A DNA stretch of 64,000 bases from Azolla caroliniana (lineage: Eukaryota; Plantae; Polypodiophyta), in NCBI GenBank assembly GCA_043228905.1, contig JBHGNT010000001.1, forward strand, positions 18,538,001 to 18,602,000. The letters are read 5' to 3'. The notes under the pieces were generated by a model that saw nothing but the letters and a program-made list of their open reading frames with translations, made no database searches and had not been told where the DNA came from. Below are positions 1 through 64,000 of the stretch, piece by piece. How positions within the stretch are numbered: the stretch's first letter is position 1; each line of letters starts with the position of its first letter. Made by a program: the position numbers and the translations under genes.

Positions 1-2956
1 CGACCTTATGATTGTCCTATTGATCTTCAGCCAGGAAAAGATCCACCGTGGGGACCCATTTATAGTTTATCACCTATAGAGCTCAAGGTTCTTCACGACT
101 ATATCGATGAAAATTTAGCTACTGGATTTATTCGTCATTCCAAATCTCCTGCTAGCGCACCAATATTTTTTGTCAAGAAGAAAGATGGATCGCTTCGTTT
201 GGTCGTAGATTATTGAGGATTAAACAAAATCACAATTCGAAACAAGTATGCCTTGCCTTTAATACCAACACTTTTGGAGCGGTTGAGTGGAGCCAAATAC
301 TTTACAAAGATCGATCTTAGAGGTGCTTATAATCTAGTTCGAATTCGTCTGGATGATGAATGGAAAACTACATTTCGCACTCGATATGGGCATTTTGAGT
401 ATACAGTTATGCCATTCGGTCTTACAAATGCTCCTGCGGTTTTTCAGCATATGGCCAATGATATTTTCCGAGACTTCTTGGATATATTCACCATCATTTA
501 TTTGGATGATATCTTGATATTTTCCAAGACTCAAGAAGAGCATGATGAGCATGTACACCAAGTTCTACAATGATTACAAGAATATGGTCTCTATGCTAAA
601 CTCAAGAAATGTAGTTTTGATCGCAACCAAGTGGAATTCCTAGGATACATAGTATCACCAGAAGGAATATCTATGGATCAAGCAAAGGTGCAAACAATTC
701 TAGAGTGGGAAACACCACAATCTGTGCGTGATGTCCAGTGTTTCTTGGGATTTGCGAATTTTTATCGCAAATTCATCAGGAACTACTCAAAGAAGGTGTT
801 GCCTCTTACTCAATTAACACATAAAAACCAACCATTCATATGGAATTCTAGTGTTGTTGAGGCATTCGAAAGCCTAAAACATGCATTCACATCAGCTCCT
901 ATTTTGATCCATGTTGACCAAGACAAGCCTTTTATTTTGGAAGCTGATGCATCAGATTTTGCACTCGGGAGTGTCCTGTCACAACCCAAAGAAAATGGGC
1001 TATTATATCCAGTTGCTTTTCATTCGCGAAAATTTGAAGCCGCGGAAATTAATTATGAGATTCACGACAAGGAGCTTTTGGCTATTGTCGACTCTTTTGA
1101 GCATTGGCGCCACTTCTTGGAAGGTTCTCCCCATCAAATCATTGTCTATAATGATCACAAGAACCTAACGTATTTCCAAAATGCTCGAGTCTTAAATCGT
1201 CGACAGGCACGTTGGGCACAATTTCTTACACGCTTTGATTTCTTGATTGTGTATCGCCCCGCAATACACCAGGGAAAGGCAGATGCGCTATCTCGGCGTT
1301 CATACATGGCACCCTGTTTAGGGGAACCTACTTTTGATCATGAAAAGCAGATCCTCCTTGGTCCTGATCATTTACAAGTGATGGTCACTAATGCTTTTAA
1401 GACACCTACGGACTCGATACTTATAAGTACGATTCGTACTGATCTTGAAGCAGATGAATTTGCCCAAGATGTCTTGAATCATATTATTCTAGATCGTGCT
1501 TCTTGTTCAAGGTCGATGAATTCTCATAAAGATTATAATCAGTTCAGTTGGCATGATAATTTACTTTTTCGAAATAATTTTCTTTATGTCCCTGATGGCC
1601 GCTCTCGACTCCTTATTTTACAACATTGCCATGACATGCCAATGGCTGGACATTTTGGAGTTCACAAAACATTGGAATTAGTTTCTAGAAATTATTGGTG
1701 GCCGCATCTTCGTAATTATGTTGAAAACTACATTCGTAGTTGTGATGCATGTTGTCGGTCCAAGTGTCCTCGACATCGACCATATGGTTTACTCCAACCC
1801 TTACCAGTTCCTGATGGTCCTTGGAAGTCTCTATCTATGGATTTCATTACTGATCTTCCATCTTCCAAAGGTTTTGATTCCATCCTGACTGTTGTAGATC
1901 GGTTCACAAAGATGGCACATTTTCTACCATGCACAAAGACTATTAATAGTCAAGAGACAGCAGATTTGGTTATGCGTGAAGTGTTTCGGCATCATGGTCT
2001 TCCTGATGACATCATTAGTGATCAAGGACCACAATTTATCTCAACATTTTGGAAACACTTGTTTGGGCTCCTCCAAATTGATTGTAAACTCTCGTCAAGC
2101 TATCACCCAGAGACTGATGGTCAAACCGAGCGTACCAATCAAACCGTGGAACAATACCTTCGTTGCTTCATCAATTATCAATAAGATGATTGGGTAGATT
2201 ATTTACATTTTGTGGAGTTTTCTTACAACAATTCAGTTCATTCTTCTACCAAAATTATTCCCTTCTTTGCCAACACGGGTGTTCATCCCCGTTGGACAAT
2301 TCTTGATCATCCAAGAATCTCGAAAAACCCCGCTGCGGAGGATCGCCTAAGTCATATCCAAGAAATTCATATTGCTCTTTCTCATCATTTACATCACGCT
2401 CAAGCCACCCATAAGAAATTTGCAGATCGCCATCAACTTAACTCATCACCGAAAAAACCCAAATTTCAAGTTGGAGACCGTGTATGGCTCTTACGACGTA
2501 ATGTGAAGACCACTAGGCCTTGTAACAACCTAGCTTATCAACGCCTTGGTCCATATTTAATCACTAAATAGATCAATGGAGTTGCTTTTCAACTCGATCT
2601 CCCTCCTCATATGTGTCTTCACCCAGTGTTCTGTGTCTCACTCTTGGAACCTTATACTTCAAACTCTATTCCAGATCGCGTTGTTCCCCCTCCCCCTTCT
2701 ATTGAGCTTTGATGAAGGCCCTGAATATGAAGTAAAATCCATTTTGGACTCCAAAGTTGTGAAGAACAAATTTTATTACTTTGTTGATTGGCTGGGTTAT
2801 ACACCTACGGATCAAACGTGGGAGCCAGCTGAAAATCTCAATAATACCAAAGAACTGGTAGCTGAATTTCATCAACGATATCCAAATAAGCCAACTCCTA
2901 GTTCATGCATTGCGACTCGTGGAACTCGTCGTCAAAGGAAGGGGATAATGTCATGA
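1..2956 (+). pseudogene. Chromovirus pol, interrupted by in-frame stops and a frameshift near the chromodomain
   Basis: ORFs 253-573, 631-2184, 2212-2571 share a frame and are separated by single stops; the chromodomain falls in ORF 2576-2956. Confidence 0.9.
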
Positions 2957-3437
2957 ACATATACCAAAACTCCAAGACTTGTAATAAAGATTCGAACCCA
3001 TGACCTCGTCAAAGATAATATGTAGCTTCAACCATTAGGATACATCATATTACATTTATTGAATTGTAAATTCTTATATTAGATCATGAAGAAATATATC
3101 TAATAGTGTGAAACATTGCCACCGCATAGGCTAACGCATGATTACCAAGTGTCATGCTTGCATGAATGCCAAGTGGCATGCTTGCATGAATGACAAATGG
3201 CGAGCATGCGTGCCTATGAGGTGGCGAGCATGCATGTATCCAAAGCATGCTATATAAACATATAGCGAACTATTGATGAACCATTCCGGTTCAACGCCAG
3301 TCTTCGGCGTACTCTTGTAACCATTGTTCTCATTGCTAATACATTTTCAATATCTTATTTCTCTCTCATTCCTCTCTTATTTTCTATTTCTCATTCTTTT
3401 CTTCATGTTAAACTTGTCTTTGGCTACGGCCCTGACA
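2949..3437 (+). repeat. 3' LTR of the chromovirus
   Basis: Starts TGTCA right after the PPT and ends TGACA; TATATAAA near 3251; CATG-rich ~24-bp repeats at about 3150-3250. Confidence 0.85.
2966..3042 (-). promoter_or_regulatory. tRNA-like Pol III type-2 promoter cassette (A box, B box, T4), antisense within the LTR
   Basis: Minus strand: TATCCTAATGG (3042-3032), GGTTCGAATCT (2998-2988), 44 nt start-to-start, then TTTT at 2969-2966. Confidence 0.6.
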
Positions 3438-3890
3438 GCTACACCACTGCATGCCACGGTACATCGGACACCATTCCGATGGATGGACACAGAAGACCAG
3501 GCTTACCGGGCACTAAAAGTATTGTTGTCACAAGCGCCGGTGGTGCAACCTCCGGATTGGTCCAAAGAGTTCCATGTGTTCGTTGATGCATCCGACATCG
3601 CAATCGGGAGCGCACTGATGCAACTGATAAAACCGAAATGGTTACTGGCCAGTCTATTATGCCAGCTGAAAGTTGTCTCAAGCGGAATGGAATTATTCCA
3701 CAACGGAAAGGGAGGCCTTGGGTATGATCTACAGTGTCACCAAGTTTCGACACTATCTGTTGGGAAGGAAATTTTCCTTTCACGTAGATCATTCGGCGCT
3801 TCTTTATTTGGTGTCCAAAGCATCACTCACCGGTAAGCTAGCCTGGTGGACGTTACTATTGCAAGAATTCGAGTTCGAGATATTCCACGA
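3438..3890 (+). pseudogene. RT-connection/RNase H fragment of an older Gypsy into which the chromovirus inserted
   Basis: PDWSKEFHVFVDASDIAIG...NYSTTEREALG...FHVDHSAL...LLLQEFEFEI, with one frameshift. Confidence 0.85.
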
Positions 3891-3979
3891 GTTCGAGAAT
3901 CCGGACCGGTTCCGAACACGTGCCGGTTGGCACCGTTTTGTACGCAGCATCGGTGACCTATATAAAGGCCCGGTTACAA

Positions 3980-4465
3980 TGTAAAACCTTAACGGAGAAT
4001 TAATATAAGCTTCTTGTTTTATCTTCACATATTGATTACCGTTCTGTATTAATTGTTATATCTTACGCATGTATTAAGTGAATGCCTTATTGCTAAGTAG
4101 CCAATTAAGTCGAATTAATCGTTGTGTCTTAAGTTATCTCGCCATAACACCCTTTGGTGAAGTGTCTTCTGGAGACACCCTGTGTTAGGCCATTGTCCGG
4201 CCCTAAGGATTAACAAACCATGGGCAACAAATTTTCACTATATATATAAGAGGAAAAGCAGATTACAAGACTCTGTAGAACAGAGTATCCACCACTTAGG
4301 GTTTTCATGGCAAGTATCACTACTATGTCTTCCTTCACTCTCACTCTTGTCTCCTTCGTACTCTATATATACACACTATATGTCTGCTCTACTATGTTCG
4401 ACACCCTTCCACTTAAAGTTTGTTGTAGGTCCACATATTTAAAGTTTGTCGACTTGATTTTGACA
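3980..4465 (+). repeat. Probable LTR fragment or solo LTR, family unassigned
   Basis: TGTAAAA start, TATATAAG near 4243, CT-rich R-like segment, TTTTGACA end; no convincing TSD. Confidence 0.35.
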
Positions 4466-4499
4466 GTCAATTCTCCCAATTGACAACCGACTTCTCCCA

Positions 4500-5900
4500 T
4501 TAGGAGGGACAGAATCCTAACAAATACTTCCTTAAAGATGGATACCTTTGGGAACACCCAAAGAAATAGAAAGGAACTCCATTGCATGTTGTATGTAAGA
4601 AAGAAGAGCAACAGACACTTTTAATTGAGTTCAACGATAATGCTCGGGCAGAGCATCGAGGAATATGGGTGACTTTCACAAAGTTAAAAGAAAGGTATTG
4701 GTGGCCAAGATTCTACAAAGATGTGTCAAGTTATGTCGAGACATGCAAAGAATGTCGGATTTACTCGATGGATACCTTTGGAAGCACCCAAAGAAACAGA
4801 AAGGAACTCCATTGCGTGTTGTATGCAAGAAAGAAGAGCAACAGACACTTTTAACTGAGTTCAACGATAGTGCTTGGGCAGAGCATCAAGGAATATGGGC
4901 GACTATCGCAAAGTTAAAAGAAAGGTATTGTTGGCCAAGATTCTACAAAGATGTGTCAAGTTATGTTAAGAAATGCAAAGAATGTCGGATTTACTCGAAT
5001 ATTCACCATGGAGATGAGCTTCACTCCACCTATTCGTTATCGATACACTACAAATGGATGGTAGACAATGTAATGAGGCCATTAGGACTATGGCAGATGA
5101 GATACCTTGTCTTAACAAGAGAGGATCTCACAAATCAAGTGAAGGGTCATGCATTGAGAAATAAAACGACATCAGTAGTATGTCGATTTCTTCTAGAAGA
5201 TGTCATATGTAAATATGGATGTGTCAGGAAGATAGTAGCAAATAGAGGCAAGTTGAATGTTAATGAATCCAAAGAGTTCTTTTCAAGAATCAGGGTCAAG
5301 CTATCACTTACTAAAGCTTACAACCCAAAGGCGAATGGGAAAGTACAACGGGGTCACTGACCTATTGTGAAGGCATTAGTAAAGTCTTGTGTTGGGAAGC
5401 TATGCGAATGGCCTAAATTGCTACCATATGTGTTGTGGGTTGATAGGACAACACACAACATCATCACTCGGTTTATTCCAACAGAGCTCACTATCGGTAC
5501 GAAACCTGCATGCCAATAGAGAAAAACATCCTTTCATGGGCCGCTTTACCATGGTAAGATGGAATGAGTAGAGAAGACTCGCTAGCCACAAGGATCCGAT
5601 TACTAGAGCAAAGACCTGAAGATGTCGAAATGGCAATCGACCGCGTAAAGAAAGTTCAACCAAAGAACAAAGAAGCTTTCTATAAAAAACACCAACTTTG
5701 CCCAAAGAAGAAAGAAGAAGGCGATTGGGTTTTAGTCTATGATGGTAGCTTGGACCATATGTACTAAAGACAGTAGAAGATAATGCCACTTATCAGTTTA
5801 TGGAGTTAGATGGTACTTATCTTGTTGTACCTATTGCAGGGAAAAAGACTTAAAATCTTTAAGGAAAGAGAAATGGCAAGTGTTTACATAGAGTTACTAA
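4500..5900 (+). pseudogene. Degenerate integrase of the TGTCG/tRNA-Trp Gypsy family, with a 230-bp tandem duplication (4537-4766, 4767-4996)
   Basis: Peptides match the intact pol at 18747-22214 (REDLTNQV.G.ALR.KT, AYNP.ANGK, WVLVYD.SLD). Confidence 0.85.
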
Positions 5901-5949
5901 ACATCAACAAAGATGAGGAATGACAAGAAACCCTACCACCATTGGCACA

Positions 5950-7660
5950 TGTTGAATGAGCAAGCTCAACATGGGCCAGACTAGTTGGACAATCAAGTAA
6001 GCTAGAACAAAATCAACTCGGTTGGCTAGGGCCCACTTAGGGTGACAAACCTAAGCTTCGGACAGGGTTCCGGACCGGATACCAGATTGGCTGAAGAAGC
6101 CGGATATCGGAACATCACACGTGCCAATTAGACCTATTCTTGTAAATAGGCCTAACATAGGTAGTTGGTGTCAAAGGATCTTTTAAGAGCGTTGAAGTAC
6201 ATGTCAGTACTTCCTGACAGAGCTCAATTGAGACAGGGTGATGCAGATAGGTGTCACCGATCACACTATGCCGAAAAAGGAGATCGAGACGAAATGGACC
6301 CCGCACTTGTGATGAAGCACAAGGAAAACCAGATGGGAGTACGTACCACGAAGCCGGAGGAGGTCTAGTACGTAGATTCCAAAGCGTCAAATCATATGAT
6401 GAACCATGTTGAATGGTTCTCAAGCATGGAAAAACCGAAACTACCGGGAGTTGTCAAGACCAGCGACAACACCGTGCACCCCATCAAACACGTGGGCAAT
6501 GTACCGCTCAGCCATGTTGGACAAAAAGGCCTGATGCGGAATGTGCTGCATGTCCCGACTATTGCAAAGAACTTGGTTTCTATCAGAAAAATTGTTGATT
6601 AGGGCATGCGGGTCCGATTTAATCACCACGGTTATTTCATCGAGGATGAGGGTCGGCTGATAGCGTGAGGGCGTAGAGATGCGAGGATATTTATCCTCAA
6701 AACAAATGATGTTGGTGCCACGAAGTTTGTGAAAGGACGAAAGGTCAAATCTGACTTCGACCTATGGCACAAGCGGATCAACCACATCAATTATTAGAAG
6801 CTTCAAGAACTTTAGTTGAAACAGGTGGTTTCCAGACTGCCACAGTTCAGTGGCCGGAGGGCCAAGATATGTGAAGCATGTCAACTTTGGAAGCAACATA
6901 GGCTCCCATTCCCCAACGAAAAGAATCGGAGCCAGAATCGGCTTGACTTAATCCACACAGATGTATGGGGGCCGACAAGTTGTGTAAGCATGGGATGGAG
7001 TCAATACTTTGTGTCCTTCATCACGACTTCAGCCAACACACTTGGGTATTACCTCATAGAGAAGAAGAGCAAAGTCTTCTCCTGTTTCCGGGATCTAAAA
7101 AGCTTAGTTGAAAGGGAAACATAGAGGAAAATCAAGTGTCTACGGTTGGATGGCGAAAAAGAAATTATACTTTTCCAGCCAGTTCACAAGTTACCTACAA
7201 CAGAAGGGAATCCGGAGGGAGTTCTCTGGTAGATACACATCGGAGGAGAAAACCGTGGCCATGAGACAGAACCGAACTCTAGAAGTTGCCAGGGCAATGC
7301 TAGAGGAGAAGAGCATGCCAAACTCTATTGAGCCTACGTTATCCGGACAGCCGTTTATATATAGAATCGGATCTCTGCTCCCGAAGCAAAGGTGTCACCG
7401 CACGAGCTCTATTTCGGGCGAAAGCCGAATTTGACACATCTCAAGGTGTTCAATAGAATCCCATATGTGTATATACCGGATGAGAGACGAAGGAAGTTGG
7501 ATGCCAAGTCAGAGAAATGTATTTTGGTCGGCTACTCACCCGAGCAGAAGAGGTAGAAGTCCTACAACCCCCCGTCAAAGGAAGTGTGAGTAAGTTGTGA
7601 TGGCGTCTTTGACAAATCAACATCTTGGTATTCTCTTCCATCTCCGACCCCTGAAGACTC
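5950..7660 (+). mobile_element. Truncated Ty1/Copia: partial LTR, protease, GAG-pre-integrase and integrase
   Basis: TGTTGA...CAAGCTCAA LTR start shared with the Copias at 12535, 40476 and 55052; YVDSKASNHM; CEACQL.KQHRLPF; LIHTDVWGP. Confidence 0.85.
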
Positions 7661-7867
7661 CTATTGGCCGGTTTGGACGACCAAGTGTGGAAGGGGCGGA
7701 AAATGGCTACGAGTCGAATTAGTAGTGGGTAGGACCAAACGACGCAATAAAGAATCGAGAGTAGGAAATAGTGGATAGAAAAATAGTAAAGTATTGAATA
7801 TGCAACGGTTCACAAAAAGTCATAACCGTCCATGAGCTCTATAAAAAGGGCCATGGAAAGCTTGTGA

Positions 7868-8179
7868 ATGTTGGCCATGAGAGGACAGGTTTTGTATTTT
7901 GCCAAATATGTGCAAAACCCTCAATTGGCGGAAACAATATTGAGGGGGTTAGAGGATGCAAGTTGTTTAGTGGTTCCATATTTGGATGCAATGAGTTGCA
8001 AGCATGTTGTATTGGATGTACCTTCAAATATATTGTTTGATTTTGGATATGTTTATATTCATGAAGATGAGGTACCAGAAAGCCAAGCCAAGGCTCGGGC
8101 CCATCATCATTGGCGATTCATTAAAAATGGTGATTATGGGAGATGGGAGGGGCGTAAGCTCCATGGAACCATCCTCTAA
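7868..8179 (+). pseudogene. Unidentified ORF just upstream of LINE ORF2 (possible ORF1 C-terminus)
   Basis: 103-aa non-repetitive ORF ending 43 nt before the ORF2 ATG; no recognised domain. Confidence 0.3.
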
Positions 8180-8530
8180 GACTCGTAGGCTCGGGTCTGG
8201 TTCGGCCTCTAACATTTGTTAATGAGGCTCCTCGCGTGGAATGTTCAAGGCTTGGGAAGCCCCTTGTACCGAAGATATAGAGGTAGGTTCAGGCAAGCAT
8301 TACAAAAGTCTCTTATGATGTTTCAAGAACATCATTTGAACAAGCAAAGAATAAGGAACTATGGCATTATATTGCCTGGTAGTTGGGAGATGTTTTGGTC
8401 CCCGGGTATTGGCACTAGTGGTACACAAGGCGGGGTGTGTATGGCAAAGAGATCATTGTACCAGGAAGAGCACAATATATTGTATTAAAAAATTTGCATA
8501 CAACTTGGGGTTACTTGAATATTTATGCAT

Positions 8531-11500
8531 TGTCGCGGAATCCACGCGGCCCTCCTGTCTGTATATACTAGGGCCTCAAAAGAAGCATGGAGCATGGCCG
8601 GTCAACCGCGCCCGCGCTCACGGACACACACACATACACACTGGCTACGATCGGCGCCTTTGCACCAACTCACTACGCACGCACCCGCACTTAGATACCT
8701 AGACACCTACGCCACCTCCCGGGACAAACGCACTCACATACGTACGCGGCATTTGACGCAACACCGGCTCCACACAGTCCGAACAACGACCTCTCGTCGC
8801 TAAGCCGCCAGTCAGGAGCACACGGGCTCGCCATAGCGAGTGGGGTCTTGCATGGTGGAGAGGGGTTTTCTACACAGAACCTTCGAGCACACGGGCTCGA
8901 CCTTAGCAACAACGCGGGATAATAGGGACACACACACAGAGATGCGGGGTGGAGAAGCAACCAAACAAAGAGAAAGAGAGAGAGAAGACAATCTATGTAT
9001 TGTTAGCCGCAACGAATACACACACTCACTCACACACAACAAATGAAGCCCTAGCAAGAAACAAAAATAGAAACATAAACGTACTTCGAGGAATAGAAAG
9101 GAAGAAACCCAACACAAGAGGAAAATACAATATTATTATGAAGGAAACCCAAAATGGAACCCGTAGAGGGGAACCTATGGAACCTCAAAAATGAGGAACC
9201 CTTTTACAAAGGACATTCCCTTCCTTTTATAGAACAAGGATAGGGATGCGTAATAATGTGGGATAAATCCCACTTTACATGCCGGATTCTCTGTCCCAAA
9301 TTAATTATTGTTCGGTGCCATAAAGATGCCCCTATCTTAACACATTTTATACAAGGGTAAGTGCACATGATACACTCCACCGATGCCATTAACTTCCCCG
9401 GGTTTTCTCACTATGGTCGTGAATCTTCACGACATCCGGCCCCACCAAACCACATGTCCACCAGTACGTGCCGAATCTGAAGAAGTTGTAGATTCCGGAC
9501 ATAGTGAGCAATTGGCCTTCCCTAATCCGCATTCTGGTTGTCGTGTCGGCCCCTGCCAATCTCGAACCGTCAACTCCGATTCCGTCTCCGTGCTCGCCTC
9601 TCCGTAGACTCATTCGACTTGTCGATAGGTCTTTCGCCACAATCCCCTCTTGTACGTGTGCTCGTCCTGTGGCCCTTCAATCGACCATATGCACGCTCCT
9701 CGCTTCGTCCTGCTCTTCCCTCCGGAAGCTCATTCCTTGGTTGGTCTCCACTCCTAACTCTAAACCCTCGTCGGCCTTCTTCACTTAGTGCCACCGTCAA
9801 TCTCTTGGTCTTATGTTGGCCCCCAATGTTGACCGTCGAAGTATCTAGCCCGGTGTGCCATTCTCCAAACTCGTTCCCGCACACGCTTCGTTGGCCCCTA
9901 CCCGGCTAGTTTGTGCCTTGTCGTTTCTCCGCATATCGGTGTCCTCCACGTCCGAGGAACACCCCGTCCCGTGTTAGCCCGCTCGGCCCCTTTCGTTCAC
10001 CGTCGTTGCAACCAGTTTGGTGCCTTCTGCTCTCCGTCGTCCCCTCACCCCCCTCCAGGTCGTTATCTCGGGCTTGGCTTGCCACACCAGTCGTTGCCAC
10101 TCCGACTGAGCCACCGAGATCTCCAAAGTGGGTGTGGAGGATATTTCTCAGGCCTCTGATGTTGTTTCCAGCCACCGACCCAAGTTACCTGTTTTACGCC
10201 CGGTTTACGTCCCAGCACCTCCGTGTGCCGTCTCGTTCCTTCCTTGTTCGTCACCACCTATGCCGAACACCAACCCGTATCTGTGCCTTTACCTCGGCCC
10301 TCGATGGCCACGCGCACATCTTTCGTTCCTCTTCCGGGTGTGCCCTTTTCGACTCAACACACCGCTCCCCACTTGGGTGTCCTTGGTAGCTTTCCATGCT
10401 GCTACCCACGAAGGATCACCCTTTCCCATTTCGGCTTGCCTGGCCTTCGTTTCCCTTGCGACGCCTTGGTTGCTTGGTGCCTATGTTGCTACTGCCTTCT
10501 TCCCCTCACCGCCACCATCAGTCTCTTGGTCTTACGTTGGCTCCTGATGCCAACCGCTGAAGTCTCTAGATCCGGGTGGAGGATCCTTCTCGGGCCTTCG
10601 ATCCGTTAGGCCACCGACTCGTGCACCAAGCGCGTCCAATCTTTGTCCTTCTGACCCGGCTGATCGAGTCTCTTGGTCTTACGTCGGCTCTCAATGCCGA
10701 CCGCTGAAGTCTCTAGCCTAGTGTGAGGTGAGCCATAAGTTCAGTCTTCATTCCTCCGCTCTCTCTTTGCACTTCTCTCGGACTCGTCTTCGTCCCCCTT
10801 CATGCGCTCCCGCTGCCATCTCCCTTCTTTCTGGTTTTACGTCGACTCCCGATGCCTGACTGCCGAAGTCTCCGGAAAACATGTGGGGATACCGATTCCG
10901 AAACGACTCCCGACGACTTTGTCCGAGGCCACTGACTTGTTCGTGCTATCGGTGGAAAGCACCTGCTTTATGATCGAGCAAACCCCAACTGGGCGTGCTT
11001 CTCCGATGTCCGGCGTTTCGGCCTCGTTGCCGAGCCTGCTAGATTTGTTCTGCTCCTTCGATCATCTCCTTCCCGGTTTTCAACCTTTGCCCGGCCGGTC
11101 ATTCTCCCTTTGTAAAAGATGCGGCTCGTCCCGCACCCTCTCCCTCATCTCGTACCGTCGTACCTCAATTGGCCTCCGCCTCCACCACGTACGTCTTGTC
11201 CATGCGCCCCCTTCCTGTTGTGATGTCGTGCTGTCACACGCCATCTCCGTTTTCCTTTACTAGGTGGCCACACTCTGTGAGCTTCTCCAAGCTCTTTTCT
11301 CCACCGGCCGGTTGATGCTTCGACAGAACTCGTGGGACTCCGTCCCCGTTGAAATGGTTGACTTCTTCGACCTTGCTCATCTTGTTGCGCCGCTTCTCGC
11401 CTCTTCTTCTCGAAGTCTTTGTCTTCCAACTCCATCCTCCCTTGCCACCCTTCACGTCGGGTTCACCAAAGATGTCGTGGAATACCGTGCTTGCATGTCG

Positions 11501-12525
11501 GATCTGGGCAGGACCACCGGGGTCATGGACCAAGAGGGAAGGAGTTTCCGGAAGGCCGAATCCTCTAGAGCCAGCCACATTGCCGGTCAAATCGGTTCCG
11601 GATGGTCCCGAAAGGGGCCCAGACTCTTGAAGGAAGAGAGCACGCGTGCGTGTATCCACGCAGCCCTCCTATTTGTATATACAAGGCCTCAAAAGAAGCA
11701 CGGGCCATGGCCCGGTCAACCGCACTCGTGCTCACGTACACGCACACACACACACCGACTACAATCGGCGCCATAGCACCAACTCACACGCACACTCCCT
11801 ACCTACGTTGCCTCCCGGGACACATGCACCCACATACGTATGCGGCGTTCGACACAACGCCGGCTCCACGGAGTCCGAACAATGACCTCTCATCGCCAAA
11901 ACTGACAGTCATGAGCACACGGGCTCGCCATCACAAGTGGAGTCTTGCACGGCGGAGAGGGGTTTTCTACACAGAACCTTCGAGCACATGGGCTCGACCT
12001 GAGCAACAACGTGGGACAACAGGGACACAAACAGAGACGCGGGGTGGAGAAGCAATCAAACAAAGAGAAAGAGAGAGAGAAGACAGTCCGCGTATTGTCA
12101 GCCGCAACGAACACACACACTCACTCACGCACAACAAATGAAACCCTAGCAAGAAATAGAAATAGAAACATAAACCTACTTTGAGGGATAGAAAGGAAGA
12201 AACCCAAACAAGAGCAAAATACAATACTATTATGAAGCAAACCCAAAATGGAACCCGTAGAGGGGAACCTATGGAACCTCAAAAATAAGGAACCCTTTTA
12301 CAAGGGACGCTCCCTTCCTTTTATAGAACAAGGAGAGGGATGCATAACAATGTGGGATAAATTCTGCATTACATGGGATTCTCTGTCCCGAATTAATTAT
12401 TGTTGGGCGCCATAAAGGCGCCCTTAGCTTAACACATTTTATACAAGGGTAAGTGTACATGATGCATTGTGCCAATGCCATTAACTTCCCCAGGTTTGTC
12501 ACTATGGTCGTGAATCTTCACAACA
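8531..12525 (-). mobile_element. Non-autonomous Gypsy of the TGTCG family: 5' LTR 11473-12525, 3' LTR 8531-9434, tRNA-Trp PBS, gag relic plus repeats, no pol
   Basis: Paired LTRs; minus-strand PBS TGGTGAACCCGACGTGAA at 11468-11451; PPT GGTTTGGTGGGGCCGGA abutting 9434; gag-like HFNGDGVPR; the 3' LTR lacks about 170-180 bp present in the 5' LTR. Confidence 0.88.
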
Positions 12526-12962
12526 ATGCCAAATTATAAAAGAATACATCTGCAAAAGCGTATGTGTAAGAGCATAGAGTACACAGCTCGGAAGTATGAC
12601 AGTTCCATAAACGCAGAAATCACAGAGAGAGAGAGAGGGAGAGCGAGAGAGAGAGAGGGAGAGCGAGAGAGAGAGAGGGAGAGCGAGAGAGAGAGAGAGA
12701 GAGCAAAACGAAACAAATATTTAGAATAATTCTCTGTATGTTCTCTATACATATTTTGTGCTCAGTGAGCACCTATTATACAAGCCTCGACTATTGGACT
12801 AACACAAGTACTGACAGTACTTGACCGTTCATAAATGAGCCTTCTATACTAACTCCTAAACTATTCCTTAAGAGGAATAACATTCTAACGGCCTTTCGGT
12901 TTAAACACCGCCACGAACATATTTTGTGTACGGTTTTATGCACCCAATATTGAGCTTGTCTC

Positions 12963-13865
12963 TCAACACTCCCCCTCAAGCTCAACTTGAGGTTCTGCAT
13001 GCTCCTCCGGATCTTCGCTCCGGCTTCTCTTGGCTTCACACGTCGCTCGCACTCCTCGACCCGTTCGATTCCGCCCGCTTCGACCCTTCCAGTCGGCTTG
13101 TCTAATCATGTAGCCCTTCTCAGATCCATTGTTGTCGCGGTATTGGCACCTCTTCCACTGCCCTTTCCTCCACTCGGTCCTTAGTTGATTCGGCATGTCC
13201 GAATCGAACATTTCAATTAAATCGGTCACTACCGATTCAATTCCACTTTCGCCCGATTTGGTTGTCTTCAATTTGTCTTCTGTCTTTAGGCCCTTGACAA
13301 CATCACACCACATCTTGGTCTTGGCCTTTACACCCTTCTTCGTAGTATTTCCCCTTTCTTCGACTGTCTTCGGCTCTTCCTTTCGATTACGGCCCTTGTT
13401 TTCTTCTTCGGCTTCTTCAGCCGACCCGAAATCGAATTCTTCATCCGATTCGGCATCGCGGTCACTATCGCTCCTTTCACGCTCTTGTTCATGTCTCCCC
13501 CTCAAGTTCGGGGTGTCGAGGTGATGAAAACCCAGCTCACCTGAGAAATGCCGCAACTTGTTGAGACCAAGGAGCTTGGTGAAGATGTCTGCAATTTGCC
13601 AACCCGTCGGAACATATGCCAGTTCGACTTCACCAGAGAGGACACGCTCGCGGACAAAATGATAGTGCACCTCAGTGTGCTTGGTCTGGGCGTGGAATAC
13701 AGGGTTTTTCGCAAGGTGGATGTTGTAGAGGTTGTCGCAATAGATCATCGTTGGATCGGACACCTCCACATGCAGATCCCATAATAGTTGTTTCAGCCAA
13801 AGGACTTCGCAAGTAGCGACAGTCGCCCCTCGATATTCGGCCTCCGTGCTCGACAGCACCACCAT
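12963..13865 (-). pseudogene. Copia RNase H with a ~180-aa charged C-terminal extension
   Basis: LSSTEAEY...CDN...KH.EVHYHF...ADIFTK, then NLRGR and an E/K/R-rich tail that is open up to the LTR. Confidence 0.8.
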
Positions 13866-15675
13866 CGGCTACTTCTTACTACTCCATGTGATCCCCGCAC
13901 TTCCCAATGAGAAGACATATCCGGATGTGGATCTACGATCGTGGGCATTTCCGGCCCAATCGACATCTGTGTAGCCAATTAACTGTTCGGCTACGCCTGT
14001 ACGATACAACAACGCCATGTCTTTCGTGCCACGGACATACCATAATATTCTCTGCATGCACTAAAGTTGTTCGGTCGTGACTGCGACATAAATTGATTGA
14101 TCATTCCAACCGGATAGCTAAGGTCCGACTGAGTGATCGTCAAGTAGATGAGGCTTCCGACAATCGGTCGAAACCGTGTTGGGTCGCATGCCTTTCTTGA
14201 ATCTCGGCGAAGCTTTACATTTCATCGAGAGGGGCCGAGATGGGCTTACAATTTGCCATCTCGAACGTGAAAAGCATATTCAACGCGTAATGACACTAAC
14301 TAATCAATATGCCTTTGGGGGAACGGATCACTTCGATCCCGAGGAATTAATGAAGGTCTCCAAGATCCTGCATTTCGGAGGATGTCGTGAGTTGAGACTT
14401 GACGCGACCGATTTCTTCCAAGTCGGCACCAGTGATAACTAAATCATCAACATAAAGTAAAAGGCTAACCAGTCCATGTTGACCTTGCCCAGTGAACAGT
14501 GAAGAGTCCGACATGGACGTTGTAAATCCCATTCTACACAACCGTTGTGTAATCTTCACGTTCCAAGCTCGCGGGGCTTGCTTAAGTCCGTATAATGCCT
14601 TCTTCAATCAGCAGACTGCCGAAGTGTTCTGTTCAAATAGAAATCTGGGGGGCTATACACATGTTCCTCAAGATCGCCTTCCAAGAACACATTTTTTACA
14701 TCCATCTGATGTAAGTGCCACCCCTTCACCACTGCTACGGCTCGCAAAACACGCACCATGGTCATCTTCACGACCGATGCAAACATCTCGTCGTAATCTA
14801 TGTCATGCTTCTGCACGTAGCCTTTCGCAACCAAATGGGCCTTATATCGATTGACGAACCCGTCAATGTTGTATTTCACCTTATACACCCATCTACATCC
14901 GATCAGCTTTACACCCTTCGGTGCGTCAACTAGGTCCCAAGTCTCAATGTCCGTTAATGCGCGCATCTCTTCCTCCATCGCGGCACGCCATTTTGCATCT
15001 TTCGCCGCTTCTGCATAGCTCTCCGGCTCACGCACTTCCGCCAGGCGTGTCATGTATGCATAATGATGCGCCATGTACTCATTGTACCCATACCTCTTTG
15101 TGGGGTTCTTCAGGCGGGTAGATCAGAGTAATTCTTGATTACCCAATTTCACGGCCTTTTCGGCCAATTTCGACCATCTCCTCGGTTCTTTATGCGGGGA
15201 CAACACAGTCGAGTCTCCACTACTCGCCGGCTGTTCATTTGGTTGACCATCTCGGCTCAACCCCTCATTCGGCCCGCTTAGCCGAAATGAGATTGGACTC
15301 TCTGTCAAAGCTCCAATTTCCTCATCACGCAGAGGCAGCTCGGCCTCACTAACCTCTTCTTCAAAATTCGGAATGGAGTCATCAAGGATTGGAGGTGAAG
15401 GCAAGTACCACGAAGCAGACTCGTCGAACACGACATCTCGGCTTACACGAACTTCCTTTGTTCGGGGTTTATAACACTTATACCCCTTTTGTTCATATGA
15501 ATAGCCGACCAATATGCACTTTTCGGCTTTGGCGTCCAGCTTCCTTCGTTTCTCCTTCGGCACATGCACGTACACGATGCTACCGAAAATGCTCAAGTGT
15601 GCCATTCTGCAAGTATCCATCCATCTTTATGGCTTCAGCCCAATAAAACTTCTCTTCAAGCATCACCCTAACCGT

Positions 15676-16539
15676 TGTCGTAGTGTAGGTTGCACACTAT
15701 GTGGAAATTATATTTGTGTCCCTCCGGATAGAGAATGGAGTGCTCGGTGAGAACCGGAGGAAAAACGGCATACCGGCAAGGAGGGAAAACGGTATACCGG
15801 CAAGGAAGAAAACGGCATACCGGCAAGGAGGAAAAACGGTATACCGGCAAGGAAGAAAACGGCATACCGGCAAGGAAGAGCCGGATAAAGAGACATAAAC
15901 GTAAAAGAAAAGGAAATACTCAATACTGCGCAGGGCGTGATTCGAACTCTGCACCTCCACGTTGACAAACCCCAACCTTACCATTACATTAACTTATCTT
16001 AAGTGTTTTAAATATAGATTTCATAGGTATAAGACCTTTATTTATGCATACCTTTATTAAAAGGTAAATCGTGTATTTCTTTAATATATGAAAAAGAAAA
16101 AACACGAGACACTAAAAATAACTCATGCACATCTAGCGTGCATGAGCACTATATTTAGCAAATAAAAGCAAGGATTAGAAAAGCATCACATGCATATTTA
16201 GTGTGCATGAACATATGAGAAAAAGCATGTAGCTATGCTTAGTCTCTCCCATCACTATATAAGGATGGGGAGCACATTGTAGTTGTTGTTGATTATTTGG
16301 ATTAAGAATTAATCAATACAAAAATTATTCGTGGGATTGACGATTTATACATCTACTTCTCTCTTAACACCCTAAGTACCAATTAATATAGTATACTCGT
16401 GTGATTCACGAGTTTCTTATCCTTCTCTTTGCTATTTACTCATAATTAATCTCTATCTCACGAACTCCTTTCTCCTAGTCCAAGACCTCTGTGGTTCCCA
16501 CCCGACTCACGCAACGATCCGGAGCCGAAAGGCACGACA
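15676..16539 (+). repeat. 5' LTR with five ~22-24-bp tandem repeats (AAAACGG(C/T)ATACCGGCAAGGA) at about 15760-15880
   Basis: Direct repeat of 22202-23070; CTATATAAGG near 16255. Confidence 0.95.
15903..15991 (-). promoter_or_regulatory. tRNA-like Pol III cassette antisense within the LTR (also present in the 3' LTR at about 22429-22517)
   Basis: Minus strand: TAATGTAATGG (15991-15981), AGTTCGAATCA (15948-15938), 43 nt apart, followed by TTTTCTTTT. Confidence 0.6.
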
Positions 16540-16544
16540 CAAGT

Positions 16545-16562
16545 TGGTGAACCCGACGTGAA
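16545..16562 (+). other. Primer-binding site complementary to the 3' end of plant cytosolic tRNA-Trp
   Basis: TGGTGAACCCGACGTGAA is the reverse complement of ...TTCACGTCGGGTTCACCA (tRNA-Trp 3' end, from recall). Confidence 0.85.
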
Positions 16563-16578
16563 GACGGGTGGCAAGGAG

Positions 16579-18612
16579 ATGGAGGCTCAACAAGCTAACA
16601 ATATGATGGCGATGTTCGAACGGATGCTTCAAGAACAACGCACGATGTCGGAGATTTCGGCATCAGTAGAGCGGCTCGTGCAACGCAACGGGCAATTTAA
16701 TGGTAAGGATGTGTCGCGATATTTGCAGGACTACAAGGCGGAGATGCTCCGGTGCCGGGCTTCGGAAGGACTGCAAGTGACATCCTTTAACCGGGTGGCG
16801 ACCGACGGGCTTCAAGGGAGTATCCACGGGTTGCAACAACAAAATCCGACGTGGGAAGCATTCGAAGAGGCGTTAAAGACCACGTTTGCCATCGAGGACT
16901 CCTCCAAGGCAACGCGGAGGGGATTCGAGGATTGGGTGGAAACGTCAGGTAAGGGGCTGAAGGTCCTCGAAGTGTTTTCGGCATTCGAAAGTCGGTTCGG
17001 GAGGTTGTCCGCGAGAGATCAAACTATTCTTGCACCGGACAAAGTCATCATGTTTTTGCGAGCTGTGGACGTCCGGGACCGGAAAGATCTCGGAGTGCTT
17101 CTTGAGGACACGACCACCGAAAGCGGCCTCACCGAAACATGGGAAAGCGTGCGGGATATCGTCGCGCGGTACACGAAGAGGGGGCAATGGCTTGCCAACG
17201 AAGAAAAGAGGGTTTCGGAACCGATTCCGAAACCGAGAACGGGACTGGAAGACCATCAACCGAGGGCTCGGGAGATTACGGCCGAGAAGGGAGTCGACGC
17301 GTCTACGGTGGAGCAGCTGCTGAAGGAGATGGAGAATCTAAAGATCGCGATGGTGAAGAAGTCGGATGACCGCCCCACAAGCTCCAAATATACGGATCGA
17401 CGGTGCATATGGTGCGATAGCGCCGAACACGATCGGAGGGATTGCGACGACCATAAGGAGGCGCTACGACGGGATCTCATCTACTACGAGGGAAACCGGA
17501 TTCATTCGATGGACTCTCGGAAGCCACTCCGACCGAACTTCCGGAAAGGCGGCATGAAGAAGGTGCTCGAGGAGGAGTTAGCGGCAAGAAGCAACTATGC
17601 GACAACCGCGGGAATATGTGTCGGGGAGTCATCGGGAGCGAAGGCGTCTTTCTGGCCGGAGGTGCTAGGAAACACCGAGAAAACCGACTCCAACGATATC
17701 CGAAACACCGCGGAAGGCGTCCGGGAAGCTACGGGATGGGAGTGCCCTGTCGACAAGAATAGCATATACGCCCTGTGTCAATTACATGAGGTGTATGTGG
17801 ACGAGAAACGACGGCGCACGGAGGATGCGGCCGGACCATCGAAGATACCGGAAAGCTGGAACTCCGGAGGTAAGGGAAAAGAAAAGGCGACTCCGGCATT
17901 CAAGCTCGCCTCGGACATAGAACAACAAACCGACTTGAAAAGAGTGTTCGAGGAAAGAATCTTGGATAGCCGGGTAGATTTTTCGCTGCGGGAACTACTC
18001 GGAATAGCGAAGAAGGAGTTTCACGATCTTCTCGTGGATCTCGTGAAAAGGAAGAGACAAAGTACGGAGGAAAATGCTCCAAGGGTGAATGCAAATACCG
18101 TTTCAATGAACGACACCGAAGTGGAAGGCGAAATTCCGAACTCCCACTATACAAGGCCACACTGGGCACGTGCGACTACGGAGACTCCGGTCCGAATCGG
18201 CAACATCAAAGAACCCGTGCTAGCATTGATTGATCACGGATCGGAGATCAACTTGATGTCCAAGGAGTTCTACCGAAAGGGGAAGTGGCCTATAAACACC
18301 AACCATGGATGGAAGATTCGGGCAGCCACGAAAACGACAGAAGACCTATTTGCGGCTTGTCCGGATGTGACGGTAAAGATCGGGGATGTCGAAATTGACC
18401 AAAATTTCTTTGTGCAGGATGAGGTTTCACATTCTGTCATCCTCGGCCAACCCTTTATCACGGCTTCACGGATGGAGACGAAGGTGCTCGATAGTGGTGC
18501 GGCTTTTGCGCGAATTCGGAGCCAAAACGGAGGGAAATCCGTCCAAACGGTGCCAGCAAATCACGAAAGGAACAAGAGGGAACTCTTGTCCCAAGTGAGA
18601 ATGGATTTTTAA
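16579..18612 (+). CDS. gag: Gag-protease polyprotein
   Basis: Open frame with first ATG at 16579; zinc knuckle CIWCDSAEHDRRDC; aspartic protease LIDHGSEINL...VILGQPF. Confidence 0.9.
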   Translation: MEAQQANNMMAMFERMLQEQRTMSEISASVERLVQRNGQFNGKDVSRYLQDYKAEMLRCRASEGLQVTSFNRVATDGLQGSIHGLQQQNPTWEAFEEALKTTFAIEDSSKATRRGFEDWVETSGKGLKVLEVFSAFESRFGRLSARDQTILAPDKVIMFLRAVDVRDRKDLGVLLEDTTTESGLTETWESVRDIVARYTKRGQWLANEEKRVSEPIPKPRTGLEDHQPRAREITAEKGVDASTVEQLLKEMENLKIAMVKKSDDRPTSSKYTDRRCIWCDSAEHDRRDCDDHKEALRRDLIYYEGNRIHSMDSRKPLRPNFRKGGMKKVLEEELAARSNYATTAGICVGESSGAKASFWPEVLGNTEKTDSNDIRNTAEGVREATGWECPVDKNSIYALCQLHEVYVDEKRRRTEDAAGPSKIPESWNSGGKGKEKATPAFKLASDIEQQTDLKRVFEERILDSRVDFSLRELLGIAKKEFHDLLVDLVKRKRQSTEENAPRVNANTVSMNDTEVEGEIPNSHYTRPHWARATTETPVRIGNIKEPVLALIDHGSEINLMSKEFYRKGKWPINTNHGWKIRAATKTTEDLFAACPDVTVKIGDVEIDQNFFVQDEVSHSVILGQPFITASRMETKVLDSGAAFARIRSQNGGKSVQTVPANHERNKRELLSQVRMDF

Positions 18613-21600
18613 AGCGGACTGTTGCGGAGTGGGGAAGTGATAGTCCGAGAAGCCTTGATACCCCACACAGGAAGAAAACTCTCGGAGCAAAACAAGTACG
18701 AATCGGCCCGGATGGGGCATCTACGTACACGGCCGTAACCGGAGGAATGAAGAAACAATACCGACAAGTGGAGGATAAGTTACGGTCGGCATCAATAATA
18801 AAAGAAGATGAAGAAATCGTGGGAGTGATCGAGGAAGTGTTCTATGGGAATACACTACAACGGCTTGAAGAGCTTGCGGAAGATAAAAGCCAAGGGAACC
18901 GGGTAGTCCCGGTGGAATCGGTCGAGATGTACGAGATCGTTGCGAAAATGGGGCCGGATGCGCTCCGCAAAGAAGAAGCAATGGTAAGTACGAGATACAA
19001 GACCGTGGAGAAAAAGGTGAAACCGGCCGCGGGACCACTACCCGCCGATAGCGAACAAAAGAAGAAAGAAGTCTCGGGAGATCCGACACTTCGGAAGTCC
19101 GTGGATATCGGACATGCCTTCACAGATGAGACCCGGAAGAAACTTCGGATCGGTGGAGGTGGGTTCCTCTTACAAGAAGAAGAAAAACGGTTTCGAGAGA
19201 TGTTGGAGCAACATGGCAAAGCATTCGCGTTCACATCGAGGGAGATCGGATGCATTGATCCAAAGATAGTGGAGCCGATGGTGATTTTCACGATTGATCA
19301 TGTACCGTGGAACCTGAAGCCGATTCCGGTGCCACGGGCGCATATTCCGAAAGTCATCGACTTGCTCAAGGAGAAGGTGGCGATGGGGATTCTAGAGCCA
19401 TCAAGTGCTCCGTACTCAAATCGATGGTTTACGGTTCCGAAGAAGAATGGGTCACTCCGATTCATCCAAGACTTGCAACCGGTGAACAAGGTCACGATCC
19501 GGAACTCGGGAGTCGGTCCGATAGTGGACGAATTCGCGGAAGCTTTTGCCGGACGTGCGATATACTCCATCGGGGACCTATACTCGGGGTATGACCAATT
19601 CCAACTAGCCGTGGAGAGCCGAGACATCACTACCATGCGGACACCGATAGGACTAGTTCGAATGTGCACACTACCACAAGGAGCGACAAACTCGGTTGCA
19701 CATATGATGAACGCGATGAACAAGGTGCTTCGAGATTGCATCCCGGAGATAACGATGCCGTTTCTAGATGACATTCCGATGAAAGGATGCGCGGTGGAAG
19801 AAAAAGATGAGACTATGGATGATCGGGGATGCCGAAAGTTCGTGGTCGACCATATTCATGATTGCGAGAAAGTGTTGCGAAAGCTAGAAGATGTGCACCT
19901 AACACTTTCCGGGGAGAAATCGGCATTCGGGCAAGAAGAAATATTGGTGGTCGGACATCTATGTGGACCCTACGGCCGAAGACCGTCACCAACAAAGATC
20001 GATGCGATTCAAGCTATGAAGGAAGTATGTGAGTCAACATCGGAAGTCCGAAGGTTTCTGGGTGCGTGTGCATTCTATCACATATGGATTCCGCACTATG
20101 CACATATAGCGGACCCGCTCTATCACTTGTTGCGGAAAGGTAAGAAATTCGAGTGGAAACCGGAACACACTAAAGCCATGAGGAAGCTCAAGAAGACACT
20201 ATGGAGGGCGGAATCACTTAAGAAGCCAAGCTACGAGCGGCCAATCATAGTAACGGTTGATACAAGTCCAACCGGTATCGGGTGGGTCATCAATCAAGCC
20301 GACTCGGATGGTTCGCGGTATCCGATCCGATTTGGAGCAAAGGTCCTCAACGAAAGGCAACGCGGATATGCACAAGTCAAAAGAGAATTGTGGGGAGTCG
20401 TGTCGGCGATAAAATCGGATCGGGATTATTTGATCGGAGCTGAAGTGGTGATCGAGACGGATTGTCTTCCGATACTCGGGATGATGCGGTGTTGTACGAT
20501 ACCGGATGTGGCTATGCTAAGGTGGATTGCATATGTCAAGTCACTTAATCCGGAGGTTCGACACATCTCGGGGAAGGACAACGCGGTAGCGGACATGTTA
20601 TCGAGGGCGCGGTTTGAAGACGACATAACCGAATCAGATAATGAAGAAGTTTCCGAAGACTACTTCACATCAGAACACATATGCCGAGTGAACGTGATCC
20701 GAGAATTCCGGGAAGAAGAATACGAGGGGGAAACCTTGATGATCGGGAAGATGCTACAAGAGGTCGAGGATTCAACCAATGATAAAGAAAGGAGAGCCGA
20801 GATCCGAAGGAAGAAGAGGCAAGTCCAAAAGTTCTTCTTGGAAAACGGTTTAATATGGAGGACGCCGAAAAGACCGGATGGGATACCACTTCGAGTAGTC
20901 GGGACGAAAGAGCAACGAAACCGGATAATGTCCGAGTTCCACGAATCCGATTGGGCTGGACATCGAGGAACATGGGCAACTTTTGTGAAAATCAAGCAAA
21001 GATATTGGTGGAAGAACATGTATAAAGATGTCGCGGAGTTCACAGAAAGCTGCGAGAAATGTCAAGTCTACTCCGGGGTCCGACACCGAGATGAGCTGCA
21101 TCCGACATTCTCACCGACAATCAACTTCAAGTGGATGGTCGACATTGTAGCTATGCCGACCGGGATTGGACAAAAGAAATACTTGGTGTTAGCTCGAGAA
21201 GATCTCACAAACCAAGTTGAAGGTCGAGCGCTTCGGAGGAAAACGTGTGCCGCGGTGTGCCAGTTTCTTTTGGAAGAAGTGTTTTGTAGGTACGGCTGCG
21301 TAGGACAAGTGATTGCGGACCGGGGAGAACTCGACTCGGACAAAGCTAGGGGATTCTTCGCCAAACATGGAGTTCGGTTAACGTTGACAACGGCCTACAA
21401 TCCGGAGGCCAACGGGAAGATCGAACGAGGACATAGTCCGATCGTGAAAGCACTTGCTAAGGCATGCGACGGAAGGGTGAAGGATTGGCCACAAATGCTT
21501 CCGTATGCACTATGGGCGGATCGGACGACGCATAGCTCCGTGACCGGTTACATGCCGGCAGAACTCATGACCGGACAAGCACCGGTAATGCCAACGGAAA

Positions 21601-22214
21601 CCGCAATCGCGACATGGACAATACTACCGTGGAAGGAAGAGATGAGCCGGGAAGAACTACTAGCGGTCCGGATACGACAACTGGAGGGAAGACCGAAAGA
21701 TGTAGCGGACGCGTCACGCCGACAACAAGAAGCACGGTTCCGGAACAAAAGCCGGTTCGACACAAAGCACCGACTACGACCGAGGAGGATTGAAGAAGGA
21801 GATTGGGTGATCGTCTATGATAGTAGCTTGGACCATCAACATACAACGATGCGGAAATTCGCGAAAAGGTGGTTCGGGCCGTACGAGGTTCGGAAGGTCT
21901 TCGACAACGGGACGTACCGACTGTCCGAGTTGGATGGAACAATACTACGAGTGCCTATAGCCGGGAAGCGGGTGAAGATTTTCAAGAAGCGGACCGACGA
22001 CAAACCTTATGTGATCCAAGTCGAGGCCGACAACGAGGAGCAATCGGACGAAGACCACAATGATGCGGGAAGCGAAGAAAGTGGATTACAACTCATAGTC
22101 GACATAAGGGGAGAATCGGAGGAAGCTTCGGATGAAGACGGATACGAAGAATCAAGAACTTCGGCACATACCGGAGGATGTGCGGGTTTGGAGGGGGCGA
22201 GTGTCGTAGTGTAG
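18603..22214 (+). CDS. pol: Pol (RT-RNase H-integrase) in the -1 frame relative to gag-pro; first ATG at 18747
   Basis: RT DLYSGYDQ, LPQGATNS, PFLDD; RH VDTSPTGIG, ETDC; IN H..DWAGH...CEKC, VD...DRG...E, WFGPY; the frame is open from 18603. Confidence 0.93.
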   Translation, partial: GFLKRTVAEWGSDSPRSLDTPHRKKTLGAKQVRIGPDGASTYTAVTGGMKKQYRQVEDKLRSASIIKEDEEIVGVIEEVFYGNTLQRLEELAEDKSQGNRVVPVESVEMYEIVAKMGPDALRKEEAMVSTRYKTVEKKVKPAAGPLPADSEQKKKEVSGDPTLRKSVDIGHAFTDETRKKLRIGGGGFLLQEEEKRFREMLEQHGKAFAFTSREIGCIDPKIVEPMVIFTIDHVPWNLKPIPVPRAHIPKVIDLLKEKVAMGILEPSSAPYSNRWFTVPKKNGSLRFIQDLQPVNKVTIRNSGVGPIVDEFAEAFAGRAIYSIGDLYSGYDQFQLAVESRDITTMRTPIGLVRMCTLPQGATNSVAHMMNAMNKVLRDCIPEITMPFLDDIPMKGCAVEEKDETMDDRGCRKFVVDHIHDCEKVLRKLEDVHLTLSGEKSAFGQEEILVVGHLCGPYGRRPSPTKIDAIQAMKEVCESTSEVRRFLGACAFYHIWIPHYAHIADPLYHLLRKGKKFEWKPEHTKAMRKLKKTLWRAESLKKPSYERPIIVTVDTSPTGIGWVINQADSDGSRYPIRFGAKVLNERQRGYAQVKRELWGVVSAIKSDRDYLIGAEVVIETDCLPILGMMRCCTIPDVAMLRWIAYVKSLNPEVRHISGKDNAVADMLSRARFEDDITESDNEEVSEDYFTSEHICRVNVIREFREEEYEGETLMIGKMLQEVEDSTNDKERRAEIRRKKRQVQKFFLENGLIWRTPKRPDGIPLRVVGTKEQRNRIMSEFHESDWAGHRGTWATFVKIKQRYWWKNMYKDVAEFTESCEKCQVYSGVRHRDELHPTFSPTINFKWMVDIVAMPTGIGQKKYLVLAREDLTNQVEGRALRRKTCAAVCQFLLEEVFCRYGCVGQVIADRGELDSDKARGFFAKHGVRLTLTTAYNPEANGKIERGHSPIVKALAKACDGRVKDWPQMLPYALWADRTTHSSVTGYMPAELMTGQAPVMPTETAIATWTILPWKEEMSREELLAVRIRQLEGRPKDVADASRRQQEARFRNKSRFDTKHRLRPRRIEEGDWVIVYDSSLDHQHTTMRKFAKRWFGPYEVRKVFDNGTYRLSELDGTILRVPIAGKRVKIFKKRTDDKPYVIQVEADNEEQSDEDHNDAGSEESGLQLIVDIRGESEEASDEDGYEESRTSAHTGGCAGLEGASVVV

Positions 22215-23070
22215 GTTGCACACTATGTGGAAATTATATTTTTGTCCCTCCGGATAGAGAATGGAGTGCTCGGTGAGAACCGGAGGAAAAACGGCATACC
22301 GGCAAGGAGGGAAAACGGTATACCGGCAAGGAAGAAAACGGCATACCGGCAAGGAGGAAAAACGGTATACCGGCAAGGAAGAAAACGGCATACCGGCAAG
22401 GAAGAGCCGGATAAAGAGACATAAACGTAAAAGAAAAGGAAATACTCAATACTGCGCAGGGCGCGATTCGAACTCTGCACCTCCACGTTGACAAACCCCA
22501 ACCTTACCATTACATTAACTTATCTTAAGTGTTTTAAATATAGATTTCATAGGTATAAGACCTTTATTTATGCATACCTTTATTAAAAGGTAAATCGTGT
22601 ATTTTTTAATATATGAAAAAAGAAAAGAAAAGAAAAACACGAGACACTAAAAATAACTCATGCACATCTAGCGTGCATGAGCCCTATACTTAGGAAATAA
22701 AAAAAAAGCATCACATGCACATTTAGTGGACATGAACACTTTTTGTAAAAAAAAAAGCATGAAGCCATGCTTAGCTCTTCCTTCCTTATATAAGGAGGAG
22801 AGAAATATGTATATGGTTGTTGATTATTTGGATTAAGTATTAATCAATACAAAAATTATTCGTGGGATTCACGATTTATACATCTACTTCTCTCTTAACA
22901 CCCTAAGTACCAATTAATATAGTATACTCGTGTGATTCACGAGTTTCTTATCTTTCTCTTTGCTATTTACTCATAATTAATCTCTATCTCACGAACTTCT
23001 TTCTCCTAGTCCTAGACCTCTGTGGTTCCCACCCGACTCACGCAACGATCCGGAGCCGAAAGGCACGACA
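22202..23070 (+). repeat. 3' LTR of the intact Gypsy
   Basis: TGTCG...CGACA; direct repeat of 15676-16539. Confidence 0.95.
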
Positions 23071-26000
23071 CCGTTTCTTCGATTGTTTGATTCTTCCATT
23101 CAGCTACGCCATTCTGCTTTGGCGTATATCTACACGAGAATTTGCATCGAATTCCCTCCTTCTGTAGGTAACTCGTGAACTGGTCGAAGAAGTACTCCTT
23201 CCCACCATCGGACCATAGGCACTTGATCTTTCGTTCAGTTTCCCTTTCCGTAAGGCTCTTCACCTTTAGGAACCACGTGAAGACTTCGTTCTTTTTCACG
23301 ATCAAGCATGCCCAGGTGTGCCGAGTGAAGTCATCGATGAAGGTTAATTAAGAAGTAACAACTACTACCGAAGCTAACGTTTTGTGTCGTTCCCCACACA
23401 TCCGAATGGATCACATCCAACGGATTTCGACTACGATTACGCTCATTTAAGAATGGAAGTCGGTGTTGCTTCCCTAGTTGGCAGGCTTCACAGACTTCAC
23501 CATTATGACCCGAAATTTTGGCAACCCGAAAACAATATTTTTCGTCTTCATTTCACGAAGGCGTGGGAAGTTAACGTGGCCGAACCACTCGTGCCATAGG
23601 TCGATATCCGATTTGACCTTCTGTCCTTTCGTGAACAATGCGGTCCCGACTTGATTGGTGTTGAGGATGAACATCCTCCCTTCATAGCGTCCCTGCGCGA
23701 TAACGTGGCCTTCCTCTTTGATGTAGCACCTAAGGTGCGTGAATCGAACTTGCATCCCCTAGTCGACGATCTGACCGACCAACACCAGGTTCTTAGTTAT
23801 TGTCGAAACGTGCAACACATTCATAAGTTTCCCTTTCTGCCCGACGTGGCTGAGAGGAACTTCTCGGACATGTTCGATGGTATGCGGAGTGTCATCTCCT
23901 GTTTCGGCCACTCCTTGTTTTTCCGGTTTCTCCAAGTACGAGAACCATTCCTCATGACTTGTCATATAATTTGACGCTACAAAATCAACATACCACACCT
24001 CCCTTAGTTTCGAGGTGTTCACAACCATCGAATTAGCCTTGTGCTTCATTACGAAGGTTGGGCCCGATCAACATCGACTGAAGCTCGAAGAACGAAGGCG
24101 TATTCTCCCTTGTGCAGACTGCCGTTCAGAATGCTCCGAACTTTGATGCTAACCCTCCAAGACAAACCTGCACCATTTCTTCCTCCTCGACTTTCACGTT
24201 CATGGAGGGGACAGAGTCACATATCTCCTTGATTCGGGCCATGTAATCGGCCATAGATAAATCTTTCTGTCGGACATTGTTGAGCTCTTGCCTGAGCTGG
24301 AGCTTCCTGGTCCTTGTGCTAGCGGCGAAAATTCCCTTGAGATTTGCCGACGCATCCTTTGGCATCTTGGCATCTTGAATGTAGCTCAAGAGCTAGTCGC
24401 TCTACTTGCCGCTTGTTCCCAAGCTGAAAAATCTTTGTTTGTTTATTCGGGCATTGTATCATTAGCTCCTTCGACATAACTCCAGTAACCATGACCAAGC
24501 AGGTACGGGTGCATCTTGTATGACCAAGACGCGTAGTTTCCCCTGTCAAGCTTCTCAGTTGGTAGCGAGCTTCCCATTCCTCTGTTCATATTGATGTCTT
24601 ATCCTTGGCTTTTCTGTCGGTTGCAGAGGAGTCTCAACCCTCGCACTCTGAAGAAATCACAAAGAAAGAGAGGGAGAGACAAAGAGCAAAATGAAACTAT
24701 ATTCAAAGTAATTCTCTGTACATATTTTGTGCTCAGTGAGCACCTTTTATACAAGCCTCGACTATTGGGCTGACAGTACTTGACCGCTCAAAAATGAGCC
24801 TTCTACACTAACTCCCAAAACTATTCCTTAAGAGGAATAACGTTCTAACGGCCTTTCGGTTTAAACACCGTCACGGCCATATTTTGCGTACAGTTTTACG
24901 CACCCACTCTACATATTGGGTTATGCACCCATTTACGCACCCAATGTTGAGCTTGTCTCTCAACACAAATCATGCATCGGCTAGGAAACACTTCTGGTGT
25001 GAAATTACAAATGCATTACCAAACGTGTCTCATTGGTCTGTTGCAAGGGATTTTAATATGCTTGAGGACCCGGAGGATAGGAAAGGTGGGAGTGTGGCAA
25101 CAATTCATGGGGAGGAACTAACAGTCTAGGAACGATGTGTTTGAAATTAAGTATTTTGGATGCATGGAATATGCCTAATGTTTATAGATCTCAGGATTCC
25201 TTGAACTTCTCATGTTCTGATAGGAGAATTGGTGGAACCAATCTTTCAAGATTGGATAGATTTTATGTGGGGGAGGCCTTTGTCTTAAATGGGGGAAATA
25301 TCACGATTATGACAGGCACAACTTTCTCTTATCATGCTCCTATTATATTGAGAACCTTTGGTCAATCGAAAAGGGAGTTCATACGATTTAGGATACCCGA
25401 AAAAGTAATGTTAGAAGATAGATGGTATAATCAAGTGATAGATATTTGGCGGAACAAAGATAATATGGATGTTCCCATTACAATCAAAGTGGATTGTGCT
25501 TTGACGAAGATATCACAATATTTTACGTTAAAATCAAGATCTGAATTTATGGAATATCAGGAGAAGGAAAGAAGGATGAGGGCAAGGTTGATATCTTTGC
25601 AAAGATTGCAATAGGATCGCCCAAAGTGTGCATGGGTAGTTTCGCATCTTGAAGAAGCCCGAAAATAGGTTCAACATATGGAAGAATGTCGTAGTCAATT
25701 TTGGTATCACAATTCTACTTCAAGATGGACACAAATTGGGGATAGTACAAGCTAATTTTTTAATATTAAAGGCCCTAAGAGAGTCTCTAATGTAACCTAT
25801 TGTCTACAGAATGAAAATGGTGAACTTGAAATGGGGCCAAATGTTGTGAGGGAAATTGCCACGAAATTCTATGCTACCCTTCTATCACAAGAGCCTATTT
25901 CTAAGTATACCAGACAAAATAGAATGAAGGTATGGGCGGAAATTCAACCCAAGGTTACTCAAGCAATGCAAGATTCATTGATGTCACCTATTACAGAATT

Positions 26001-26433
26001 GGAGTTGGAACAAGCGCTACACTCTTTATCGAATAATAGTTGTCCTGGAGTGGATGAACTTACACCTAAATTCTACAAGAAATATTGGGGGATACTGAAG
26101 AAAGACTTAAAAGATGCTTACCAACATATGTTTGAAAGTGGAGAGATGCCCATGTCGTTATTTGAGGGGCTTATTGATCTTATACCTAAAATAGAAGGGG
26201 ATTCAGAAGATATTCGTAAGTGGAGCCCAATCACCCTCTTGAATACTAGTTATAAAATATTTGCTAAGTTGGTTAGTTCTCTATTACAAGAGGTACTACC
26301 AAAGATAATTCATGTATCGCAAACTGGATTTAGAAGGGAAAGGAGTATTATGGATAATGTTTTTACGTTTTGGGAGGCCACTGCAATAGCGGTAAAAAAC
26401 AAACAAAACCTAGGTGTGTTACTTTTAGATTTT

Positions 26434-28202
26434 TCCATAAAAATATACTCCATTGGTATTAAAATTAACAATGCCAAAGGCAATGTACAAATTGTACATA
26501 ATAGTTTCCACTCCATAAGTATATATCGTAAAAAAAGGAACCAAATAATGATGGCATTTGTTATGGCCTCTAAAAACATCATGTTGCAGCCAACATTGGC
26601 TGAATGTGATTCCACATATACTAAAGCTCTTTAGTATACCCATATTCAACCTATAAACAAATTCCTGCGGTCCAAGTGAATACATATCTTGGTGGTAATC
26701 ATGGCTAGTAGTCTAAAAACTCCATGTTTGCATTTGGTTCCGCATGTACTAAAGTTGTTCACCATCACCTGGTTGTCCAATAGCTGTTCCCGTTCCTTGG
26801 CCTTTAATTTTCCCTTGTGAATGTCCTTTTGTACCACTTAGGTAATACAAAACTGCTCTCTCCAATCAAGCCATTGAGGTAATCTGCTACTTCTTGGCCG
26901 TAGTCTTCTTCAAGCTGACTTTCCAAGCTCATAAATCTGTCCAACCTCTTGTATCTTTGTCTGTCTTTTCCCATGCAAGATTGAACCTTCCTCGGCTGTT
27001 GCCGTTGAAAACACAACACCAAAACAGTCCCTGCAGCACCTGTCACTTTGAAGCAACCATGATAATCTTACCAACTCAGAACAGCCATACATTGATTAGA
27101 CCATAATCTCATCACAACCATTCTTCATTTAACCCACATCTGTCATGTCTCCGATTAACGTCATTGCCCAAAAAACCCCAAAAATCTGTGATAAGAATAA
27201 AATCCGTCGAACAATTCCTCACCCACTCGTGATGATTGGCTTCGACCCTCCCCACTATCTTCACTCATCCTCACCACAAATATTTCTTCCTTTAGTCGAC
27301 ATCAGCCATCTCACCGATTAACCTGGTTCCAATGTCCACGCATATCCTGTATAATCAACAAAAACTTAGGTTAAAACATGTCCTCATCCACTCCTGCACA
27401 TTGGCTTCGACCCTCCCCACCATCTTCACTCATCCTTAACACAATAATTCTTCATTCAGTCGACATCAGCCATCTCACCAAATACCACGGTGGCAATGTC
27501 CACGCATATCCTGTATTGATCAACACAAAATTAATGTAAACATTTCCTCACCCACTCGTTATAGTCGGCTTCACCCTCCCCACCATCTTCACTCATCCTT
27601 AACACAGAAATTCTTCATACAGTCGACATCAGCCATCTCACCAATTAACACGGTGGCAATGTCCACGCATATCCTGTATTGATCAACACAAAATTAGTGT
27701 AAACATTTTCTCACCCACTCGTTATAGTCGGCTTCACCCTCCCCACCATCTTCACTCAACCTTATCACTTTCACACAGAAAATTTCTTCGTTCGATCCAC
27801 ATCAACCGTCTAGCCAATTATCGTCATGACCAATGTCCACGAAAAAACCTATATCAATAACAAAACAGTTAATCTCAAAGTTTCCTCACTCATGATAGAC
27901 GGCTTCGACCCCCCCGCCATCTTCCCTCATCCTTATCACAAAACAAAAAATTCTTCATTCAGTCCACGTCAGCCCTCTTGCCGATTACCATCTTGCACTG
28001 TTGACGAAAAACCTGTATTAAAAACAAAAATTAGTGTAAAAATTCCCCACCCACTCACGATTGTCGACTATGACCCCGCCACCATACCCCATCCTTTTCT
28101 CTTACACATTCTTCCTTCTTTCCACATCAGCCCTCTCGTCGATTAGCTTGTTGCCAATGTCCGTGGAAAACCTGTATTTACAACACAAAAACATATGATA
28201 GG
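26434..28202. other. 1.77-kb insertion of unknown origin in the LINE RT, flanked by a 16-bp direct repeat
   Basis: GTTACTTTTAGATTTT at 26418-26433 and 28203-28218; LINE reading LLLDF|EKAYDRV is restored on removal. Confidence 0.8.
27070..28190. repeat. Diverged tandem array, 6-7 units of ~160-175 bp
   Basis: Recurring CCTGTA-type anchor at 27346, 27510, 27673, 27848, 28012, 28171; shared GGCTTCGACCCTCCCCACCATCTTCACTCATCC and GTCGACATCAGCC motifs. Confidence 0.85.
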
Positions 28203-28982
28203 GTTACTTTTAGATTTTGAGAAAGCATATGATAGGGTTGATTGGAATTTTTTGGAAGGTAGTATGCATCACTTGGGCTTCAACACGGCATGGATTAAGG
28301 GTGTCTCTTGTCTTTATAGAAATGACATAGTCAAGTGTTGTTGGCAGGTGAAGTAGGACCTTGGTTTAATATTACTCGGTCCATCTGCTAGGGATGTTTG
28401 CTCACACCATTTTTGTTCCTTTTGTTTGCGGAAGCAATGCATCTATTTATATCATCACAATCTATCAATGCGTGGTTTGGCGATGCCAATGCATGGACAA
28501 GATATATTGAACTCAGAATTTGCAGATGATACTGCATTATATGTGGATGGGACTCTAATGAATTTGCAAAAAGGGCTTTGTCATAGTTTTGTATAGCGTT
28601 TGGAGCTAAGTTAAATTCGGAGAAAAATGTTGCATTTTGGGTGAGCAAGGAACTGCCGCCTTGTTGGGCACCGCAACATACTTTCCAGTGGACTCAAAGA
28701 GGACTTGCGGTTCGATAGCTTGGAGTGCATGTTGGGATTGATTTGGTCCTAGAACTACATGTTGCACCATTATTATTAACTTTGAGGAAAAAGTTATTCT
28801 TGTGGAGCCACACTAAACTATCTTTGGTTGGGAGTGTGGTAGTTGCCAACCATGTGCTACTATCTACAATGTGGTATATAGCTTCATCTTGGATCTTTTC
28901 CAAATCGTGCATTGGACAAATTCAAAGGCTAGTTAGGAATTTTATATGGGTAGGGGAGGATAGGAGTCATGTAAGAGCGAAA

Positions 28983-31900
28983 TGACGGGAACTCAACGCT
29001 CCTTATGCACAACACTCAGCCACAACCGAGCTTAGAATCATACACAGAAAACAGGAAACCGAAAACACGCGACACAAAAGGAGAGAAGAGGTACACAGGA
29101 TGTTTACGTGGAAAACCCCAAACTAGGGGAAAAACCACGGCAGCCCACAGGCTGCAAACTATCACTAGGTTAGTATGTACAACAGTGAGTTCACGGAGGC
29201 AACTACCTCGTGCTCACAATCTTCGCCACAGGCGGCGGTTACAACAGAGGCAACGACCTCTTTCTCTCTCTCTGTACACTGTTGCGCGCTCTGATCTCAC
29301 GCAGACAAGAAATAATAACAACAACCAACTAAAAGTTTGCCCTAAGTCATATTTATACTAATATGACTTTTCGGCTATTTACAAATATAGCCTCGATGGA
29401 CTCTCAGAAACATATTTACGAATATGTCTCTTCATCCGGTTCATACCGGGTCTGCACCATCCGGCTCTCCGTAGCCGGGTACTCCTCATCCGGTTCATAC
29501 CGGGTCTGCACCATCCGGCTCTCCGTAGCCGGGTACTCCTCATCCGGTTCATACCGGGTCTACACCATCCGGCTCTCCGTAGCCGGATACTCCTCATCCG
29601 GTTTCGACCTCGGCCTATCGGCCTCAGCCAAGATTGTTCATGAGCACTGTTCTTCTCCCTTCCCATCCGGAGGGACCTGTCTCCCAACAAACTCCCCCTT
29701 CACTCCGGCATGGGGTGTCTTACCAGTCTGATCCTCTTCCGGCATGCGTCCAGCTTGTCGGGTGTCAGCACTTTGGTCAGCATATCTGACCCGTTCTCGA
29801 CCGTGTGGATCTTCGTCAGTGTGAACTCCTGGTCATCTACTCTTTCCCGGATCCAGTGATACCTTCGTTGGATATGCTTCGTCCGGGAATGGTAGGCCGC
29901 ATTCTTAGCAAGGTGGATGGCACTTTGACTGTCGCAATAGAGTCGGTATTCATCTTGCTGGATACCGAGCTCTCCGATGAAGTCCTTCATCCATAATATT
30001 TCCTTGTCGGCTTCCACAGCTGCCATGTACTCCGCCTCTGTGGTTGACAATGCAACCGTCTTCTGCAGCCTCGACTGCCATGAAAGAGCTCCCCCTGCAT
30101 ATGTCATTACATACCCGGATGTAGACCGGCTGGTATCCACATCAGCCGACATGTCCGAATTGGTGAAACCGTCCAGTTGAGGTTTTCCGGAGCCGAATCG
30201 AAGACACATATTTGAAGTGCCCTTCAAATACCACAGTATCCATTTGACCGTGTTCCAGTGCTCCTTGCCGGGATTGCTCATACACCGGCTCACCACTCCG
30301 ACTGCGTATCCTATATCCGGTCGGGTACACACCATTGCGTACATCAAGCTCCCGACGGCAGAGGCATATGGAATCTTCATCATATCCGCCTTCTTTGCTT
30401 TCGTCTTCGGGCTTTGCTTACCGGATAGCTTGTAGTTTGCCGGAAGTGTCGATCCGACCGGTTTCGCTTCTGACATGTTGAACCGGTGAAACACCTTTGT
30501 CACGTACTTCTCCTGTGATAGCCATAATTGCTTCTTTGACCGGTCCCGAATGATGTGCATCCCCAGCATCTGTCTTGCCAAACCCAAGTCTTTCATTGAG
30601 AAGGTCCGGTTGAGAGCCTTCTTCAGCATCTGTATGTTGACTTGGTCACGTCCGACGATCAACATGTCATCCACGTACAGAAGGAGTATCAGGAAGTCGC
30701 CTCCTTCGAACTTCTTCACAAACACGCAGTGATCAACCTGCGTCTTGTGGTACCCTTGATCAGTCATGAAGGAATCGAACTTCCGGTACCATTGTCGGGG
30801 AGCCTGCTTTAGTCCGTACAGGCTCTTCTTAAGCCGGCATACCAGGTGCTCCTTCCCTTTCTCCACGAATCCTTCCGGCTGCTACATGTAGATCTCTTCT
30901 TCAAGGTCACCGTGAAGGAATGTCGTCTTCACGTCTAGCTGCTCTACCTCGAGGTCCATGCTTGCCGCTATACTCAGCACCGTCCGGATGGAGGCCATCT
31001 TTACTACCGGGGCAAATATCTCGTCGAAGTCCACGCCCTTCTTCTGCTGGAACCCCTTCACCACGATCCTGGCTTTGTATCTCGGGGGGTTGCCGGCATC
31101 TCCCGGTTTCAACTTGTACACCCACTTGTTTCGGAGTGCCCGCTTTCCTTTCGGCAACTCCACCAATTCGTACATATGGTTCTCATGCAGGTAATCCATC
31201 TCATCCTGCATGGCACTCAACCATTTTCGGTTGTGGGTGTCTTCCTTCGCTTCTTCGAAGCTTTCCGGCTCCCCCTCATCGGTCAGCAGAACAGGCTCTA
31301 CATCCGGAAATCTCTGGGGGGGGCCTTCTCTCTCTGAGAGGATATCTCCGTCTCTGGGCTTCGGTGACCGGCTCATCCATCTGCTCTTCATCCGAATCTG
31401 ATTCGGGGTCTTGGCCGGTTCCGGTTTCAGCTTCCTCTACTTCTTCTTCAGCCTGTTCGGTTTCCTCACCGTAACCGGCTAGTCCCTCGAGTGCTAACCG
31501 GTCTCTTGCCGGTTGGGTCTGCTCATCGTAGAGTCGATCCTTACCGGTCGACTCGGAGTTCATTATCTTCTTCTCCGACTCCCAGTCGGCGAGCGTCTTG
31601 TCCTCCATGAAGATAATATCTCGACTCTGGAATACCTTCTTGTCGACCAGGTCCCACACTCGGTAGCCAAACTCATCGTCACCGTAACCGAGGAATATGT
31701 ATGGCCGGGTCTTTGGATCTAACTTTCCTCTCCGGTCCTTAGCTACATGCACGTACGCGAGACACCCGAAGACCTTCAGATGCCGGTAGGATACTTCCTT
31801 ACCGGTCCACACTCTCTGTGGCATGTCTCCGTCCAAGGGTACTGAGGGTGATCTATTTATCACATATGTCGCCGTCGACAGTGCCTCAGCCCAAAACTTC

Positions 31901-34487
31901 TTGGGTAGTTTTGCATGCGCTAGCATACTCCGGACCCTCTCCATTATGGTCTGGTTCATCCTCTCGGCCAGTCCGTTTAGTTCCGGCGTCTTCGGCACGG
32001 TAAATTCGAGCCGGATTCCCTTCGAGCGGTAGTACTCCTCGAACTGCCCCCAGTATTCTCCTCCGTTATCTGCTCGAACTGCCTTTAGCTTCCGGCCGGT
32101 TTCTCTTTCCACTCTCGCGTGGAGCTCTTTGAAGACGGATAGCACCTGATCCTTCGTCTTCAACGGTGTGGCCCACAGCTTCCGGCTGTGGTCATCTATG
32201 AACGTCACAAAGTACTGCGCTCCGGTATGTGACTTCGTGTCTACTTGACACACATCCGTATGCACCAACTCCAGTGGTGCATTACGTCTCATCGGTGGCC
32301 TTGGTCGGAAGGAGGTCCGGTTCGGCTTACCGGCCAGACAATCAATGCACTTCTCTAAGTGCACGTTCTTCACTGGAATGAGGTTGTCGTCTGCAAGCCT
32401 CTTCATTCCCTTCTCGCTCATATGACACAGCCTCTTGTGCCACAGCTCACCGACAGTGTCGGAAGCCAAGTTCACTTCTTCCGGGCATAACCGGGCATTC
32501 ATCAGGTACAGTGTGTTGACCTTCCGGGCCCGAGCCACAATCAGGCTCCCTTTGCTGAACTTCATGACACCGTTCCGGATGCTACCCGTGTAGCCTTCAT
32601 CATCTAGCCGACCGGCTGATATCAGGTTCAGACGAACCTCCAGAACATGTCGGACATCCTTCAGCAGCAACTTGCATCCGGTTGGTGTCGACAGCCACAC
32701 ATCTCCTATGCCGACAATTCGGCACATACCTTCATTCCCCATCCGGACACAGCCCTGATCACCAGCTGAGTAGGATGAGAAGCATTTCCGGTCCGGGGTA
32801 AGGTGGAACGACGCTCCAGAGTCTACCACCTAGGTCATCTTGTCGCCGGCAAGGTTTATCTCACTCTCCTCGGTGATGAGCATCAACTCCTCTTCACTTG
32901 CTGCGATTGCCATCGTTCCCTTCCGGTCCGGTCCCCTACGGTCTTTACCGTTCCGGTCCGGTGTCCGCTTCGAATCGGTACCGTCGGTCTCCTTATCTTT
33001 TCGGAAATGCCGACAGTTCTTTTGGAAGTGTCCCGGCTTGCCGCAATAGAAGCAAGTGGGCCTCCCCCTTGACTTTGACCGTGTCCCCGACTTCTCCCGG
33101 TTCTGGGGACTACGGTTTCTATGTCTTCCGCGTTCCGATTCGGTAAGGAGCGCTTTGGAGTCGGAGCTTGTATCCTTATCTTTCCGACGTGCCTCCTCCC
33201 TCATCTAGCAGGCTCGACTTCACTCTTGCTAGGGATAACCGTTTCCCTTCTAGCCCGGCATTGCCCAAGGTGACAACCAACGTCTCCCAGCTATCCGGGA
33301 GGGAACCGAGCAGGAGTAGCGCTAGTACCTCATCGGTGAGAGGTAATTCTAATGAAGTTGCCTGGTGTATAAGCCCCTGGAAGGCATTCATGTGCTCCGC
33401 CATGCTGGAGCCATCTTGGTACCGTAGTCTTACTAGCTTCCGGAACACCGAAACCTGGTTAACAGCATTTTTGTTTTGAAACATTATGTCGATCTTCTCC
33501 CAGAGCTCATGAGCCTTGCTCTCTTCATTGAAGTTGTTGTACAGGCTCATGTCGATGAAGCACCATATGTACGCCGTTGTCTTCATGTGCATCACCTCCC
33601 ATATCGCGGCGTCGATTTTGTCCGGTCTCTTGTCCCCGAACTGAACCGGCAGCCAGAGGTCTTTAACCACGAGCATGTCCCTCATCTTCAACTTCCACAC
33701 TGAATAGTTGGAGCCGGTGAGCTTGAACATGCCGCCAAACGATTCGTCCATTTTCTGTGTCGTTTCGCTCTGATACCACTTGACGGGAACTCAACACTCC
33801 TTATGCACAACACTCGGCCACAACCGAGCTTAGAATCATACATAGAAAACAGGAAACTGAAAACATGCGACACAAAAGGAGAGAAGAGGTACACAAGATG
33901 TTTACGTGGAAAACCCCAAACTAGGGGAAAAACCACGGCAGCCCACAGGCTGCAAACTATCACTAGGTTAGTATGTACAGCAGTGAGTTCACGGAGGCAA
34001 CTACCTCGTGCTCACAATCTTCGCCACAGGCGGCGGTTACAACAGAGGCAACGACCTCTTTCTCTCTCTCTGTACACTATTGCGCGCTCTGATCTCACGC
34101 AGACAAGAAATAATAACAACAACCAACTAAAAGTTTGCCCTAAGTCATATTTATACTAATATGACTTTTCGGCTATTTACAAATATAGCCTCGATGGACT
34201 CTCAGAAACATATTTACGAATATGTCTCTTCATCCGGTTCATACCGGGTCTGCACCATCCGGCTCTCCGTAGCCGGGTACTCCTCATCCGGTTCATACCG
34301 GGTCTGCACCATCCGGCTCTCCGTAGCCGGGTACTCCTCATCCGGTTCATACCGGGTCTGCACCATCCGGCTCTCCGTAGCCAGGTACTCCTCATCCGGT
34401 TTCGACCTCGGCCTATCGGCCTCGGCCGAGATTGTTCATGAGCACTGTTCTTCTCCCTTCCCATCCGGAGGGACCTGTCTCCCAACA
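28983..34487 (-). mobile_element. Full-length Ty1/Copia (Tnt1/Tork-like) with 707-bp LTRs (33781-34487, 28983-29689); TSD CGAAA/CGAAG
   Basis: PBS TGGTATCAGAGC (33778-33767, tRNA-iMet); PPT at about 29692-29704; each LTR has three 54-bp tandem repeats; about a dozen LTR-LTR differences, transitions by my reading. Confidence 0.95.
29700..33751 (-). pseudogene. Copia gag-pol with a few frameshifts and a stop
   Basis: Gag NYSVWK, CFYCGKPGHFQKNC, VDSGAS, LWHKRLCH, HTDV...DNGGE, QLDVK, YVDD, LSTTEAEY across ORFs 33176-33751, 32830-33204, 31276-32829, 30882-31391, 29700-30866. Confidence 0.92.
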
Positions 34488-34909
34488 CGAAGGTGGCATG
34501 GAGTACACTAATAACCCTGAAGCAATACGGTGGTCTTGGGATTATAGATCCATTATACCAATAGACCAATGCATGGCCTTGTTAGCAAACCTATAGTTCG
34601 TGGCCTTTTACCTATAGTTCGGTGACATGCCCCTTGGAAGCAATTGCTTATGCAAAGATTGTATTGTTGTGCTCGGCCGATGGGTGGATTGTGGAGTGAT
34701 AGCATAAGGTGGATCTTTGTACCAGAATAGAAACATGTTATGACTAGGAATTGGGAAGAAAAAAAATTTAATAGTCTTCTAAGAGCATGGGAGCATGTAC
34801 ATAAAGAGTTGGGACATGGTGTACCAACATGTGAGGAGGAAAACTTGAGACAAAATTTACTGTGGAATCCAAATATGTGTTTGCCCTCAGGGCACATGCT
34901 GGGGTCCCA

Positions 34910-35735
34910 TACACAAATGCATATATACATACAAAACACACAAAAAAATTATATATTATATATATATACATAGACATACATATTAATACCTAAGATTACA
35001 TATTATATGTATACAAATCTTCATTCTTACAAACAAGTTACATATACTACATATATATACATGCGCACACACACATAAATAAATTACTTATTACATAGCA
35101 TATAGTCCATACCTATTACACATTATACAAATTTACACACACATACATAAAGTACACATATACATATATAGTTGCATACATGGATATATTACATATGTAC
35201 ATAAATATTCCATATATCACCATATATATAGATTATACGGGACCATACAAACCACAATACTTACATATATACATACGCCACACACACACATTAGATATAT
35301 GTATACTTACACATACATTGGATATATACATGCATATTACGTACATATTACAAACATACATCCATATACAAGCCATATACATACTAAACATGAAAATATC
35401 CCAAAAATATACATGCATAAATACATTACATATATACACATACATACATTCATACATTTGCATACATATCACTGCATACACACACACATATACATGCACA
35501 TACATACATTAGATATATACATACATATTATGCACATATTACAAACACATTCATACTCATTGAATCATGTATATTGACATATACATATATACATACACAT
35601 ACATACATTACATATGTACATACATATTCCACATATCACAATATATATACGTTCATATGCCTACAATGTTATATGCTTTACAAACATACATCCATACACA
35701 TATATACATACATTAGATACATGCATAAATACAAT
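34910..35735. repeat. TA/CA-rich low-complexity field replacing part of LINE ORF2
   Basis: Degenerate (TACA)n/(TA)n/(CA)n with the recurrent motif CATTGAATCATGT. Confidence 0.85.
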
Positions 35736-36484
35736 CAGTTGGGCCGATTGCATGCATCTATTGTAGTTGTCAGATGGAGACATTAAAACATTGCTTGTGG
35801 GAATGTCATGTTACACAACAAGTTTGAAGACGAGTGTTTCGAGTTCTAGCCTTTATGTTTAGGGATTGCAGTTTTTCATGGGGTATGGTAGTATGGGCTA
35901 TAGTGACACAAATGATGTGGCCATATGAGGCATGTCCAAATGACACGATTATTTGAATTCAAAGAGGAATGATAATGGTGGTGCAACGAAGTCATATGGA
36001 AGGTCTGTACATGTTAAAGGCAATGCAAGAAGTATGGGAGCTATTATGCACCATCACAATGTGGTTTATTTGGATTGCTAGGTGTTCTAAGGTGTCTGGT
36101 AATACTAATGTGCAGCTAGTGGAAAGTGTACGGAATGTTTGGATGGAGATGGTGCATACCTTCAAAGGGCGGTATGAGGATATTAAAGGTGAGACAAATG
36201 TTGCAGTGTTGCAACGCCTTGAATGTATTGCCTATTGGAAGAAGGCCTCGTTTCTCACATTACAAAATTCAAGACCCAAATGGTGCTTAGCACCACAAGT
36301 ATGGTTGTTCCCACCACCAATCACATAACTTGGTTAAGGAGTGGTGGATTGTTCATACTATTTATCCTTGAGGGATGGGACCTAAGGAAGAATGCAACAT
36401 ATCAATGGTAGCTTGATGGTAGGTTAGCTTTATTGTAATAATTGTTCATAACTAATGAAAGGATATTTTCTAGGAAAAAAAAAA

Positions 36485-36933
36485 TACATATATTACATAT
36501 GTACAAACATATCATCATAAACTACAATACGTACATATATGCATACACGTACATAAATATTATGAACTCACATCCACACACTCATGTATGCATATATGCA
36601 TACACGTTTTCACATACATTACATATTACATATATACACATATGTACATTCATACATGTGCATACATACATTGCATATGCATATATTACAATCACACATT
36701 CATATACATTGAATCATGTACATTGACATATGCATATATGCATACACATGCATACATTACATATGCATACACATATGTACATTCGTACATGGACATATGT
36801 ATAGGCTATATTCATGTATACATTGCTACATATACATACATTATACATAAATATTATGCACATACTACAATCACACATCCATACACATTGAATCATGTAA
36901 ATTGACATATATGGATATATGCATACACATCAT

Positions 36934-36964
<31 letters not shown>

Positions 36965-37857
36965 TACATAAATACATAAATACATGCATGCATGCATGCA
37001 TATATATACATACATACATTACATATGCATACGGATATGTACATTCGTACATGGACATACATATAGTCATTTATAAATTGCTACATTGACATACACATAT
37101 ATACATTATACACACACACACACACACATACATATATACATAAATAAATAAATACGTAAATACATGCATGCATATATATACATACATACACACACACACA
37201 CACACATACATAAATACATAAATACATAAATACATACATACATTACATATGCATACGGATATGTACATTCGTACATGGACATACATATAATCATTTATAA
37301 ATTGCTACATTTACATACACATATATACATTAGATATATACATAGATATTATCCACATATTACAATCACACATCCATACACATTGAATCATGTGCATTTA
37401 CATATGCATATATGCATACACATACATACATACATACATACATACATACATACATGATATATGCATATATGCACACACATATGTACATTCATACATGAAC
37501 ATACATATAGTCATGTATACATTGCTACATGTACTTGGTTATATGGACATTACATGCATGCATACACATACATACATTACATATGTATATTACATACATA
37601 CACATACATACATATCCCCAAATACACACACATGATCATACACACTACAATAGTACATATACACATACACATACATATATTAGATAAATACATACATATT
37701 ATGCACATATTACAAACAAACATCCATACACATACATACATTAGATATATACATACATATTATGCACATATTACAAACACACATCCATAAACGTTGAATC
37801 ATGTGGAATATGTACATGTACATTGACATATGTATATATGCATAAATATACATACGT
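36485..37857. repeat. TA/CA-rich low-complexity field with longer internal duplications
   Basis: (CA)n and (CATA)n runs; recurring CATTGAATCATGT and ATATGTACATTCGTACATGGACATA blocks. Confidence 0.85.
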
Positions 37858-40475
37858 TGTCGTGAAGATTTCTGGCTTTGGTGTGAAACCGAGATGGAAT
37901 GGGCAAGTCGGCAATGTGCAACATGTGCACATGTGTAGTAGGATAATAGTGTATAGAATAAGGGGGAGAATTTATCCCACATTGTAATGTCCCTCCCTCC
38001 TTAGGCTATAAAAGGAAAGGATGGGTCTCTTGTGAAGGGGTTACCTATTTTGAGTGAGAAGGGTATACCACTTAGGTCGATGGTTTCGTCTAGGGTTTTA
38101 CTATTCTTCTTCTTCTTCATACCATTTTAGGTTTAGGGTTTCTTCTTCATCATCTTCTTTACTTTACTTATCCGGTTAGGGTTTTCTTGTAGTTGTTTTG
38201 GTGCAGCCTATGCGGCCATGGTTGTAATCGTTTGCGGAGTCTTAATATAACTTGTTGTGTATCTTGTCTCCATTTATCTTCTTGTTCCATCCATTCTATT
38301 TTTATGTCCTAATATTTCTCCTCTCCTCTCGAGCTAAGCTTCCATTCCCCCTCTACTCCCTAGTCCAAGACCCTCGCGGTCTCGCCTAAGATTTTACTGG
38401 TACTCGCGGAGTACAGTGACATCTTTGGTAAACCCGACGTGAATAGGGGGCAAGGGAGGACGGAGATGGAAGACGAAGATTTCGACTTCGCAAAGATGAT
38501 GACAAAGATTGTGATTGATGCTAGACGGAAGAAGGCAAGGCAAGATGCGGTTCAACAAGTCGTCGAGAGGGTAGTCGATCGAGTCGGCCGGTTCAACGTG
38601 GACGATGTTCCAAGATTCTTAGAAGATACAATGCCGAGATGACGAAGAGGGGCGTGGACGAAGCAATGAGGCTACAATATTTTTGTCGAGTGGCGGCTGT
38701 ATCAATGCATAGAGAGGTCAAGGAGCTTCGAGAAGCTCACGATTCGTGGGAGTCCTTTGAGGGAGCTTTATTTGAGGTGTACGGGTACGCGAAACCAGAG
38801 TGGGTATGCCGACAAGACGATGATAAGCGGTCGGCCACAACACGGCCCGCGAGCGCCGGAGAAGAGAGGGTGGTGAGCGACTATGCACTACCGCCGGAGG
38901 AGAGCTCAACACGTGATGGATCGGAGGAGTACGACCTAGAGGCGTTAGTATGGGAGGCGTACGAGAGCGTGAAGGCGAAGTTCAAAGCCGAAGGAGGGTC
39001 TATTGCATAGTCGGGCCCGAGAGGATCAGAGGATGCGGAGGAAGAAGCCTCCCTACACATGGAGGATGGGGCCTATGCGGAGGCCAATAGAGCGTACGAC
39101 GGTGACAAGGGAGAGGGTGCGGAGCAAGCAACCCTCTTGTCTTACGGTGAAAGGACGGCCATGGATGAGGTCGATGACTACGGAGCGGGGAGCGGGGAGC
39201 GCCACTTCGAGAGTGGGCGGAGGATTCGGGACACGGTGGCCCGAAACATCAAGTGGGGAGGAGACAAGCGGCGGTGCCGGGACCTTACCCACACTGGTTC
39301 TACAGACTCTGGCGGCAGACCCGAGTGCCGACGTGAGACCTAGATTGACAGATGGTGGTGGGCAACCAAGAAGACGACAAGGAGAATGAGGAAGAGGAGG
39401 AGGCAAGTGTAATCAAGGCTTGCGTAATCAAGGATGGGGTAGTCGCGGACAACGACATCCAGACGGAGGTGGCTACGGACATGACGAGTGGCGGTGCCGA
39501 GACCTTACCCACACCGGTTCTACAGACTCCGGCGGCCGGCCCGAGTGCCGACATGAGACCTAGAGTGACGGACGGTTGCGTCGGCAAGGAGGGTGACCGA
39601 AACGAGAACGAGGAAGATTGTAACGGACGGAGGAGAGATCCCTCAACATCGGGGCCGGAAACTTCGGCGGTTGTGTACCAACATAAGACCGGAGAGATGG
39701 GTGGTGGCCGTGAGGATGCAAGGCCCGGAGTGGGCACGTGCGGAAGGACCGAAAGGGAGGTCGGGAACGGCAAAGAGGAGAGAGTCGGTAATCCGACACA
39801 ACCGGAAGAAGACGCAAAAGAAGATTGGAGCAGGGGTTGGTCAACCGGGCCCAAACCGAAGAAGAGTCGGCAAGGTCGGGATTGTTCGGTCGAACCCGTA
39901 CCGGCCGGTTACAATCATGGAAGAGAGCCGACTGAAACAAGACCCGATTGGCCAACACCGATCCGAGCAAGGGCTATGCCGGCATGATTGGAGGTTGAGG
40001 TACACGAGCCACGACACGCGATGGGAGTCGATGAGCGCAAGGAGGCCAAGTGGGCGCGACGACTATGGTTCAGTAGAAGACCGGAAACAAGAAGAACCCT
40101 CCACACATATTCTGGAGACTTCGGCAGTTGCAGATCAACATAAGACTAGAGAGACGATGGGTGGTGGCGAGGAGTCGGAGGCTGGAGCGGACGAGGTTTC
40201 CAAAACGGGTATCCGGTGCGGAAAGACGGACGAGCGGAGCCAAGAGGGCCAAACAGAGCCGGAAAGGACTACAACGACGAAGGAAGAAGAGGCCAATGCG
40301 GAGGTTGGGACTACGGCGAGTGAAGGGCGTGAAACAGAGCATGCACTACGGTCGGCGAAGGGCCAAGAAACAAGCATGCACCCGGAAGAGCGGCAACAAG
40401 TGACTAGCGATAACGGTCTGGTCGAGCCTTTGAGAGGCAAGCATGGGACGGAAGGCGGAGCGGTGAGTTGCCCGG
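37858..40475 (+). mobile_element. TGTCG-family Gypsy, 5' part: LTR 37858-38421, tRNA-Trp PBS 38426-38443, degenerate gag with a repetitive tail
   Basis: TGTCG start after ACGT; PBS TGGTAAACCCGACGTGAA; VERVVDRVGRFNVDDVPRFL resembles the intact Gag N-terminus; no pol seen. Confidence 0.85.
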
Positions 40476-43400
40476 TATTGAGCGGTAAGCTCAACCGGAT
40501 CCGGATCAGACGAATAAGCCTGAGCCGAATCAACATCCGGAAGGATGAGCCGGATCGGTGAGCCGGTGAGCTGGGGAGCCGGTTAACCGGATCCAACAAT
40601 AACCGGAAGCCTAGTAGCAGCCTAGACTACTTAGTAGTTAATGTCTCGTAGTTAGTGTAAGACGCTCGTGTAAGCATTGAAGTACACCGTACTTCTGTCA
40701 GTCCTCTTAGGACTTGTATAAATATTGTTGTTGAGCACGTTGTATATATAGAGAATTTTATAGAGTTATTGATAATAGATTCAAGTTGTTCTGCTCTTTC
40801 TCTGTCTCTTTTGCGTACCTTTTGTGTATTAATCTCTCTCTCTCTCTCTCTCTTCTGTTGCTATCCGGCTGAGCCGGTTGTCTAACGCTTCCGCACCTTC
40901 ATTTTACATGGTATCAAAGCATGAGGGTTGAGAACCTCTACAGCCAACATTAGCATCTGAAGACAAACCCTAAGACCCGGTAAGAACAGAAAGAGAAGTG
41001 ATGGATAGAGGAATGGCTAGCTCGCTCCCAATGGAGAAGCTCGATAGATCCCACTACGCATCTTGGTCATACAAGATGCACTAGTACCTGCTTGGGCATG
41101 GTTACTGGAGCTATGTCGACGGAACTAACGACACAGCACCGGATGTGGTTCACAAGGACTTCCTAGTGTGGGAACAAGCGGCAAGCAGAGTGATGTACTG
41201 CTTTGCGTCCAGTGTTGGAGATCAGTTGTGGAGCCATGCCGAGATGCCAAGACGCCAAAAGAAGCTTGGGGAAACCTGAACAAGGTTTTCGCGGCAAGCA
41301 CTACGACCCGAAAGTTGCAACTCCGACTGGAGTTGAGCAATGTCCGATAGAAGGACATGTCTGTAGACGATTACACGGCTCAAATCAAAGAGATCTGTGA
41401 CTCACTTGCCTCTATCAGCGTCACTGTATAGGAAGATGAGATGGTGCATATGTGTTTTGGGGCCTAGCGTCTAAGTTCAGAGCATTCCGAACGGCGGTAT
41501 GCACAAGGGAGAATACGTCGTCATTTTTCGACTTACAATCGATGCTCCTTGTAGAGGAGAACCACGCCGGTGCGTCAACGAGTGCACCCACCGACAATCG
41601 GATGTTGTACATGGAGGCAGATCGGCCCTGTGGGCGTGGTTGACGAGGCAGATCGACTCGCCTTGGTAGCGGCCGGCAAGAGTAGGATCGAAGGCACAAA
41701 GATAGTAGGGGGAGTCAAGGCGGCGCCGAAGGCCGACAAATAAAGGCCGACACGGAATGCTAGTATTGTGGTAAAAAGGGCCACCGAGAAAGCGAGTGCT
41801 AGAAGAAGCGCGTTGATTTGGACAGATCTAGAGCCGGCAAGGCCGACAGAGAGAACCGACAATACTCGCACTACACTGAACGATCGAGAAGATCCAAAAC
41901 TAGAAAAGCTGGTAAAGGGCCGCCAACCTTGGTGATGAAACACGAGGCTAACTCGATGAAGAAGACCACTTCCAAATCAGAGGAAGTGTGGTACGTTGAT
42001 TCCGGTTCGTCGAATCACATGACGAACCATAGAGAGTGGTTCTCTTTCTTGGAGAAACCGGAACAACCGGTGTCGTGTGAATCTTCACAAACTATGTAAA
42101 AAATAATGAAGTAAGTATTTTAGATTAGATTAGTAGCTTGTTATAGAAAGATGGATGTTTGAGAAGAAAGGGAAATTAGAACTATGATTTATCCCACATA
42201 GATAGAAAGTTTGACAAGAAAGGGAAAATTATGACTATGATCTATCCCACATAGATAGGAAACTTAAGGTTCTGGCTATATAAGCACCTTGAGATCCCTC
42301 ATTTTTTATTTGTTATTAAGAGCACTTTGGCCACGTTGTCTAGAAGGATGAATGTGGCTAAGTTCCCAAAACTAGCTAGCAATAAAATGGAATCGATCGG
42401 TAATGGGAACCAAATCGGAACCGGCCGGCAAGCTAACTAGAACCAGTCGGCAAGCAAACTGGAATTGGAACCGACAAGCTAACCGAAACCGGCAGCAAGC
42501 TTACCAGAACCGACCGACAAGCAAAACCGGAAACCGAACAGCAAGCAAAATCGAAAACCGGAATCGGCCGGCAAGCAAAACCGGAAATCGGGCCGGTAAG
42601 CAAAACTGGAAACCGGCTAGCAAGCAAACCGAAACCGAAACCGAAACCGGCCAGCAACGAAACCGGAAGCGGTCGGCGATGGATTCGACGATCGGGTGGA
42701 ACTGGCTACCGGACGAGATTGGATCATGCAACAAACTAAAGTAAAGTGAAGAAAACTAAAGTAAAGGCCATGTGGACACAAGCAACTAAAGTTGGAGTGC
42801 ATGCATAAAGTAAAGGTGATGTGGAAGGTGTGCAACAAAAGGTGGAGATCATTCAAAAAGTTTTTAAAAAAAAACACTATGTGGAATGCATGCAAGTGTA
42901 TGGGGGAGAATAAGGAAAAATCCATCAATCAAGAAGGGGGCTATCACTCATAATTCCTAATTTCCATACGGGGGAAGGAAGCTATCTCTCAAGTAAACCA
43001 TAATTTCCATACGGAAGCAATCTCTCTAAAAATCCTAAATTCCTTAGAAAATCCATCTTACTCATAACCCTAAATTTCCATACAGAAGCTATTCAACTCA
43101 TAAAACCATAATCTCTTATCAAACCCTAATTTTCTATAGAATTCATATCTTAATTTCCTCTTATCTATTACTCTAGTAATCTCCATTAACTAAACTTTTT
43201 GTAATCTCAAATTTAAAATTGATTGTAATCTTTCTTTCCCTTTATTAATGAAATTTGTGAATCTTTCTCATTTTGTATTAATTGTTTAATAAAATCATAC
43301 GAATCCGATATCTTCCGGTCGGAGGCCCCGGGGTCCTGCCTCAAGTTCACGTATCCTCGTCGTATTTTCGCGACACCGGGAGTCATTGAAACCGGAGACG

Positions 43401-46400
43401 ACAGTCCTCACCATAATCGTGCATATTGGAGAAGTCCCTTTGAGCCACGTTAGACAGAGGGGGAAGTTGATGAATGTATTACACGTTCCAACTATCACGA
43501 AGAACCTGGTGTCAATCGGTCAGATCGTTGACCAGGGGATGCAGGTGCGGTTTACGCACCTTGGGTGCTTCATCGAGGAAGAGGGCCAGATTATTGCGCA
43601 AAGGCGCAGAGATGGGAGGATGTTCATCCTCAACACCAATGACGTCAGCACCGCTTTGTTCGCCAAAGGACAGAAGATAGAATCGAATATTGATCTTTGG
43701 CACAAGTGGATCGGCCACGTCAATTACTGGAGGCTTCAAGACCTGCAAACGAAACAAGTTGTTTTCAGTTTGCCGAAGATCAGTGGTCGGAAGGTCCAAA
43801 TATGTGAAGCCTGCCAACTCGGGAAGCAACATCGGCTTCCATTCCCCACCAAACAAAATCGTAGCCGTAACAAGCTCGACCTTATTCATTCGGATGTATG
43901 GGGACCGGCACATAATGTTAGTCTTGGCGGGAGTCGATACTTCATCTCCTTCATTGACGACTAGAACCGGCACACATGGATCTACCTCATTGAGCGGAAG
44001 AGTCAAGTCTTCGAGTGTTTCCGGAACCTGCAAAGCCTGGTTGAACGGGAAACAGAGAGGAGGATCAAGTGCTTGCAATCAGATGGCAGAAAAGAATATT
44101 TTTCTAGCCAATTCAACAATTATCTGCAACAAAAAGGAATTCGGAGAGAGTTTAGCTGTAAATACACACCGGAGCAAAATCATGTGGCCGAGAGGAAGAA
44201 CCGGTCGATTATCGACGCGGCAAGGTCGATGCTGGAGGAGAAGAGCATGCCCAAATTCTATTGGGTTGAGCTGGTCCGGATGTCCGTCTATATCCAAAAC
44301 CGGATCAGTGACAAGGTGTGCGCGCATGAGTTGTATTTCAGGCGCACGCCGAATTTGAGACACCTTCGGATATTCGGTAGCATTGCATATGTGCATGTGC
44401 CAGATGATAAGCGGAGGAAGTTGGATGCAAAGTCGGAGAAATGCATCCTGGTCGGTTACTCACATGAGCAAAAGGGGTATAAGTGTTATAACCCCCGGAC
44501 GAAGCAGGTCCGAGTTAGCCAGGATGTTGAGTTTGATGAGATGGCATCATGGTATGCCTTACCGGCTCCGACTTCCGACCCCAAACCGATACCAGAGGAT
44601 GAGGCTAGTGAGCCTGAACCGATCCAGTTAGAAGACGAAGGGTTCGAGACTCTAGATGTGAGTCCGGAATCGTTTCGGTTGAGCGGGCCGAACGAGCGAC
44701 TGGGTCAGACAAACCAGTCGAAAGATGAACAGATGAGTAATGGAGACTCTACCTTGCTCTCCCCATGCAAGGAACCGAGGAGACGGTTCACGCGCAAAGA
44801 GAAGGGGAAGAAGAAGATGTCGAAGCACGAAACCAGCAATGGTGAGTCGGATCGGAGCGGATTCGACTTCAAAAAAGAAGAAGGCGGGTATTTGGCAACA
44901 AAGACCGAACCGGCCAAGAAGTTACACCAGTCTTCCCACCATAAGAACCCCGTGAAGCGGTACGGGTACAATGAGTACATGGCGCATCATTATGCGTACA
45001 TGACCAAGGTGGTGGAAGTGCGTGAGCCGGAGAGCTACGCAGAAGTGGCAAAGGATGCAAATTGGCGTGCCGCTATAGAGGAAGAAATGTGGGCACTTGA
45101 TGCCAACAACACATCGAACCTAGTTGATCCTCCCCGACACTGTAAACCGATCGAATGTAAGTGGGTGTACAAGGTAAAGTACAATGTCGATGGTTCGGTT
45201 AACCAGTACAAGGCCCGGTTAGTGGCGAAGGGATACGCGTAGACCCACGGAATCGATTACGGCGAGACCTTCGCCCCGGTAGCGAAGATGACAACGGTTC
45301 GTGTGGTACTGGCGGTTGCTGCGGCAAGGGGGTGGCATCTTCACCAGATGGACGTGAAGAATGCATTTCTTCAAGGTGACCTTGAAGAATGGGTCTATAT
45401 GATCCAACCTTCCGGTTTCCAGTCGGAGATGAACAAGTCGGCGGTATGTCAGTTGCAGAAGTCACTTTATGGCTTGAAGCAAGCCCCCCGAGCTTGGAAT
45501 GCGAAAATCACGCACCGGTTGCATAAGATGGAGTTTGTGGCCTCCAAGTCTAACTCTTCATTGTTCATCCGGTAAGGTTCGGACGGTCTGGTTTGCATCT
45601 TCCTGTATGTTGATGATCTAGTCATCACCGGACCCGGACTCGATGAAATCAGCCGAGTCAAGTCCCAGCTGTCAGACGCATTTGAGATGAAGGGCCTAGG
45701 GGACCTTCACTATTCCCTTGGGATCAAGGTGGTCCGAACCCCCGACGGCATATTCCTCTTACAAAGACACTATGTGTTGAATATGTTGTACAAGTTTGGC
45801 ATGACGGAATGTCGACCAATCTCCACACCCCTGGACCGGAACCAAAAGCTCTATCCCGACTCCAGACCAGCCTGCGATGAGAAGCGATTCCAACAAATCG
45901 TCGAAAGCCTTATATATTTGACAATTACCCGACCCGACATCAGTTATCCGATCGGCGTGATCAACCAATATATGCATAAGCCAACCGTGGAGCACCTTCT
46001 ATGCGCATATCGAATTTTGTGATATGTGAGCGGCACGAAAGATCGAGGACTGTTATACTAGCATTGTATGACCGAAGAGCTAGTTGGCTACACCGATGCC
46101 GACTGGGCCGGCGATGCATTGGATCACCGATCCACCTCCGGCTATATGTTTTCCCTTGGTTGCGTGGTTGTTGTGTGGAGCAGCAAAAGGCAGCCAACAA
46201 TGGCCCTTTTGAGCATTGAGGTTGAATACCGGGGCACTACAGTTGCCACCTATGAAGCCATTTGGCTTCGGCGACTGCTGCAAGACCTGCGGATCGAGGT
46301 GCTAACCCCGATCCTGATCTACTACGACAACATCAGTAGCATGCAGCTCGCCAAGAACCCCGTACTCCATGCTCGCACAAAGCACATAGAAGTGCACTAC

Positions 46401-47523
46401 CACTTCGTGCGTGAGCGTGTCCTGAGCGGTGAGGTCGAACTTCGGTATGTTCATACGGATCGGCAAGTTGCCCGACATCTTCACCAAACCGCTCGGGTTG
46501 GACAAGTTGCAGCACTTCACCAAAATGCTTGGTATTCAGCATCTCGACGTGCCACACTTGAGGGGGAGAACAGGCAAAGACACCGGAACAGGAAAAGGCA
46601 AAGAAATTGCCAATTGCATTGGTGAGGGTAGAACCGACAAAGGGAGAGATAAGAAGAAGAAAGGAGCCGAGTCGACAAAGGAAGTTTACACATCCGAACA
46701 AGTCGAAACAACCAGCAGCGGCGGTAGAGTCAAGAAGGTCAGAGCCAACCGGAAGAAGAAGGCCAAGACCCGGACATGGTCCGATGTGGTGAAGGGCCTG
46801 GAACCGGTAGACGAATCAGGAGCGACCGATTCGGAGAAAAGCTAGAACAAATCGGAGACAGCCGATTCGGTTCAACAAATGAATTCAGAAGAACTAGATC
46901 CATTCAAGGCCAAGAGGACGAGAATGCAGCAAAAGTCGACACCAACACGAAGGAATCGGCGAATCGGAAAGCGCCGAAGTCACAGCAGCGAGGGAGCTTA
47001 AATTGGGCTTGTTGAGTAGACAAGCCGACCAAGGAGGTCGAGGTGCGTAGAATAAGAAGGGTCACGGAAAACGGGACCGGACCGGACGAGGAGCGCGAGC
47101 GAGGAGGATTGAAGCCAAAAGGAGCCAGGTGGAAGGACCGACTGCCATGGAGACTGACACTACGATTTGACCTCAAGTTGAGCTTGAGGGGGAGTGCTAA
47201 GCGACAAGCTCAATCAGATCCGGATCGGCTGAATAAGCCTGAGCCGGATCGGTGAGTCGGTGAGCTGGGGAGTCGGTTAACCGAATCCAGTAGTAATCGG
47301 GAGCCTAGTAATAGCCTAGACTACTAGGTAGTTAATGTCTCGTAGTTAGTGTCAGACGCTCATGTAAGCATTGAAGTACACCGTACTTCTCTCAGTCCTC
47401 TTAGGACTTGTATAAATAGTGTTGTTGAGCACGTTGTATATACAGAGAATTTTACAGAGTTGTTGATAATAGATTCAAGTTGATCTGCTCTTTCTCTGTC
47501 TCTCCTGCGTACCTTCTATGTAT

Positions 47524-47560
<37 letters not shown>

Positions 47561-47593
47561 GCTATCCGGCTGAGCCGGTTGTGTAACGCTTCC
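40476..47593 (+). mobile_element. Ty1/Copia (degenerate): 5' LTR 40476-40908, PBS 40909-40920, 3' LTR 47195-47593 (end truncated)
   Basis: TGGTATCAAAGC PBS; WYVDSGSSNHMT, IHSDVWGP, SDG.KEY, QMDVKNAFL, YVDD, YTDADWAG; PPT 47183-47194. Confidence 0.92.
42071..43375 (+). mobile_element. Solo LTR of the TGTCG family with 4-bp TSD CCGG, inserted in the Copia protease region
   Basis: TGTCG...CGACA; CCGG at 42067-42070 and 43376-43379; Copia reading EQP|GVIET is restored; AACCGG-rich repeats at 42400-42680. Confidence 0.9.
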
Positions 47594-48280
47594 CAACGAG
47601 GCAGGAAGAAGATAATGCGATGAGGTATACCCCAGACGCGGGTGGAATCCCGACGTGCGATAGAGCTCACCTCGGAAAAGTTGCGATTAGACATTCCTTT
47701 GCTGGATCTCGATGAAAGCGTGGTCGATTCTACACTTATCGAGCATGGCTTCATTGGATAGGAGGTCATCTCCGGAGTTCACCTAGACTTCGAAACCACC
47801 AACAGAAGTGGTTTTGAAACCAACCACAGTAGTAATCACACACCGCTTATAACAGATCATGTGCATGACAACATTAACCTTTACAACTCCAACAACATGA
47901 CGTTTTCGTATCCCCATTAAAATGGTGAACCTGATGCAGAGGCACGTGTGAGGTCATTCCTCAACATGTGGCAAGCCAACCACGTGTAGCAACAACAAGT
48001 GAAAGATGATGCCAACACGTCGGAAATCGCAGAGTTCGGGCTCACTCTCGACGGCAAGGCGGCAAGGCAACATTCACAGGTCAACTTGGCCATGATTACG
48101 ACTTTCGAACAACTACGAACGGTGTTCCTTCGCATGTTCCATTGACACGTTCCACAACAAGAAATTATTAGTCAATTCTAGTCGATTCGATAGTATGACC
48201 ATGAACCCATTTCCGACTTCCTAATCCATTTCCAAAATCTCCAGAGCTAGTAAACACAGCTACCCACGGAAGGGGTTTAA
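47594..48280 (+). pseudogene. Degenerate retrotransposon gag fragment
   Basis: NGEPDAEARVRSFL...EFGLTLDGKAA...TFEQLRTVFLRMF...EPISDF..F, with stops. Confidence 0.6.
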
Positions 48281-48289
48281 ATTAATCGG

Positions 48290-48748
48290 TGACATATAGA
48301 ATATATATATAAGGGTATTAATAAATATTTGAAAATATATTTACATAAGGGTATTATCAATTATGCTGGAAAACAATTTTATATAAGCCCATGAAATATT
48401 AGATATTTTAATGAGATAGTAAAGAATATATTATGCAAACAATACTCAAATTTGGAGTAGCATACATACATACATATACATGCATGCATCCATATATACC
48501 TACATTCAAACATTACATCCATGAATATGTATATACATACATTATACCCATTTATACATGCATTCTGACTAAACATAAATATATGTACAAATATATATTA
48601 CCATATGTAAATATGTACATACACATACATATATACATTACATATTAGAATCAACCATATATATTGACATACATATATATATATAACATACATAACATTA
48701 CATGTTACATATATATACATTACACATTCTTACAAACATATTTTATAT
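48290..48748. repeat. TA/CA-rich low-complexity field
   Basis: Same composition as 34910-37857. Confidence 0.75.
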
Positions 48749-51480
48749 TGTGGTGTCCCTTTCATGCGAGTGCATGCCTCTTAACACACCACCCTTTCGC
48801 ACAACCTTTTGGGACGCATGTAGCTAGGCTGGCCCAAAATGGGTACCTTTGTATCTTCTATAAATTGAACGATAAGTAAGAATCTAGGCAAGCTGGTTTG
48901 GTTTCCTTTTATGTGCATTTCACATAATTGGTGGAGAAGCGAGGTAAAATTTTAGCCATTACCACTTAGTTCATGGCATCCCAATTCCCTTCCGTTGCCT
49001 CAAACATCGATACCTCGATGGAGCCCGAGTTCTCGCAACCTCACGAACGACCACCCCCTTTCCAAATAGAGCAGCTCCTCCAACTCCTCTCCAACTTCAT
49101 GCTTCAAATCAACCACACAAATCAAGCTATGCTCTCCTTCCTCTTCGCTAACAATGACCACACTCAAGATCGGTCAAATTTCAACGTCCACCGAAAGACC
49201 TTCTCCAGCTTGCCTTCCGAGGATGTCTTAGCCTAGTTGGACCACTTTGAGATGATCTCCAGCTACCACCGATGGTCTGACGAGCACAAAGCTTTGGAAG
49301 TTCGTTGAAAATGTCGTCGCCACCTGGTACGTCCAACAATCAAGCGACCTGATAGAGAACTGGGTGGTCCTCCGAGATCTCCTCGTGCAAAACTTTGCCC
49401 ATCAAAATTCGGCCAAAACGGTGTTACAACAACTCGAAATGTTGCGGCAACAAGCACACGAACCCGTGGGCCAATTTGGTGTTCGCCTCAATCAACTCCT
49501 CGTTCGTGCTGACACTACCATGCTCGAGCATGTGAAGCTTTTCTTTTTATGGCCCCGTTTGCGCCATGACATCACTCGTCGCGCTCGGGACCAAGGTCCC
49601 AAGACAGTCAACGACGCCATCCTCATTGCCCAATTCATTGAAGCTTGTACGTTATTTGACTCCCAACCACGTTGGCGGCCCCCATGGACATTGATGTCCA
49701 AAACATACAATTGTAGGCTCGCCACAACCTTCCCAATCGCGATGCCCAAGGGCGCCCAAAGTGTTTCTATTGCAACAATTATGGACACGTCCGACGTCAC
49801 TACCGGAAATTGCAACAACAGTCTGAGAAGCAACAAGTCTAGATAACTATGGATGACGCGGCATCGTTGCCTGAGTTTCCGGGGTACTGATGGAAGAGCT
49901 AGCCTTCCACATCCAAGCGTCTGTCTCTTCCAGTTCGCAGGTATGTACCGCTCTCGCCACCATTAATCACTACACCCACACCATCTTGTTAAACTCTGGT
50001 AGTAGTATCTCTTCCATTAGCACCGCCTTAGTTCACCATATAGGTCGCCCCACATCCACCGCTCCTTCCATCCAAGTCCTTTTTGGCGATCAAACATCGT
50101 TACCACTCTTGCACGCAAGTCCAGAGCACCTTCACCTTAGGAACTCTGACCTTCTCACACCACTTTTATGTCTTGCCCCACCAACTCTTTACCCTGACCT
50201 TAGGTTGTGATTGGTTCCTCAAGCGTCACGTTGTGATTGATTTTGATGCCCATAAACTTCTTGTCCCACATGCTCCCGCTATCCCCCTTCTACACAATAG
50301 CTCCCCTATCCCCCACCTTAGCCAAGTCCAGGTGGCCCTTAGTCCAAAGGATCCATTGGTCTCCATGCGCCAATTATTAGCTCGTTTTCCGTCACTAACC
50401 CTCCAACCCACGCATGCTCCTACTATCTCTTTCCCGATACAACAAGCCATTCATACCGGTGAAGCCACTCCGATCCACATGGCTACCCGCCGACGTTCCC
50501 CCCTTGACCACGATCGTATTGATGTTGCCGTCACCGACATGCTCACCAAAGGTATTATCATTCCTTCCACCTGTGATTAGGTTTTGGAACCCCACCTAGT
50601 CAAGAAGGATGATTGCACCTTCCGCTTTTGCATCGACTTCAGGACTCTCAACAAAGTGACTATCCAAGACCTCTATCCGCTCCCTTGCATGGACAACCCC
50701 TTGGATCAAATCAGTGGCTCTCATTATTTCACCTCCCTAGTCTTAGCCTCGAGATATTGGCGAATCCCCGTAAAGCCTTCTAACACCCACAAGACCGCAT
50801 TCCGCACACATCGCGGGGTATTCCAATTCACGCGCATGTCGCTCGGCCTGTGGGATGCCGGCAGCACATTCTAATGCATGGAAAACTCCATCTTCACCGC
50901 CCTTATCAGCAAAGGTGTCCTCGTTTATCTCAATGACATCCTTATTCACACAGACACTTGGGAGGACCTTCTACAAACTCTCGCCGAAGTCCTCGCTTGC
51001 ATAACTAAACATAACGTGCAACTCCAATGGAAGAAGTGTCGATGGGGAAGCCCTAGACTCCATTTTCTTGGCTTCATCATGTCTAGTGATGGAATCCATA
51101 TGGACATTGCAAAAGGTGGTAGCCATCACCGATTACCCCAACCCCACCTCAATAAAATCATTGCAACATTTTTTGGGCATGATCACCTTTTCACGAACCT
51201 CTCCTTGGTCACTTTTCCCTCTACCAACTCTTGAAGAAAGGTGTGTCATTCATTAGGGATCCTCCTTGCGAAGTTAGGTTTTGTCACCCCAAAACCATGG
51301 TCTAGGAATGGGGGTTGCTCGCCCATCCACACTTTGACCAACCATTCACTTTGCAGACAGACACATCAAACCATGGGTTAGGAGCCGTCCTCTTGCAAGC
51401 TAATTGCCACGGGCAAGAAAAGGCTATCACCTTCATTAGCCGCACTCTCACACCAGCTAAACACAACTACTCAACCACCG
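48749..51480 (+). mobile_element. Degenerate Ty3/Gypsy with a short LTR (48749-48924), tRNA-Ala-like PBS, gag-PR-RT-RH; 3' truncated
   Basis: TGTG...CACA; TGGTGGAGAAGCGAGG at 48929; CFYCNNYGH knuckle; LLNSGS; RFCIDFR.LNKVT, VYLND; QTDTSNHGLG...NYSTT. Confidence 0.85.
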
Positions 51481-53075
51481 TTCCACATCCTCCGGTCTTT
51501 GCTCGAGCTGCCGGATCCGCGCCGCTAACAACTCCTCCCGGCTCATCTCGTCTTTCCAGTCCACCACAGCCCATGAGGAGATCGTTCGCTCCATTGGCAT
51601 GACCGGCTTCTGCCCGTACATCAACTCCGTTGGCATGAACCCGGTTACCGAACTGTGCGTAGTTCGGTCGGCCCACAACGCATAGGGTAAGAGTCGCGGC
51701 CAATTTCCGACTTGGCCTCCACCTGCCCGCACTAACGCTTTGACGATCAGCTCGTGTCCGCATTCCACCTTTCCGTTCGCCTCCGGATTGTACGCCATGG
51801 TGAGCGAGAGTTCAACCCCTAGCCAGTCATACAACTCTTCAACCTCTTGTGTGTCTAGTTCTCTATGGTCGGCTATGATCTTTCCTACGCACCCGTACTG
51901 GCATACCACCTCTTCGATCAGAAATCAGCATACGCTCGCGATCGTTTTGTTCGTCAGTGCTCGACCTTCCACCTGGTTTGTCAGGTCCTCCCGTGCCAGC
52001 ACCAGGTATCGCATCTGCCCTACCCTCATCGGCATCGTCACCCTCTACGAAGCCCGTCTTTTCTTCAACAGGGTCACTCCACCCGGTTACCTCCCGGACC
52101 CGTCTTTCCGCGCGGTCCGCTTCCTCTTTCCTCAATCGTATGCCAGCGAGGCCTTCTAGCATCAACGGCCAGAACCCAGAGTTCTTCGTCTTCTGGACTT
52201 CGTCGCTCGACCCGGATTCCTGCCGCCGCCGAGTAGTGGACAGTCTCCACGTGGCGAGCCGCCGCTTCTTCCATCAGCCGCTCCATTCCCCCTCGTCCAA
52301 CATTCAATTCCAGGGTCCTCCTGGTTTCTCTAACGTGTACACGCACGCCCATTCCACAGGTACACAACGTTAGACCTTATCACTTCAACGAAATCCCCGT
52401 TGTCCTTCCGGGCGTGGCCGACCGCGTCGCACCATAAGCACTGATGCCCGGCCGAAGGCCTTTGGTCACGGGCTTGTTCGCCATTGTCCCTCCATGCATG
52501 TGCAATCTGGAGGTCCCTCACCATCTGAGTTAGCTCCTCCAGAGCCGCACCTCCGGACGGGCCTTTGACCACGTTGGTCGAAGTCGAGCCGGTGTCTAGC
52601 CAATCTTGGGTCTCCTCCCTTCGTGTCGGTAGGGGTACCTCGAGCTTACTTGCCGCAACAGAGCTTGCCCCCGCCGTGCCTTTATCGACCCAATCTTGCC
52701 GTTTGTTGAAACGGCCGCAGACTCTCTTCACCACGGCCCAATCGGCCGTCAACCCATCGTCGGTCTCCCGCAGGAGGCCCACTTGCTCCCGGTCCCTCAC
52801 GTCCACTGATTTAACAAACAATAGGACACGACTTGTGTCCAGTACGGTCCGGTCTAGCGCCAAAAGATGCGCAAAGAGTTCTTCAAACTCCCGGAGGAGC
52901 ACCGACGCGTTTCTCCCCTTTTCGGGGGGGTCTCCACCCATTCCATGAAGTCTCGCTTCGATAGCTGAAGCGCGTCATCAAGCCCATATTTCTCAAGGAG
53001 TCGACCTTCAAATTCTTCCCAGGTCTGGCTCTCAGCCCGTACCTTGAGCACCTCCGCATGGATGCTCGGCATTGC
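51481..53075 (-). pseudogene. Internally deleted TGTCG-family fragment: gag (53075-52040) fused to the integrase core (52040-51481)
   Basis: DFMEWVETP, FVKSVDVRDRE, CLWCDAVGH; AYNPEANGKVE.GH, LPYALWADRTTHSSVTG, MSREELLA.RIRQLE match the intact element. Confidence 0.88.
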
Positions 53076-53079
53076 CACT

Positions 53080-53227
53080 CGAGTCTAAATGCGTGCTACC
53101 TAGGATATTCACATCAGCCGACTTGTGCCTAAATGTATATATTACAACAAAACTTGAGCCGACGTATAAGGGCCAGTTCGCGCACATTAATCTCTGATTC
53201 CGCCTAGGGACGGTATTCTCCATGACA
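53080..53227 (+). repeat. 3' end of a TGTCG-family LTR followed by target half-site ACGT
   Basis: Ends CGGTATTCTCCATGACA, resembling the CGGTATTCCACGACA and CGTATTTTCGCGACA ends; abuts Copia RT codons (G)AC GTG AAG. Confidence 0.65.
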
Positions 53228-55503
53228 ACGTGAAGAATGCATTTCTTCAAGGCGATCTTGAAGAAGAGGTCTTTATGACCCAACCCCCCAGTTTCCAATC
53301 GGAGATGAACAAGTCGGCGGTATGCCGGCTGAAGAAGTCACTTTATGGCTTGAAGCAAGCCCCCCGAGCTTGGAATGCGAAGATCACGCACCAGTTGCGT
53401 AAGATGGGGTTTGCGTCCTCCAAGTCCGATTCTTCGTTGTTCATCCAGTAAGGTTCAGACGGTCTGGTTTGCATCTTGTTGTATGTTGATGATCTAGTCA
53501 TCACCGGACCCGGACTCGATGAAATCAGCCGAGTCAAGTCCCAGCTGTCAGACGCATTTGAGATGAAGGACCTGGGGGACCTTCACTATTCCCTTGGGAT
53601 CAAGGTGATCCGAACCCCCGACGGCATATTGCTCTTACAAAGACACTATGTGTTGAATATATTGTACAAGTTCGGCATGACGGAATGCCGACCGATCTCC
53701 ACACCTCTAGACCGGAACCAAAAGCTCTGTCCCGACTCCAGACCAGCCTGCGATGAGAAACGGTTCCAACAAATCGTCGGAAGCCTTATATATTTGACAA
53801 TCACCCGACCCGACATCAGTTATCCGGTCGGCGTGATCAGCCAATATATGCAGAAGCCGACCGTGGAGCACCTTTTGTGCAAATGTGAGCGGCACGAAAG
53901 ATTGAGGATTGTTATACTAGCATTGTATGACCGAAGAGCTAGTTGGCTACACCAATGCCGACTGGGCCGGCGATGCATCGGATCACCGATCCACCTCTAA
54001 TATATGTTTTCCCTTGGTAGCACGGTTGTTACGAGGAGCAGCAAAAAGCAGCCAATAGTGGCCCTTTCGAGCATTGAGGTTGAATACCGAGGCACTACCA
54101 TTGCCATCTGTGAAGCCATTTGGCTTCGGTGACTGCTGCAAGACCTGCGGATCGAGGTGCTAACCCCGATCTTGATCTATTGCGACAACATAAGCAGCAT
54201 GCAGCTCGCCAAGAACCCCATATTCCATGCTCGCACAAAGCACATAGAAGTGCATTACCACTTCGTGCGTGAGCGGGTCCTAAGCGGTGAAGTCGAACTT
54301 TGGTATGTTCATACGGATCGGCAAGTTGCCGACATCTTCATGAAGCCGCTCAGATCGGACAAGTTGCAGCACTTCACCAAAATGCTTGGTGTTCAGCATC
54401 TCGACGTGCCACACTTGAGGGGGAGAACGGGCAAAGACATCGGAACGGGCAAAGGCAAAGAAACTGCCGATTGTGCCAGTGAGGGAAGAACCGACAAAGG
54501 GAGAGACAAGAAGAAGAAAGGAGTTGAGTTGACAAAGGAAGTTGACACATCCGAACAAGTCGGAACAAGCGGCAACGGCGGCAGAGTCAAGAAGGACAGA
54601 GCCGACTGGAAGAAGAAGGCCAAGACCCGGACATGGTCTGATGTGGTGAAGGGCCTAGAGCCGAAAGACGAATCGGGAGCGACTGATTTGGACAAGAGCT
54701 GGAATGAATCAGAGACAGTTGATTCAGTTCAACAGAAGGATTCAAAAGAACCGAATCAATTCAAGGCCAAGAGGACGAGAAGACTGCAAAAGTTGACGCC
54801 AACACGAAGGAATGGGCGAATCGGCATGCATCGAAGTCACAATAGCGAGGGAGCTTAAATTGGGCCTGTTGAGCAGACAAGCCGACCGAGGAGGTCGAGG
54901 TGCGCAGAATAAGAAGGGTCGCGGCAAACGGGAACGGACCGGACGAGGAGCGCGAGCGAGGCGGAGTGACGCCTGAAGGAGCAGGGTGGAAGGACCGACT
55001 GCCATGGAGACTAACACTACGATCCGACCTCACGTTGAGCTTGAGGGGGAGTGTTGAGCGGCAAGCTCAACCGTATTTGGATTGGCTGAATAAGCCTGAG
55101 CCGGATCGGCATTCGAAAGGATGAGCCGGTGAGCAAGTGAGCCGGTGGGTGAGCTGGGGAGCCGGGGAGCCGGTTAGCCGGATCAAGCAGTAACTGGAAG
55201 CCTAGTAGCAGCCTAGACTACTAGGTAGTTAATGTCTCATAGTTAGTGTCAAACGCTCGTGTGAGCATTGAAGTACACTGTACTTTTGTCAGTCCTCTTA
55301 GGACTTGTATAAATAGTGTTGTTGAGCACGTTGTATGTACAGAGATTTTTACAGAGTTGTTGATAATAGATTTAAGTTGTTCTGCTCTTTCTCTGTCTCT
55401 TCTGCATACCTTTTGTGTGTTAATCTCTCTCTCTCTCTCTCTCTCTCTCTGTTGCTATCCGGCTAAGCCGGTTGTCTAATGCTTCCGCACCTTCGTTTTT
55501 AGA
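53228..55503 (+). mobile_element. 3' half of a Copia closely related to 40476-47593 (RT-RH-extension; 3' LTR 55052-55503)
   Basis: High visible identity to 45350-47593; PPT copies at 54414-54425 and 55040-55051. Confidence 0.92.
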
Positions 55504-55899
55504 AAATACAATGCTCTCGCTCCCTTTTTATAGGTGACTTGAGAGTCTCCCTCCAAGATTTACACTTGCCTTGTTTGGCAAGAACCTACAGTTATACCAA
55601 ATCGTTCTATTTCCTAATATTACTTTAATTTTTATACTTGGCAAAGTTACATTATATTCTAATTCTGTCCTTTCACATTCCGACTCTTGTTCATACTCTT
55701 GGACTTCGACTCCGACTCCTTTTCACCTTTGTCCGACTCTGGGTAAGCCAATCGGCTAGCATAGAAGTACTGACTAGTACTTCAATGCTCATAAAAGAGC
55801 TACTGACACTAACTACCTAAAATATTCCTATTTCTAAAATAGGAGTATAAGCCTCAAATGACTTGTAGGCTCCTAGCCAATCTGACATTCGACTTCTCC

Positions 55900-56700
55900 A
55901 ATTGACTCAGCTGATAAATCTTTAGACTGATGTTCTTCTATCAATAAATCGGGAAATCCGGTATGTATTTCAATTTTAATAAGATCCATTTCTCATTGAA
56001 TCCCTATATGCCCAATTCCGCTATACCAAACCAAGTGGATGAATTATTTGTCTTGTACATTTATACATATTCCCTGACTTAATGTTAAATAAGTTTCTTT
56101 CTAAAAAAACTTGTCATCCCTATTTTATTATCAATGCACAAATCATCAAGCCAAATAGAAATATCCATGCCCATACGGATAGTGGAATGCTCCAAAAGCA
56201 AAACAAAAATACTCTTGAAAAGAATAGGTGAGTTCCAAATCCTCAAACAAATTGTTTTAATGAATCTAAGAAAACATTATTTATAAAGTTCCTTTTTATA
56301 AAAAATGATCAAATCCCTAACTTCTTCATGATCTCTGGCTAGCCGAATGACGTTACATAATGTCTAGATCTCTCCTCACTTATTCATCTTTACCGAATGT
56401 TCTATATGTTGCTTTTGGAGCCCTATGCATCCAACACTTATCCGAATAGTCTCAATCCTTCCCCACCTTTGGTTCAACTTGCTAAGGGTTTCGAGTATGA
56501 GGTTGAAGGCATTTTGAAGGTTGCCTACAATAAAACCTCGTCACATTGTGGATTGATTAGGTTACGCGCTCACTGAGTGGAGTTGGGGAACCCACCAAAA
56601 ATCTTGTTAATGCTCAACACCTTTCGAAGAGTTCCATCGAAAATATATTAGTAAGACAAGTGCTAGTAGTTTGTGCATTATGACTCTTGGCGATGATGTC
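55900..56700 (+). pseudogene. Highly eroded chromovirus integrase/chromodomain relic
   Basis: LLEPYASN...FEYEVEGIL...LGY...KNLVNA...EEFHRKY resembles 2576-2956. Confidence 0.6.
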
Positions 56701-56950
56701 AACTCATAACATTGAGTGCAATTACATACGTGTGTGTATGTGAGACATTATAAGTTATTAGTAATTAGTAGCAATGGGCACGGTTTGGGCTCAAGCCGAA
56801 CTGAACATATTGTGAACAAGTCTTCATTTATAATATATGTATGTACAAAAAAGTTACACATGATCGATAACCTCCCGACGCCCGTCTATGTCACGTTCAT
56901 ATCGACAAAAAAAGAAGGGAACGTGGGGTTCTGGACTCTGGGGTTTTATT

Positions 56951-56986
<36 letters not shown>

Positions 56987-57031
56987 CTATCCTGTCCGGC
57001 CTACGTGCTTCTTTCTTTCTCGCCAGAAAAA

Positions 57032-57247
57032 ATGACATTCTTCTTCGATTCTTTTCTGTTGAGACGGAGCTTCCATCGCCATCGCCACTGCCGACCTTTC
57101 AGCAGTGTTTGCAGAGCCATCATTCTTCCCCGATTCGGAGGTCCTGACGTCCTCGAACTCAGAAACGATGAAAAGCTTCCAGAGCTCTCTACACACGAAG
57201 TTCTTCTCGCAACTAAATCCGTGTCTGTCAATCCTCTTGATGTTAGG
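57032..57247 (+). CDS. RTN4IP1: RTN4IP1-like mitochondrial MDR/quinone oxidoreductase, exon 1
   Basis: R/S/F-rich transit-peptide-like start, then CRAIILPRFGGPDVLE...VSVNPLDVR; GTAAGT donor; phase 0. Confidence 0.88.
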
Positions 57248-57813
57248 GTAAGTTCTATGTCTATCCGGGTTCTTTCTGCCTTTTGTTTTTCTGACTAATC
57301 GTGTTTAGAGATTTCATGAATTGGCACATTTTCAGCACTTGATAGATTTGATTTGGTTTCTGTGATTCGCTCCTTTGGTTCTTTGGTTTTCAGGCTTAAC
57401 GCTTATTATTTTCAACAATACGCTCTTCATTTGACTCGTTGGTTTGAAATAACATGCATATATATCATTTGCTTGTCTTGAAAACCAATTATTGTTGAGC
57501 TTTGTAAAATAAAATGTGATAAGAATTTCATTAAAAAAAAATCTTAGCAAGAGTTAACTTTTAAAATTAATGCAATAGAAATTGCATTAAAAAAAGAAGC
57601 ATTGCACCACTATATCCATGTATATATAATATTTTTGTATGCATTTGTATAATATTTATGTACAATACTGTACAAGATTTTATGTTTGATATGCTTGTGT
57701 GCAGCAAAAATTTGAGATCATAAAATTTGGAAAACCTTGAAACACAATGGTTTTGATTACTCGAGGATCTTTTAAGATCTCAGCAGTGTTGTCTTTACTG
57801 AAATTTGCATCTT

Positions 57814-58109
57814 GATTATATTGCATTTCTAGGGGTGAAAAGTCACTAGCATCATAACATTTTTAGATTAATTAGTTAAGTGTAAGATTTGTAGTATTGA
57901 AGTCTAAATTAGATGATATTGAATTTCTAGGGGTAAAAGTCTCTAGCATCATGAATTGTTTTAACGGTAATTAGTTAAGTGTAGGATTTTTGGCATTGAA
58001 GTTTGAATTAGATAATATTGCATTTCTAGGGGGTAAAAGTCTCTAGCATCATGAATTTTTTAGATTAATTATTTAAGTGTAAGATTTGTAGTGTTGAAGT
58101 CTGAATTAG
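57814..58109. repeat. Intronic tandem repeat, 3 x ~98 bp
   Basis: Units start at 57814, 57912 and 58011 (ATATTG(C/A)ATTTCTAGGGG...CTAGCATCAT). Confidence 0.85.
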
Positions 58110-58533
58110 CAAGGAAATGGTAATCTCTTATACAAATTGGAGAAGTAGGATTTTGTTCACATTGGAAATAGGAAATTGAAATATGGATTATTTTGCCTAG
58201 ATAAGATAAGAGAGTGCTATAAATATTAATCGCTTAAGTATAAGATTTGTTACAGTAAAACTATGGTTTAGAATTCAAATCCAGCTTAACTTGGCTATAG
58301 CTTTGACAGATTATTAAAATTTATTAAAGTAGAAATTCTGGTTCAGAATGGAGATCTGCTAGTCAAGTTATGGATTCATTTGGCTGTATAAGAGAGGGCC
58401 ATGGAAATTGGTTATCTGAATCACTGGTTTTTTCTTGCATGTGATGTAGTGGACTGATAGTTTGTACACCTCCATGCTACAAGATTTTTTTAGATGAATT
58501 AGCTAAATGTAACATTTGTAAAAGAGAAATACA

Positions 58534-59156
58534 TATTGGTTTGGTGTAATCCACAATTTGAATTATCTGTTCACTTGGCTAGTTAAGTAAAGGCTATTCA
58601 TATTGACCACTTAAATGTAGGATTATGAAATTAAGAATTTTGTTTAAACAGGAAATAAGAAAATTGAGATGTGGATTACTCATTTTGAAATATTGGTTTA
58701 GTGTAATCCACAATTTGAATTATTTGTTCACTTGGCTAGTTAAGTAAGGGCTATTCATATTAACTACGTAAATGTAGGATTATGAAATTAAGGATTTGGT
58801 TTAAACAGGAAATAAGAAAATTGAGATGTGGATTACTCATTTTGAAATATTGGTTTAGTGTAATCCACAATTTGAATTCTGTTCACTTGGTTAGTTAAGT
58901 AAAGGCTATTCCTATTAACTACTTAAATGTAGGATTATGAAATTAAGGATTTTGTTTAAACAGGAAATAAGAAAATTGAGATGTGGATTACTCATTTTGA
59001 AATATTGGTTTAGTGTAATCCACAATTTGAATTATCTGTTCACTTGGCGAGTTCAGTAAGAGCTATTCATATTAACTACTTAAATGTAGGATTATGAAAT
59101 TAAGGATTTGGTTTAAACAGGAAATAAGAAAATTGAGATGTGGATTACTCATTTTG
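58534..59156. repeat. Intronic tandem repeat, 4 x ~157 bp
   Basis: Units start at 58534, 58691, 58848 and 59003 and are near-identical. Confidence 0.92.
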
Positions 59157-59267
59157 CAAGATAAGGGAGGGTTTTGAAGATCGATCCCATAAATATAAGA
59201 TTTGTAAAAGTAAATATTTGGCGTAGATGGAAATAGGCAAACTGAAATTGTGGATTCATCTGGCTAG

Positions 59268-59495
59268 ATAAGGGAGGGCTATGGGCGTTCGTTATTTGAA
59301 CCATTGCTACCATTGATTCTTGGGCGTGATGTTAGTGGAGTAATAGTCTCTACGGGGAACTCTGTGAAAGATTTTCAAATTGGAGAGGAAGTATATGGGG
59401 CTCTACATCCAACAGCTGTGAGGGGCACTTATTCTGACTTTGCAATTCTGGCTGAAGACCAACTTGTCGCTAAACCGGCATCTTTAACTCATATG
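59268..59495 (+). CDS. RTN4IP1: RTN4IP1-like exon 2
   Basis: IREGYGRSLFEPLLPLILGRDVSG...GALHPTAVRGTY...KPASLTHM; AG/GT borders; 76 codons. Confidence 0.9.
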
Positions 59496-59827
59496 GTATC
59501 ATTCAGTATTCTAATCAGGTTTTTCACTGTATACTATGTTTTGGGATGAAATAACCTCGGGTTTTTCTTTATTTTCCCAAATACCATGAATTTTCCATTT
59601 CCTCCCAAATGCCCTCATTAACCCTGAAAACAAGGAAAAGGTGAACATGTTGACCATACAATCACTCAAATAGTGCATATAATTGCTCAAGAGAAGGTGG
59701 ACCTAGGGTTATTGGGAAAATAGAGAAAAAATTGGGTATTTCGGAGATTTTTTATAAGGTTTTTAAATGACATTTACCTTGCAGACTGGTAAAATCTAAA
59801 AAACGTGTGTTTTTGTGGTGTTTGAAG

Positions 59828-59901
59828 GAAGCATCGGCAATTCCCTTTGCTGCCTTGACAGCATGGAGAGCTTTGAAAGGCACAGCTGCAATAAAAGAAG
59901 G
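59828..59901 (+). CDS. RTN4IP1: RTN4IP1-like exon 3
   Basis: EASAIPFAALTAWRALKGTAAIKEG; AG/GT borders; ends in phase 2. Confidence 0.88.
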
Positions 59902-60788
59902 GTACTTTTGAGTTTTTTCATTGTATTTCTCATAAATAAACCTTTTATTTCTTATACCAGAAATATTGTGTATTTACAAAATATGTTGATCAATTTAGTT
60001 CAATAAATTTAGATGTTTGTGAATCCTTATATTTGGAATCTAGTGACACTATTATAATTTCAATATTGGTCGGTCCAAAAGCACGTGTTCTCTCAGGGGT
60101 TTCATTATCTTTTATTTGAAAACAGAAGTTAGTATGGGGTTAAAATATTGTTCAACAAAAGACGCATCACACTTGTAACGTAATCCTGACAGAGTGGAAT
60201 ACTGCAAAAATCTATAGCGGTTAAAACAACAGAATTTTCTAGATGTGACAAAACCCTAATTTCAGATATACAGCGAAGGCACACAGATTCCATATTCCAA
60301 ATCATCAGAATATCTGCCTAACACATCATTGTCAACATTGACGGTAAATAGAAAATCCTAAATCGTAGATGTAAAAGTTAGAAATTGTAAGTAGAGAGAA
60401 GAGTGTGAATAGTCACCTACATAAAGAAGATTATGGTGCGTCCCAACTGACAAGGGGAGAGAAGAGTGAGAATAGTCACCAACATCAAGAAGATATTATT
60501 CTCTCTTGCAAAAAGTTTACATTATCACCAAAAACAAACCAGATGTGCATATAAGCTATTAATATTAAAGAGTTGATCTTTCAAAAGGGAAAAGGAATTG
60601 AAGGAAAGTGCCTTGCAAGACCAACTTGTATACTTGGTTTCTTGGTTTATTGCTATCTAAAATTCATAGCATGGCATAGGACCATGTTCTTATTGACATC
60701 ACATCTCGTAATTTAGACGTCACCTGTAAGTTTCTTATTTTCTTTTGCCTTGAAACACTTAATACCTTGGGCATTGATTTTACTGCAG

Positions 60789-60948
60789 GCAAAGAGTGTT
60801 GATTTTAGGAGGTGGAGGTGCTGTAGGCCTAGCTGCAATACAACTTGCGAAGGCAATGGGTTGCCATGTTACATGTACTTGTGGAAAGCGTAGCATGGAC
60901 CGTACTAGGGATGCAGGTGCAGAGTCCACTGTAGACTACACTTCTGAG
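60789..60948 (+). CDS. RTN4IP1: RTN4IP1-like exon 4 (Rossmann glycine-rich motif); the gene continues beyond the window
   Basis: QRVLILGGGGAVGLAAIQLAKAMGCHVTCTC...AGAESTVDYTSE; CAG acceptor; phase matches exon 3. Confidence 0.9.
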
Positions 60949-61199
60949 GTATCTCTTAAACAATGTTGCTTGGATTCCTCAAGTTAGTGACAAGAAAAAA
61001 GAAAAATTTCAGAAATATACTTCCGAAAAATATGAACAATATACTGTGATAGTTTCTTGTTTAAATTCTTGAGTGCGAACAATATGTAAAAATGTAAAGA
61101 ACTAGAAAATATAGTTCTATGTAGCAGAATAGATTAAGTAAGGTATGTGTTTTGTGTGCGAGAAAGGGGGGTGTGTAAGCTATATTGGAATAGGGGTAA

Positions 61200-63145
61200 T
61201 GCCTTAATTCCTTATGGCATGCAACTTGAGCCATTGTTGTGTTTTAGCATACCAACAATGATTATATCTGTGTTCAGAAAGTTGTTTTGATGACACAAGT
61301 GTCAACCTTGGGTACCCCCTTTTAGGGAACTCCCAAAGTAGTTGGATGCCAGTCACTGATTGGAATAATTCCTCAGTGATTATTGGGGCTGCTTCTATAT
61401 CTGTGTGGATTATAGCATGGGACACTAATGTGTTGCTACCTATCATTTGGGCAATCATTGAGATGAAATGTCTCTCGATATCTTTCTAGTTATTTTCCTT
61501 GCAAAGACTCGGTTCCCAGGTTTCTACTCCATAGAAAAGAGTCGGTGTGACAAGTGTATCAAATAGCCACATTATAATTTGTGGTTTTTGGAACTATATG
61601 GATGCACATTGTCTTTCAAGAGCACAATGGCTGCACATTGATGGGAAAATTGAGCACATGCAGAGCCTTTTGTAAGGAGAACCGAGGCCCTATGAATGTT
61701 ATTCCTAGCCATTTTAGTCCCTCCGGAGAGTCAGGGATCAACATAGTGTCATCAGCATAAAGTAATATTTGTGTGGCTATACATGCTAGGCATACTCCCA
61801 AATGGCTGAATCTCCCAATATAATGTGATACCTCATCTATGTAGAGACTAAAGAGAGGTGATAGTTTGCATCCTTGTTTACTCCAATTGCTTTTCTTGAC
61901 ACAGAATCATACAATGCATAGATTCCCCAATGCATATTTATGGGGATGCCAAGGGCTTCTAGCTACTGCATGAGCTGAGCACGTGCTACAATGTCAAAGG
62001 CTTTTTTAGGAAATTCTCAAAGTAGTAGTAAATCCTCTTTTTATGGGTTTTGTCCTCCTCAATAAGGGTTCCGAGGGTACCTATGTGATCCAAAGTTGTG
62101 AACCTCTTTAGAAAGTCTACTTGTCTTCTTGAACGGTAGCCATTCCTTTCTACCCATATACCCAATTATTACTCTAGGAGTGAACCCTATAGTTTAGCCA
62201 ATTAATGGCCAATCATGATTTTCCATTATTTCTCGGCCTTATGGGGTCTCCACTCTTGAATGGCACACTAGTATGTTCTGTCCAGTTACTCGGGAAACCA
62301 TCTCACATAGCTCCATTAAGGATGTCTGCTATCAACAAGAGCAACATGTCACTGGCATAGATAAAGTGCCCAACTGCCAATCCTTGATGATCTTGCTGGG
62401 CCTTTCAAAATTGTAAAGGATCCATGGTGTTTCTTACATTTTGTGAAGTAAAACAGATAGATTCACGTGGGCGTGTTATTTGGGTGGGGGAGTGAGGGCT
62501 TTCTGGGGATAACATATAGTATCTTTGCATATTCATGCCACACCTCAGGGAAGGCCATTTATGTTGTTGGTTGCCTCTCAATTAAACATTTTCCATGCTC
62601 TTTTACTTTATAGTCTTGGGAACAAATGATTTCAAATTTACCCAAATATGATATCTTCTTCCTTACGAGGTGTTGGAAGGTTTCTATTTCTTGTTTGCGT
62701 GTACAAATTCCCCAAGTTACTTCGCCTTGCAATCATTTCCTTGTATCATGACATTCCTCATCATGCCAACTATTTTGTAGGACACTTTCAGGTGTAGATG
62801 CAGTGCCAGTTGTGTGGAGAAAAGCCTTTGTGGCTGATTTATGCAATGACTTTGATAATCTTGTGTGACTTCTTCTAGGGGTGTGAAAGGATCCAAACCT
62901 AGAATGCCATTGTATACTCCAAAACTATACACATCAACTATCTGCCGAGTAAATCGGTATTTTACTATATACATCCTTTGTGCATCCATCCTTCACCACA
63001 AAGGGTAGATATGTGTGATCTGCTACCAAGCTAGTAGGTCTACTAGGATTGTGCTTGCACCTCCTTTTGGGTTCCAACAAGTGAATGCATCTGATTAGGG
63101 CTATTTTGACAAACCATCATATATCATAAATCCATGTGCACTTCC
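61200..63145 (-). mobile_element. Degenerate LINE (endonuclease-RT) in intron 4, antisense to the gene
   Basis: Minus-strand QILLYADD, QGC.LSPLFSLYIDE, KAFD; endonuclease-like HG..IY.G...FTC...GGAST near 63000-63145. Confidence 0.75.
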
Positions 63146-63730
63146 TGTTGGGAGTAAAGGGCCATCGTGCCTTTTATTAGTGCACGAGTGTGAATGCACT
63201 CGTAGCACATTTTTCACTTGTATATACATAACCATGTGCACTTCCTGTTGGGAGTAAAGGGCCATTGTGCCTTTTATTAGTGCACGAGTGTGAATGCACT
63301 CGTAGCACATTTTTCACTTGTATATACATAATATCTAAAAACCAAAAAAGTGGTACACTCTTTGTACCCAAGACAGCGTGTATCTCTGTCTCTCTCTCTC
63401 CCTCTTTGGTTGACCTAAACCCTAATCCTCGTGCTGCCCTTCAAACTGGTATCAGAGCAGGGTTTAGGGTTTTTTGCAGAGCAAGTCTTTTTTTTTCTAC
63501 AGAGCAGATCACGTTTTTTTGCAGAACAAGTCTTTTTTTTTTTGCAGAGTAGGTCATGTTTTCTACAGAGCAAGTCCCTTTTCTGCAGAGCAGGTTTGGT
63601 CCTCCATTTGGGCTAAGAAATCATGACTAACAGTAGTGACAGTAGCCACCTTATGCACATCAAGAAGCTTGACGGTGCACATAACTTTGCGGTATGGAAA
63701 AAGTAGTGCTACAACATCTTGTTGCAGAAG
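63146..63730 (+). mobile_element. 5' end of a Ty1/Copia: LTR to 63443, PBS 63447-63458, gag start at 63623
   Basis: TGTTGGG start, TGGTATCAGAGC, IKKLDGAHNFAVWK; a 100-bp duplication spans the junction; short TTTTGCAGAGCA repeats in the leader. Confidence 0.8.
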
Positions 63731-64000
63731 ATTACTTTATTGTTGAAATCCCCGTTGGTGACTTCGATATTTCGTTATGTAAGGAAATGCCTATAGCCAT
63801 AATGATGTTGAGTACGTAGGGCTTGGCCCACTTCATGTGAGGTCGCTCCTATGACACACATATCCAACATCCCTCCCTCATTACATGGATATGATGCCAC
63901 CATGAAATCATTCTTACGAGAGACATTCGTAATGACGTAACCATGTGATGGGCCACGTGGGCCTACTACGAAAAGAGGGCTCATTTGGCTTGACCATTAG

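What the first reader, a model, noticed from the sequence alone, without database searches (positions are those of the whole stretch)
8527..53231. Gypsy family that appears to integrate at CG-centred 4-bp target sites
Seen: all five readable insertion sites of TGTCG...CGACA elements have CG in the middle of a 4-bp site. Two are exact TSDs: CCGT (15672/23071) and CCGG (42067/43376). Two are one-sided: ACGT (37854, a rare CpG in a TA/CA field) and ACGT (53228). The fifth is reconstructed as GCGC (8527/12526). The Copias here make 5-bp TSDs. Established: most plant LTR elements make 5-bp TSDs with weak sequence bias. Inference: this chromodomain-less integrase recognises CG, possibly methylated CG, which would steer it into other silenced TEs. 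Four of the five sites lie inside other TEs and one in simple repeat.
Basis: partly seen in the sequence, partly recalled or inferred. Interest (0 to 1): 0.85.

Follow-up and report, generated by a model that had tools for sequence, protein, structure and literature searches.

The report
Phygy-type retrotransposons insert at CG
Several related jumping genes in this plant (likely a fern) insert into four-letter sites with CG in the middle, a habit already published for the moss Phygy lineage to which they likely belong, and whether their integrase senses methylated CG is untested.

Summary
The CG preference is real but already in print. Two exact 4-bp TSDs (CCGT, CCGG) and two one-sided ACGT sites are confirmed. 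The fifth site is not a readable TSD, although the host LINE frame supports a 4-bp GC(G/A)C site. In 56 related loci, 20 of 24 LTR/flank junctions have central CG against a 4.5% background (p about 1e-23), and 3 more are TG/CA. Loose-end consensuses from public contigs read ACGT, ACGG and ACGC. These are several families of one lineage, not one family. Neumann et al. 2019 define Phygy by a 4-bp NCGN TSD, PBS-Trp and no extra domain. The intact element fits except for a slightly short length, and a 2026 paper lists Phygy in ferns. Placement against REXdb references was not possible. Nothing here supports methyl-CG sensing: the integrase has no reader domain. Insertion into other TEs is the default in such DNA. 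Most likely the integrase kinks and reads the central CG step itself (inferred; conserved DRGE and QH motifs are candidates). The scan noted NCGN TSDs before in a fungal window (e1-10582392).

The parts
15676..23070 (+). Full-length Phygy-type Ty3/gypsy element, 7395 bp, inserted in the integrase region of a Copia
   Evidence: LTRs 96.8% identical over ungapped columns
15672..15675 (+). Left TSD CCGT
23071..23074 (+). Right TSD CCGT
15676..16539 (+). 5' LTR, TGTCG...CGACA
16545..16561 (+). Primer-binding site; its complement is the CCA-ending small RNA filed as miR894 and marked as a PBS complement; tRNA-Trp identity recalled
16450..18612 (+). Gag-protease ORF (P0002; DUF4100 and weak Asp_protease_2)
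18495..22214 (+). RT-RNaseH-integrase ORF (P0001), overlapping the first ORF; GPY motif, no chromodomain, acidic tail
20904..21995 (+). Integrase; closest solved fold is the PFV intasome; conserved D942-R-G-E945 and CTD loop Q1115-H1116..K1121 (P0001 numbering) are candidate target-reading residues
22202..23070 (+). 3' LTR, preceded by a polypurine tract
42071..43375 (+). Solo LTR of another family of the lineage, inside a Copia; matches the LTR of PBS-bearing loci L032, L018, L031
42067..42070 (+). Left TSD CCGG
43376..43379 (+). Right TSD CCGG
37858..40475 (+). Truncated non-autonomous element (LTR 37858-38421, PBS 38426-38442, decayed gag, no pol), cut by a Copia; resembles the second element of L029
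37854..37857 (+). One-sided target site ACGT in a TA/CA simple-repeat field
51480..53227 (-). Deleted element of the lineage (LTR start, gag piece, integrase piece 67% identical to P0001)
53228..53231 (+). One-sided target site ACGT inside Copia RT; uninterrupted in the sister copy at 45345
8531..12525 (-). Old non-autonomous element (LTRs 12525-11473 and 9434-8531, 89% identical; PBS 11468-11452), inserted in a LINE-like endonuclease region
8527..8530 (+). Flank GCAT (does not match the other side)
12526..12529 (+). Flank ATGC; with GCAT and the host frame it suggests a decayed GC(G/A)C TSD
12535..24965 (-). Host Copia with exact 5-bp TSD CAAAT (12530-12534 and 24966-24970); control for TSD length
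28983..34487 (-). Copia with 5-bp TSD CGAAA/CGAAG (one mismatch); control

Best explanation
These are several families of a chromodomain-less Ty3/gypsy lineage, likely Phygy, that insert at 4-bp sites centred on CG, likely because the integrase itself bends the target at that central step and reads the bases there. Shown: the 4-bp stagger, the CG preference, the flanking bias (consensus VCGB, best ACGT: T in 0 of 24 at the first position, A in 1 of 24 at the fourth) and the lack of a reader domain. Inferred from retroviral intasomes: a 4-bp stagger needs a sharp kink at the central step, which favours pyrimidine-purine steps and disfavours T and A at the outer TSD positions. Narrowing this from any YR step to CG would need base contacts; the conserved Glu at the place of PFV Ala188 (DRGE) and the conserved QH/RK loop of the C-terminal domain are the predicted candidates. 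TG/CA centres are likely later deamination of methylated CG. Landing inside other TEs would follow from a repeat-filled genome.
For: - 20 of 24 junctions in related loci are CG at outward positions 2-3, and CG sits at the same outward positions from 5' and 3' ends, which fits 4 bp and not 5 (p 1e-23 against 0.045). With the six dropped rows kept it is 21 of 30.
- Loose-end consensus ACGT from 50 contigs (X5) and 41 contigs (X8, same sample) on a reference with no CG at that place.
- ACGG (19 contigs, X5) and ACGC (14 contigs, X12, another organism label); 32 and 17 further contigs align on through the window's CGT.
- The Phygy profile in print is 4 bp 100% NCGN, tRNA-Trp 81%, no extra domain, and ferns contain Phygy.
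- 34 of 56 related loci show the same PBS.
- P0001 nests among Riccia elements.
- Retroviral 4-bp sites select central YR and disfavour T/A at positions 0/+3.
- E945 aligns to PFV Ala188 and is kept in 72 of 74 rows; Q1115 in 67, H1116 in 66, K1121 in 74 of 74.
Against: - No REXdb Phygy sequence could be read, so lineage rests on features and on closeness to liverwort elements.
- 7395 bp is just under the published Phygy range of 7656-9968 bp.
- Only two two-sided TSDs were seen. The 24 junctions are one-sided and come from collapsed contigs, 54 of 56 loci from one series of assemblies; L023 has different flanks at its two ends.
- The read evidence is a majority consensus with 342 and 26 rows hidden, and favours flanks that match CGT.
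- The role of the named residues is untested, and the tree was the quick method.
Confidence: 0.8

Rival explanations
1. The integrase core senses the methylation state of the CG (it prefers 5mCG, or avoids it), which biases insertion towards or away from silenced DNA without a chromodomain.
For: All five window sites lie in TEs or repeat. Most junction flanks are CpG-poor (about 1-6%, most near 2%), as old methylated DNA is. Three of 24 sites and three LTR ends show CG decay. A palindromic CG on the dyad of the intasome would place both methyl groups symmetrically (inference). Phygy was enriched at centromeres in a liverwort.
Against: No Chromo, MBD or SRA hit in 25 Pol proteins, while the same scan finds the neighbouring chromovirus's chromodomain. 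Decay shows methylation after insertion, not before. CG methylation covers most features of a fern genome, so sequence cannot separate the two. Retroviral local preferences were largely independent of chromatin. Two literature searches found nothing (strict all-term searches).
Confidence: 0.12
2. A host chromatin factor tethers the integration complex to CG-rich or heterochromatic regions, and the CG centre is a by-product of local composition.
For: Centromeric enrichment of Phygy in a liverwort. Phygy nests into Tcn1 in moss.
Against: The signal is confined to positions 2-3. CG at the other outward positions is 0-2 of 23-24, and flank CG density is 2.4%, below the 4.5% average. The integrase tail is short and unconserved.
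Confidence: 0.05
3. The motif is an artefact of ascertainment or of small numbers.
For: Five sites in the window, one reconstructed. Six of 30 junction rows were dropped.
Against: Junctions were defined from LTR ends next to PBS and PPT, blind to flanks. 21 of 30 are CG with nothing dropped. Independent read consensuses agree, and so does the published Phygy motif (n=186).
Confidence: 0.02

Closest known systems
Phygy clade, non-chromovirus Ty3/gypsy (Neumann et al. 2019, PMC6317226; passages and Additional file 5 read)
   Same: 4-bp TSD with NCGN, a PBS recalled as tRNA-Trp, no chromodomain or extra RNase H, coding region spanning nearly all of the interior, non-seed-plant relatives.
   Different: Described from the moss Physcomitrella; here a likely fern with several families plus non-autonomous derivatives. 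7395 bp against 7656-9968. The outer-base bias (VCGB) and conserved TGTCG...CGACA ends were not in the passages read.
Ginger1 DNA transposons (Bao et al. 2010, PMC2836005; passages read)
   Same: Gypsy-type integrase with GPY/F motif; 4-bp TSD CCGG (75%) or CCGT/ACGG (24%); TGTNR ends.
   Different: Cut-and-paste animal DNA transposons with TIRs and no RT; they favour CCGG, while ACGT is commonest here.
Prototype foamy virus and other 4-bp-TSD retroviral intasomes (Serrao et al. 2015, PMC4422553; passages read)
   Same: 4-bp stagger, central YR step, T/A disfavoured at the outer TSD positions; best sequence and fold match in PDB (21% identity).
   Different: Their YR preference is a modest enrichment over any YR step; here it is about 83% CG specifically.
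TatI and Selgy (Neumann 2019, Additional file 5)
   Same: 4-bp TSD, non-chromovirus; TatI has PBS-Trp.
   Different: TatI carries an extra archaeal RNase H and is about 9.1 kb; Selgy uses tRNA-Ala and is about 5 kb; no NCGN is listed for either.

Membership tests
Phygy | Ty3/gypsy order GAG-PROT-RT-RH-INT | tested here: met
Phygy | No chromodomain or other extra domain in the polyprotein | tested here: met
   No Chromo in 25 of 25 Pol proteins or in the tail; positive control hit at window 2711-2938
Phygy | 4-bp TSD | tested here: met
   2 of 2 exact two-sided TSDs; symmetric CG position in one-sided junctions
Phygy | NCGN target motif | tested here: met
   4 of 4 readable window sites; 20 of 24 junctions
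Phygy | PBS complementary to tRNA-Trp | tested here: inconclusive
   A conserved 17-nt PBS is in 3 window elements and 34 of 56 loci. Its complement is a CCA-ending plant small RNA marked as a PBS complement. The Trp identity is recalled; no tRNA gene with it was found
Phygy | Short element, coding region spans nearly the whole interior; 7656-9968 bp in moss | tested here: inconclusive
   Interior almost fully coding; 7395 bp is 261 bp under the published minimum
Phygy | RT/RH/INT phylogeny groups with REXdb Phygy references | not testable with these tools
   Additional files 1 and 3 too large to read; no named Physcomitrium protein among listed hits; nests among Riccia elements in a quick tree
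TatI | Extra archaeal-type RNase H domain | tested here: not met
   One RNase H only in P0001; RVT_3 hit in 1 of 25 rows at E 0.063
Selgy | About 5 kb (4432-6724), PBS tRNA-Ala | tested here: not met
   7395 bp; PBS recalled as Trp
Chromovirus (Tcn1, Galadriel, Tekay) | Chromodomain at the integrase C-terminus | tested here: not met
Ginger1 | DNA transposon with TIRs, no reverse transcriptase | tested here: not met
   LTRs, PBS, PPT and RT present

The most novel reading that the evidence does not exclude
The Phygy-type integrase core reads 5-methyl-CG directly, through the conserved DRGE glutamate/arginine and the QH loop, making it a methylation-guided integrase that finds silenced DNA without any reader domain; Phygy, Ginger1 and the fungal NCGN elements would share this ancient mode.
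Probability: 0.12. Interest if true: 0.75.

Novelty: new member of a known kind. Interest (0 to 1): 0.25.

Why it matters
As it stands, this extends a published but little-studied trait (Phygy's NCGN preference, one sentence and one table cell in Neumann 2019) from moss to several families in a likely fern. It also supplies a young element whose gag-protease and RT-RH-INT reading frames are open, and candidate residues for a biochemical test. Sequence-specific LTR integrases are rare in plants, so the enzyme is a useful model for how a 4-bp intasome narrows from any flexible step to CG. It would matter much more if methylation of the CG changed integration, because that would be a chromodomain-free route to heterochromatin; nothing here shows that.

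Tried and rejected
- No whole genome is held, so the genome-wide TSD logo could not be built.
- Viral contigs gave no relatives and no LTR-PBS match.
- A tRNA gene matching the PBS was not found in genome contigs, in 120 viral stretches, in the window or by Rfam.
- No named Physcomitrium protein appeared in two homologue searches (best 120 of 315 and of 151 listed) or ten cluster look-ups. The Atlas gave unnamed clusters without taxa at the top.
- A link to fungal Ylt1 and its TSD was not settled by passages of PMC2864245 and PMC5014426.
- Six of 30 junction rows were dropped as not true LTR/host junctions: L008 534 (repeat inside the LTR; itself TCGA), L011 1983 and L046 4155 (PBS spacer), L043 6863 (no TG end), L049 7143 and L051 7049 (copy of the LTR start inside the LTR). 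L044 1003 (ACTT) was kept although it abuts another LTR piece.
- Classing flanks against this window alone found TE or satellite similarity for 11 of 24, too weak a library to test targeting.
- An alternative site-5 TSD ATGC with two extra bases, and a 5-bp TSD, both put the host LINE-like frame out of register. The endonuclease hit itself is weak (E 0.063).
- One search was translated in the wrong frame and is not used.
- The careful tree did not finish; only the quick one is cited.
Full report
Observation. The window is gene-free nested plant TE sequence with a CG frequency of 0.045; no whole genome is held. A full Ty3/gypsy element at 15676-23070 has an exact TSD CCGT, and a solo LTR at 42071-43375 has an exact TSD CCGG. 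Neither extends to five bases. One-sided ACGT sites stand at 37854, in a TA/CA field with 24 CG in 2954 nt, and at 53228, where the sister Copia at 45345 shows the same ACGT uninterrupted. Four CG-centred sites of four would arise by chance about 4 times in a million (my arithmetic).

The fifth site reads GCAT on one side and ATGC on the other, so it is not a visible TSD. The host there looks like a LINE endonuclease (weak Pfam hit, E 0.063; RT further on). Its left flank ends in WGYLNIYA and its right flank, beyond a nested Copia, starts NHASARKHFW. The two stay in frame if four bases were duplicated, not five (coordinates), which supports a decayed GC(G/A)C site. The Copias give 5-bp TSDs: CAAAT exact and CGAAA/CGAAG.

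What the elements are. They are not one family. Self-BLAST finds no LTR-to-LTR alignment among them beyond short pieces, and two lie on the minus strand. They share TGTCG...CGACA ends, three of them decayed, and one PBS. The intact copy has a gag-protease ORF and an overlapping RT-RH-INT ORF, with LTRs 96.8% identical. The copies at 8531 and 37858 are non-autonomous and the one at 51480 is deleted. The closest named proteins are from the liverwort Riccia (64% identity at best), and in a quick tree P0001 nests among Riccia elements. A chromovirus with a clear chromodomain lies at the start of the window. Phygy together with Tcn1 is what ferns are reported to contain (PMC13477047, passage).

Test beyond the window. 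A metagenome scan returned 56 loci (from the best 80 of 253 stretches); 54 come from one series of assemblies and are collapsed contigs. 34 of 56 show the same PBS; I did not examine the other 22 one by one, and many are truncated. LTR ends taken from next to the PBS and the polypurine tract were used to find junctions with host DNA without looking at the flanks. This gave 30 rows, six of which I dropped as LTR-internal or PBS-side (listed under Tried and rejected). Of the 24 kept, 20 have CG at outward positions 2-3, three have TG or CA, and one has neither (p 1e-23 against 0.045). With nothing dropped it is 21 of 30. CG sits at the same outward positions from both ends, which fits a 4-bp duplication. 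Other positions show CG in 0-2 of 23-24, and flank CG density is 2.4%. The first base was never T and the fourth was A once, so the motif is VCGB with ACGT commonest (7 of 24).

Public contigs agree. Twenty listed runs hold the element or part of it. On a reference that has the PBS after the LTR, the loose ends behind the LTR end read ACGT in consensus (50 contigs in X5; 41 in X8, the same sample). X1 and X12 showed no row at that place among the 24 printed, with 342 hidden. On a reference with the real CCGT flank, the unextended ends read ACGG (19, X5) and ACGC (14, X12, labelled another organism), and 32 and 17 more aligned on through CGT (26 rows hidden, and this design favours CGT flanks). 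These are majority consensuses, not per-site counts.

How it likely works. The integrase's best sequence and fold matches are the PFV intasome and then Ty3 (21% identity, mean pLDDT 86). For retroviruses with 4-bp TSDs, the central step is enriched for flexible YR, T and A are disfavoured at the outer TSD positions, and local preferences are largely independent of chromatin (PMC4422553, passages). The outer-base bias here matches that. Narrowing to CG needs more than flexibility, so base contacts are inferred. E945 aligns with PFV Ala188, a target-contacting residue, and is kept in 72 of 74 rows, R943 in 67. A C-terminal-domain loop keeps Q1115 (67), H1116 (66) and K1121 (74). That this loop corresponds to the PFV Arg329 loop is recalled and was not superposed. 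None of these residues is tested.

Methylation. No Chromo, MBD or SRA family was hit in 25 Pol proteins, and after the C-terminal domain there is only a short, acidic, unconserved tail. TG/CA centres and decayed LTR ends show methylation after insertion, not choice of methylated targets. In a fern, 85% of the genome is repeats and CG methylation covers most features (PMC9477723, passages). At least 73% of this window is TE by my rough blocks. Insertion into TEs is therefore the null, and sequence alone cannot separate methyl-CG from CG recognition. In favour of the rival: most flanks are CpG-poor, and Phygy was enriched at centromeres in a liverwort (PMC12885004, passages). Two searches for methylation-guided retrotransposon integration returned no paper, but both demanded many terms at once.

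Comparison with what is known. Neumann et al. 2019 write that Phygy elements have an insertion preference for NCGN (PMC6317226, passages). Their Additional file 5 gives Phygy n=186, 4 bp 100% NCGN, 7656-9968 bp, tRNA-Trp 81%, no extra domain (read whole). Jedlicka et al. 2019 saw GC-rich centres in 4-bp plant TSDs (PMC6911290, passages). Ginger1 DNA transposons with gypsy-type integrases use CCGG or CCGT/ACGG in 99% of cases (PMC2836005, passages). A search for NCGN with retrotransposon found only Neumann 2019 and one unrelated paper, so the trait is in print but little followed up. The element meets the Phygy tests of domain order, lack of extra domain, TSD length and motif. It is 261 bp under the published size range, and the Trp identity of its PBS is recalled (the complement is listed as a PBS-complementary small RNA in PMC5846777, passages). 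Phylogenetic placement could not be run because the reference files were too large. TatI, Selgy, chromovirus and Ginger1 each fail a defining feature. Passages of PMC2864245, PMC5014426, PMC6839031, PMC13469084 and PMC8282616 were read and added nothing on this motif.

Verdict. The CG-centred 4-bp preference is real and strong, and it is a new instance of a known kind: a likely Phygy lineage in a likely fern. Interest 0.25.

Noticed in passing
window 46-3440: Chromovirus with a clear chromodomain (2711-2938, Pfam Chromo E 1e-16) whose 3' LTR appears to run TGTCA...TGACA and is followed by GCTAC; such ends mimic decayed TGTCG...CGACA ends and would contaminate a harvest by termini alone.
   Followed up: partly
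window 4519-5920: A further decayed integrase fragment of the same lineage (53% identical to P0001) with a 230-bp tandem duplication at 4537-4998; no termini found.
   Followed up: partly
window 12526-12535: A Copia inserted only nine bases from the end of the old gypsy element; its LTR end has decayed from TG to TA.
   Followed up: yes
window 11473-11653: The 5' LTR of the old element carries about 150-180 extra bases at its PBS-side end that its 3' LTR lacks; possible recombination between two subfamilies.
   Followed up: no
window 34900-37857 and 48460-48740; L023 8440, L025 1069, L053 2688: A degenerate TA/CA simple-repeat field; three junctions in related loci also abut a similar repeat, each at a rare CG.
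   Followed up: partly
L029 7553-11295: A non-autonomous element like window 37858-40475 sits in tandem behind an autonomous one, with a PBS right after the LTR between them; L032 also shows PPT-LTR-PBS. Could be tandem arrays or assembly collapse.
   Followed up: no
L049 7016/7143, L051 6922/7049, L008 480-575: LTRs contain internal copies of their own terminal motif, and LTR ends form longer imperfect inverted repeats than TG...CA.
   Followed up: no
window 16545-16561: The PBS complement equals the widely reported plant 'miR894', so that small RNA could target this lineage.
   Followed up: no
window 18495-18612: The break between the two ORFs falls after the protease (gag-PR, then RT-RH-INT in an overlapping frame); Neumann lists Phygy's organisation as not determined.
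   Followed up: no
window 45352-47593 and 53228-55486: Two 88%-identical Copia 3' halves; the first is cut at the end of its LTR (about 47595) and the second lacks its 5' half, so deletions have removed partner ends.
   Followed up: partly
window 27120-28190, 57800-59230, 63120-63331: Tandem arrays with units of about 164, 157 and 101 bp.
   Followed up: no

Follow-up and report, generated by a model that had tools for sequence, protein, structure and literature searches.

Conserved A-box/B-box modules of predicted tRNA-type Pol III promoter character in the LTRs of two Gypsy lineages

Short modules composed of an A box and a B box at tRNA-gene spacing recur in the LTRs, and at the strict level never in coding DNA, of two unrelated Gypsy lineages, where they occur in both orientations. 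The modules are real and conserved, and their distribution is wider than first observed in the window, by which we mean the whole 64,000-nucleotide stretch of Azolla caroliniana DNA that was analysed. Judged by their sequence, they are predicted type 2 (tRNA-type) Pol III promoters and not tRNA genes, having a B box, an A box, a spacing of 43–44 nt, an AT-rich upstream region and a downstream T run. The reading we favour, at a probability of roughly 0.55, is that each is a tRNA-gene-derived module that has kept its fixed spacing and lost its fold, and that would offer TFIIIC, TFIIIB and Pol III a landing pad on the DNA, holding the Pol II core of the LTR open.

The carrier elements and their modules in the window

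The principal carrier is an intact Ty3/gypsy element whose two LTRs (15676-16539 and 22202-23070) have TG..CA ends and whose gag and pol frames are uninterrupted. Its parts, all on the plus strand, are as follows.

15672..15675, plus strand: left target site duplication CCGT, a sequence that fits NCGN
15676..16539, plus strand: 5' LTR of the Phygy-like Gypsy element, 864 bp, TG..CA, from LTR comparison
16124..16209, plus strand: CATGCA/TGCATG (RY-like) cluster, putative Pol II enhancer core, from a motif scan
16255..16264, plus strand: TATA-like motif, predicted LTR Pol II promoter, from a motif scan
16450..18612, plus strand: gag-protease open reading frame, 720 aa from stop to stop
16545..16562, plus strand: primer binding site, 5 nt past the 5' LTR, common to most relatives
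18495..22214, plus strand: pol frame with RT, RNase H and integrase, without chromodomain, in the -1 frame relative to gag
22190..22199, plus strand: polypurine tract of the Phygy-like element, from the sequence
22202..23070, plus strand: 3' LTR of the Phygy-like element, 869 bp, from LTR comparison
23071..23074, plus strand: right target site duplication CCGT, matching the left copy

The primer binding site, which we take to be of the tRNA-Trp type, is separated from the LTR end by five bases (16540-16544), a gap that varies from about 0 to 8 among relatives. Both the RY label of the CATGCA/TGCATG cluster and the meaning of the RY motif are likewise our assumption. The CCGT duplication (NCGN type), the absence of a chromodomain and the short interior filled by the coding region fit the Phygy clade, of which an NCGN target duplication and a compact build are traits (Neumann 2019, PMC6317226; of this and the other papers cited, parts are drawn on here), and we therefore term the element Phygy-like, the clade being assigned by traits and not by an RT/RH/INT phylogeny against reference Phygy elements. 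Its nearest named proteins are those of the liverwort Riccia sorocarpa, with at most 67% identity over an integrase piece. Its family is very abundant in public sequencing runs (as contigs, probably of DNA), and no relatives were found in viral contigs. The element is nested inside a minus-strand Copia-type element (12300-24900), and the window as a whole is a nest with further Copia and Gypsy pieces (28983-55500) and CATA-type microsatellite arrays (34960-37820).

Differences between the two LTRs are concentrated in one block (16079-16307 versus 22605-22838), with about 54 alignment columns inside it, two differences before it and four after it; over 15676-16078 the LTRs differ at only two positions. 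This RY/TATA block looks as if it had been swapped between subfamilies by recombination or conversion, so that whole-LTR divergence would overstate the age of the element. Short tandem repeats of about 18–21 bp at the 5' end of U3 (15756-15880) are absent in the diverged organism D.

The module parts, together with the chromovirus LTR that holds a further copy, are given below.

15981..15991, minus strand: A box TAATGTAATGG, tRNA positions 8-19, matching 7/8 scored positions
15939..15948, minus strand: B box AGTTCGAATC, tRNA positions 52-61, matching 8/8 scored positions
15953..15957, minus strand: GAGGT, tRNA variable-loop positions 43-47 by tRNA-register alignment, with G46 at 15954
15903..15911, minus strand: T4-C-T4, predicted Pol III terminator, 27 nt past the B box (T4 at 15911-15908 and T4 at 15906-15903)
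15998..16035, minus strand: predicted start (~15998) and AT-rich upstream region, a putative TFIIIB seat suggested by tRNA-gene layout
22429..22517, minus strand: second module copy, by sequence match, in the 3' LTR (A box 22517-22507, B box 22474-22465, T runs 22437-22429)
2949..3437, plus strand: 3' LTR of an unrelated chromovirus, whose chromodomain lies at 2711-2905
2989..3042, minus strand: antisense module in the chromovirus LTR, the third pattern match (A box 3042-3032, B box 2998-2989, T4 2969-2966)

The first-pass annotation had described, on the antisense strand of both intact Gypsy LTRs, an A box followed at 43 nt by a B box and then by T4 runs, all of which we found; in the 5' LTR the distance is 43 nt from first base to first base. 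This module is provisionally placed in U3 because of the TATA-like motif at 16255. Its A box TAATGTAATGG departs from TRGYNNARNNG at a single position, having A for G at position 10, and both the lack of G10 and a terminator of only T4-C-T4 weaken the case for the window module as a Pol III site. The predicted terminator is T7 in L001, a near-identical relative of the window element (L numbers designate loci among the relatives), and an ACT motif upstream of the module (16004-16002) is common to six of six aligned LTRs. That the cloverleaf stems are not retained, as had also been stated, was confirmed in that ARAGORN identified 0 tRNA genes in the window, there was no Rfam tRNA match at E<=10, and the module RNA folds no better than shuffles (z +1.18, +0.28 and +2.12). 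A degenerate A+B pattern, written after the site had been seen and with position 10 left free, gave three matches in the window versus 0.04 expected, and 0 of 100 shuffles reached three, the two LTR copies representing one event. Just upstream of the predicted Pol III start is a block (16033-16070) with an imperfect palindrome at ~16055-16070; this block is not common to L002, L063, L064 and L027, and 16033-16067 is the best-covered part of the stretch in organism D.

The third match, with an A/B distance of 44 nt, belongs to a chromovirus whose pol has 21% identity to that of the Phygy-like element. Like the Tcn1 clade, it has a chromodomain and a non-seed-plant context (PMC6317226), and it is probably Tcn1-like. 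Its 3' LTR also has an RY-rich palindromic block and a TATA motif, and related LTRs start with the module in L029 (~3826) and L073 (~1660).

Recurrence, layout and conservation of the modules

To identify relatives of the window element, metagenome contigs were scanned and the best 80 of 256 loci were taken, with pol identities of 51-99%, from which 63 LTR segments of at least 200 bp were delimited, the window's two included and many of them incomplete. Boxes were scored against the type 2 Pol III promoter consensus, TRGYNNARNNG for the A box and GGTTCRANYCY for the B box (PMC12498455). When a strict B box was selected alone, a good A box (at least 7/8) lay upstream in 25 of 41 matches in LTRs and in 0 of 33 in coding DNA, and all 25 pairs, redundant copies counted, were spaced at 43 or 44 nt where 11 distances (38-48) were permitted. 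At a joint score of at least 15/16, 27 modules were identified in 21 of the 63 LTR segments, compared with a mean of 0.17 in shuffles (30 shuffles, maximum 1) and 0 in 297 kb of coding DNA. The contrast was weaker at the relaxed level of at least 14/16 (33 LTR modules versus 2.5 in shuffles and 25 coding matches), and our conclusions use the strict level only; the looser pattern also matches coding DNA in L044-L047 and L012, at other spacings. Since the modules share ancestry, p-values for such counts overstate their independence.

A sequence-only profile built from 24 modules was used to search 515 kb, training sequences included. It gave 47 matches. Of these, 41 fall in LTR segments and none in coding DNA; two lie where chromovirus-like LTRs start (L029, L073), the short 3' LTR of L028 holds one, and three were not assigned to an LTR (L080, L022, L038). 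These three of 47 also constitute the result of a check for free SINE2 copies outside LTRs, to be read with the element-centred nature of the contigs searched. In L080 (1361-1435) the module lies between (GT)n/(GA)n microsatellites, ~270 nt upstream of a guessed LTR start; it could stand free, or the LTR could be longer and include it. The profile had no match in the Copia elements of the window. ARAGORN found 0 tRNA genes in all 60 loci scanned (60 of the 80 relatives), and Rfam gave no tRNA match in the window or the relatives, the only hits being sub-threshold miRNA-like matches on RY palindromes.

The carriers are spread over a quick RT tree, with 71-99% RT identity to the window element, and have one to three full modules per LTR. 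Among LTRs of relatives that are complete or guessed to be complete, 10 of 21 have a module at E<0.01; the 11 of 21 that have none fall in a few clades, and the module is thus dispensable for whole lineages. Two variants of partial structure were also observed. A B-box-like motif with no A box lies ~60 nt before the primer binding site, in U5, in L022 (915 and 7433), L025 (2723) and L070 (2540), which belong to lineages lacking the U3 module, and in L072 (3283-3395) the B-box half of the module alone is tandemly duplicated.

Seven of the 22 distinct modules are in sense orientation and the remainder are antisense. Of 15 antisense modules, nine have a T4 run at 12-45 nt past the B box (null 3.7) and one has T4 inside the unit (null 7.2), while in the sense modules a terminator T4 is not enriched (2 of 7, null 1.1). 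The region from -35 to -20 is more AT-rich than the LTR in 21 of 22 modules (0.74 versus 0.61), and predicted RNA lengths are mostly 83-90 nt. Plant tRNA genes likewise have an AT-rich upstream region and a downstream T run (PMC13437025). In L040/L072, L015 and L036/L037 the modules follow an outward-facing plan, in which the RY cluster (together with TATA where it was found) has antisense modules on its 5' side and a sense module on its 3' side; L006/L007 fit this plan by weaker profile matches, bringing the total to four lineages. Other layouts depart from it, namely a single sense module upstream of TATA in L008/L010, two antisense modules in L033 and possibly a convergent pair in L027, and the window element has the 5' antisense module only.

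The first-pass annotation had raised the question of whether the boxes are better conserved than neighbouring LTR bases, and the answer depended on the distance compared: they are between diverged sister LTRs, but within the family and its close kin there was no contrast. In motif-blind global alignments of sister LTRs, 201 of 231 box positions were identical (87%), versus 703 of 969 (73%) in the flanks and mid-spacer, figures that come from 11 module comparisons in 10 of 12 pairs, two redundant or non-sister pairs having been excluded beforehand, and the pairs being non-independent. Identity was 90% in the B box and 84% in the A box, with a poor B-box match (6/10) in the L008-L010 pair. Within the family and close kin the test was neutral, with variant sites at 4 of 32 spacer bases and 4 of 21 box bases. 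Public runs of four organisms contained no B-box variant at 8% or more, and had A-box variants at positions 10, 12, 13 and 15, organism D having T at A-box position 10 in ~39% of its depth; 6 of 25 listed contig pieces from the public runs begin exactly at the last B-box base. By eye, an alignment of six LTRs shows the same blocks: the B box with an upstream AGGT, the core of the A box, a spacer that varies in sequence but not in length, and a trailer rich in T.

Conservation extends to positions that were unused in selecting the modules. In the 22 distinct modules these are G46 (22), T47 (20), A44 (19) and G45 (19), followed by a pyrimidine at position 33 (22), A38 (18), T20 (17) and A21 (15), all of which we take to be conserved loop positions of tRNAs. 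G46 is invariant in 24 of 24 aligned modules, whereas among the B-box matches in coding DNA only 7 of 23 have G there. The stems present a different picture, as cloverleaf pairs form in 48.2% of cells versus 47.7% when shuffled; pairing is commoner in the T helix (60.8%), owing largely to the invariant G53-C61 and to G-U pairs, and RNAalifold on the aligned modules gave 0 consensus pairs. Loop positions are therefore kept with stems at chance, which argues that the modules descend from tRNA genes, and the persistence of motifs and spacing without stems argues that selection has acted on DNA motifs and their spacing and not on RNA structure. The tauB part of TFIIIC encloses the B box and the DNA upstream of it via winged-helix domains (PMC11811891), and this upstream contact could explain the conservation of G46.

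Origin of the module and comparison with known systems

Although a tRNA-gene ancestry is indicated, the more specific origins between which the first-pass annotation had wavered, tRNA-Trp and tRNA-Asp, found no support: the A at position 10 is peculiar to the family, G being present there in 20 of 22 modules, and the TGTCA motif is absent from sister families. With G10 and varied spacers in the wider clade, no isotype of origin can be named. Trailers are alike between lineages that have 70-79% RT identity, and this suggests that U3 cassettes have been exchanged or that the sequence is deeply conserved. U3 segments of L063 (3295-3545) and L027 (5990-6240) resemble window positions 15880-16130 despite 73-79% RT identity and membership of other clades, a likeness for which exchange of U3 cassettes is a possible cause.

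Host Pol III promoters in LTRs were invoked by the first-pass annotation as a precedent, and such promoters are indeed known; the closest case, however, is Helenus, which is of the tRNA type, and not Cassandra, which is of the 5S type. In Helenus (TRIMp3), as in the present case, both LTRs hold a tRNA-like stretch whose conservation is highest around boxes A and B, no functional tRNA is present, and the source may have been a SINE2 insertion (PMC10886601). Helenus elements are non-autonomous and 311-1263 bp long, whereas the window carrier is a 7.4-kb protein-coding Gypsy element with a TATA motif, and their promoter is proposed to make template RNA, whereas the modules described here are mostly antisense, end at T runs and are present in one to three copies (PMC10886601). 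For autonomous elements the same paper anticipates dependence on Pol II; among plants it reports Helenus from Selaginella only, it retained only elements of less than 1 kb, and it remarks on tRNA-like pieces in a fair number of Repbase LTRs (Kojima 2024, PMC10886601). Cassandra TRIMs resemble our case in that an internal promoter of host Pol III has been co-opted into plant LTRs, but there a 5S (type 1) promoter replaces the Pol II promoter of a non-autonomous element, whereas in the present LTRs the predicted promoter is of the tRNA type (type 2) and accompanies that of Pol II instead of displacing it (PMC10853983, PMC12786077).

Foamy viruses are autonomous retroelements whose LTRs contain Pol III units with A and B boxes and T terminators (PMC3993851, PMC7693620), but these units make structured pri-miRNAs, in contrast to the modules here, which have no hairpin and are in tRNA-gene register (PMC3993851). 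With the barriers formed by tDNAs and ETC sites the modules share only the proposed mode of action, since those are known from host chromosomes of yeast and human and not from retrotransposon LTRs, and ETC sites are without TFIIIB and Pol III, whereas the modules keep an A box, an AT-rich upstream region and a terminator (PMC12409998). A mosquito Gypsy element has a tRNA dimer at its LTR/PBS junction (PMC3286476). The parts drawn on of the survey of the Phygy and Tcn1 clades (PMC6317226) and of the Tcn1 paper (PMC2864245) make no mention of tRNA-like modules in LTRs, and in the full-text literature, with subscription journals and Repbase entries lying outside it, we found no report of conserved A/B modules in the U3 of plant Gypsy elements that are autonomous. 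That LTRs can contain Pol III promoters is a known theme, on which conserved tRNA-type modules beside the Pol II promoter of an autonomous Gypsy element may be a new variation, and the supplements on Helenus may list related cases.

Proposed function and alternative explanations

TFIIIC is anchored by a B box before it finds the A box (PMC11811891), and if the module is a DNA landing pad for Pol III factors, TFIIIB and Pol III would in this way be recruited to the LTR. Because the module is oriented away from the Pol II core, the predicted seat of TFIIIB would fall between module and enhancer, while transcription by Pol III would proceed outwards and end short of the LTR edge. The bound factors would keep the enhancer and TATA region open and shield it against the surrounding silent chromatin, with a short (~85-90 nt), unstructured, U-ended RNA as a by-product. 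TFIIIC binding, the by-product RNA and the barrier role are all steps that we infer from the sequence. The idea of an insulator, already put forward in the first-pass annotation, fits the layout of the four lineages in which the RY/TATA core is flanked on either side by modules that face outwards. Known barriers of this kind are from yeast and animals, tRNA genes and TFIIIC-only sites blocking the spread of heterochromatin in yeast and human (PMC12409998), and our literature search found no evidence of such barriers for plants.

The same first-pass annotation had offered a functional antisense RNA as its other candidate role, and this is disfavoured by our results. In its broader form, the RNA product would itself matter, a short antisense Pol III RNA tuning silencing or serving as a source or decoy of small RNAs, and there is a complete unit to make it, with a terminator and, in most antisense modules, no internal T4, as well as a precedent in the Pol III units of foamy-virus LTRs (PMC3993851). 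We nevertheless consider it unlikely, as there is no hairpin or shared fold, spacer and trailer sequences differ between lineages, and 7 of 22 modules are in sense orientation.

It is improbable, too, that the modules are passengers, that is, a tRNA pseudogene or SINE2 head that came into an ancestral LTR and has been shuffled with U3 blocks while decaying. Their patchy presence (10 of 21 complete LTRs), the tandem duplication of a module with its flanks in L036 and the U3 blocks that are alike between lineages of only 70-79% RT identity would all be expected of passengers, and Kojima notes many Repbase LTRs with tRNA-like pieces (PMC10886601). Decay, however, should affect loops and stems equally, yet the stems are at chance and the boxes, G46 and the 43-44 nt spacing persist; in addition, box conservation exceeds that of the flanks, and the boxes are kept in duplicated and inverted copies. 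As a description of how the module originated, the passenger reading may be correct.

Similarly low odds attach to the possibility that the module is no barrier but activates the LTR's Pol II promoter directly, through loading of TFIIIB/TBP or a nucleosome-free region. TFIIIB would be placed between the module and the RY/TATA core, the sense modules of L008/L010 are upstream of TATA, and the segment just upstream of the window module (16033-16067) is the one best covered in organism D. Against this, the window module is 270-320 bp from TATA, and modules are also found downstream of TATA (L040, L072). Activation and barrier action are hard to separate by sequence.

Far less probable is a promoter for genomic RNA of the Cassandra/Helenus type, or a relic of the element's own primer tRNA left by reverse transcription. 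The tRNA-like boxes are in both LTRs, as in Helenus, and the element has a tRNA primer binding site, but the module is directed away from the interior of the element, a T4 run follows at 27 nt, and the sense strand has T5 at 17053-17057. The occurrence of the same module in the LTR of a chromovirus argues against a primer relic, since Tcn1 elements are reported to prime themselves without a tRNA (PMC6317226). Chance resemblance, which the short, degenerate motifs and the lack of Rfam or ARAGORN support might have favoured, is refuted by the fixed spacing and LTR-only location.

Three further ideas were set aside by reasoning. A splice-donor reading of the GGTAAG/AGGT motifs explains neither the B box nor the fixed spacing; mimicry of an m7G46-type tRNA by the RNA, for which RAGGU would be the label, needs a tRNA fold, which is absent here; and bait for Pol III-targeting integrases was dropped as nothing was in its favour.

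Taken further, the reading of the module as a landing pad for Pol III factors leads to a bolder and more tentative proposal, which we regard as possible and hold with some doubt. In two unrelated lineages, autonomous Gypsy elements may have converted tRNA genes into TFIIIC/Pol III fences devoid of RNA structure, placed around the element's own Pol II promoter so as to insulate it from host silencing, the U3 cassettes being gained, duplicated, inverted, swapped and lost, with G46 and its neighbours, which lie outside the A and B boxes, critical to the promoter. If so, these would be promoter-critical bases that real tRNA genes hide behind RNA structure, and the modules represent a natural experiment in which the constraints that act on a tRNA gene as DNA are separated from those that act on its RNA. 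Autonomous LTR retrotransposons must remain open to transcription within methylated chromatin dense in elements, and if they protect themselves at specific sequences with Pol III factors borrowed from the host, that would be a new answer to the question of how they do so. The lineages with zero to three modules make the proposed role directly testable. Were the proposal true, candidate barriers would also be spread across the genome with every insertion and solo LTR.

What the first reader, a model, noticed from the sequence alone, without database searches (positions are those of the whole stretch)
18603..18666. -1 ribosomal frameshift signal with a predicted H-type pseudoknot, placed after the protease
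Seen: gag-pro ends ATG GAT TTT TAA, and pol is open in the -1 frame from 18603, 144 nt before its first ATG. The heptamer G GAT TTT (18603-18609) is followed 5 nt later by stem 1 CGGACTGTTGC/GTGATAGTCCG (18615-18625/18637-18647, with GU pairs). Loop bases GTGGGG (18629-18634) pair with CCCCAC (18661-18666). Established: G GAU UUU is a slippery site in dianthoviruses. Yeast Ty3 shifts +1 before PR, whereas Gag-Pro/-1/Pol with a tRNA-Trp primer is the alpharetrovirus layout. Inference: convergent recoding that makes protease at Gag levels.
Basis: partly seen in the sequence, partly recalled or inferred. Interest (0 to 1): 0.75.

Follow-up and report, generated by a model that had tools for sequence, protein, structure and literature searches.

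The report
Conserved frameshift pseudoknot in plant retrotransposons
A widespread group of jumping genes related to those of mosses, liverworts and ferns keeps a virus-style slippery site and a predicted RNA knot between its Gag-protease gene and its polymerase gene, so ribosomes likely slip back one base to make the polymerase, and one sister family has changed the site in a way that would make them slip back two.

Summary
Confirmed. The site lies in a full-length Phygy-like Ty3/gypsy retrotransposon (15676-23070; NCGN target duplication, tRNA-Trp primer site). Gag-protease ends G GAT TTT + stop and pol lies in the -1 frame. The signal is conserved across the lineage. All 63 of 81 related loci whose Gag-Pro ends Asp-Phe-stop use G GAT TTY, against 6 of 82 other Asp-Phe pairs. 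Pol is in -1 in 61 of 65 loci that hold it, fused in none. Stem 1 and stem 2 covary (14 of 17 pairs change on both sides; 0/500 shuffles). The pol frame upstream of its first AUG is under purifying selection. Best reading: pseudoknot-stimulated -1 ribosomal frameshifting (0.88; no translation data). New here: a young, monophyletic sister group (95 pattern copies in this genome, some with identical LTRs) keeps the pseudoknot but has AG GUU UUU (the arterivirus -2 site), a spacer one base shorter, and pol in the -2/+1 frame, which suggests a natural switch to -2 shifting (0.55). Ten literature searches found neither described; Gao 2003 could not be read.

The parts
15672..15675 (+). Left target-site duplication CCGT (NCGN type); right copy at 23071-23074
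15676..16539 (+). 5' LTR (TG...CA)
   Evidence: 25 mismatches and 33 gap columns in 884 against the 3' LTR
16545..16561 (+). Primer-binding site complementary to the 3' end of tRNA-Trp
   Evidence: the matching pattern lies in tRNA-Trp(CCA) genes in 3 of 3 loci checked, of 63 matches
16579..18612 (+). gag-pro ORF, 677 aa: CCHC zinc knuckle, DUF4100, aspartyl protease, ends Asp-Phe-stop
   Evidence: knuckle read directly from the translation
18187..18456 (+). Retropepsin-type protease domain in the gag frame; catalytic-position motif Asp-His-Gly at 18232-18240
   Evidence: Pfam Asp_protease_2 E 2e-4, below the curated cut-off; model pLDDT 82.6 matches Ddi1 RVP and retroviral proteases, best E 6e-6; motif invariant in 68 sequences
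18603..18609 (+). Slippery heptamer G GAT TTT, directly followed by the gag-pro stop (18610-18612)
18610..18615 (+). Spacer: 6 nt to the conserved stem-1 core (5 nt to the full 11-bp stem)
   Evidence: 6 nt in 33 of 34 representatives outside the -2 group (1 not parsed), 5 nt in both -2-group representatives
18615..18647 (+). Pseudoknot stem 1 (18615-18625/18637-18647); conserved core 18616-18623/18639-18646
18629..18666 (+). Pseudoknot stem 2 (18629-18634/18661-18666)
18495..22214 (+). pol ORF in the -1 frame (RT, RNase H, integrase); 1203 codons from the slip site; first ATG 18747
22190..22201 (+). Polypurine tract
   Evidence: read from the sequence
22202..23070 (+). 3' LTR

Best explanation
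The element carries a conserved slippery heptamer and a predicted H-type pseudoknot at the end of its gag-protease frame, which likely make a minority of ribosomes slip back one base into pol. Shown: layout, frames, conservation, covariation, selection on the pol frame. Inferred: with Asp and Phe tRNAs on GAU UUU the pseudoknot six bases ahead stalls the ribosome, both tRNAs re-pair one base back (A site perfectly, P site at two of three positions), and translation continues to give Gag-Pro-Pol, while most ribosomes stop at the next codon and release Gag-Pro. Protease is then made at Gag level and only RT, RNase H and integrase are rationed. In one sister group the same pseudoknot follows AG GUU UUU at five bases with pol in the other frame; there the shift is likely -2.
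For: Heptamer: 63 of 81 loci end Asp-Phe-stop and all 63 use G GAT TTY (59 TTT, 4 TTC), the G supplied by ten different preceding codons in the 28 representatives; control 6 of 82 other in-frame Asp-Phe pairs. Of 120 homologous Gag-Pro proteins 70 end DF, 4 GF/NF, 25 DF/GF plus five residues, 2 VFD/VFY, 19 otherwise; named ones come from Physcomitrium, Riccia and Adiantum. Frame: of 65 loci holding pol, 61 are -1 (60 open from the site), 2 are +1 with pol broken, 2 are the intact -2/+1 group, 0 fused; 16 of 81 held no pol. Structure: 81.5% of cells paired against 73.9% shuffled and 39-44% slid; 14 of 17 pairs change on both sides, 0/500 (33 of 36 representatives, three decayed ones left out); RNAalifold finds the 8-bp core unaided; H-type fold in 31 of 36 representatives, each matched by at most 2 of 40 shuffles, with different stem sequences. 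Translation before the first AUG: that AUG lies anywhere from 9 to 333 nt downstream and the pol frame before it has dN/dS 0.24-0.33 in 5 of 7 pairs, 2 saturated. Motif and 5-9 nt spacer fit the known -1 signal (PMC5009743, PMC7618472).
Against: No reporter, ribosome-profiling or peptide data. G GAU UUU has a P-site mismatch. Stem 2 alone beats 95% of control windows in only 21 of 30 representatives, and its G-run is also coding sequence; in longer windows the fold z-scores are not significant. Five of 36 representatives failed the strict pseudoknot finder. Covariation controls ignore relatedness, and most of the 80 metagenome loci (best 80 of 174) carry accessions of one series. Thirteen long homologues are annotated as fused Gag-Pro-Pol: 12 eukaryotic gene models with irregular junctions (probably predicted introns, DNA not seen) and one single-contig protein, P0133, that may be truly in frame. 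In a second own-genome family 24 of 30 copies are -1, 3 are +1, 1 in frame and 2 lack pol.
Confidence: 0.88

Rival explanations
1. Pol is reached by splicing of a small intron over the stop, as shown for Ogre elements.
For: [quoted passage not shown] The window has a donor-like GT at 18595. Gene predictors bridge the junction in Riccia models.
Against: That GT is absent from the close relative L032 and no GT within 50 nt of the site occurs in more than 6 of 28 representatives; the commonest GT (17 of 28, offset -53) falls in the conserved coding motif upstream. There is no non-coding gap: pol is open from the heptamer in 60 of 65 loci. Splicing does not explain a fixed heptamer, spacer and pseudoknot.
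Confidence: 0.04
2. Pol is made separately, by re-initiation or internal start at a downstream AUG; the structure serves packaging, dimerisation or initiation.
For: An AUG exists 144 nt downstream; RNA structures in retroelement coding regions can have other roles (established knowledge).
Against: AUG position is not conserved (9-333 nt); the pol frame upstream of it is under purifying selection; heptamer codon choice is fixed.
Confidence: 0.04
3. The frame change is made at the nucleic-acid level (RNA polymerase or reverse transcriptase slipping on the T run) rather than by the ribosome.
For: The site plus stop gives a run of five T; structure-stimulated RT slippage is reported (PMC5737552, search listing only).
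Against: Families ending TTC, or followed by a non-T base, keep only three or four T yet keep the site; the conserved feature is the G at -1 and the codon phase; 30 of 30 copies have the same run length.
Confidence: 0.03
4. For the sister group only: the shift is +1 (P-site slip on GUU U or UUU G/U) instead of -2, or the group borrows Pol from -1 families.
For: Frame relation cannot tell +1 from -2; +1 shifts with a 3' pseudoknot (antizyme) and on UUU_C (influenza PA-X) are known (PMC3498833 passages). One deleted base yields both the short spacer and the new frame, so these are not independent.
Against: The change GAU to GUU is what gives a perfect A-site UUU in the -2 frame, and AG_GUU_UUU is the named arterivirus -2 site (PMC7618472); most copies have G after UUU, a poor +1 partner. 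Pol is intact and under strong selection (dN/dS 0.07; 0.18 in its N-terminal part), against borrowing.
Confidence: 0.3
5. Chance pattern in a decayed copy of a once-fused gag-pol.
For: Most plant LTR elements have one ORF (PMC5580714 passage).
Against: 1010 exact pattern matches in this genome, control 0; conserved across families down to about 57% protease identity.
Confidence: 0.01

Closest known systems
Phygy lineage of plant non-chromovirus Ty3/gypsy elements (REXdb; PMC6317226, passages and Additional file 5 read)
   Same: 4-bp NCGN target duplication, tRNA-Trp primer, no chromodomain or extra RNase H found, coding region fills the interior; Physcomitrium proteins among the homologues, several ending DF plus five residues.
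   Different: REXdb lists its ORF organisation as not determined and reports no recoding signal; 7395 bp is just under the listed 7656-9968; relatives occur in liverwort and fern too.
Canonical -1 programmed ribosomal frameshift of retroviruses and plant RNA viruses (RSV gag-pol; G_GAU_UUU of pea enation mosaic virus RNA 2; dianthoviruses) (PMC5009743 passages)
   Same: X_XXY_YYZ-type site with G_GA, 5-9 nt spacer, 3' pseudoknot, nearby 0-frame stop, structural protein before polymerase.
   Different: Compact local H-type knot rather than the long-range pairing of diantho-/umbraviruses; host retrotransposon, not a virus.
Alpharetrovirus Gag-Pro / -1 / Pol layout
   Same: Protease in the gag frame, -1 shift into pol, tRNA-Trp primer (protease position and primer are recalled; the review passage read groups RSV with viruses whose protease is in pol, so it did not confirm this).
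   Different: No env; distant lineage; different heptamer; Asp-His-Gly protease motif.
Ogre and Retand (Tat) elements; Selgy and Tcn1
   Same: Ogre and Retand also break after the protease; Selgy and Tcn1 also have overlapping frames.
   Different: Ogre uses a spacer/intron, Retand a single in-frame stop; Selgy and Tcn1 overlap before the protease. No plant Ty3/gypsy lineage is listed with an overlap after the protease.
Arterivirus nsp2TF -2 frameshift (PMC7618472, PMC4937337 passages) and spacer-dependent -2 shifting on U6A (PMC3458567 abstract)
   Same: Sister group has AG_GUU_UUU and a spacer one base shorter than its -1 relatives; most copies also have a -1-frame stop straight after the site.
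   Different: The arterivirus stimulator is a protein complex with no RNA structure; here it would be a pseudoknot, and the shift would be essential for Pol.

Membership tests
-1 PRF signal (slippery heptamer + spacer + 3' structure) | In-phase X_XXY_YYZ-type heptamer in the overlap of 0 and -1 ORFs | tested here: met
   G_GA variant allowed per PMC5009743
-1 PRF signal (slippery heptamer + spacer + 3' structure) | Stimulatory structure 5-9 nt downstream, conserved with compensatory changes | tested here: met
   stem 2 weaker alone
-1 PRF signal (slippery heptamer + spacer + 3' structure) | Downstream frame translated from the shift site onward | tested here: met
   indirect: open frame and dN/dS 0.24-0.33 before the first AUG
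-1 PRF signal (slippery heptamer + spacer + 3' structure) | Measured frameshifting above background; transframe product | not testable with these tools
   needs reporter, profiling or mass spectrometry
Ty3/gypsy LTR retrotransposon | LTRs, PBS, PPT, domain order GAG-PR-RT-RH-INT | tested here: met
Phygy (REXdb) | 4-bp NCGN target duplication | tested here: met
   CCGT; GCGT in L214
Phygy (REXdb) | tRNA-Trp primer-binding site | tested here: met
Phygy (REXdb) | No chromodomain, no extra RNase H, no extra ORF; 7.7-10 kb | tested here: inconclusive
   no such Pfam hit; length 7395 bp is slightly below the listed range
Phygy (REXdb) | Groups with Phygy references in RT/RH/INT trees | not tested
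   REXdb reference sequences were not among the supplements read; Physcomitrium homologues found
Alpharetrovirus | env gene and Retroviridae placement | tested here: not met
   no env; pol runs to the 3' LTR; resemblance is of layout only
-2 PRF (sister group) | Downstream ORF in the -2/+1 frame behind an RG_GUU_UUU site | tested here: met
   29 of 30 own-genome copies plus L089, L091
-2 PRF (sister group) | Direction shown by junction peptide | not testable with these tools
   +1 and -2 give the same frame

The most novel reading that the evidence does not exclude
A whole lineage of seed-free-plant retrotransposons expresses Pol by pseudoknot-driven -1 frameshifting after the protease, and one still-mobile branch has switched to -2 by one base change in the slip site plus loss of one spacer base, arriving at the arterivirus -2 motif with an RNA pseudoknot as stimulator: a natural, essential -2 frameshift in a transposon and an evolutionary test of the spacer-tension model.
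Probability: 0.55. Interest if true: 0.82.

Novelty: new variant of a known kind. Interest (0 to 1): 0.66.

Why it matters
Plant LTR retrotransposons are generally described as single-ORF or splice-regulated; the 2016 review summarising the 2003 survey lists only +1-frame cases for plants, and REXdb left this lineage's organisation undetermined. A conserved viral-type -1 signal here would fill that gap and explain why gene predictors give irregular fused models for these elements. It also supplies dozens of natural pseudoknot variants. The sister group offers a matched pair in one genome, same knot with -1 versus probable -2 outcome, which makes the link between spacer length and shift direction directly testable with natural sequences; few natural -2 cases are listed (phage Mu, arteriviruses, Trichomonas virus 1).

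Tried and rejected
Rfam scan of 15600-23200: no match at E up to 1. Viral contigs: 5 pattern hits, none related. Sequencing runs: no RNA holder listed; the four contig sets laid gave no GT-AG joint over the site among the joints shown, 23 more not shown, and say nothing on expression. Whole-window folding was uninformative because pseudoknots are excluded. A hairpin just 5' of the site in this family is not conserved across the 36 representatives. The first heptamer tally presupposed the motif and was replaced by the protein-anchored test; the zero-stop count is circular and not used. The 50%-cluster search gave many fragments, and no fungal relative was identified, so the reach beyond plants is open. 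Literature searches found no description of this signal or of -2 shifting in a retrotransposon; Gao 2003 (PMC1370496) and Fang 2012 (PMC3491471) were not held, and subscription papers and Repbase notes were not searchable. Passages of PMC5014426, PMC7466625, PMC11963269, PMC12786077, PMC8310308 and bioRxiv 2022.06.16.496473 added nothing on this site. Look-ups in earlier scan findings found no report of this signal.
Full report
What the element is. The finding lies in a complete LTR retrotransposon at 15676-23070: LTRs 15676-16539 and 22202-23070, target duplication CCGT, primer site 16545-16561, polypurine tract 22190-22201. The LTRs differ at 25 positions plus 33 gap columns of 884. The primer site matches host tRNA-Trp genes (3 of 3 loci checked). 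ORF 1 (16579-18612, 677 aa) holds a zinc knuckle, DUF4100 and a protease; ORF 2 (open 18495-22214, -1 frame) holds RT, RNase H and integrase. The protease scored below the Pfam cut-off, so I folded it: pLDDT 82.6, best matches Ddi1 and retroviral proteases. Target site and primer match the Phygy lineage of REXdb, whose ORF organisation is listed as not determined; tree membership was not tested.

Observation. Heptamer, stop, both stems and the 144-nt distance to the first AUG are as described. Stem 1 alone folds far better than shuffles (z -4.57) but longer windows do not. All 30 own-genome loci fetched carry the exact signal, and a 22-base pattern for site plus stem start matches 1010 times in the genome, control 0.

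Heptamer conservation. Of 120 homologous Gag-Pro proteins, 70 end in Asp-Phe, 4 in Gly-Phe or Asn-Phe, 25 in Asp-Phe or Gly-Phe plus five residues, 2 in Val-Phe plus one, and 19 otherwise. For DNA I used the best 80 of 174 metagenome loci plus the window copy. Anchoring only on the protein end, 63 of 81 end Asp-Phe-stop and all 63 read G GAT TTY; elsewhere in the same elements 6 of 82 Asp-Phe pairs do. The leading G comes from the third position of ten different codons in 28 representatives, so this is nucleotide-level constraint. Other families use G GGT TTT or G GTT TTC.

Frame. Sixteen of 81 loci hold no pol. Of the 65 others 61 have pol in -1 (60 open from the site), two are +1 with pol interrupted, two are the group discussed below, none is fused. 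Further own-genome families agree: 24 of 30 and 14 of 20, where 4 of the rest are the sister group, 1 is broken and 1 lacks pol. A search for long forms returned 13 fused proteins. Twelve are eukaryotic gene models; in the eleven parsed the junction length is irregular (152-268 residues) and ten lack the Asp-Phe end, which I infer to be predicted introns without having seen their DNA. One, P0133, is a single distant contig protein that may be truly in frame.

Structure. The conserved stem 1 core is 8 bp, with 7 unpaired cells of 264, and RNAalifold predicts it unaided. A per-sequence search found an H-type knot in 31 of 36, each matched by at most 2 of 40 shuffles, with quite different stem sequences in distant families. 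Stem 2 alone is weaker: 21 of 30 beat 95% of their control windows. The spacer to the core is 6 nt in 33 of 34 representatives outside the sister group. These controls ignore shared descent, and the stems are also coding.

Rivals. The first pol AUG lies 9 to 333 nt downstream depending on family, and the pol frame upstream of it evolves at dN/dS 0.24-0.33 in 5 of 7 pairs, 2 saturated: it is likely translated, which argues against re-initiation. No conserved splice donor lies near the stop and there is no non-coding gap as in Ogre. Families with a shorter T run keep the site, against polymerase slippage.

Mechanism. Inferred: the knot stalls ribosomes on GAU UUU, some re-pair one base back and make Gag-Pro-Pol, the rest stop at the next codon. 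Motif and spacing fit the known -1 signal (PMC5009743 and PMC7618472, passages). Protease is thus made with every Gag. Efficiency is unknown. Confidence 0.88.

The sister group. Two metagenome loci (L089, L091) and a family in this genome end Val-Phe-Asp or Val-Phe-Tyr. Their junction is AG GTT TTT, then 5 nt, then the same pseudoknot, and pol is in the -2/+1 frame in 29 of 30 own copies, 27 of them open across the junction. The pattern matches 95 times. The group is one side of a fully supported branch (100/100; 26 rows, five short rows left out, midpoint root only). Of four copies taken for dating, two have identical LTRs and two are over 99.5% alike, and two have pol open for 1154 codons; pol dN/dS between L089 and L091 is 0.07. 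So this junction is being transposed and its pol is maintained. AG_GUU_UUU is the arterivirus -2/-1 site (GG_GUU_UUU), and -2 shifting is favoured by spacers 1-2 nt shorter than for -1 (PMC3458567 abstract). GAU to GUU is the change that gives perfect A-site re-pairing at -2. Caveats: one lost base produces both the short spacer and the new frame, and +1 gives the same frame. I put -2 at about 0.6, +1 or other at 0.3-0.4.

Comparison and novelty. The mechanism is a known kind. For plants, the 2016 review reports that the 2003 survey found only two element types with split frames, both +1; Oberlin 2017 calls plant elements mostly single-ORF (passage); a 2025 review names frameshifting generically (passage). 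REXdb lists no Ty3/gypsy lineage with overlapping frames after the protease, though Ogre and Retand break at that point by other means (Additional file 5), so the alpharetrovirus parallel is not the nearest one. Ten searches found no account of this signal or of -2 shifting in a retrotransposon; Gao 2003, Fang 2012, subscription papers and Repbase were out of reach. Verdict: real, lineage-wide, a new variant of a known kind; interest 0.66, higher if the -2 branch is confirmed.

Noticed in passing
L141-L170, L214-L217 (G000), L089:2835-2900, L091:2497-2560: Sister group with AG GTT TTT, 5-nt spacer, same pseudoknot and pol in the -2/+1 frame; young copies with identical LTRs.
   Followed up: yes
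window 18232-18240: The protease motif is Asp-His-Gly instead of the usual Asp-Thr/Ser-Gly (usual form recalled), invariant in 68 aligned sequences; activity untested.
   Followed up: partly
window about 18541-18546: This copy is 6 nt (two codons) shorter here than all 29 other own-genome copies fetched, in a conserved motif after the protease.
   Followed up: no
P0260 (Calypogeia fissa): A distant liverwort Gag-Pro fragment also ends Val-Phe-Tyr, a possible independent -2-type junction; no DNA available.
   Followed up: no
L088, L092, L101, L103, L104: In a subgroup the gag stop lies 15 nt after the site, inside stem 1, giving the DF/GF-plus-five-residue ends.
   Followed up: partly
window 18570-18592: A hairpin just 5' of the slip site in this family and a few close ones; not conserved across the lineage.
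   Followed up: partly
window 14152-15626 and 23071-24400 (- strand): The element sits inside a decayed Ty1/copia-like element, judged by eye from ORF fragments on both sides.
   Followed up: no
window 4519-5920 and 51484-52041: Two further integrase-region fragments of related elements, 53% and 67% identical.
   Followed up: no
G000 C8:17.80-17.82 Mb, C16:4.99-5.11 Mb, C5:10.11 Mb: Clusters of a tRNA-Trp 3'-end pattern, some at regular 0.9-1.2 kb spacing, suggesting tandem tRNA-Trp arrays.
   Followed up: no
P0133: Single distant protein with Gag-Pro and Pol apparently in one frame.
   Followed up: partly
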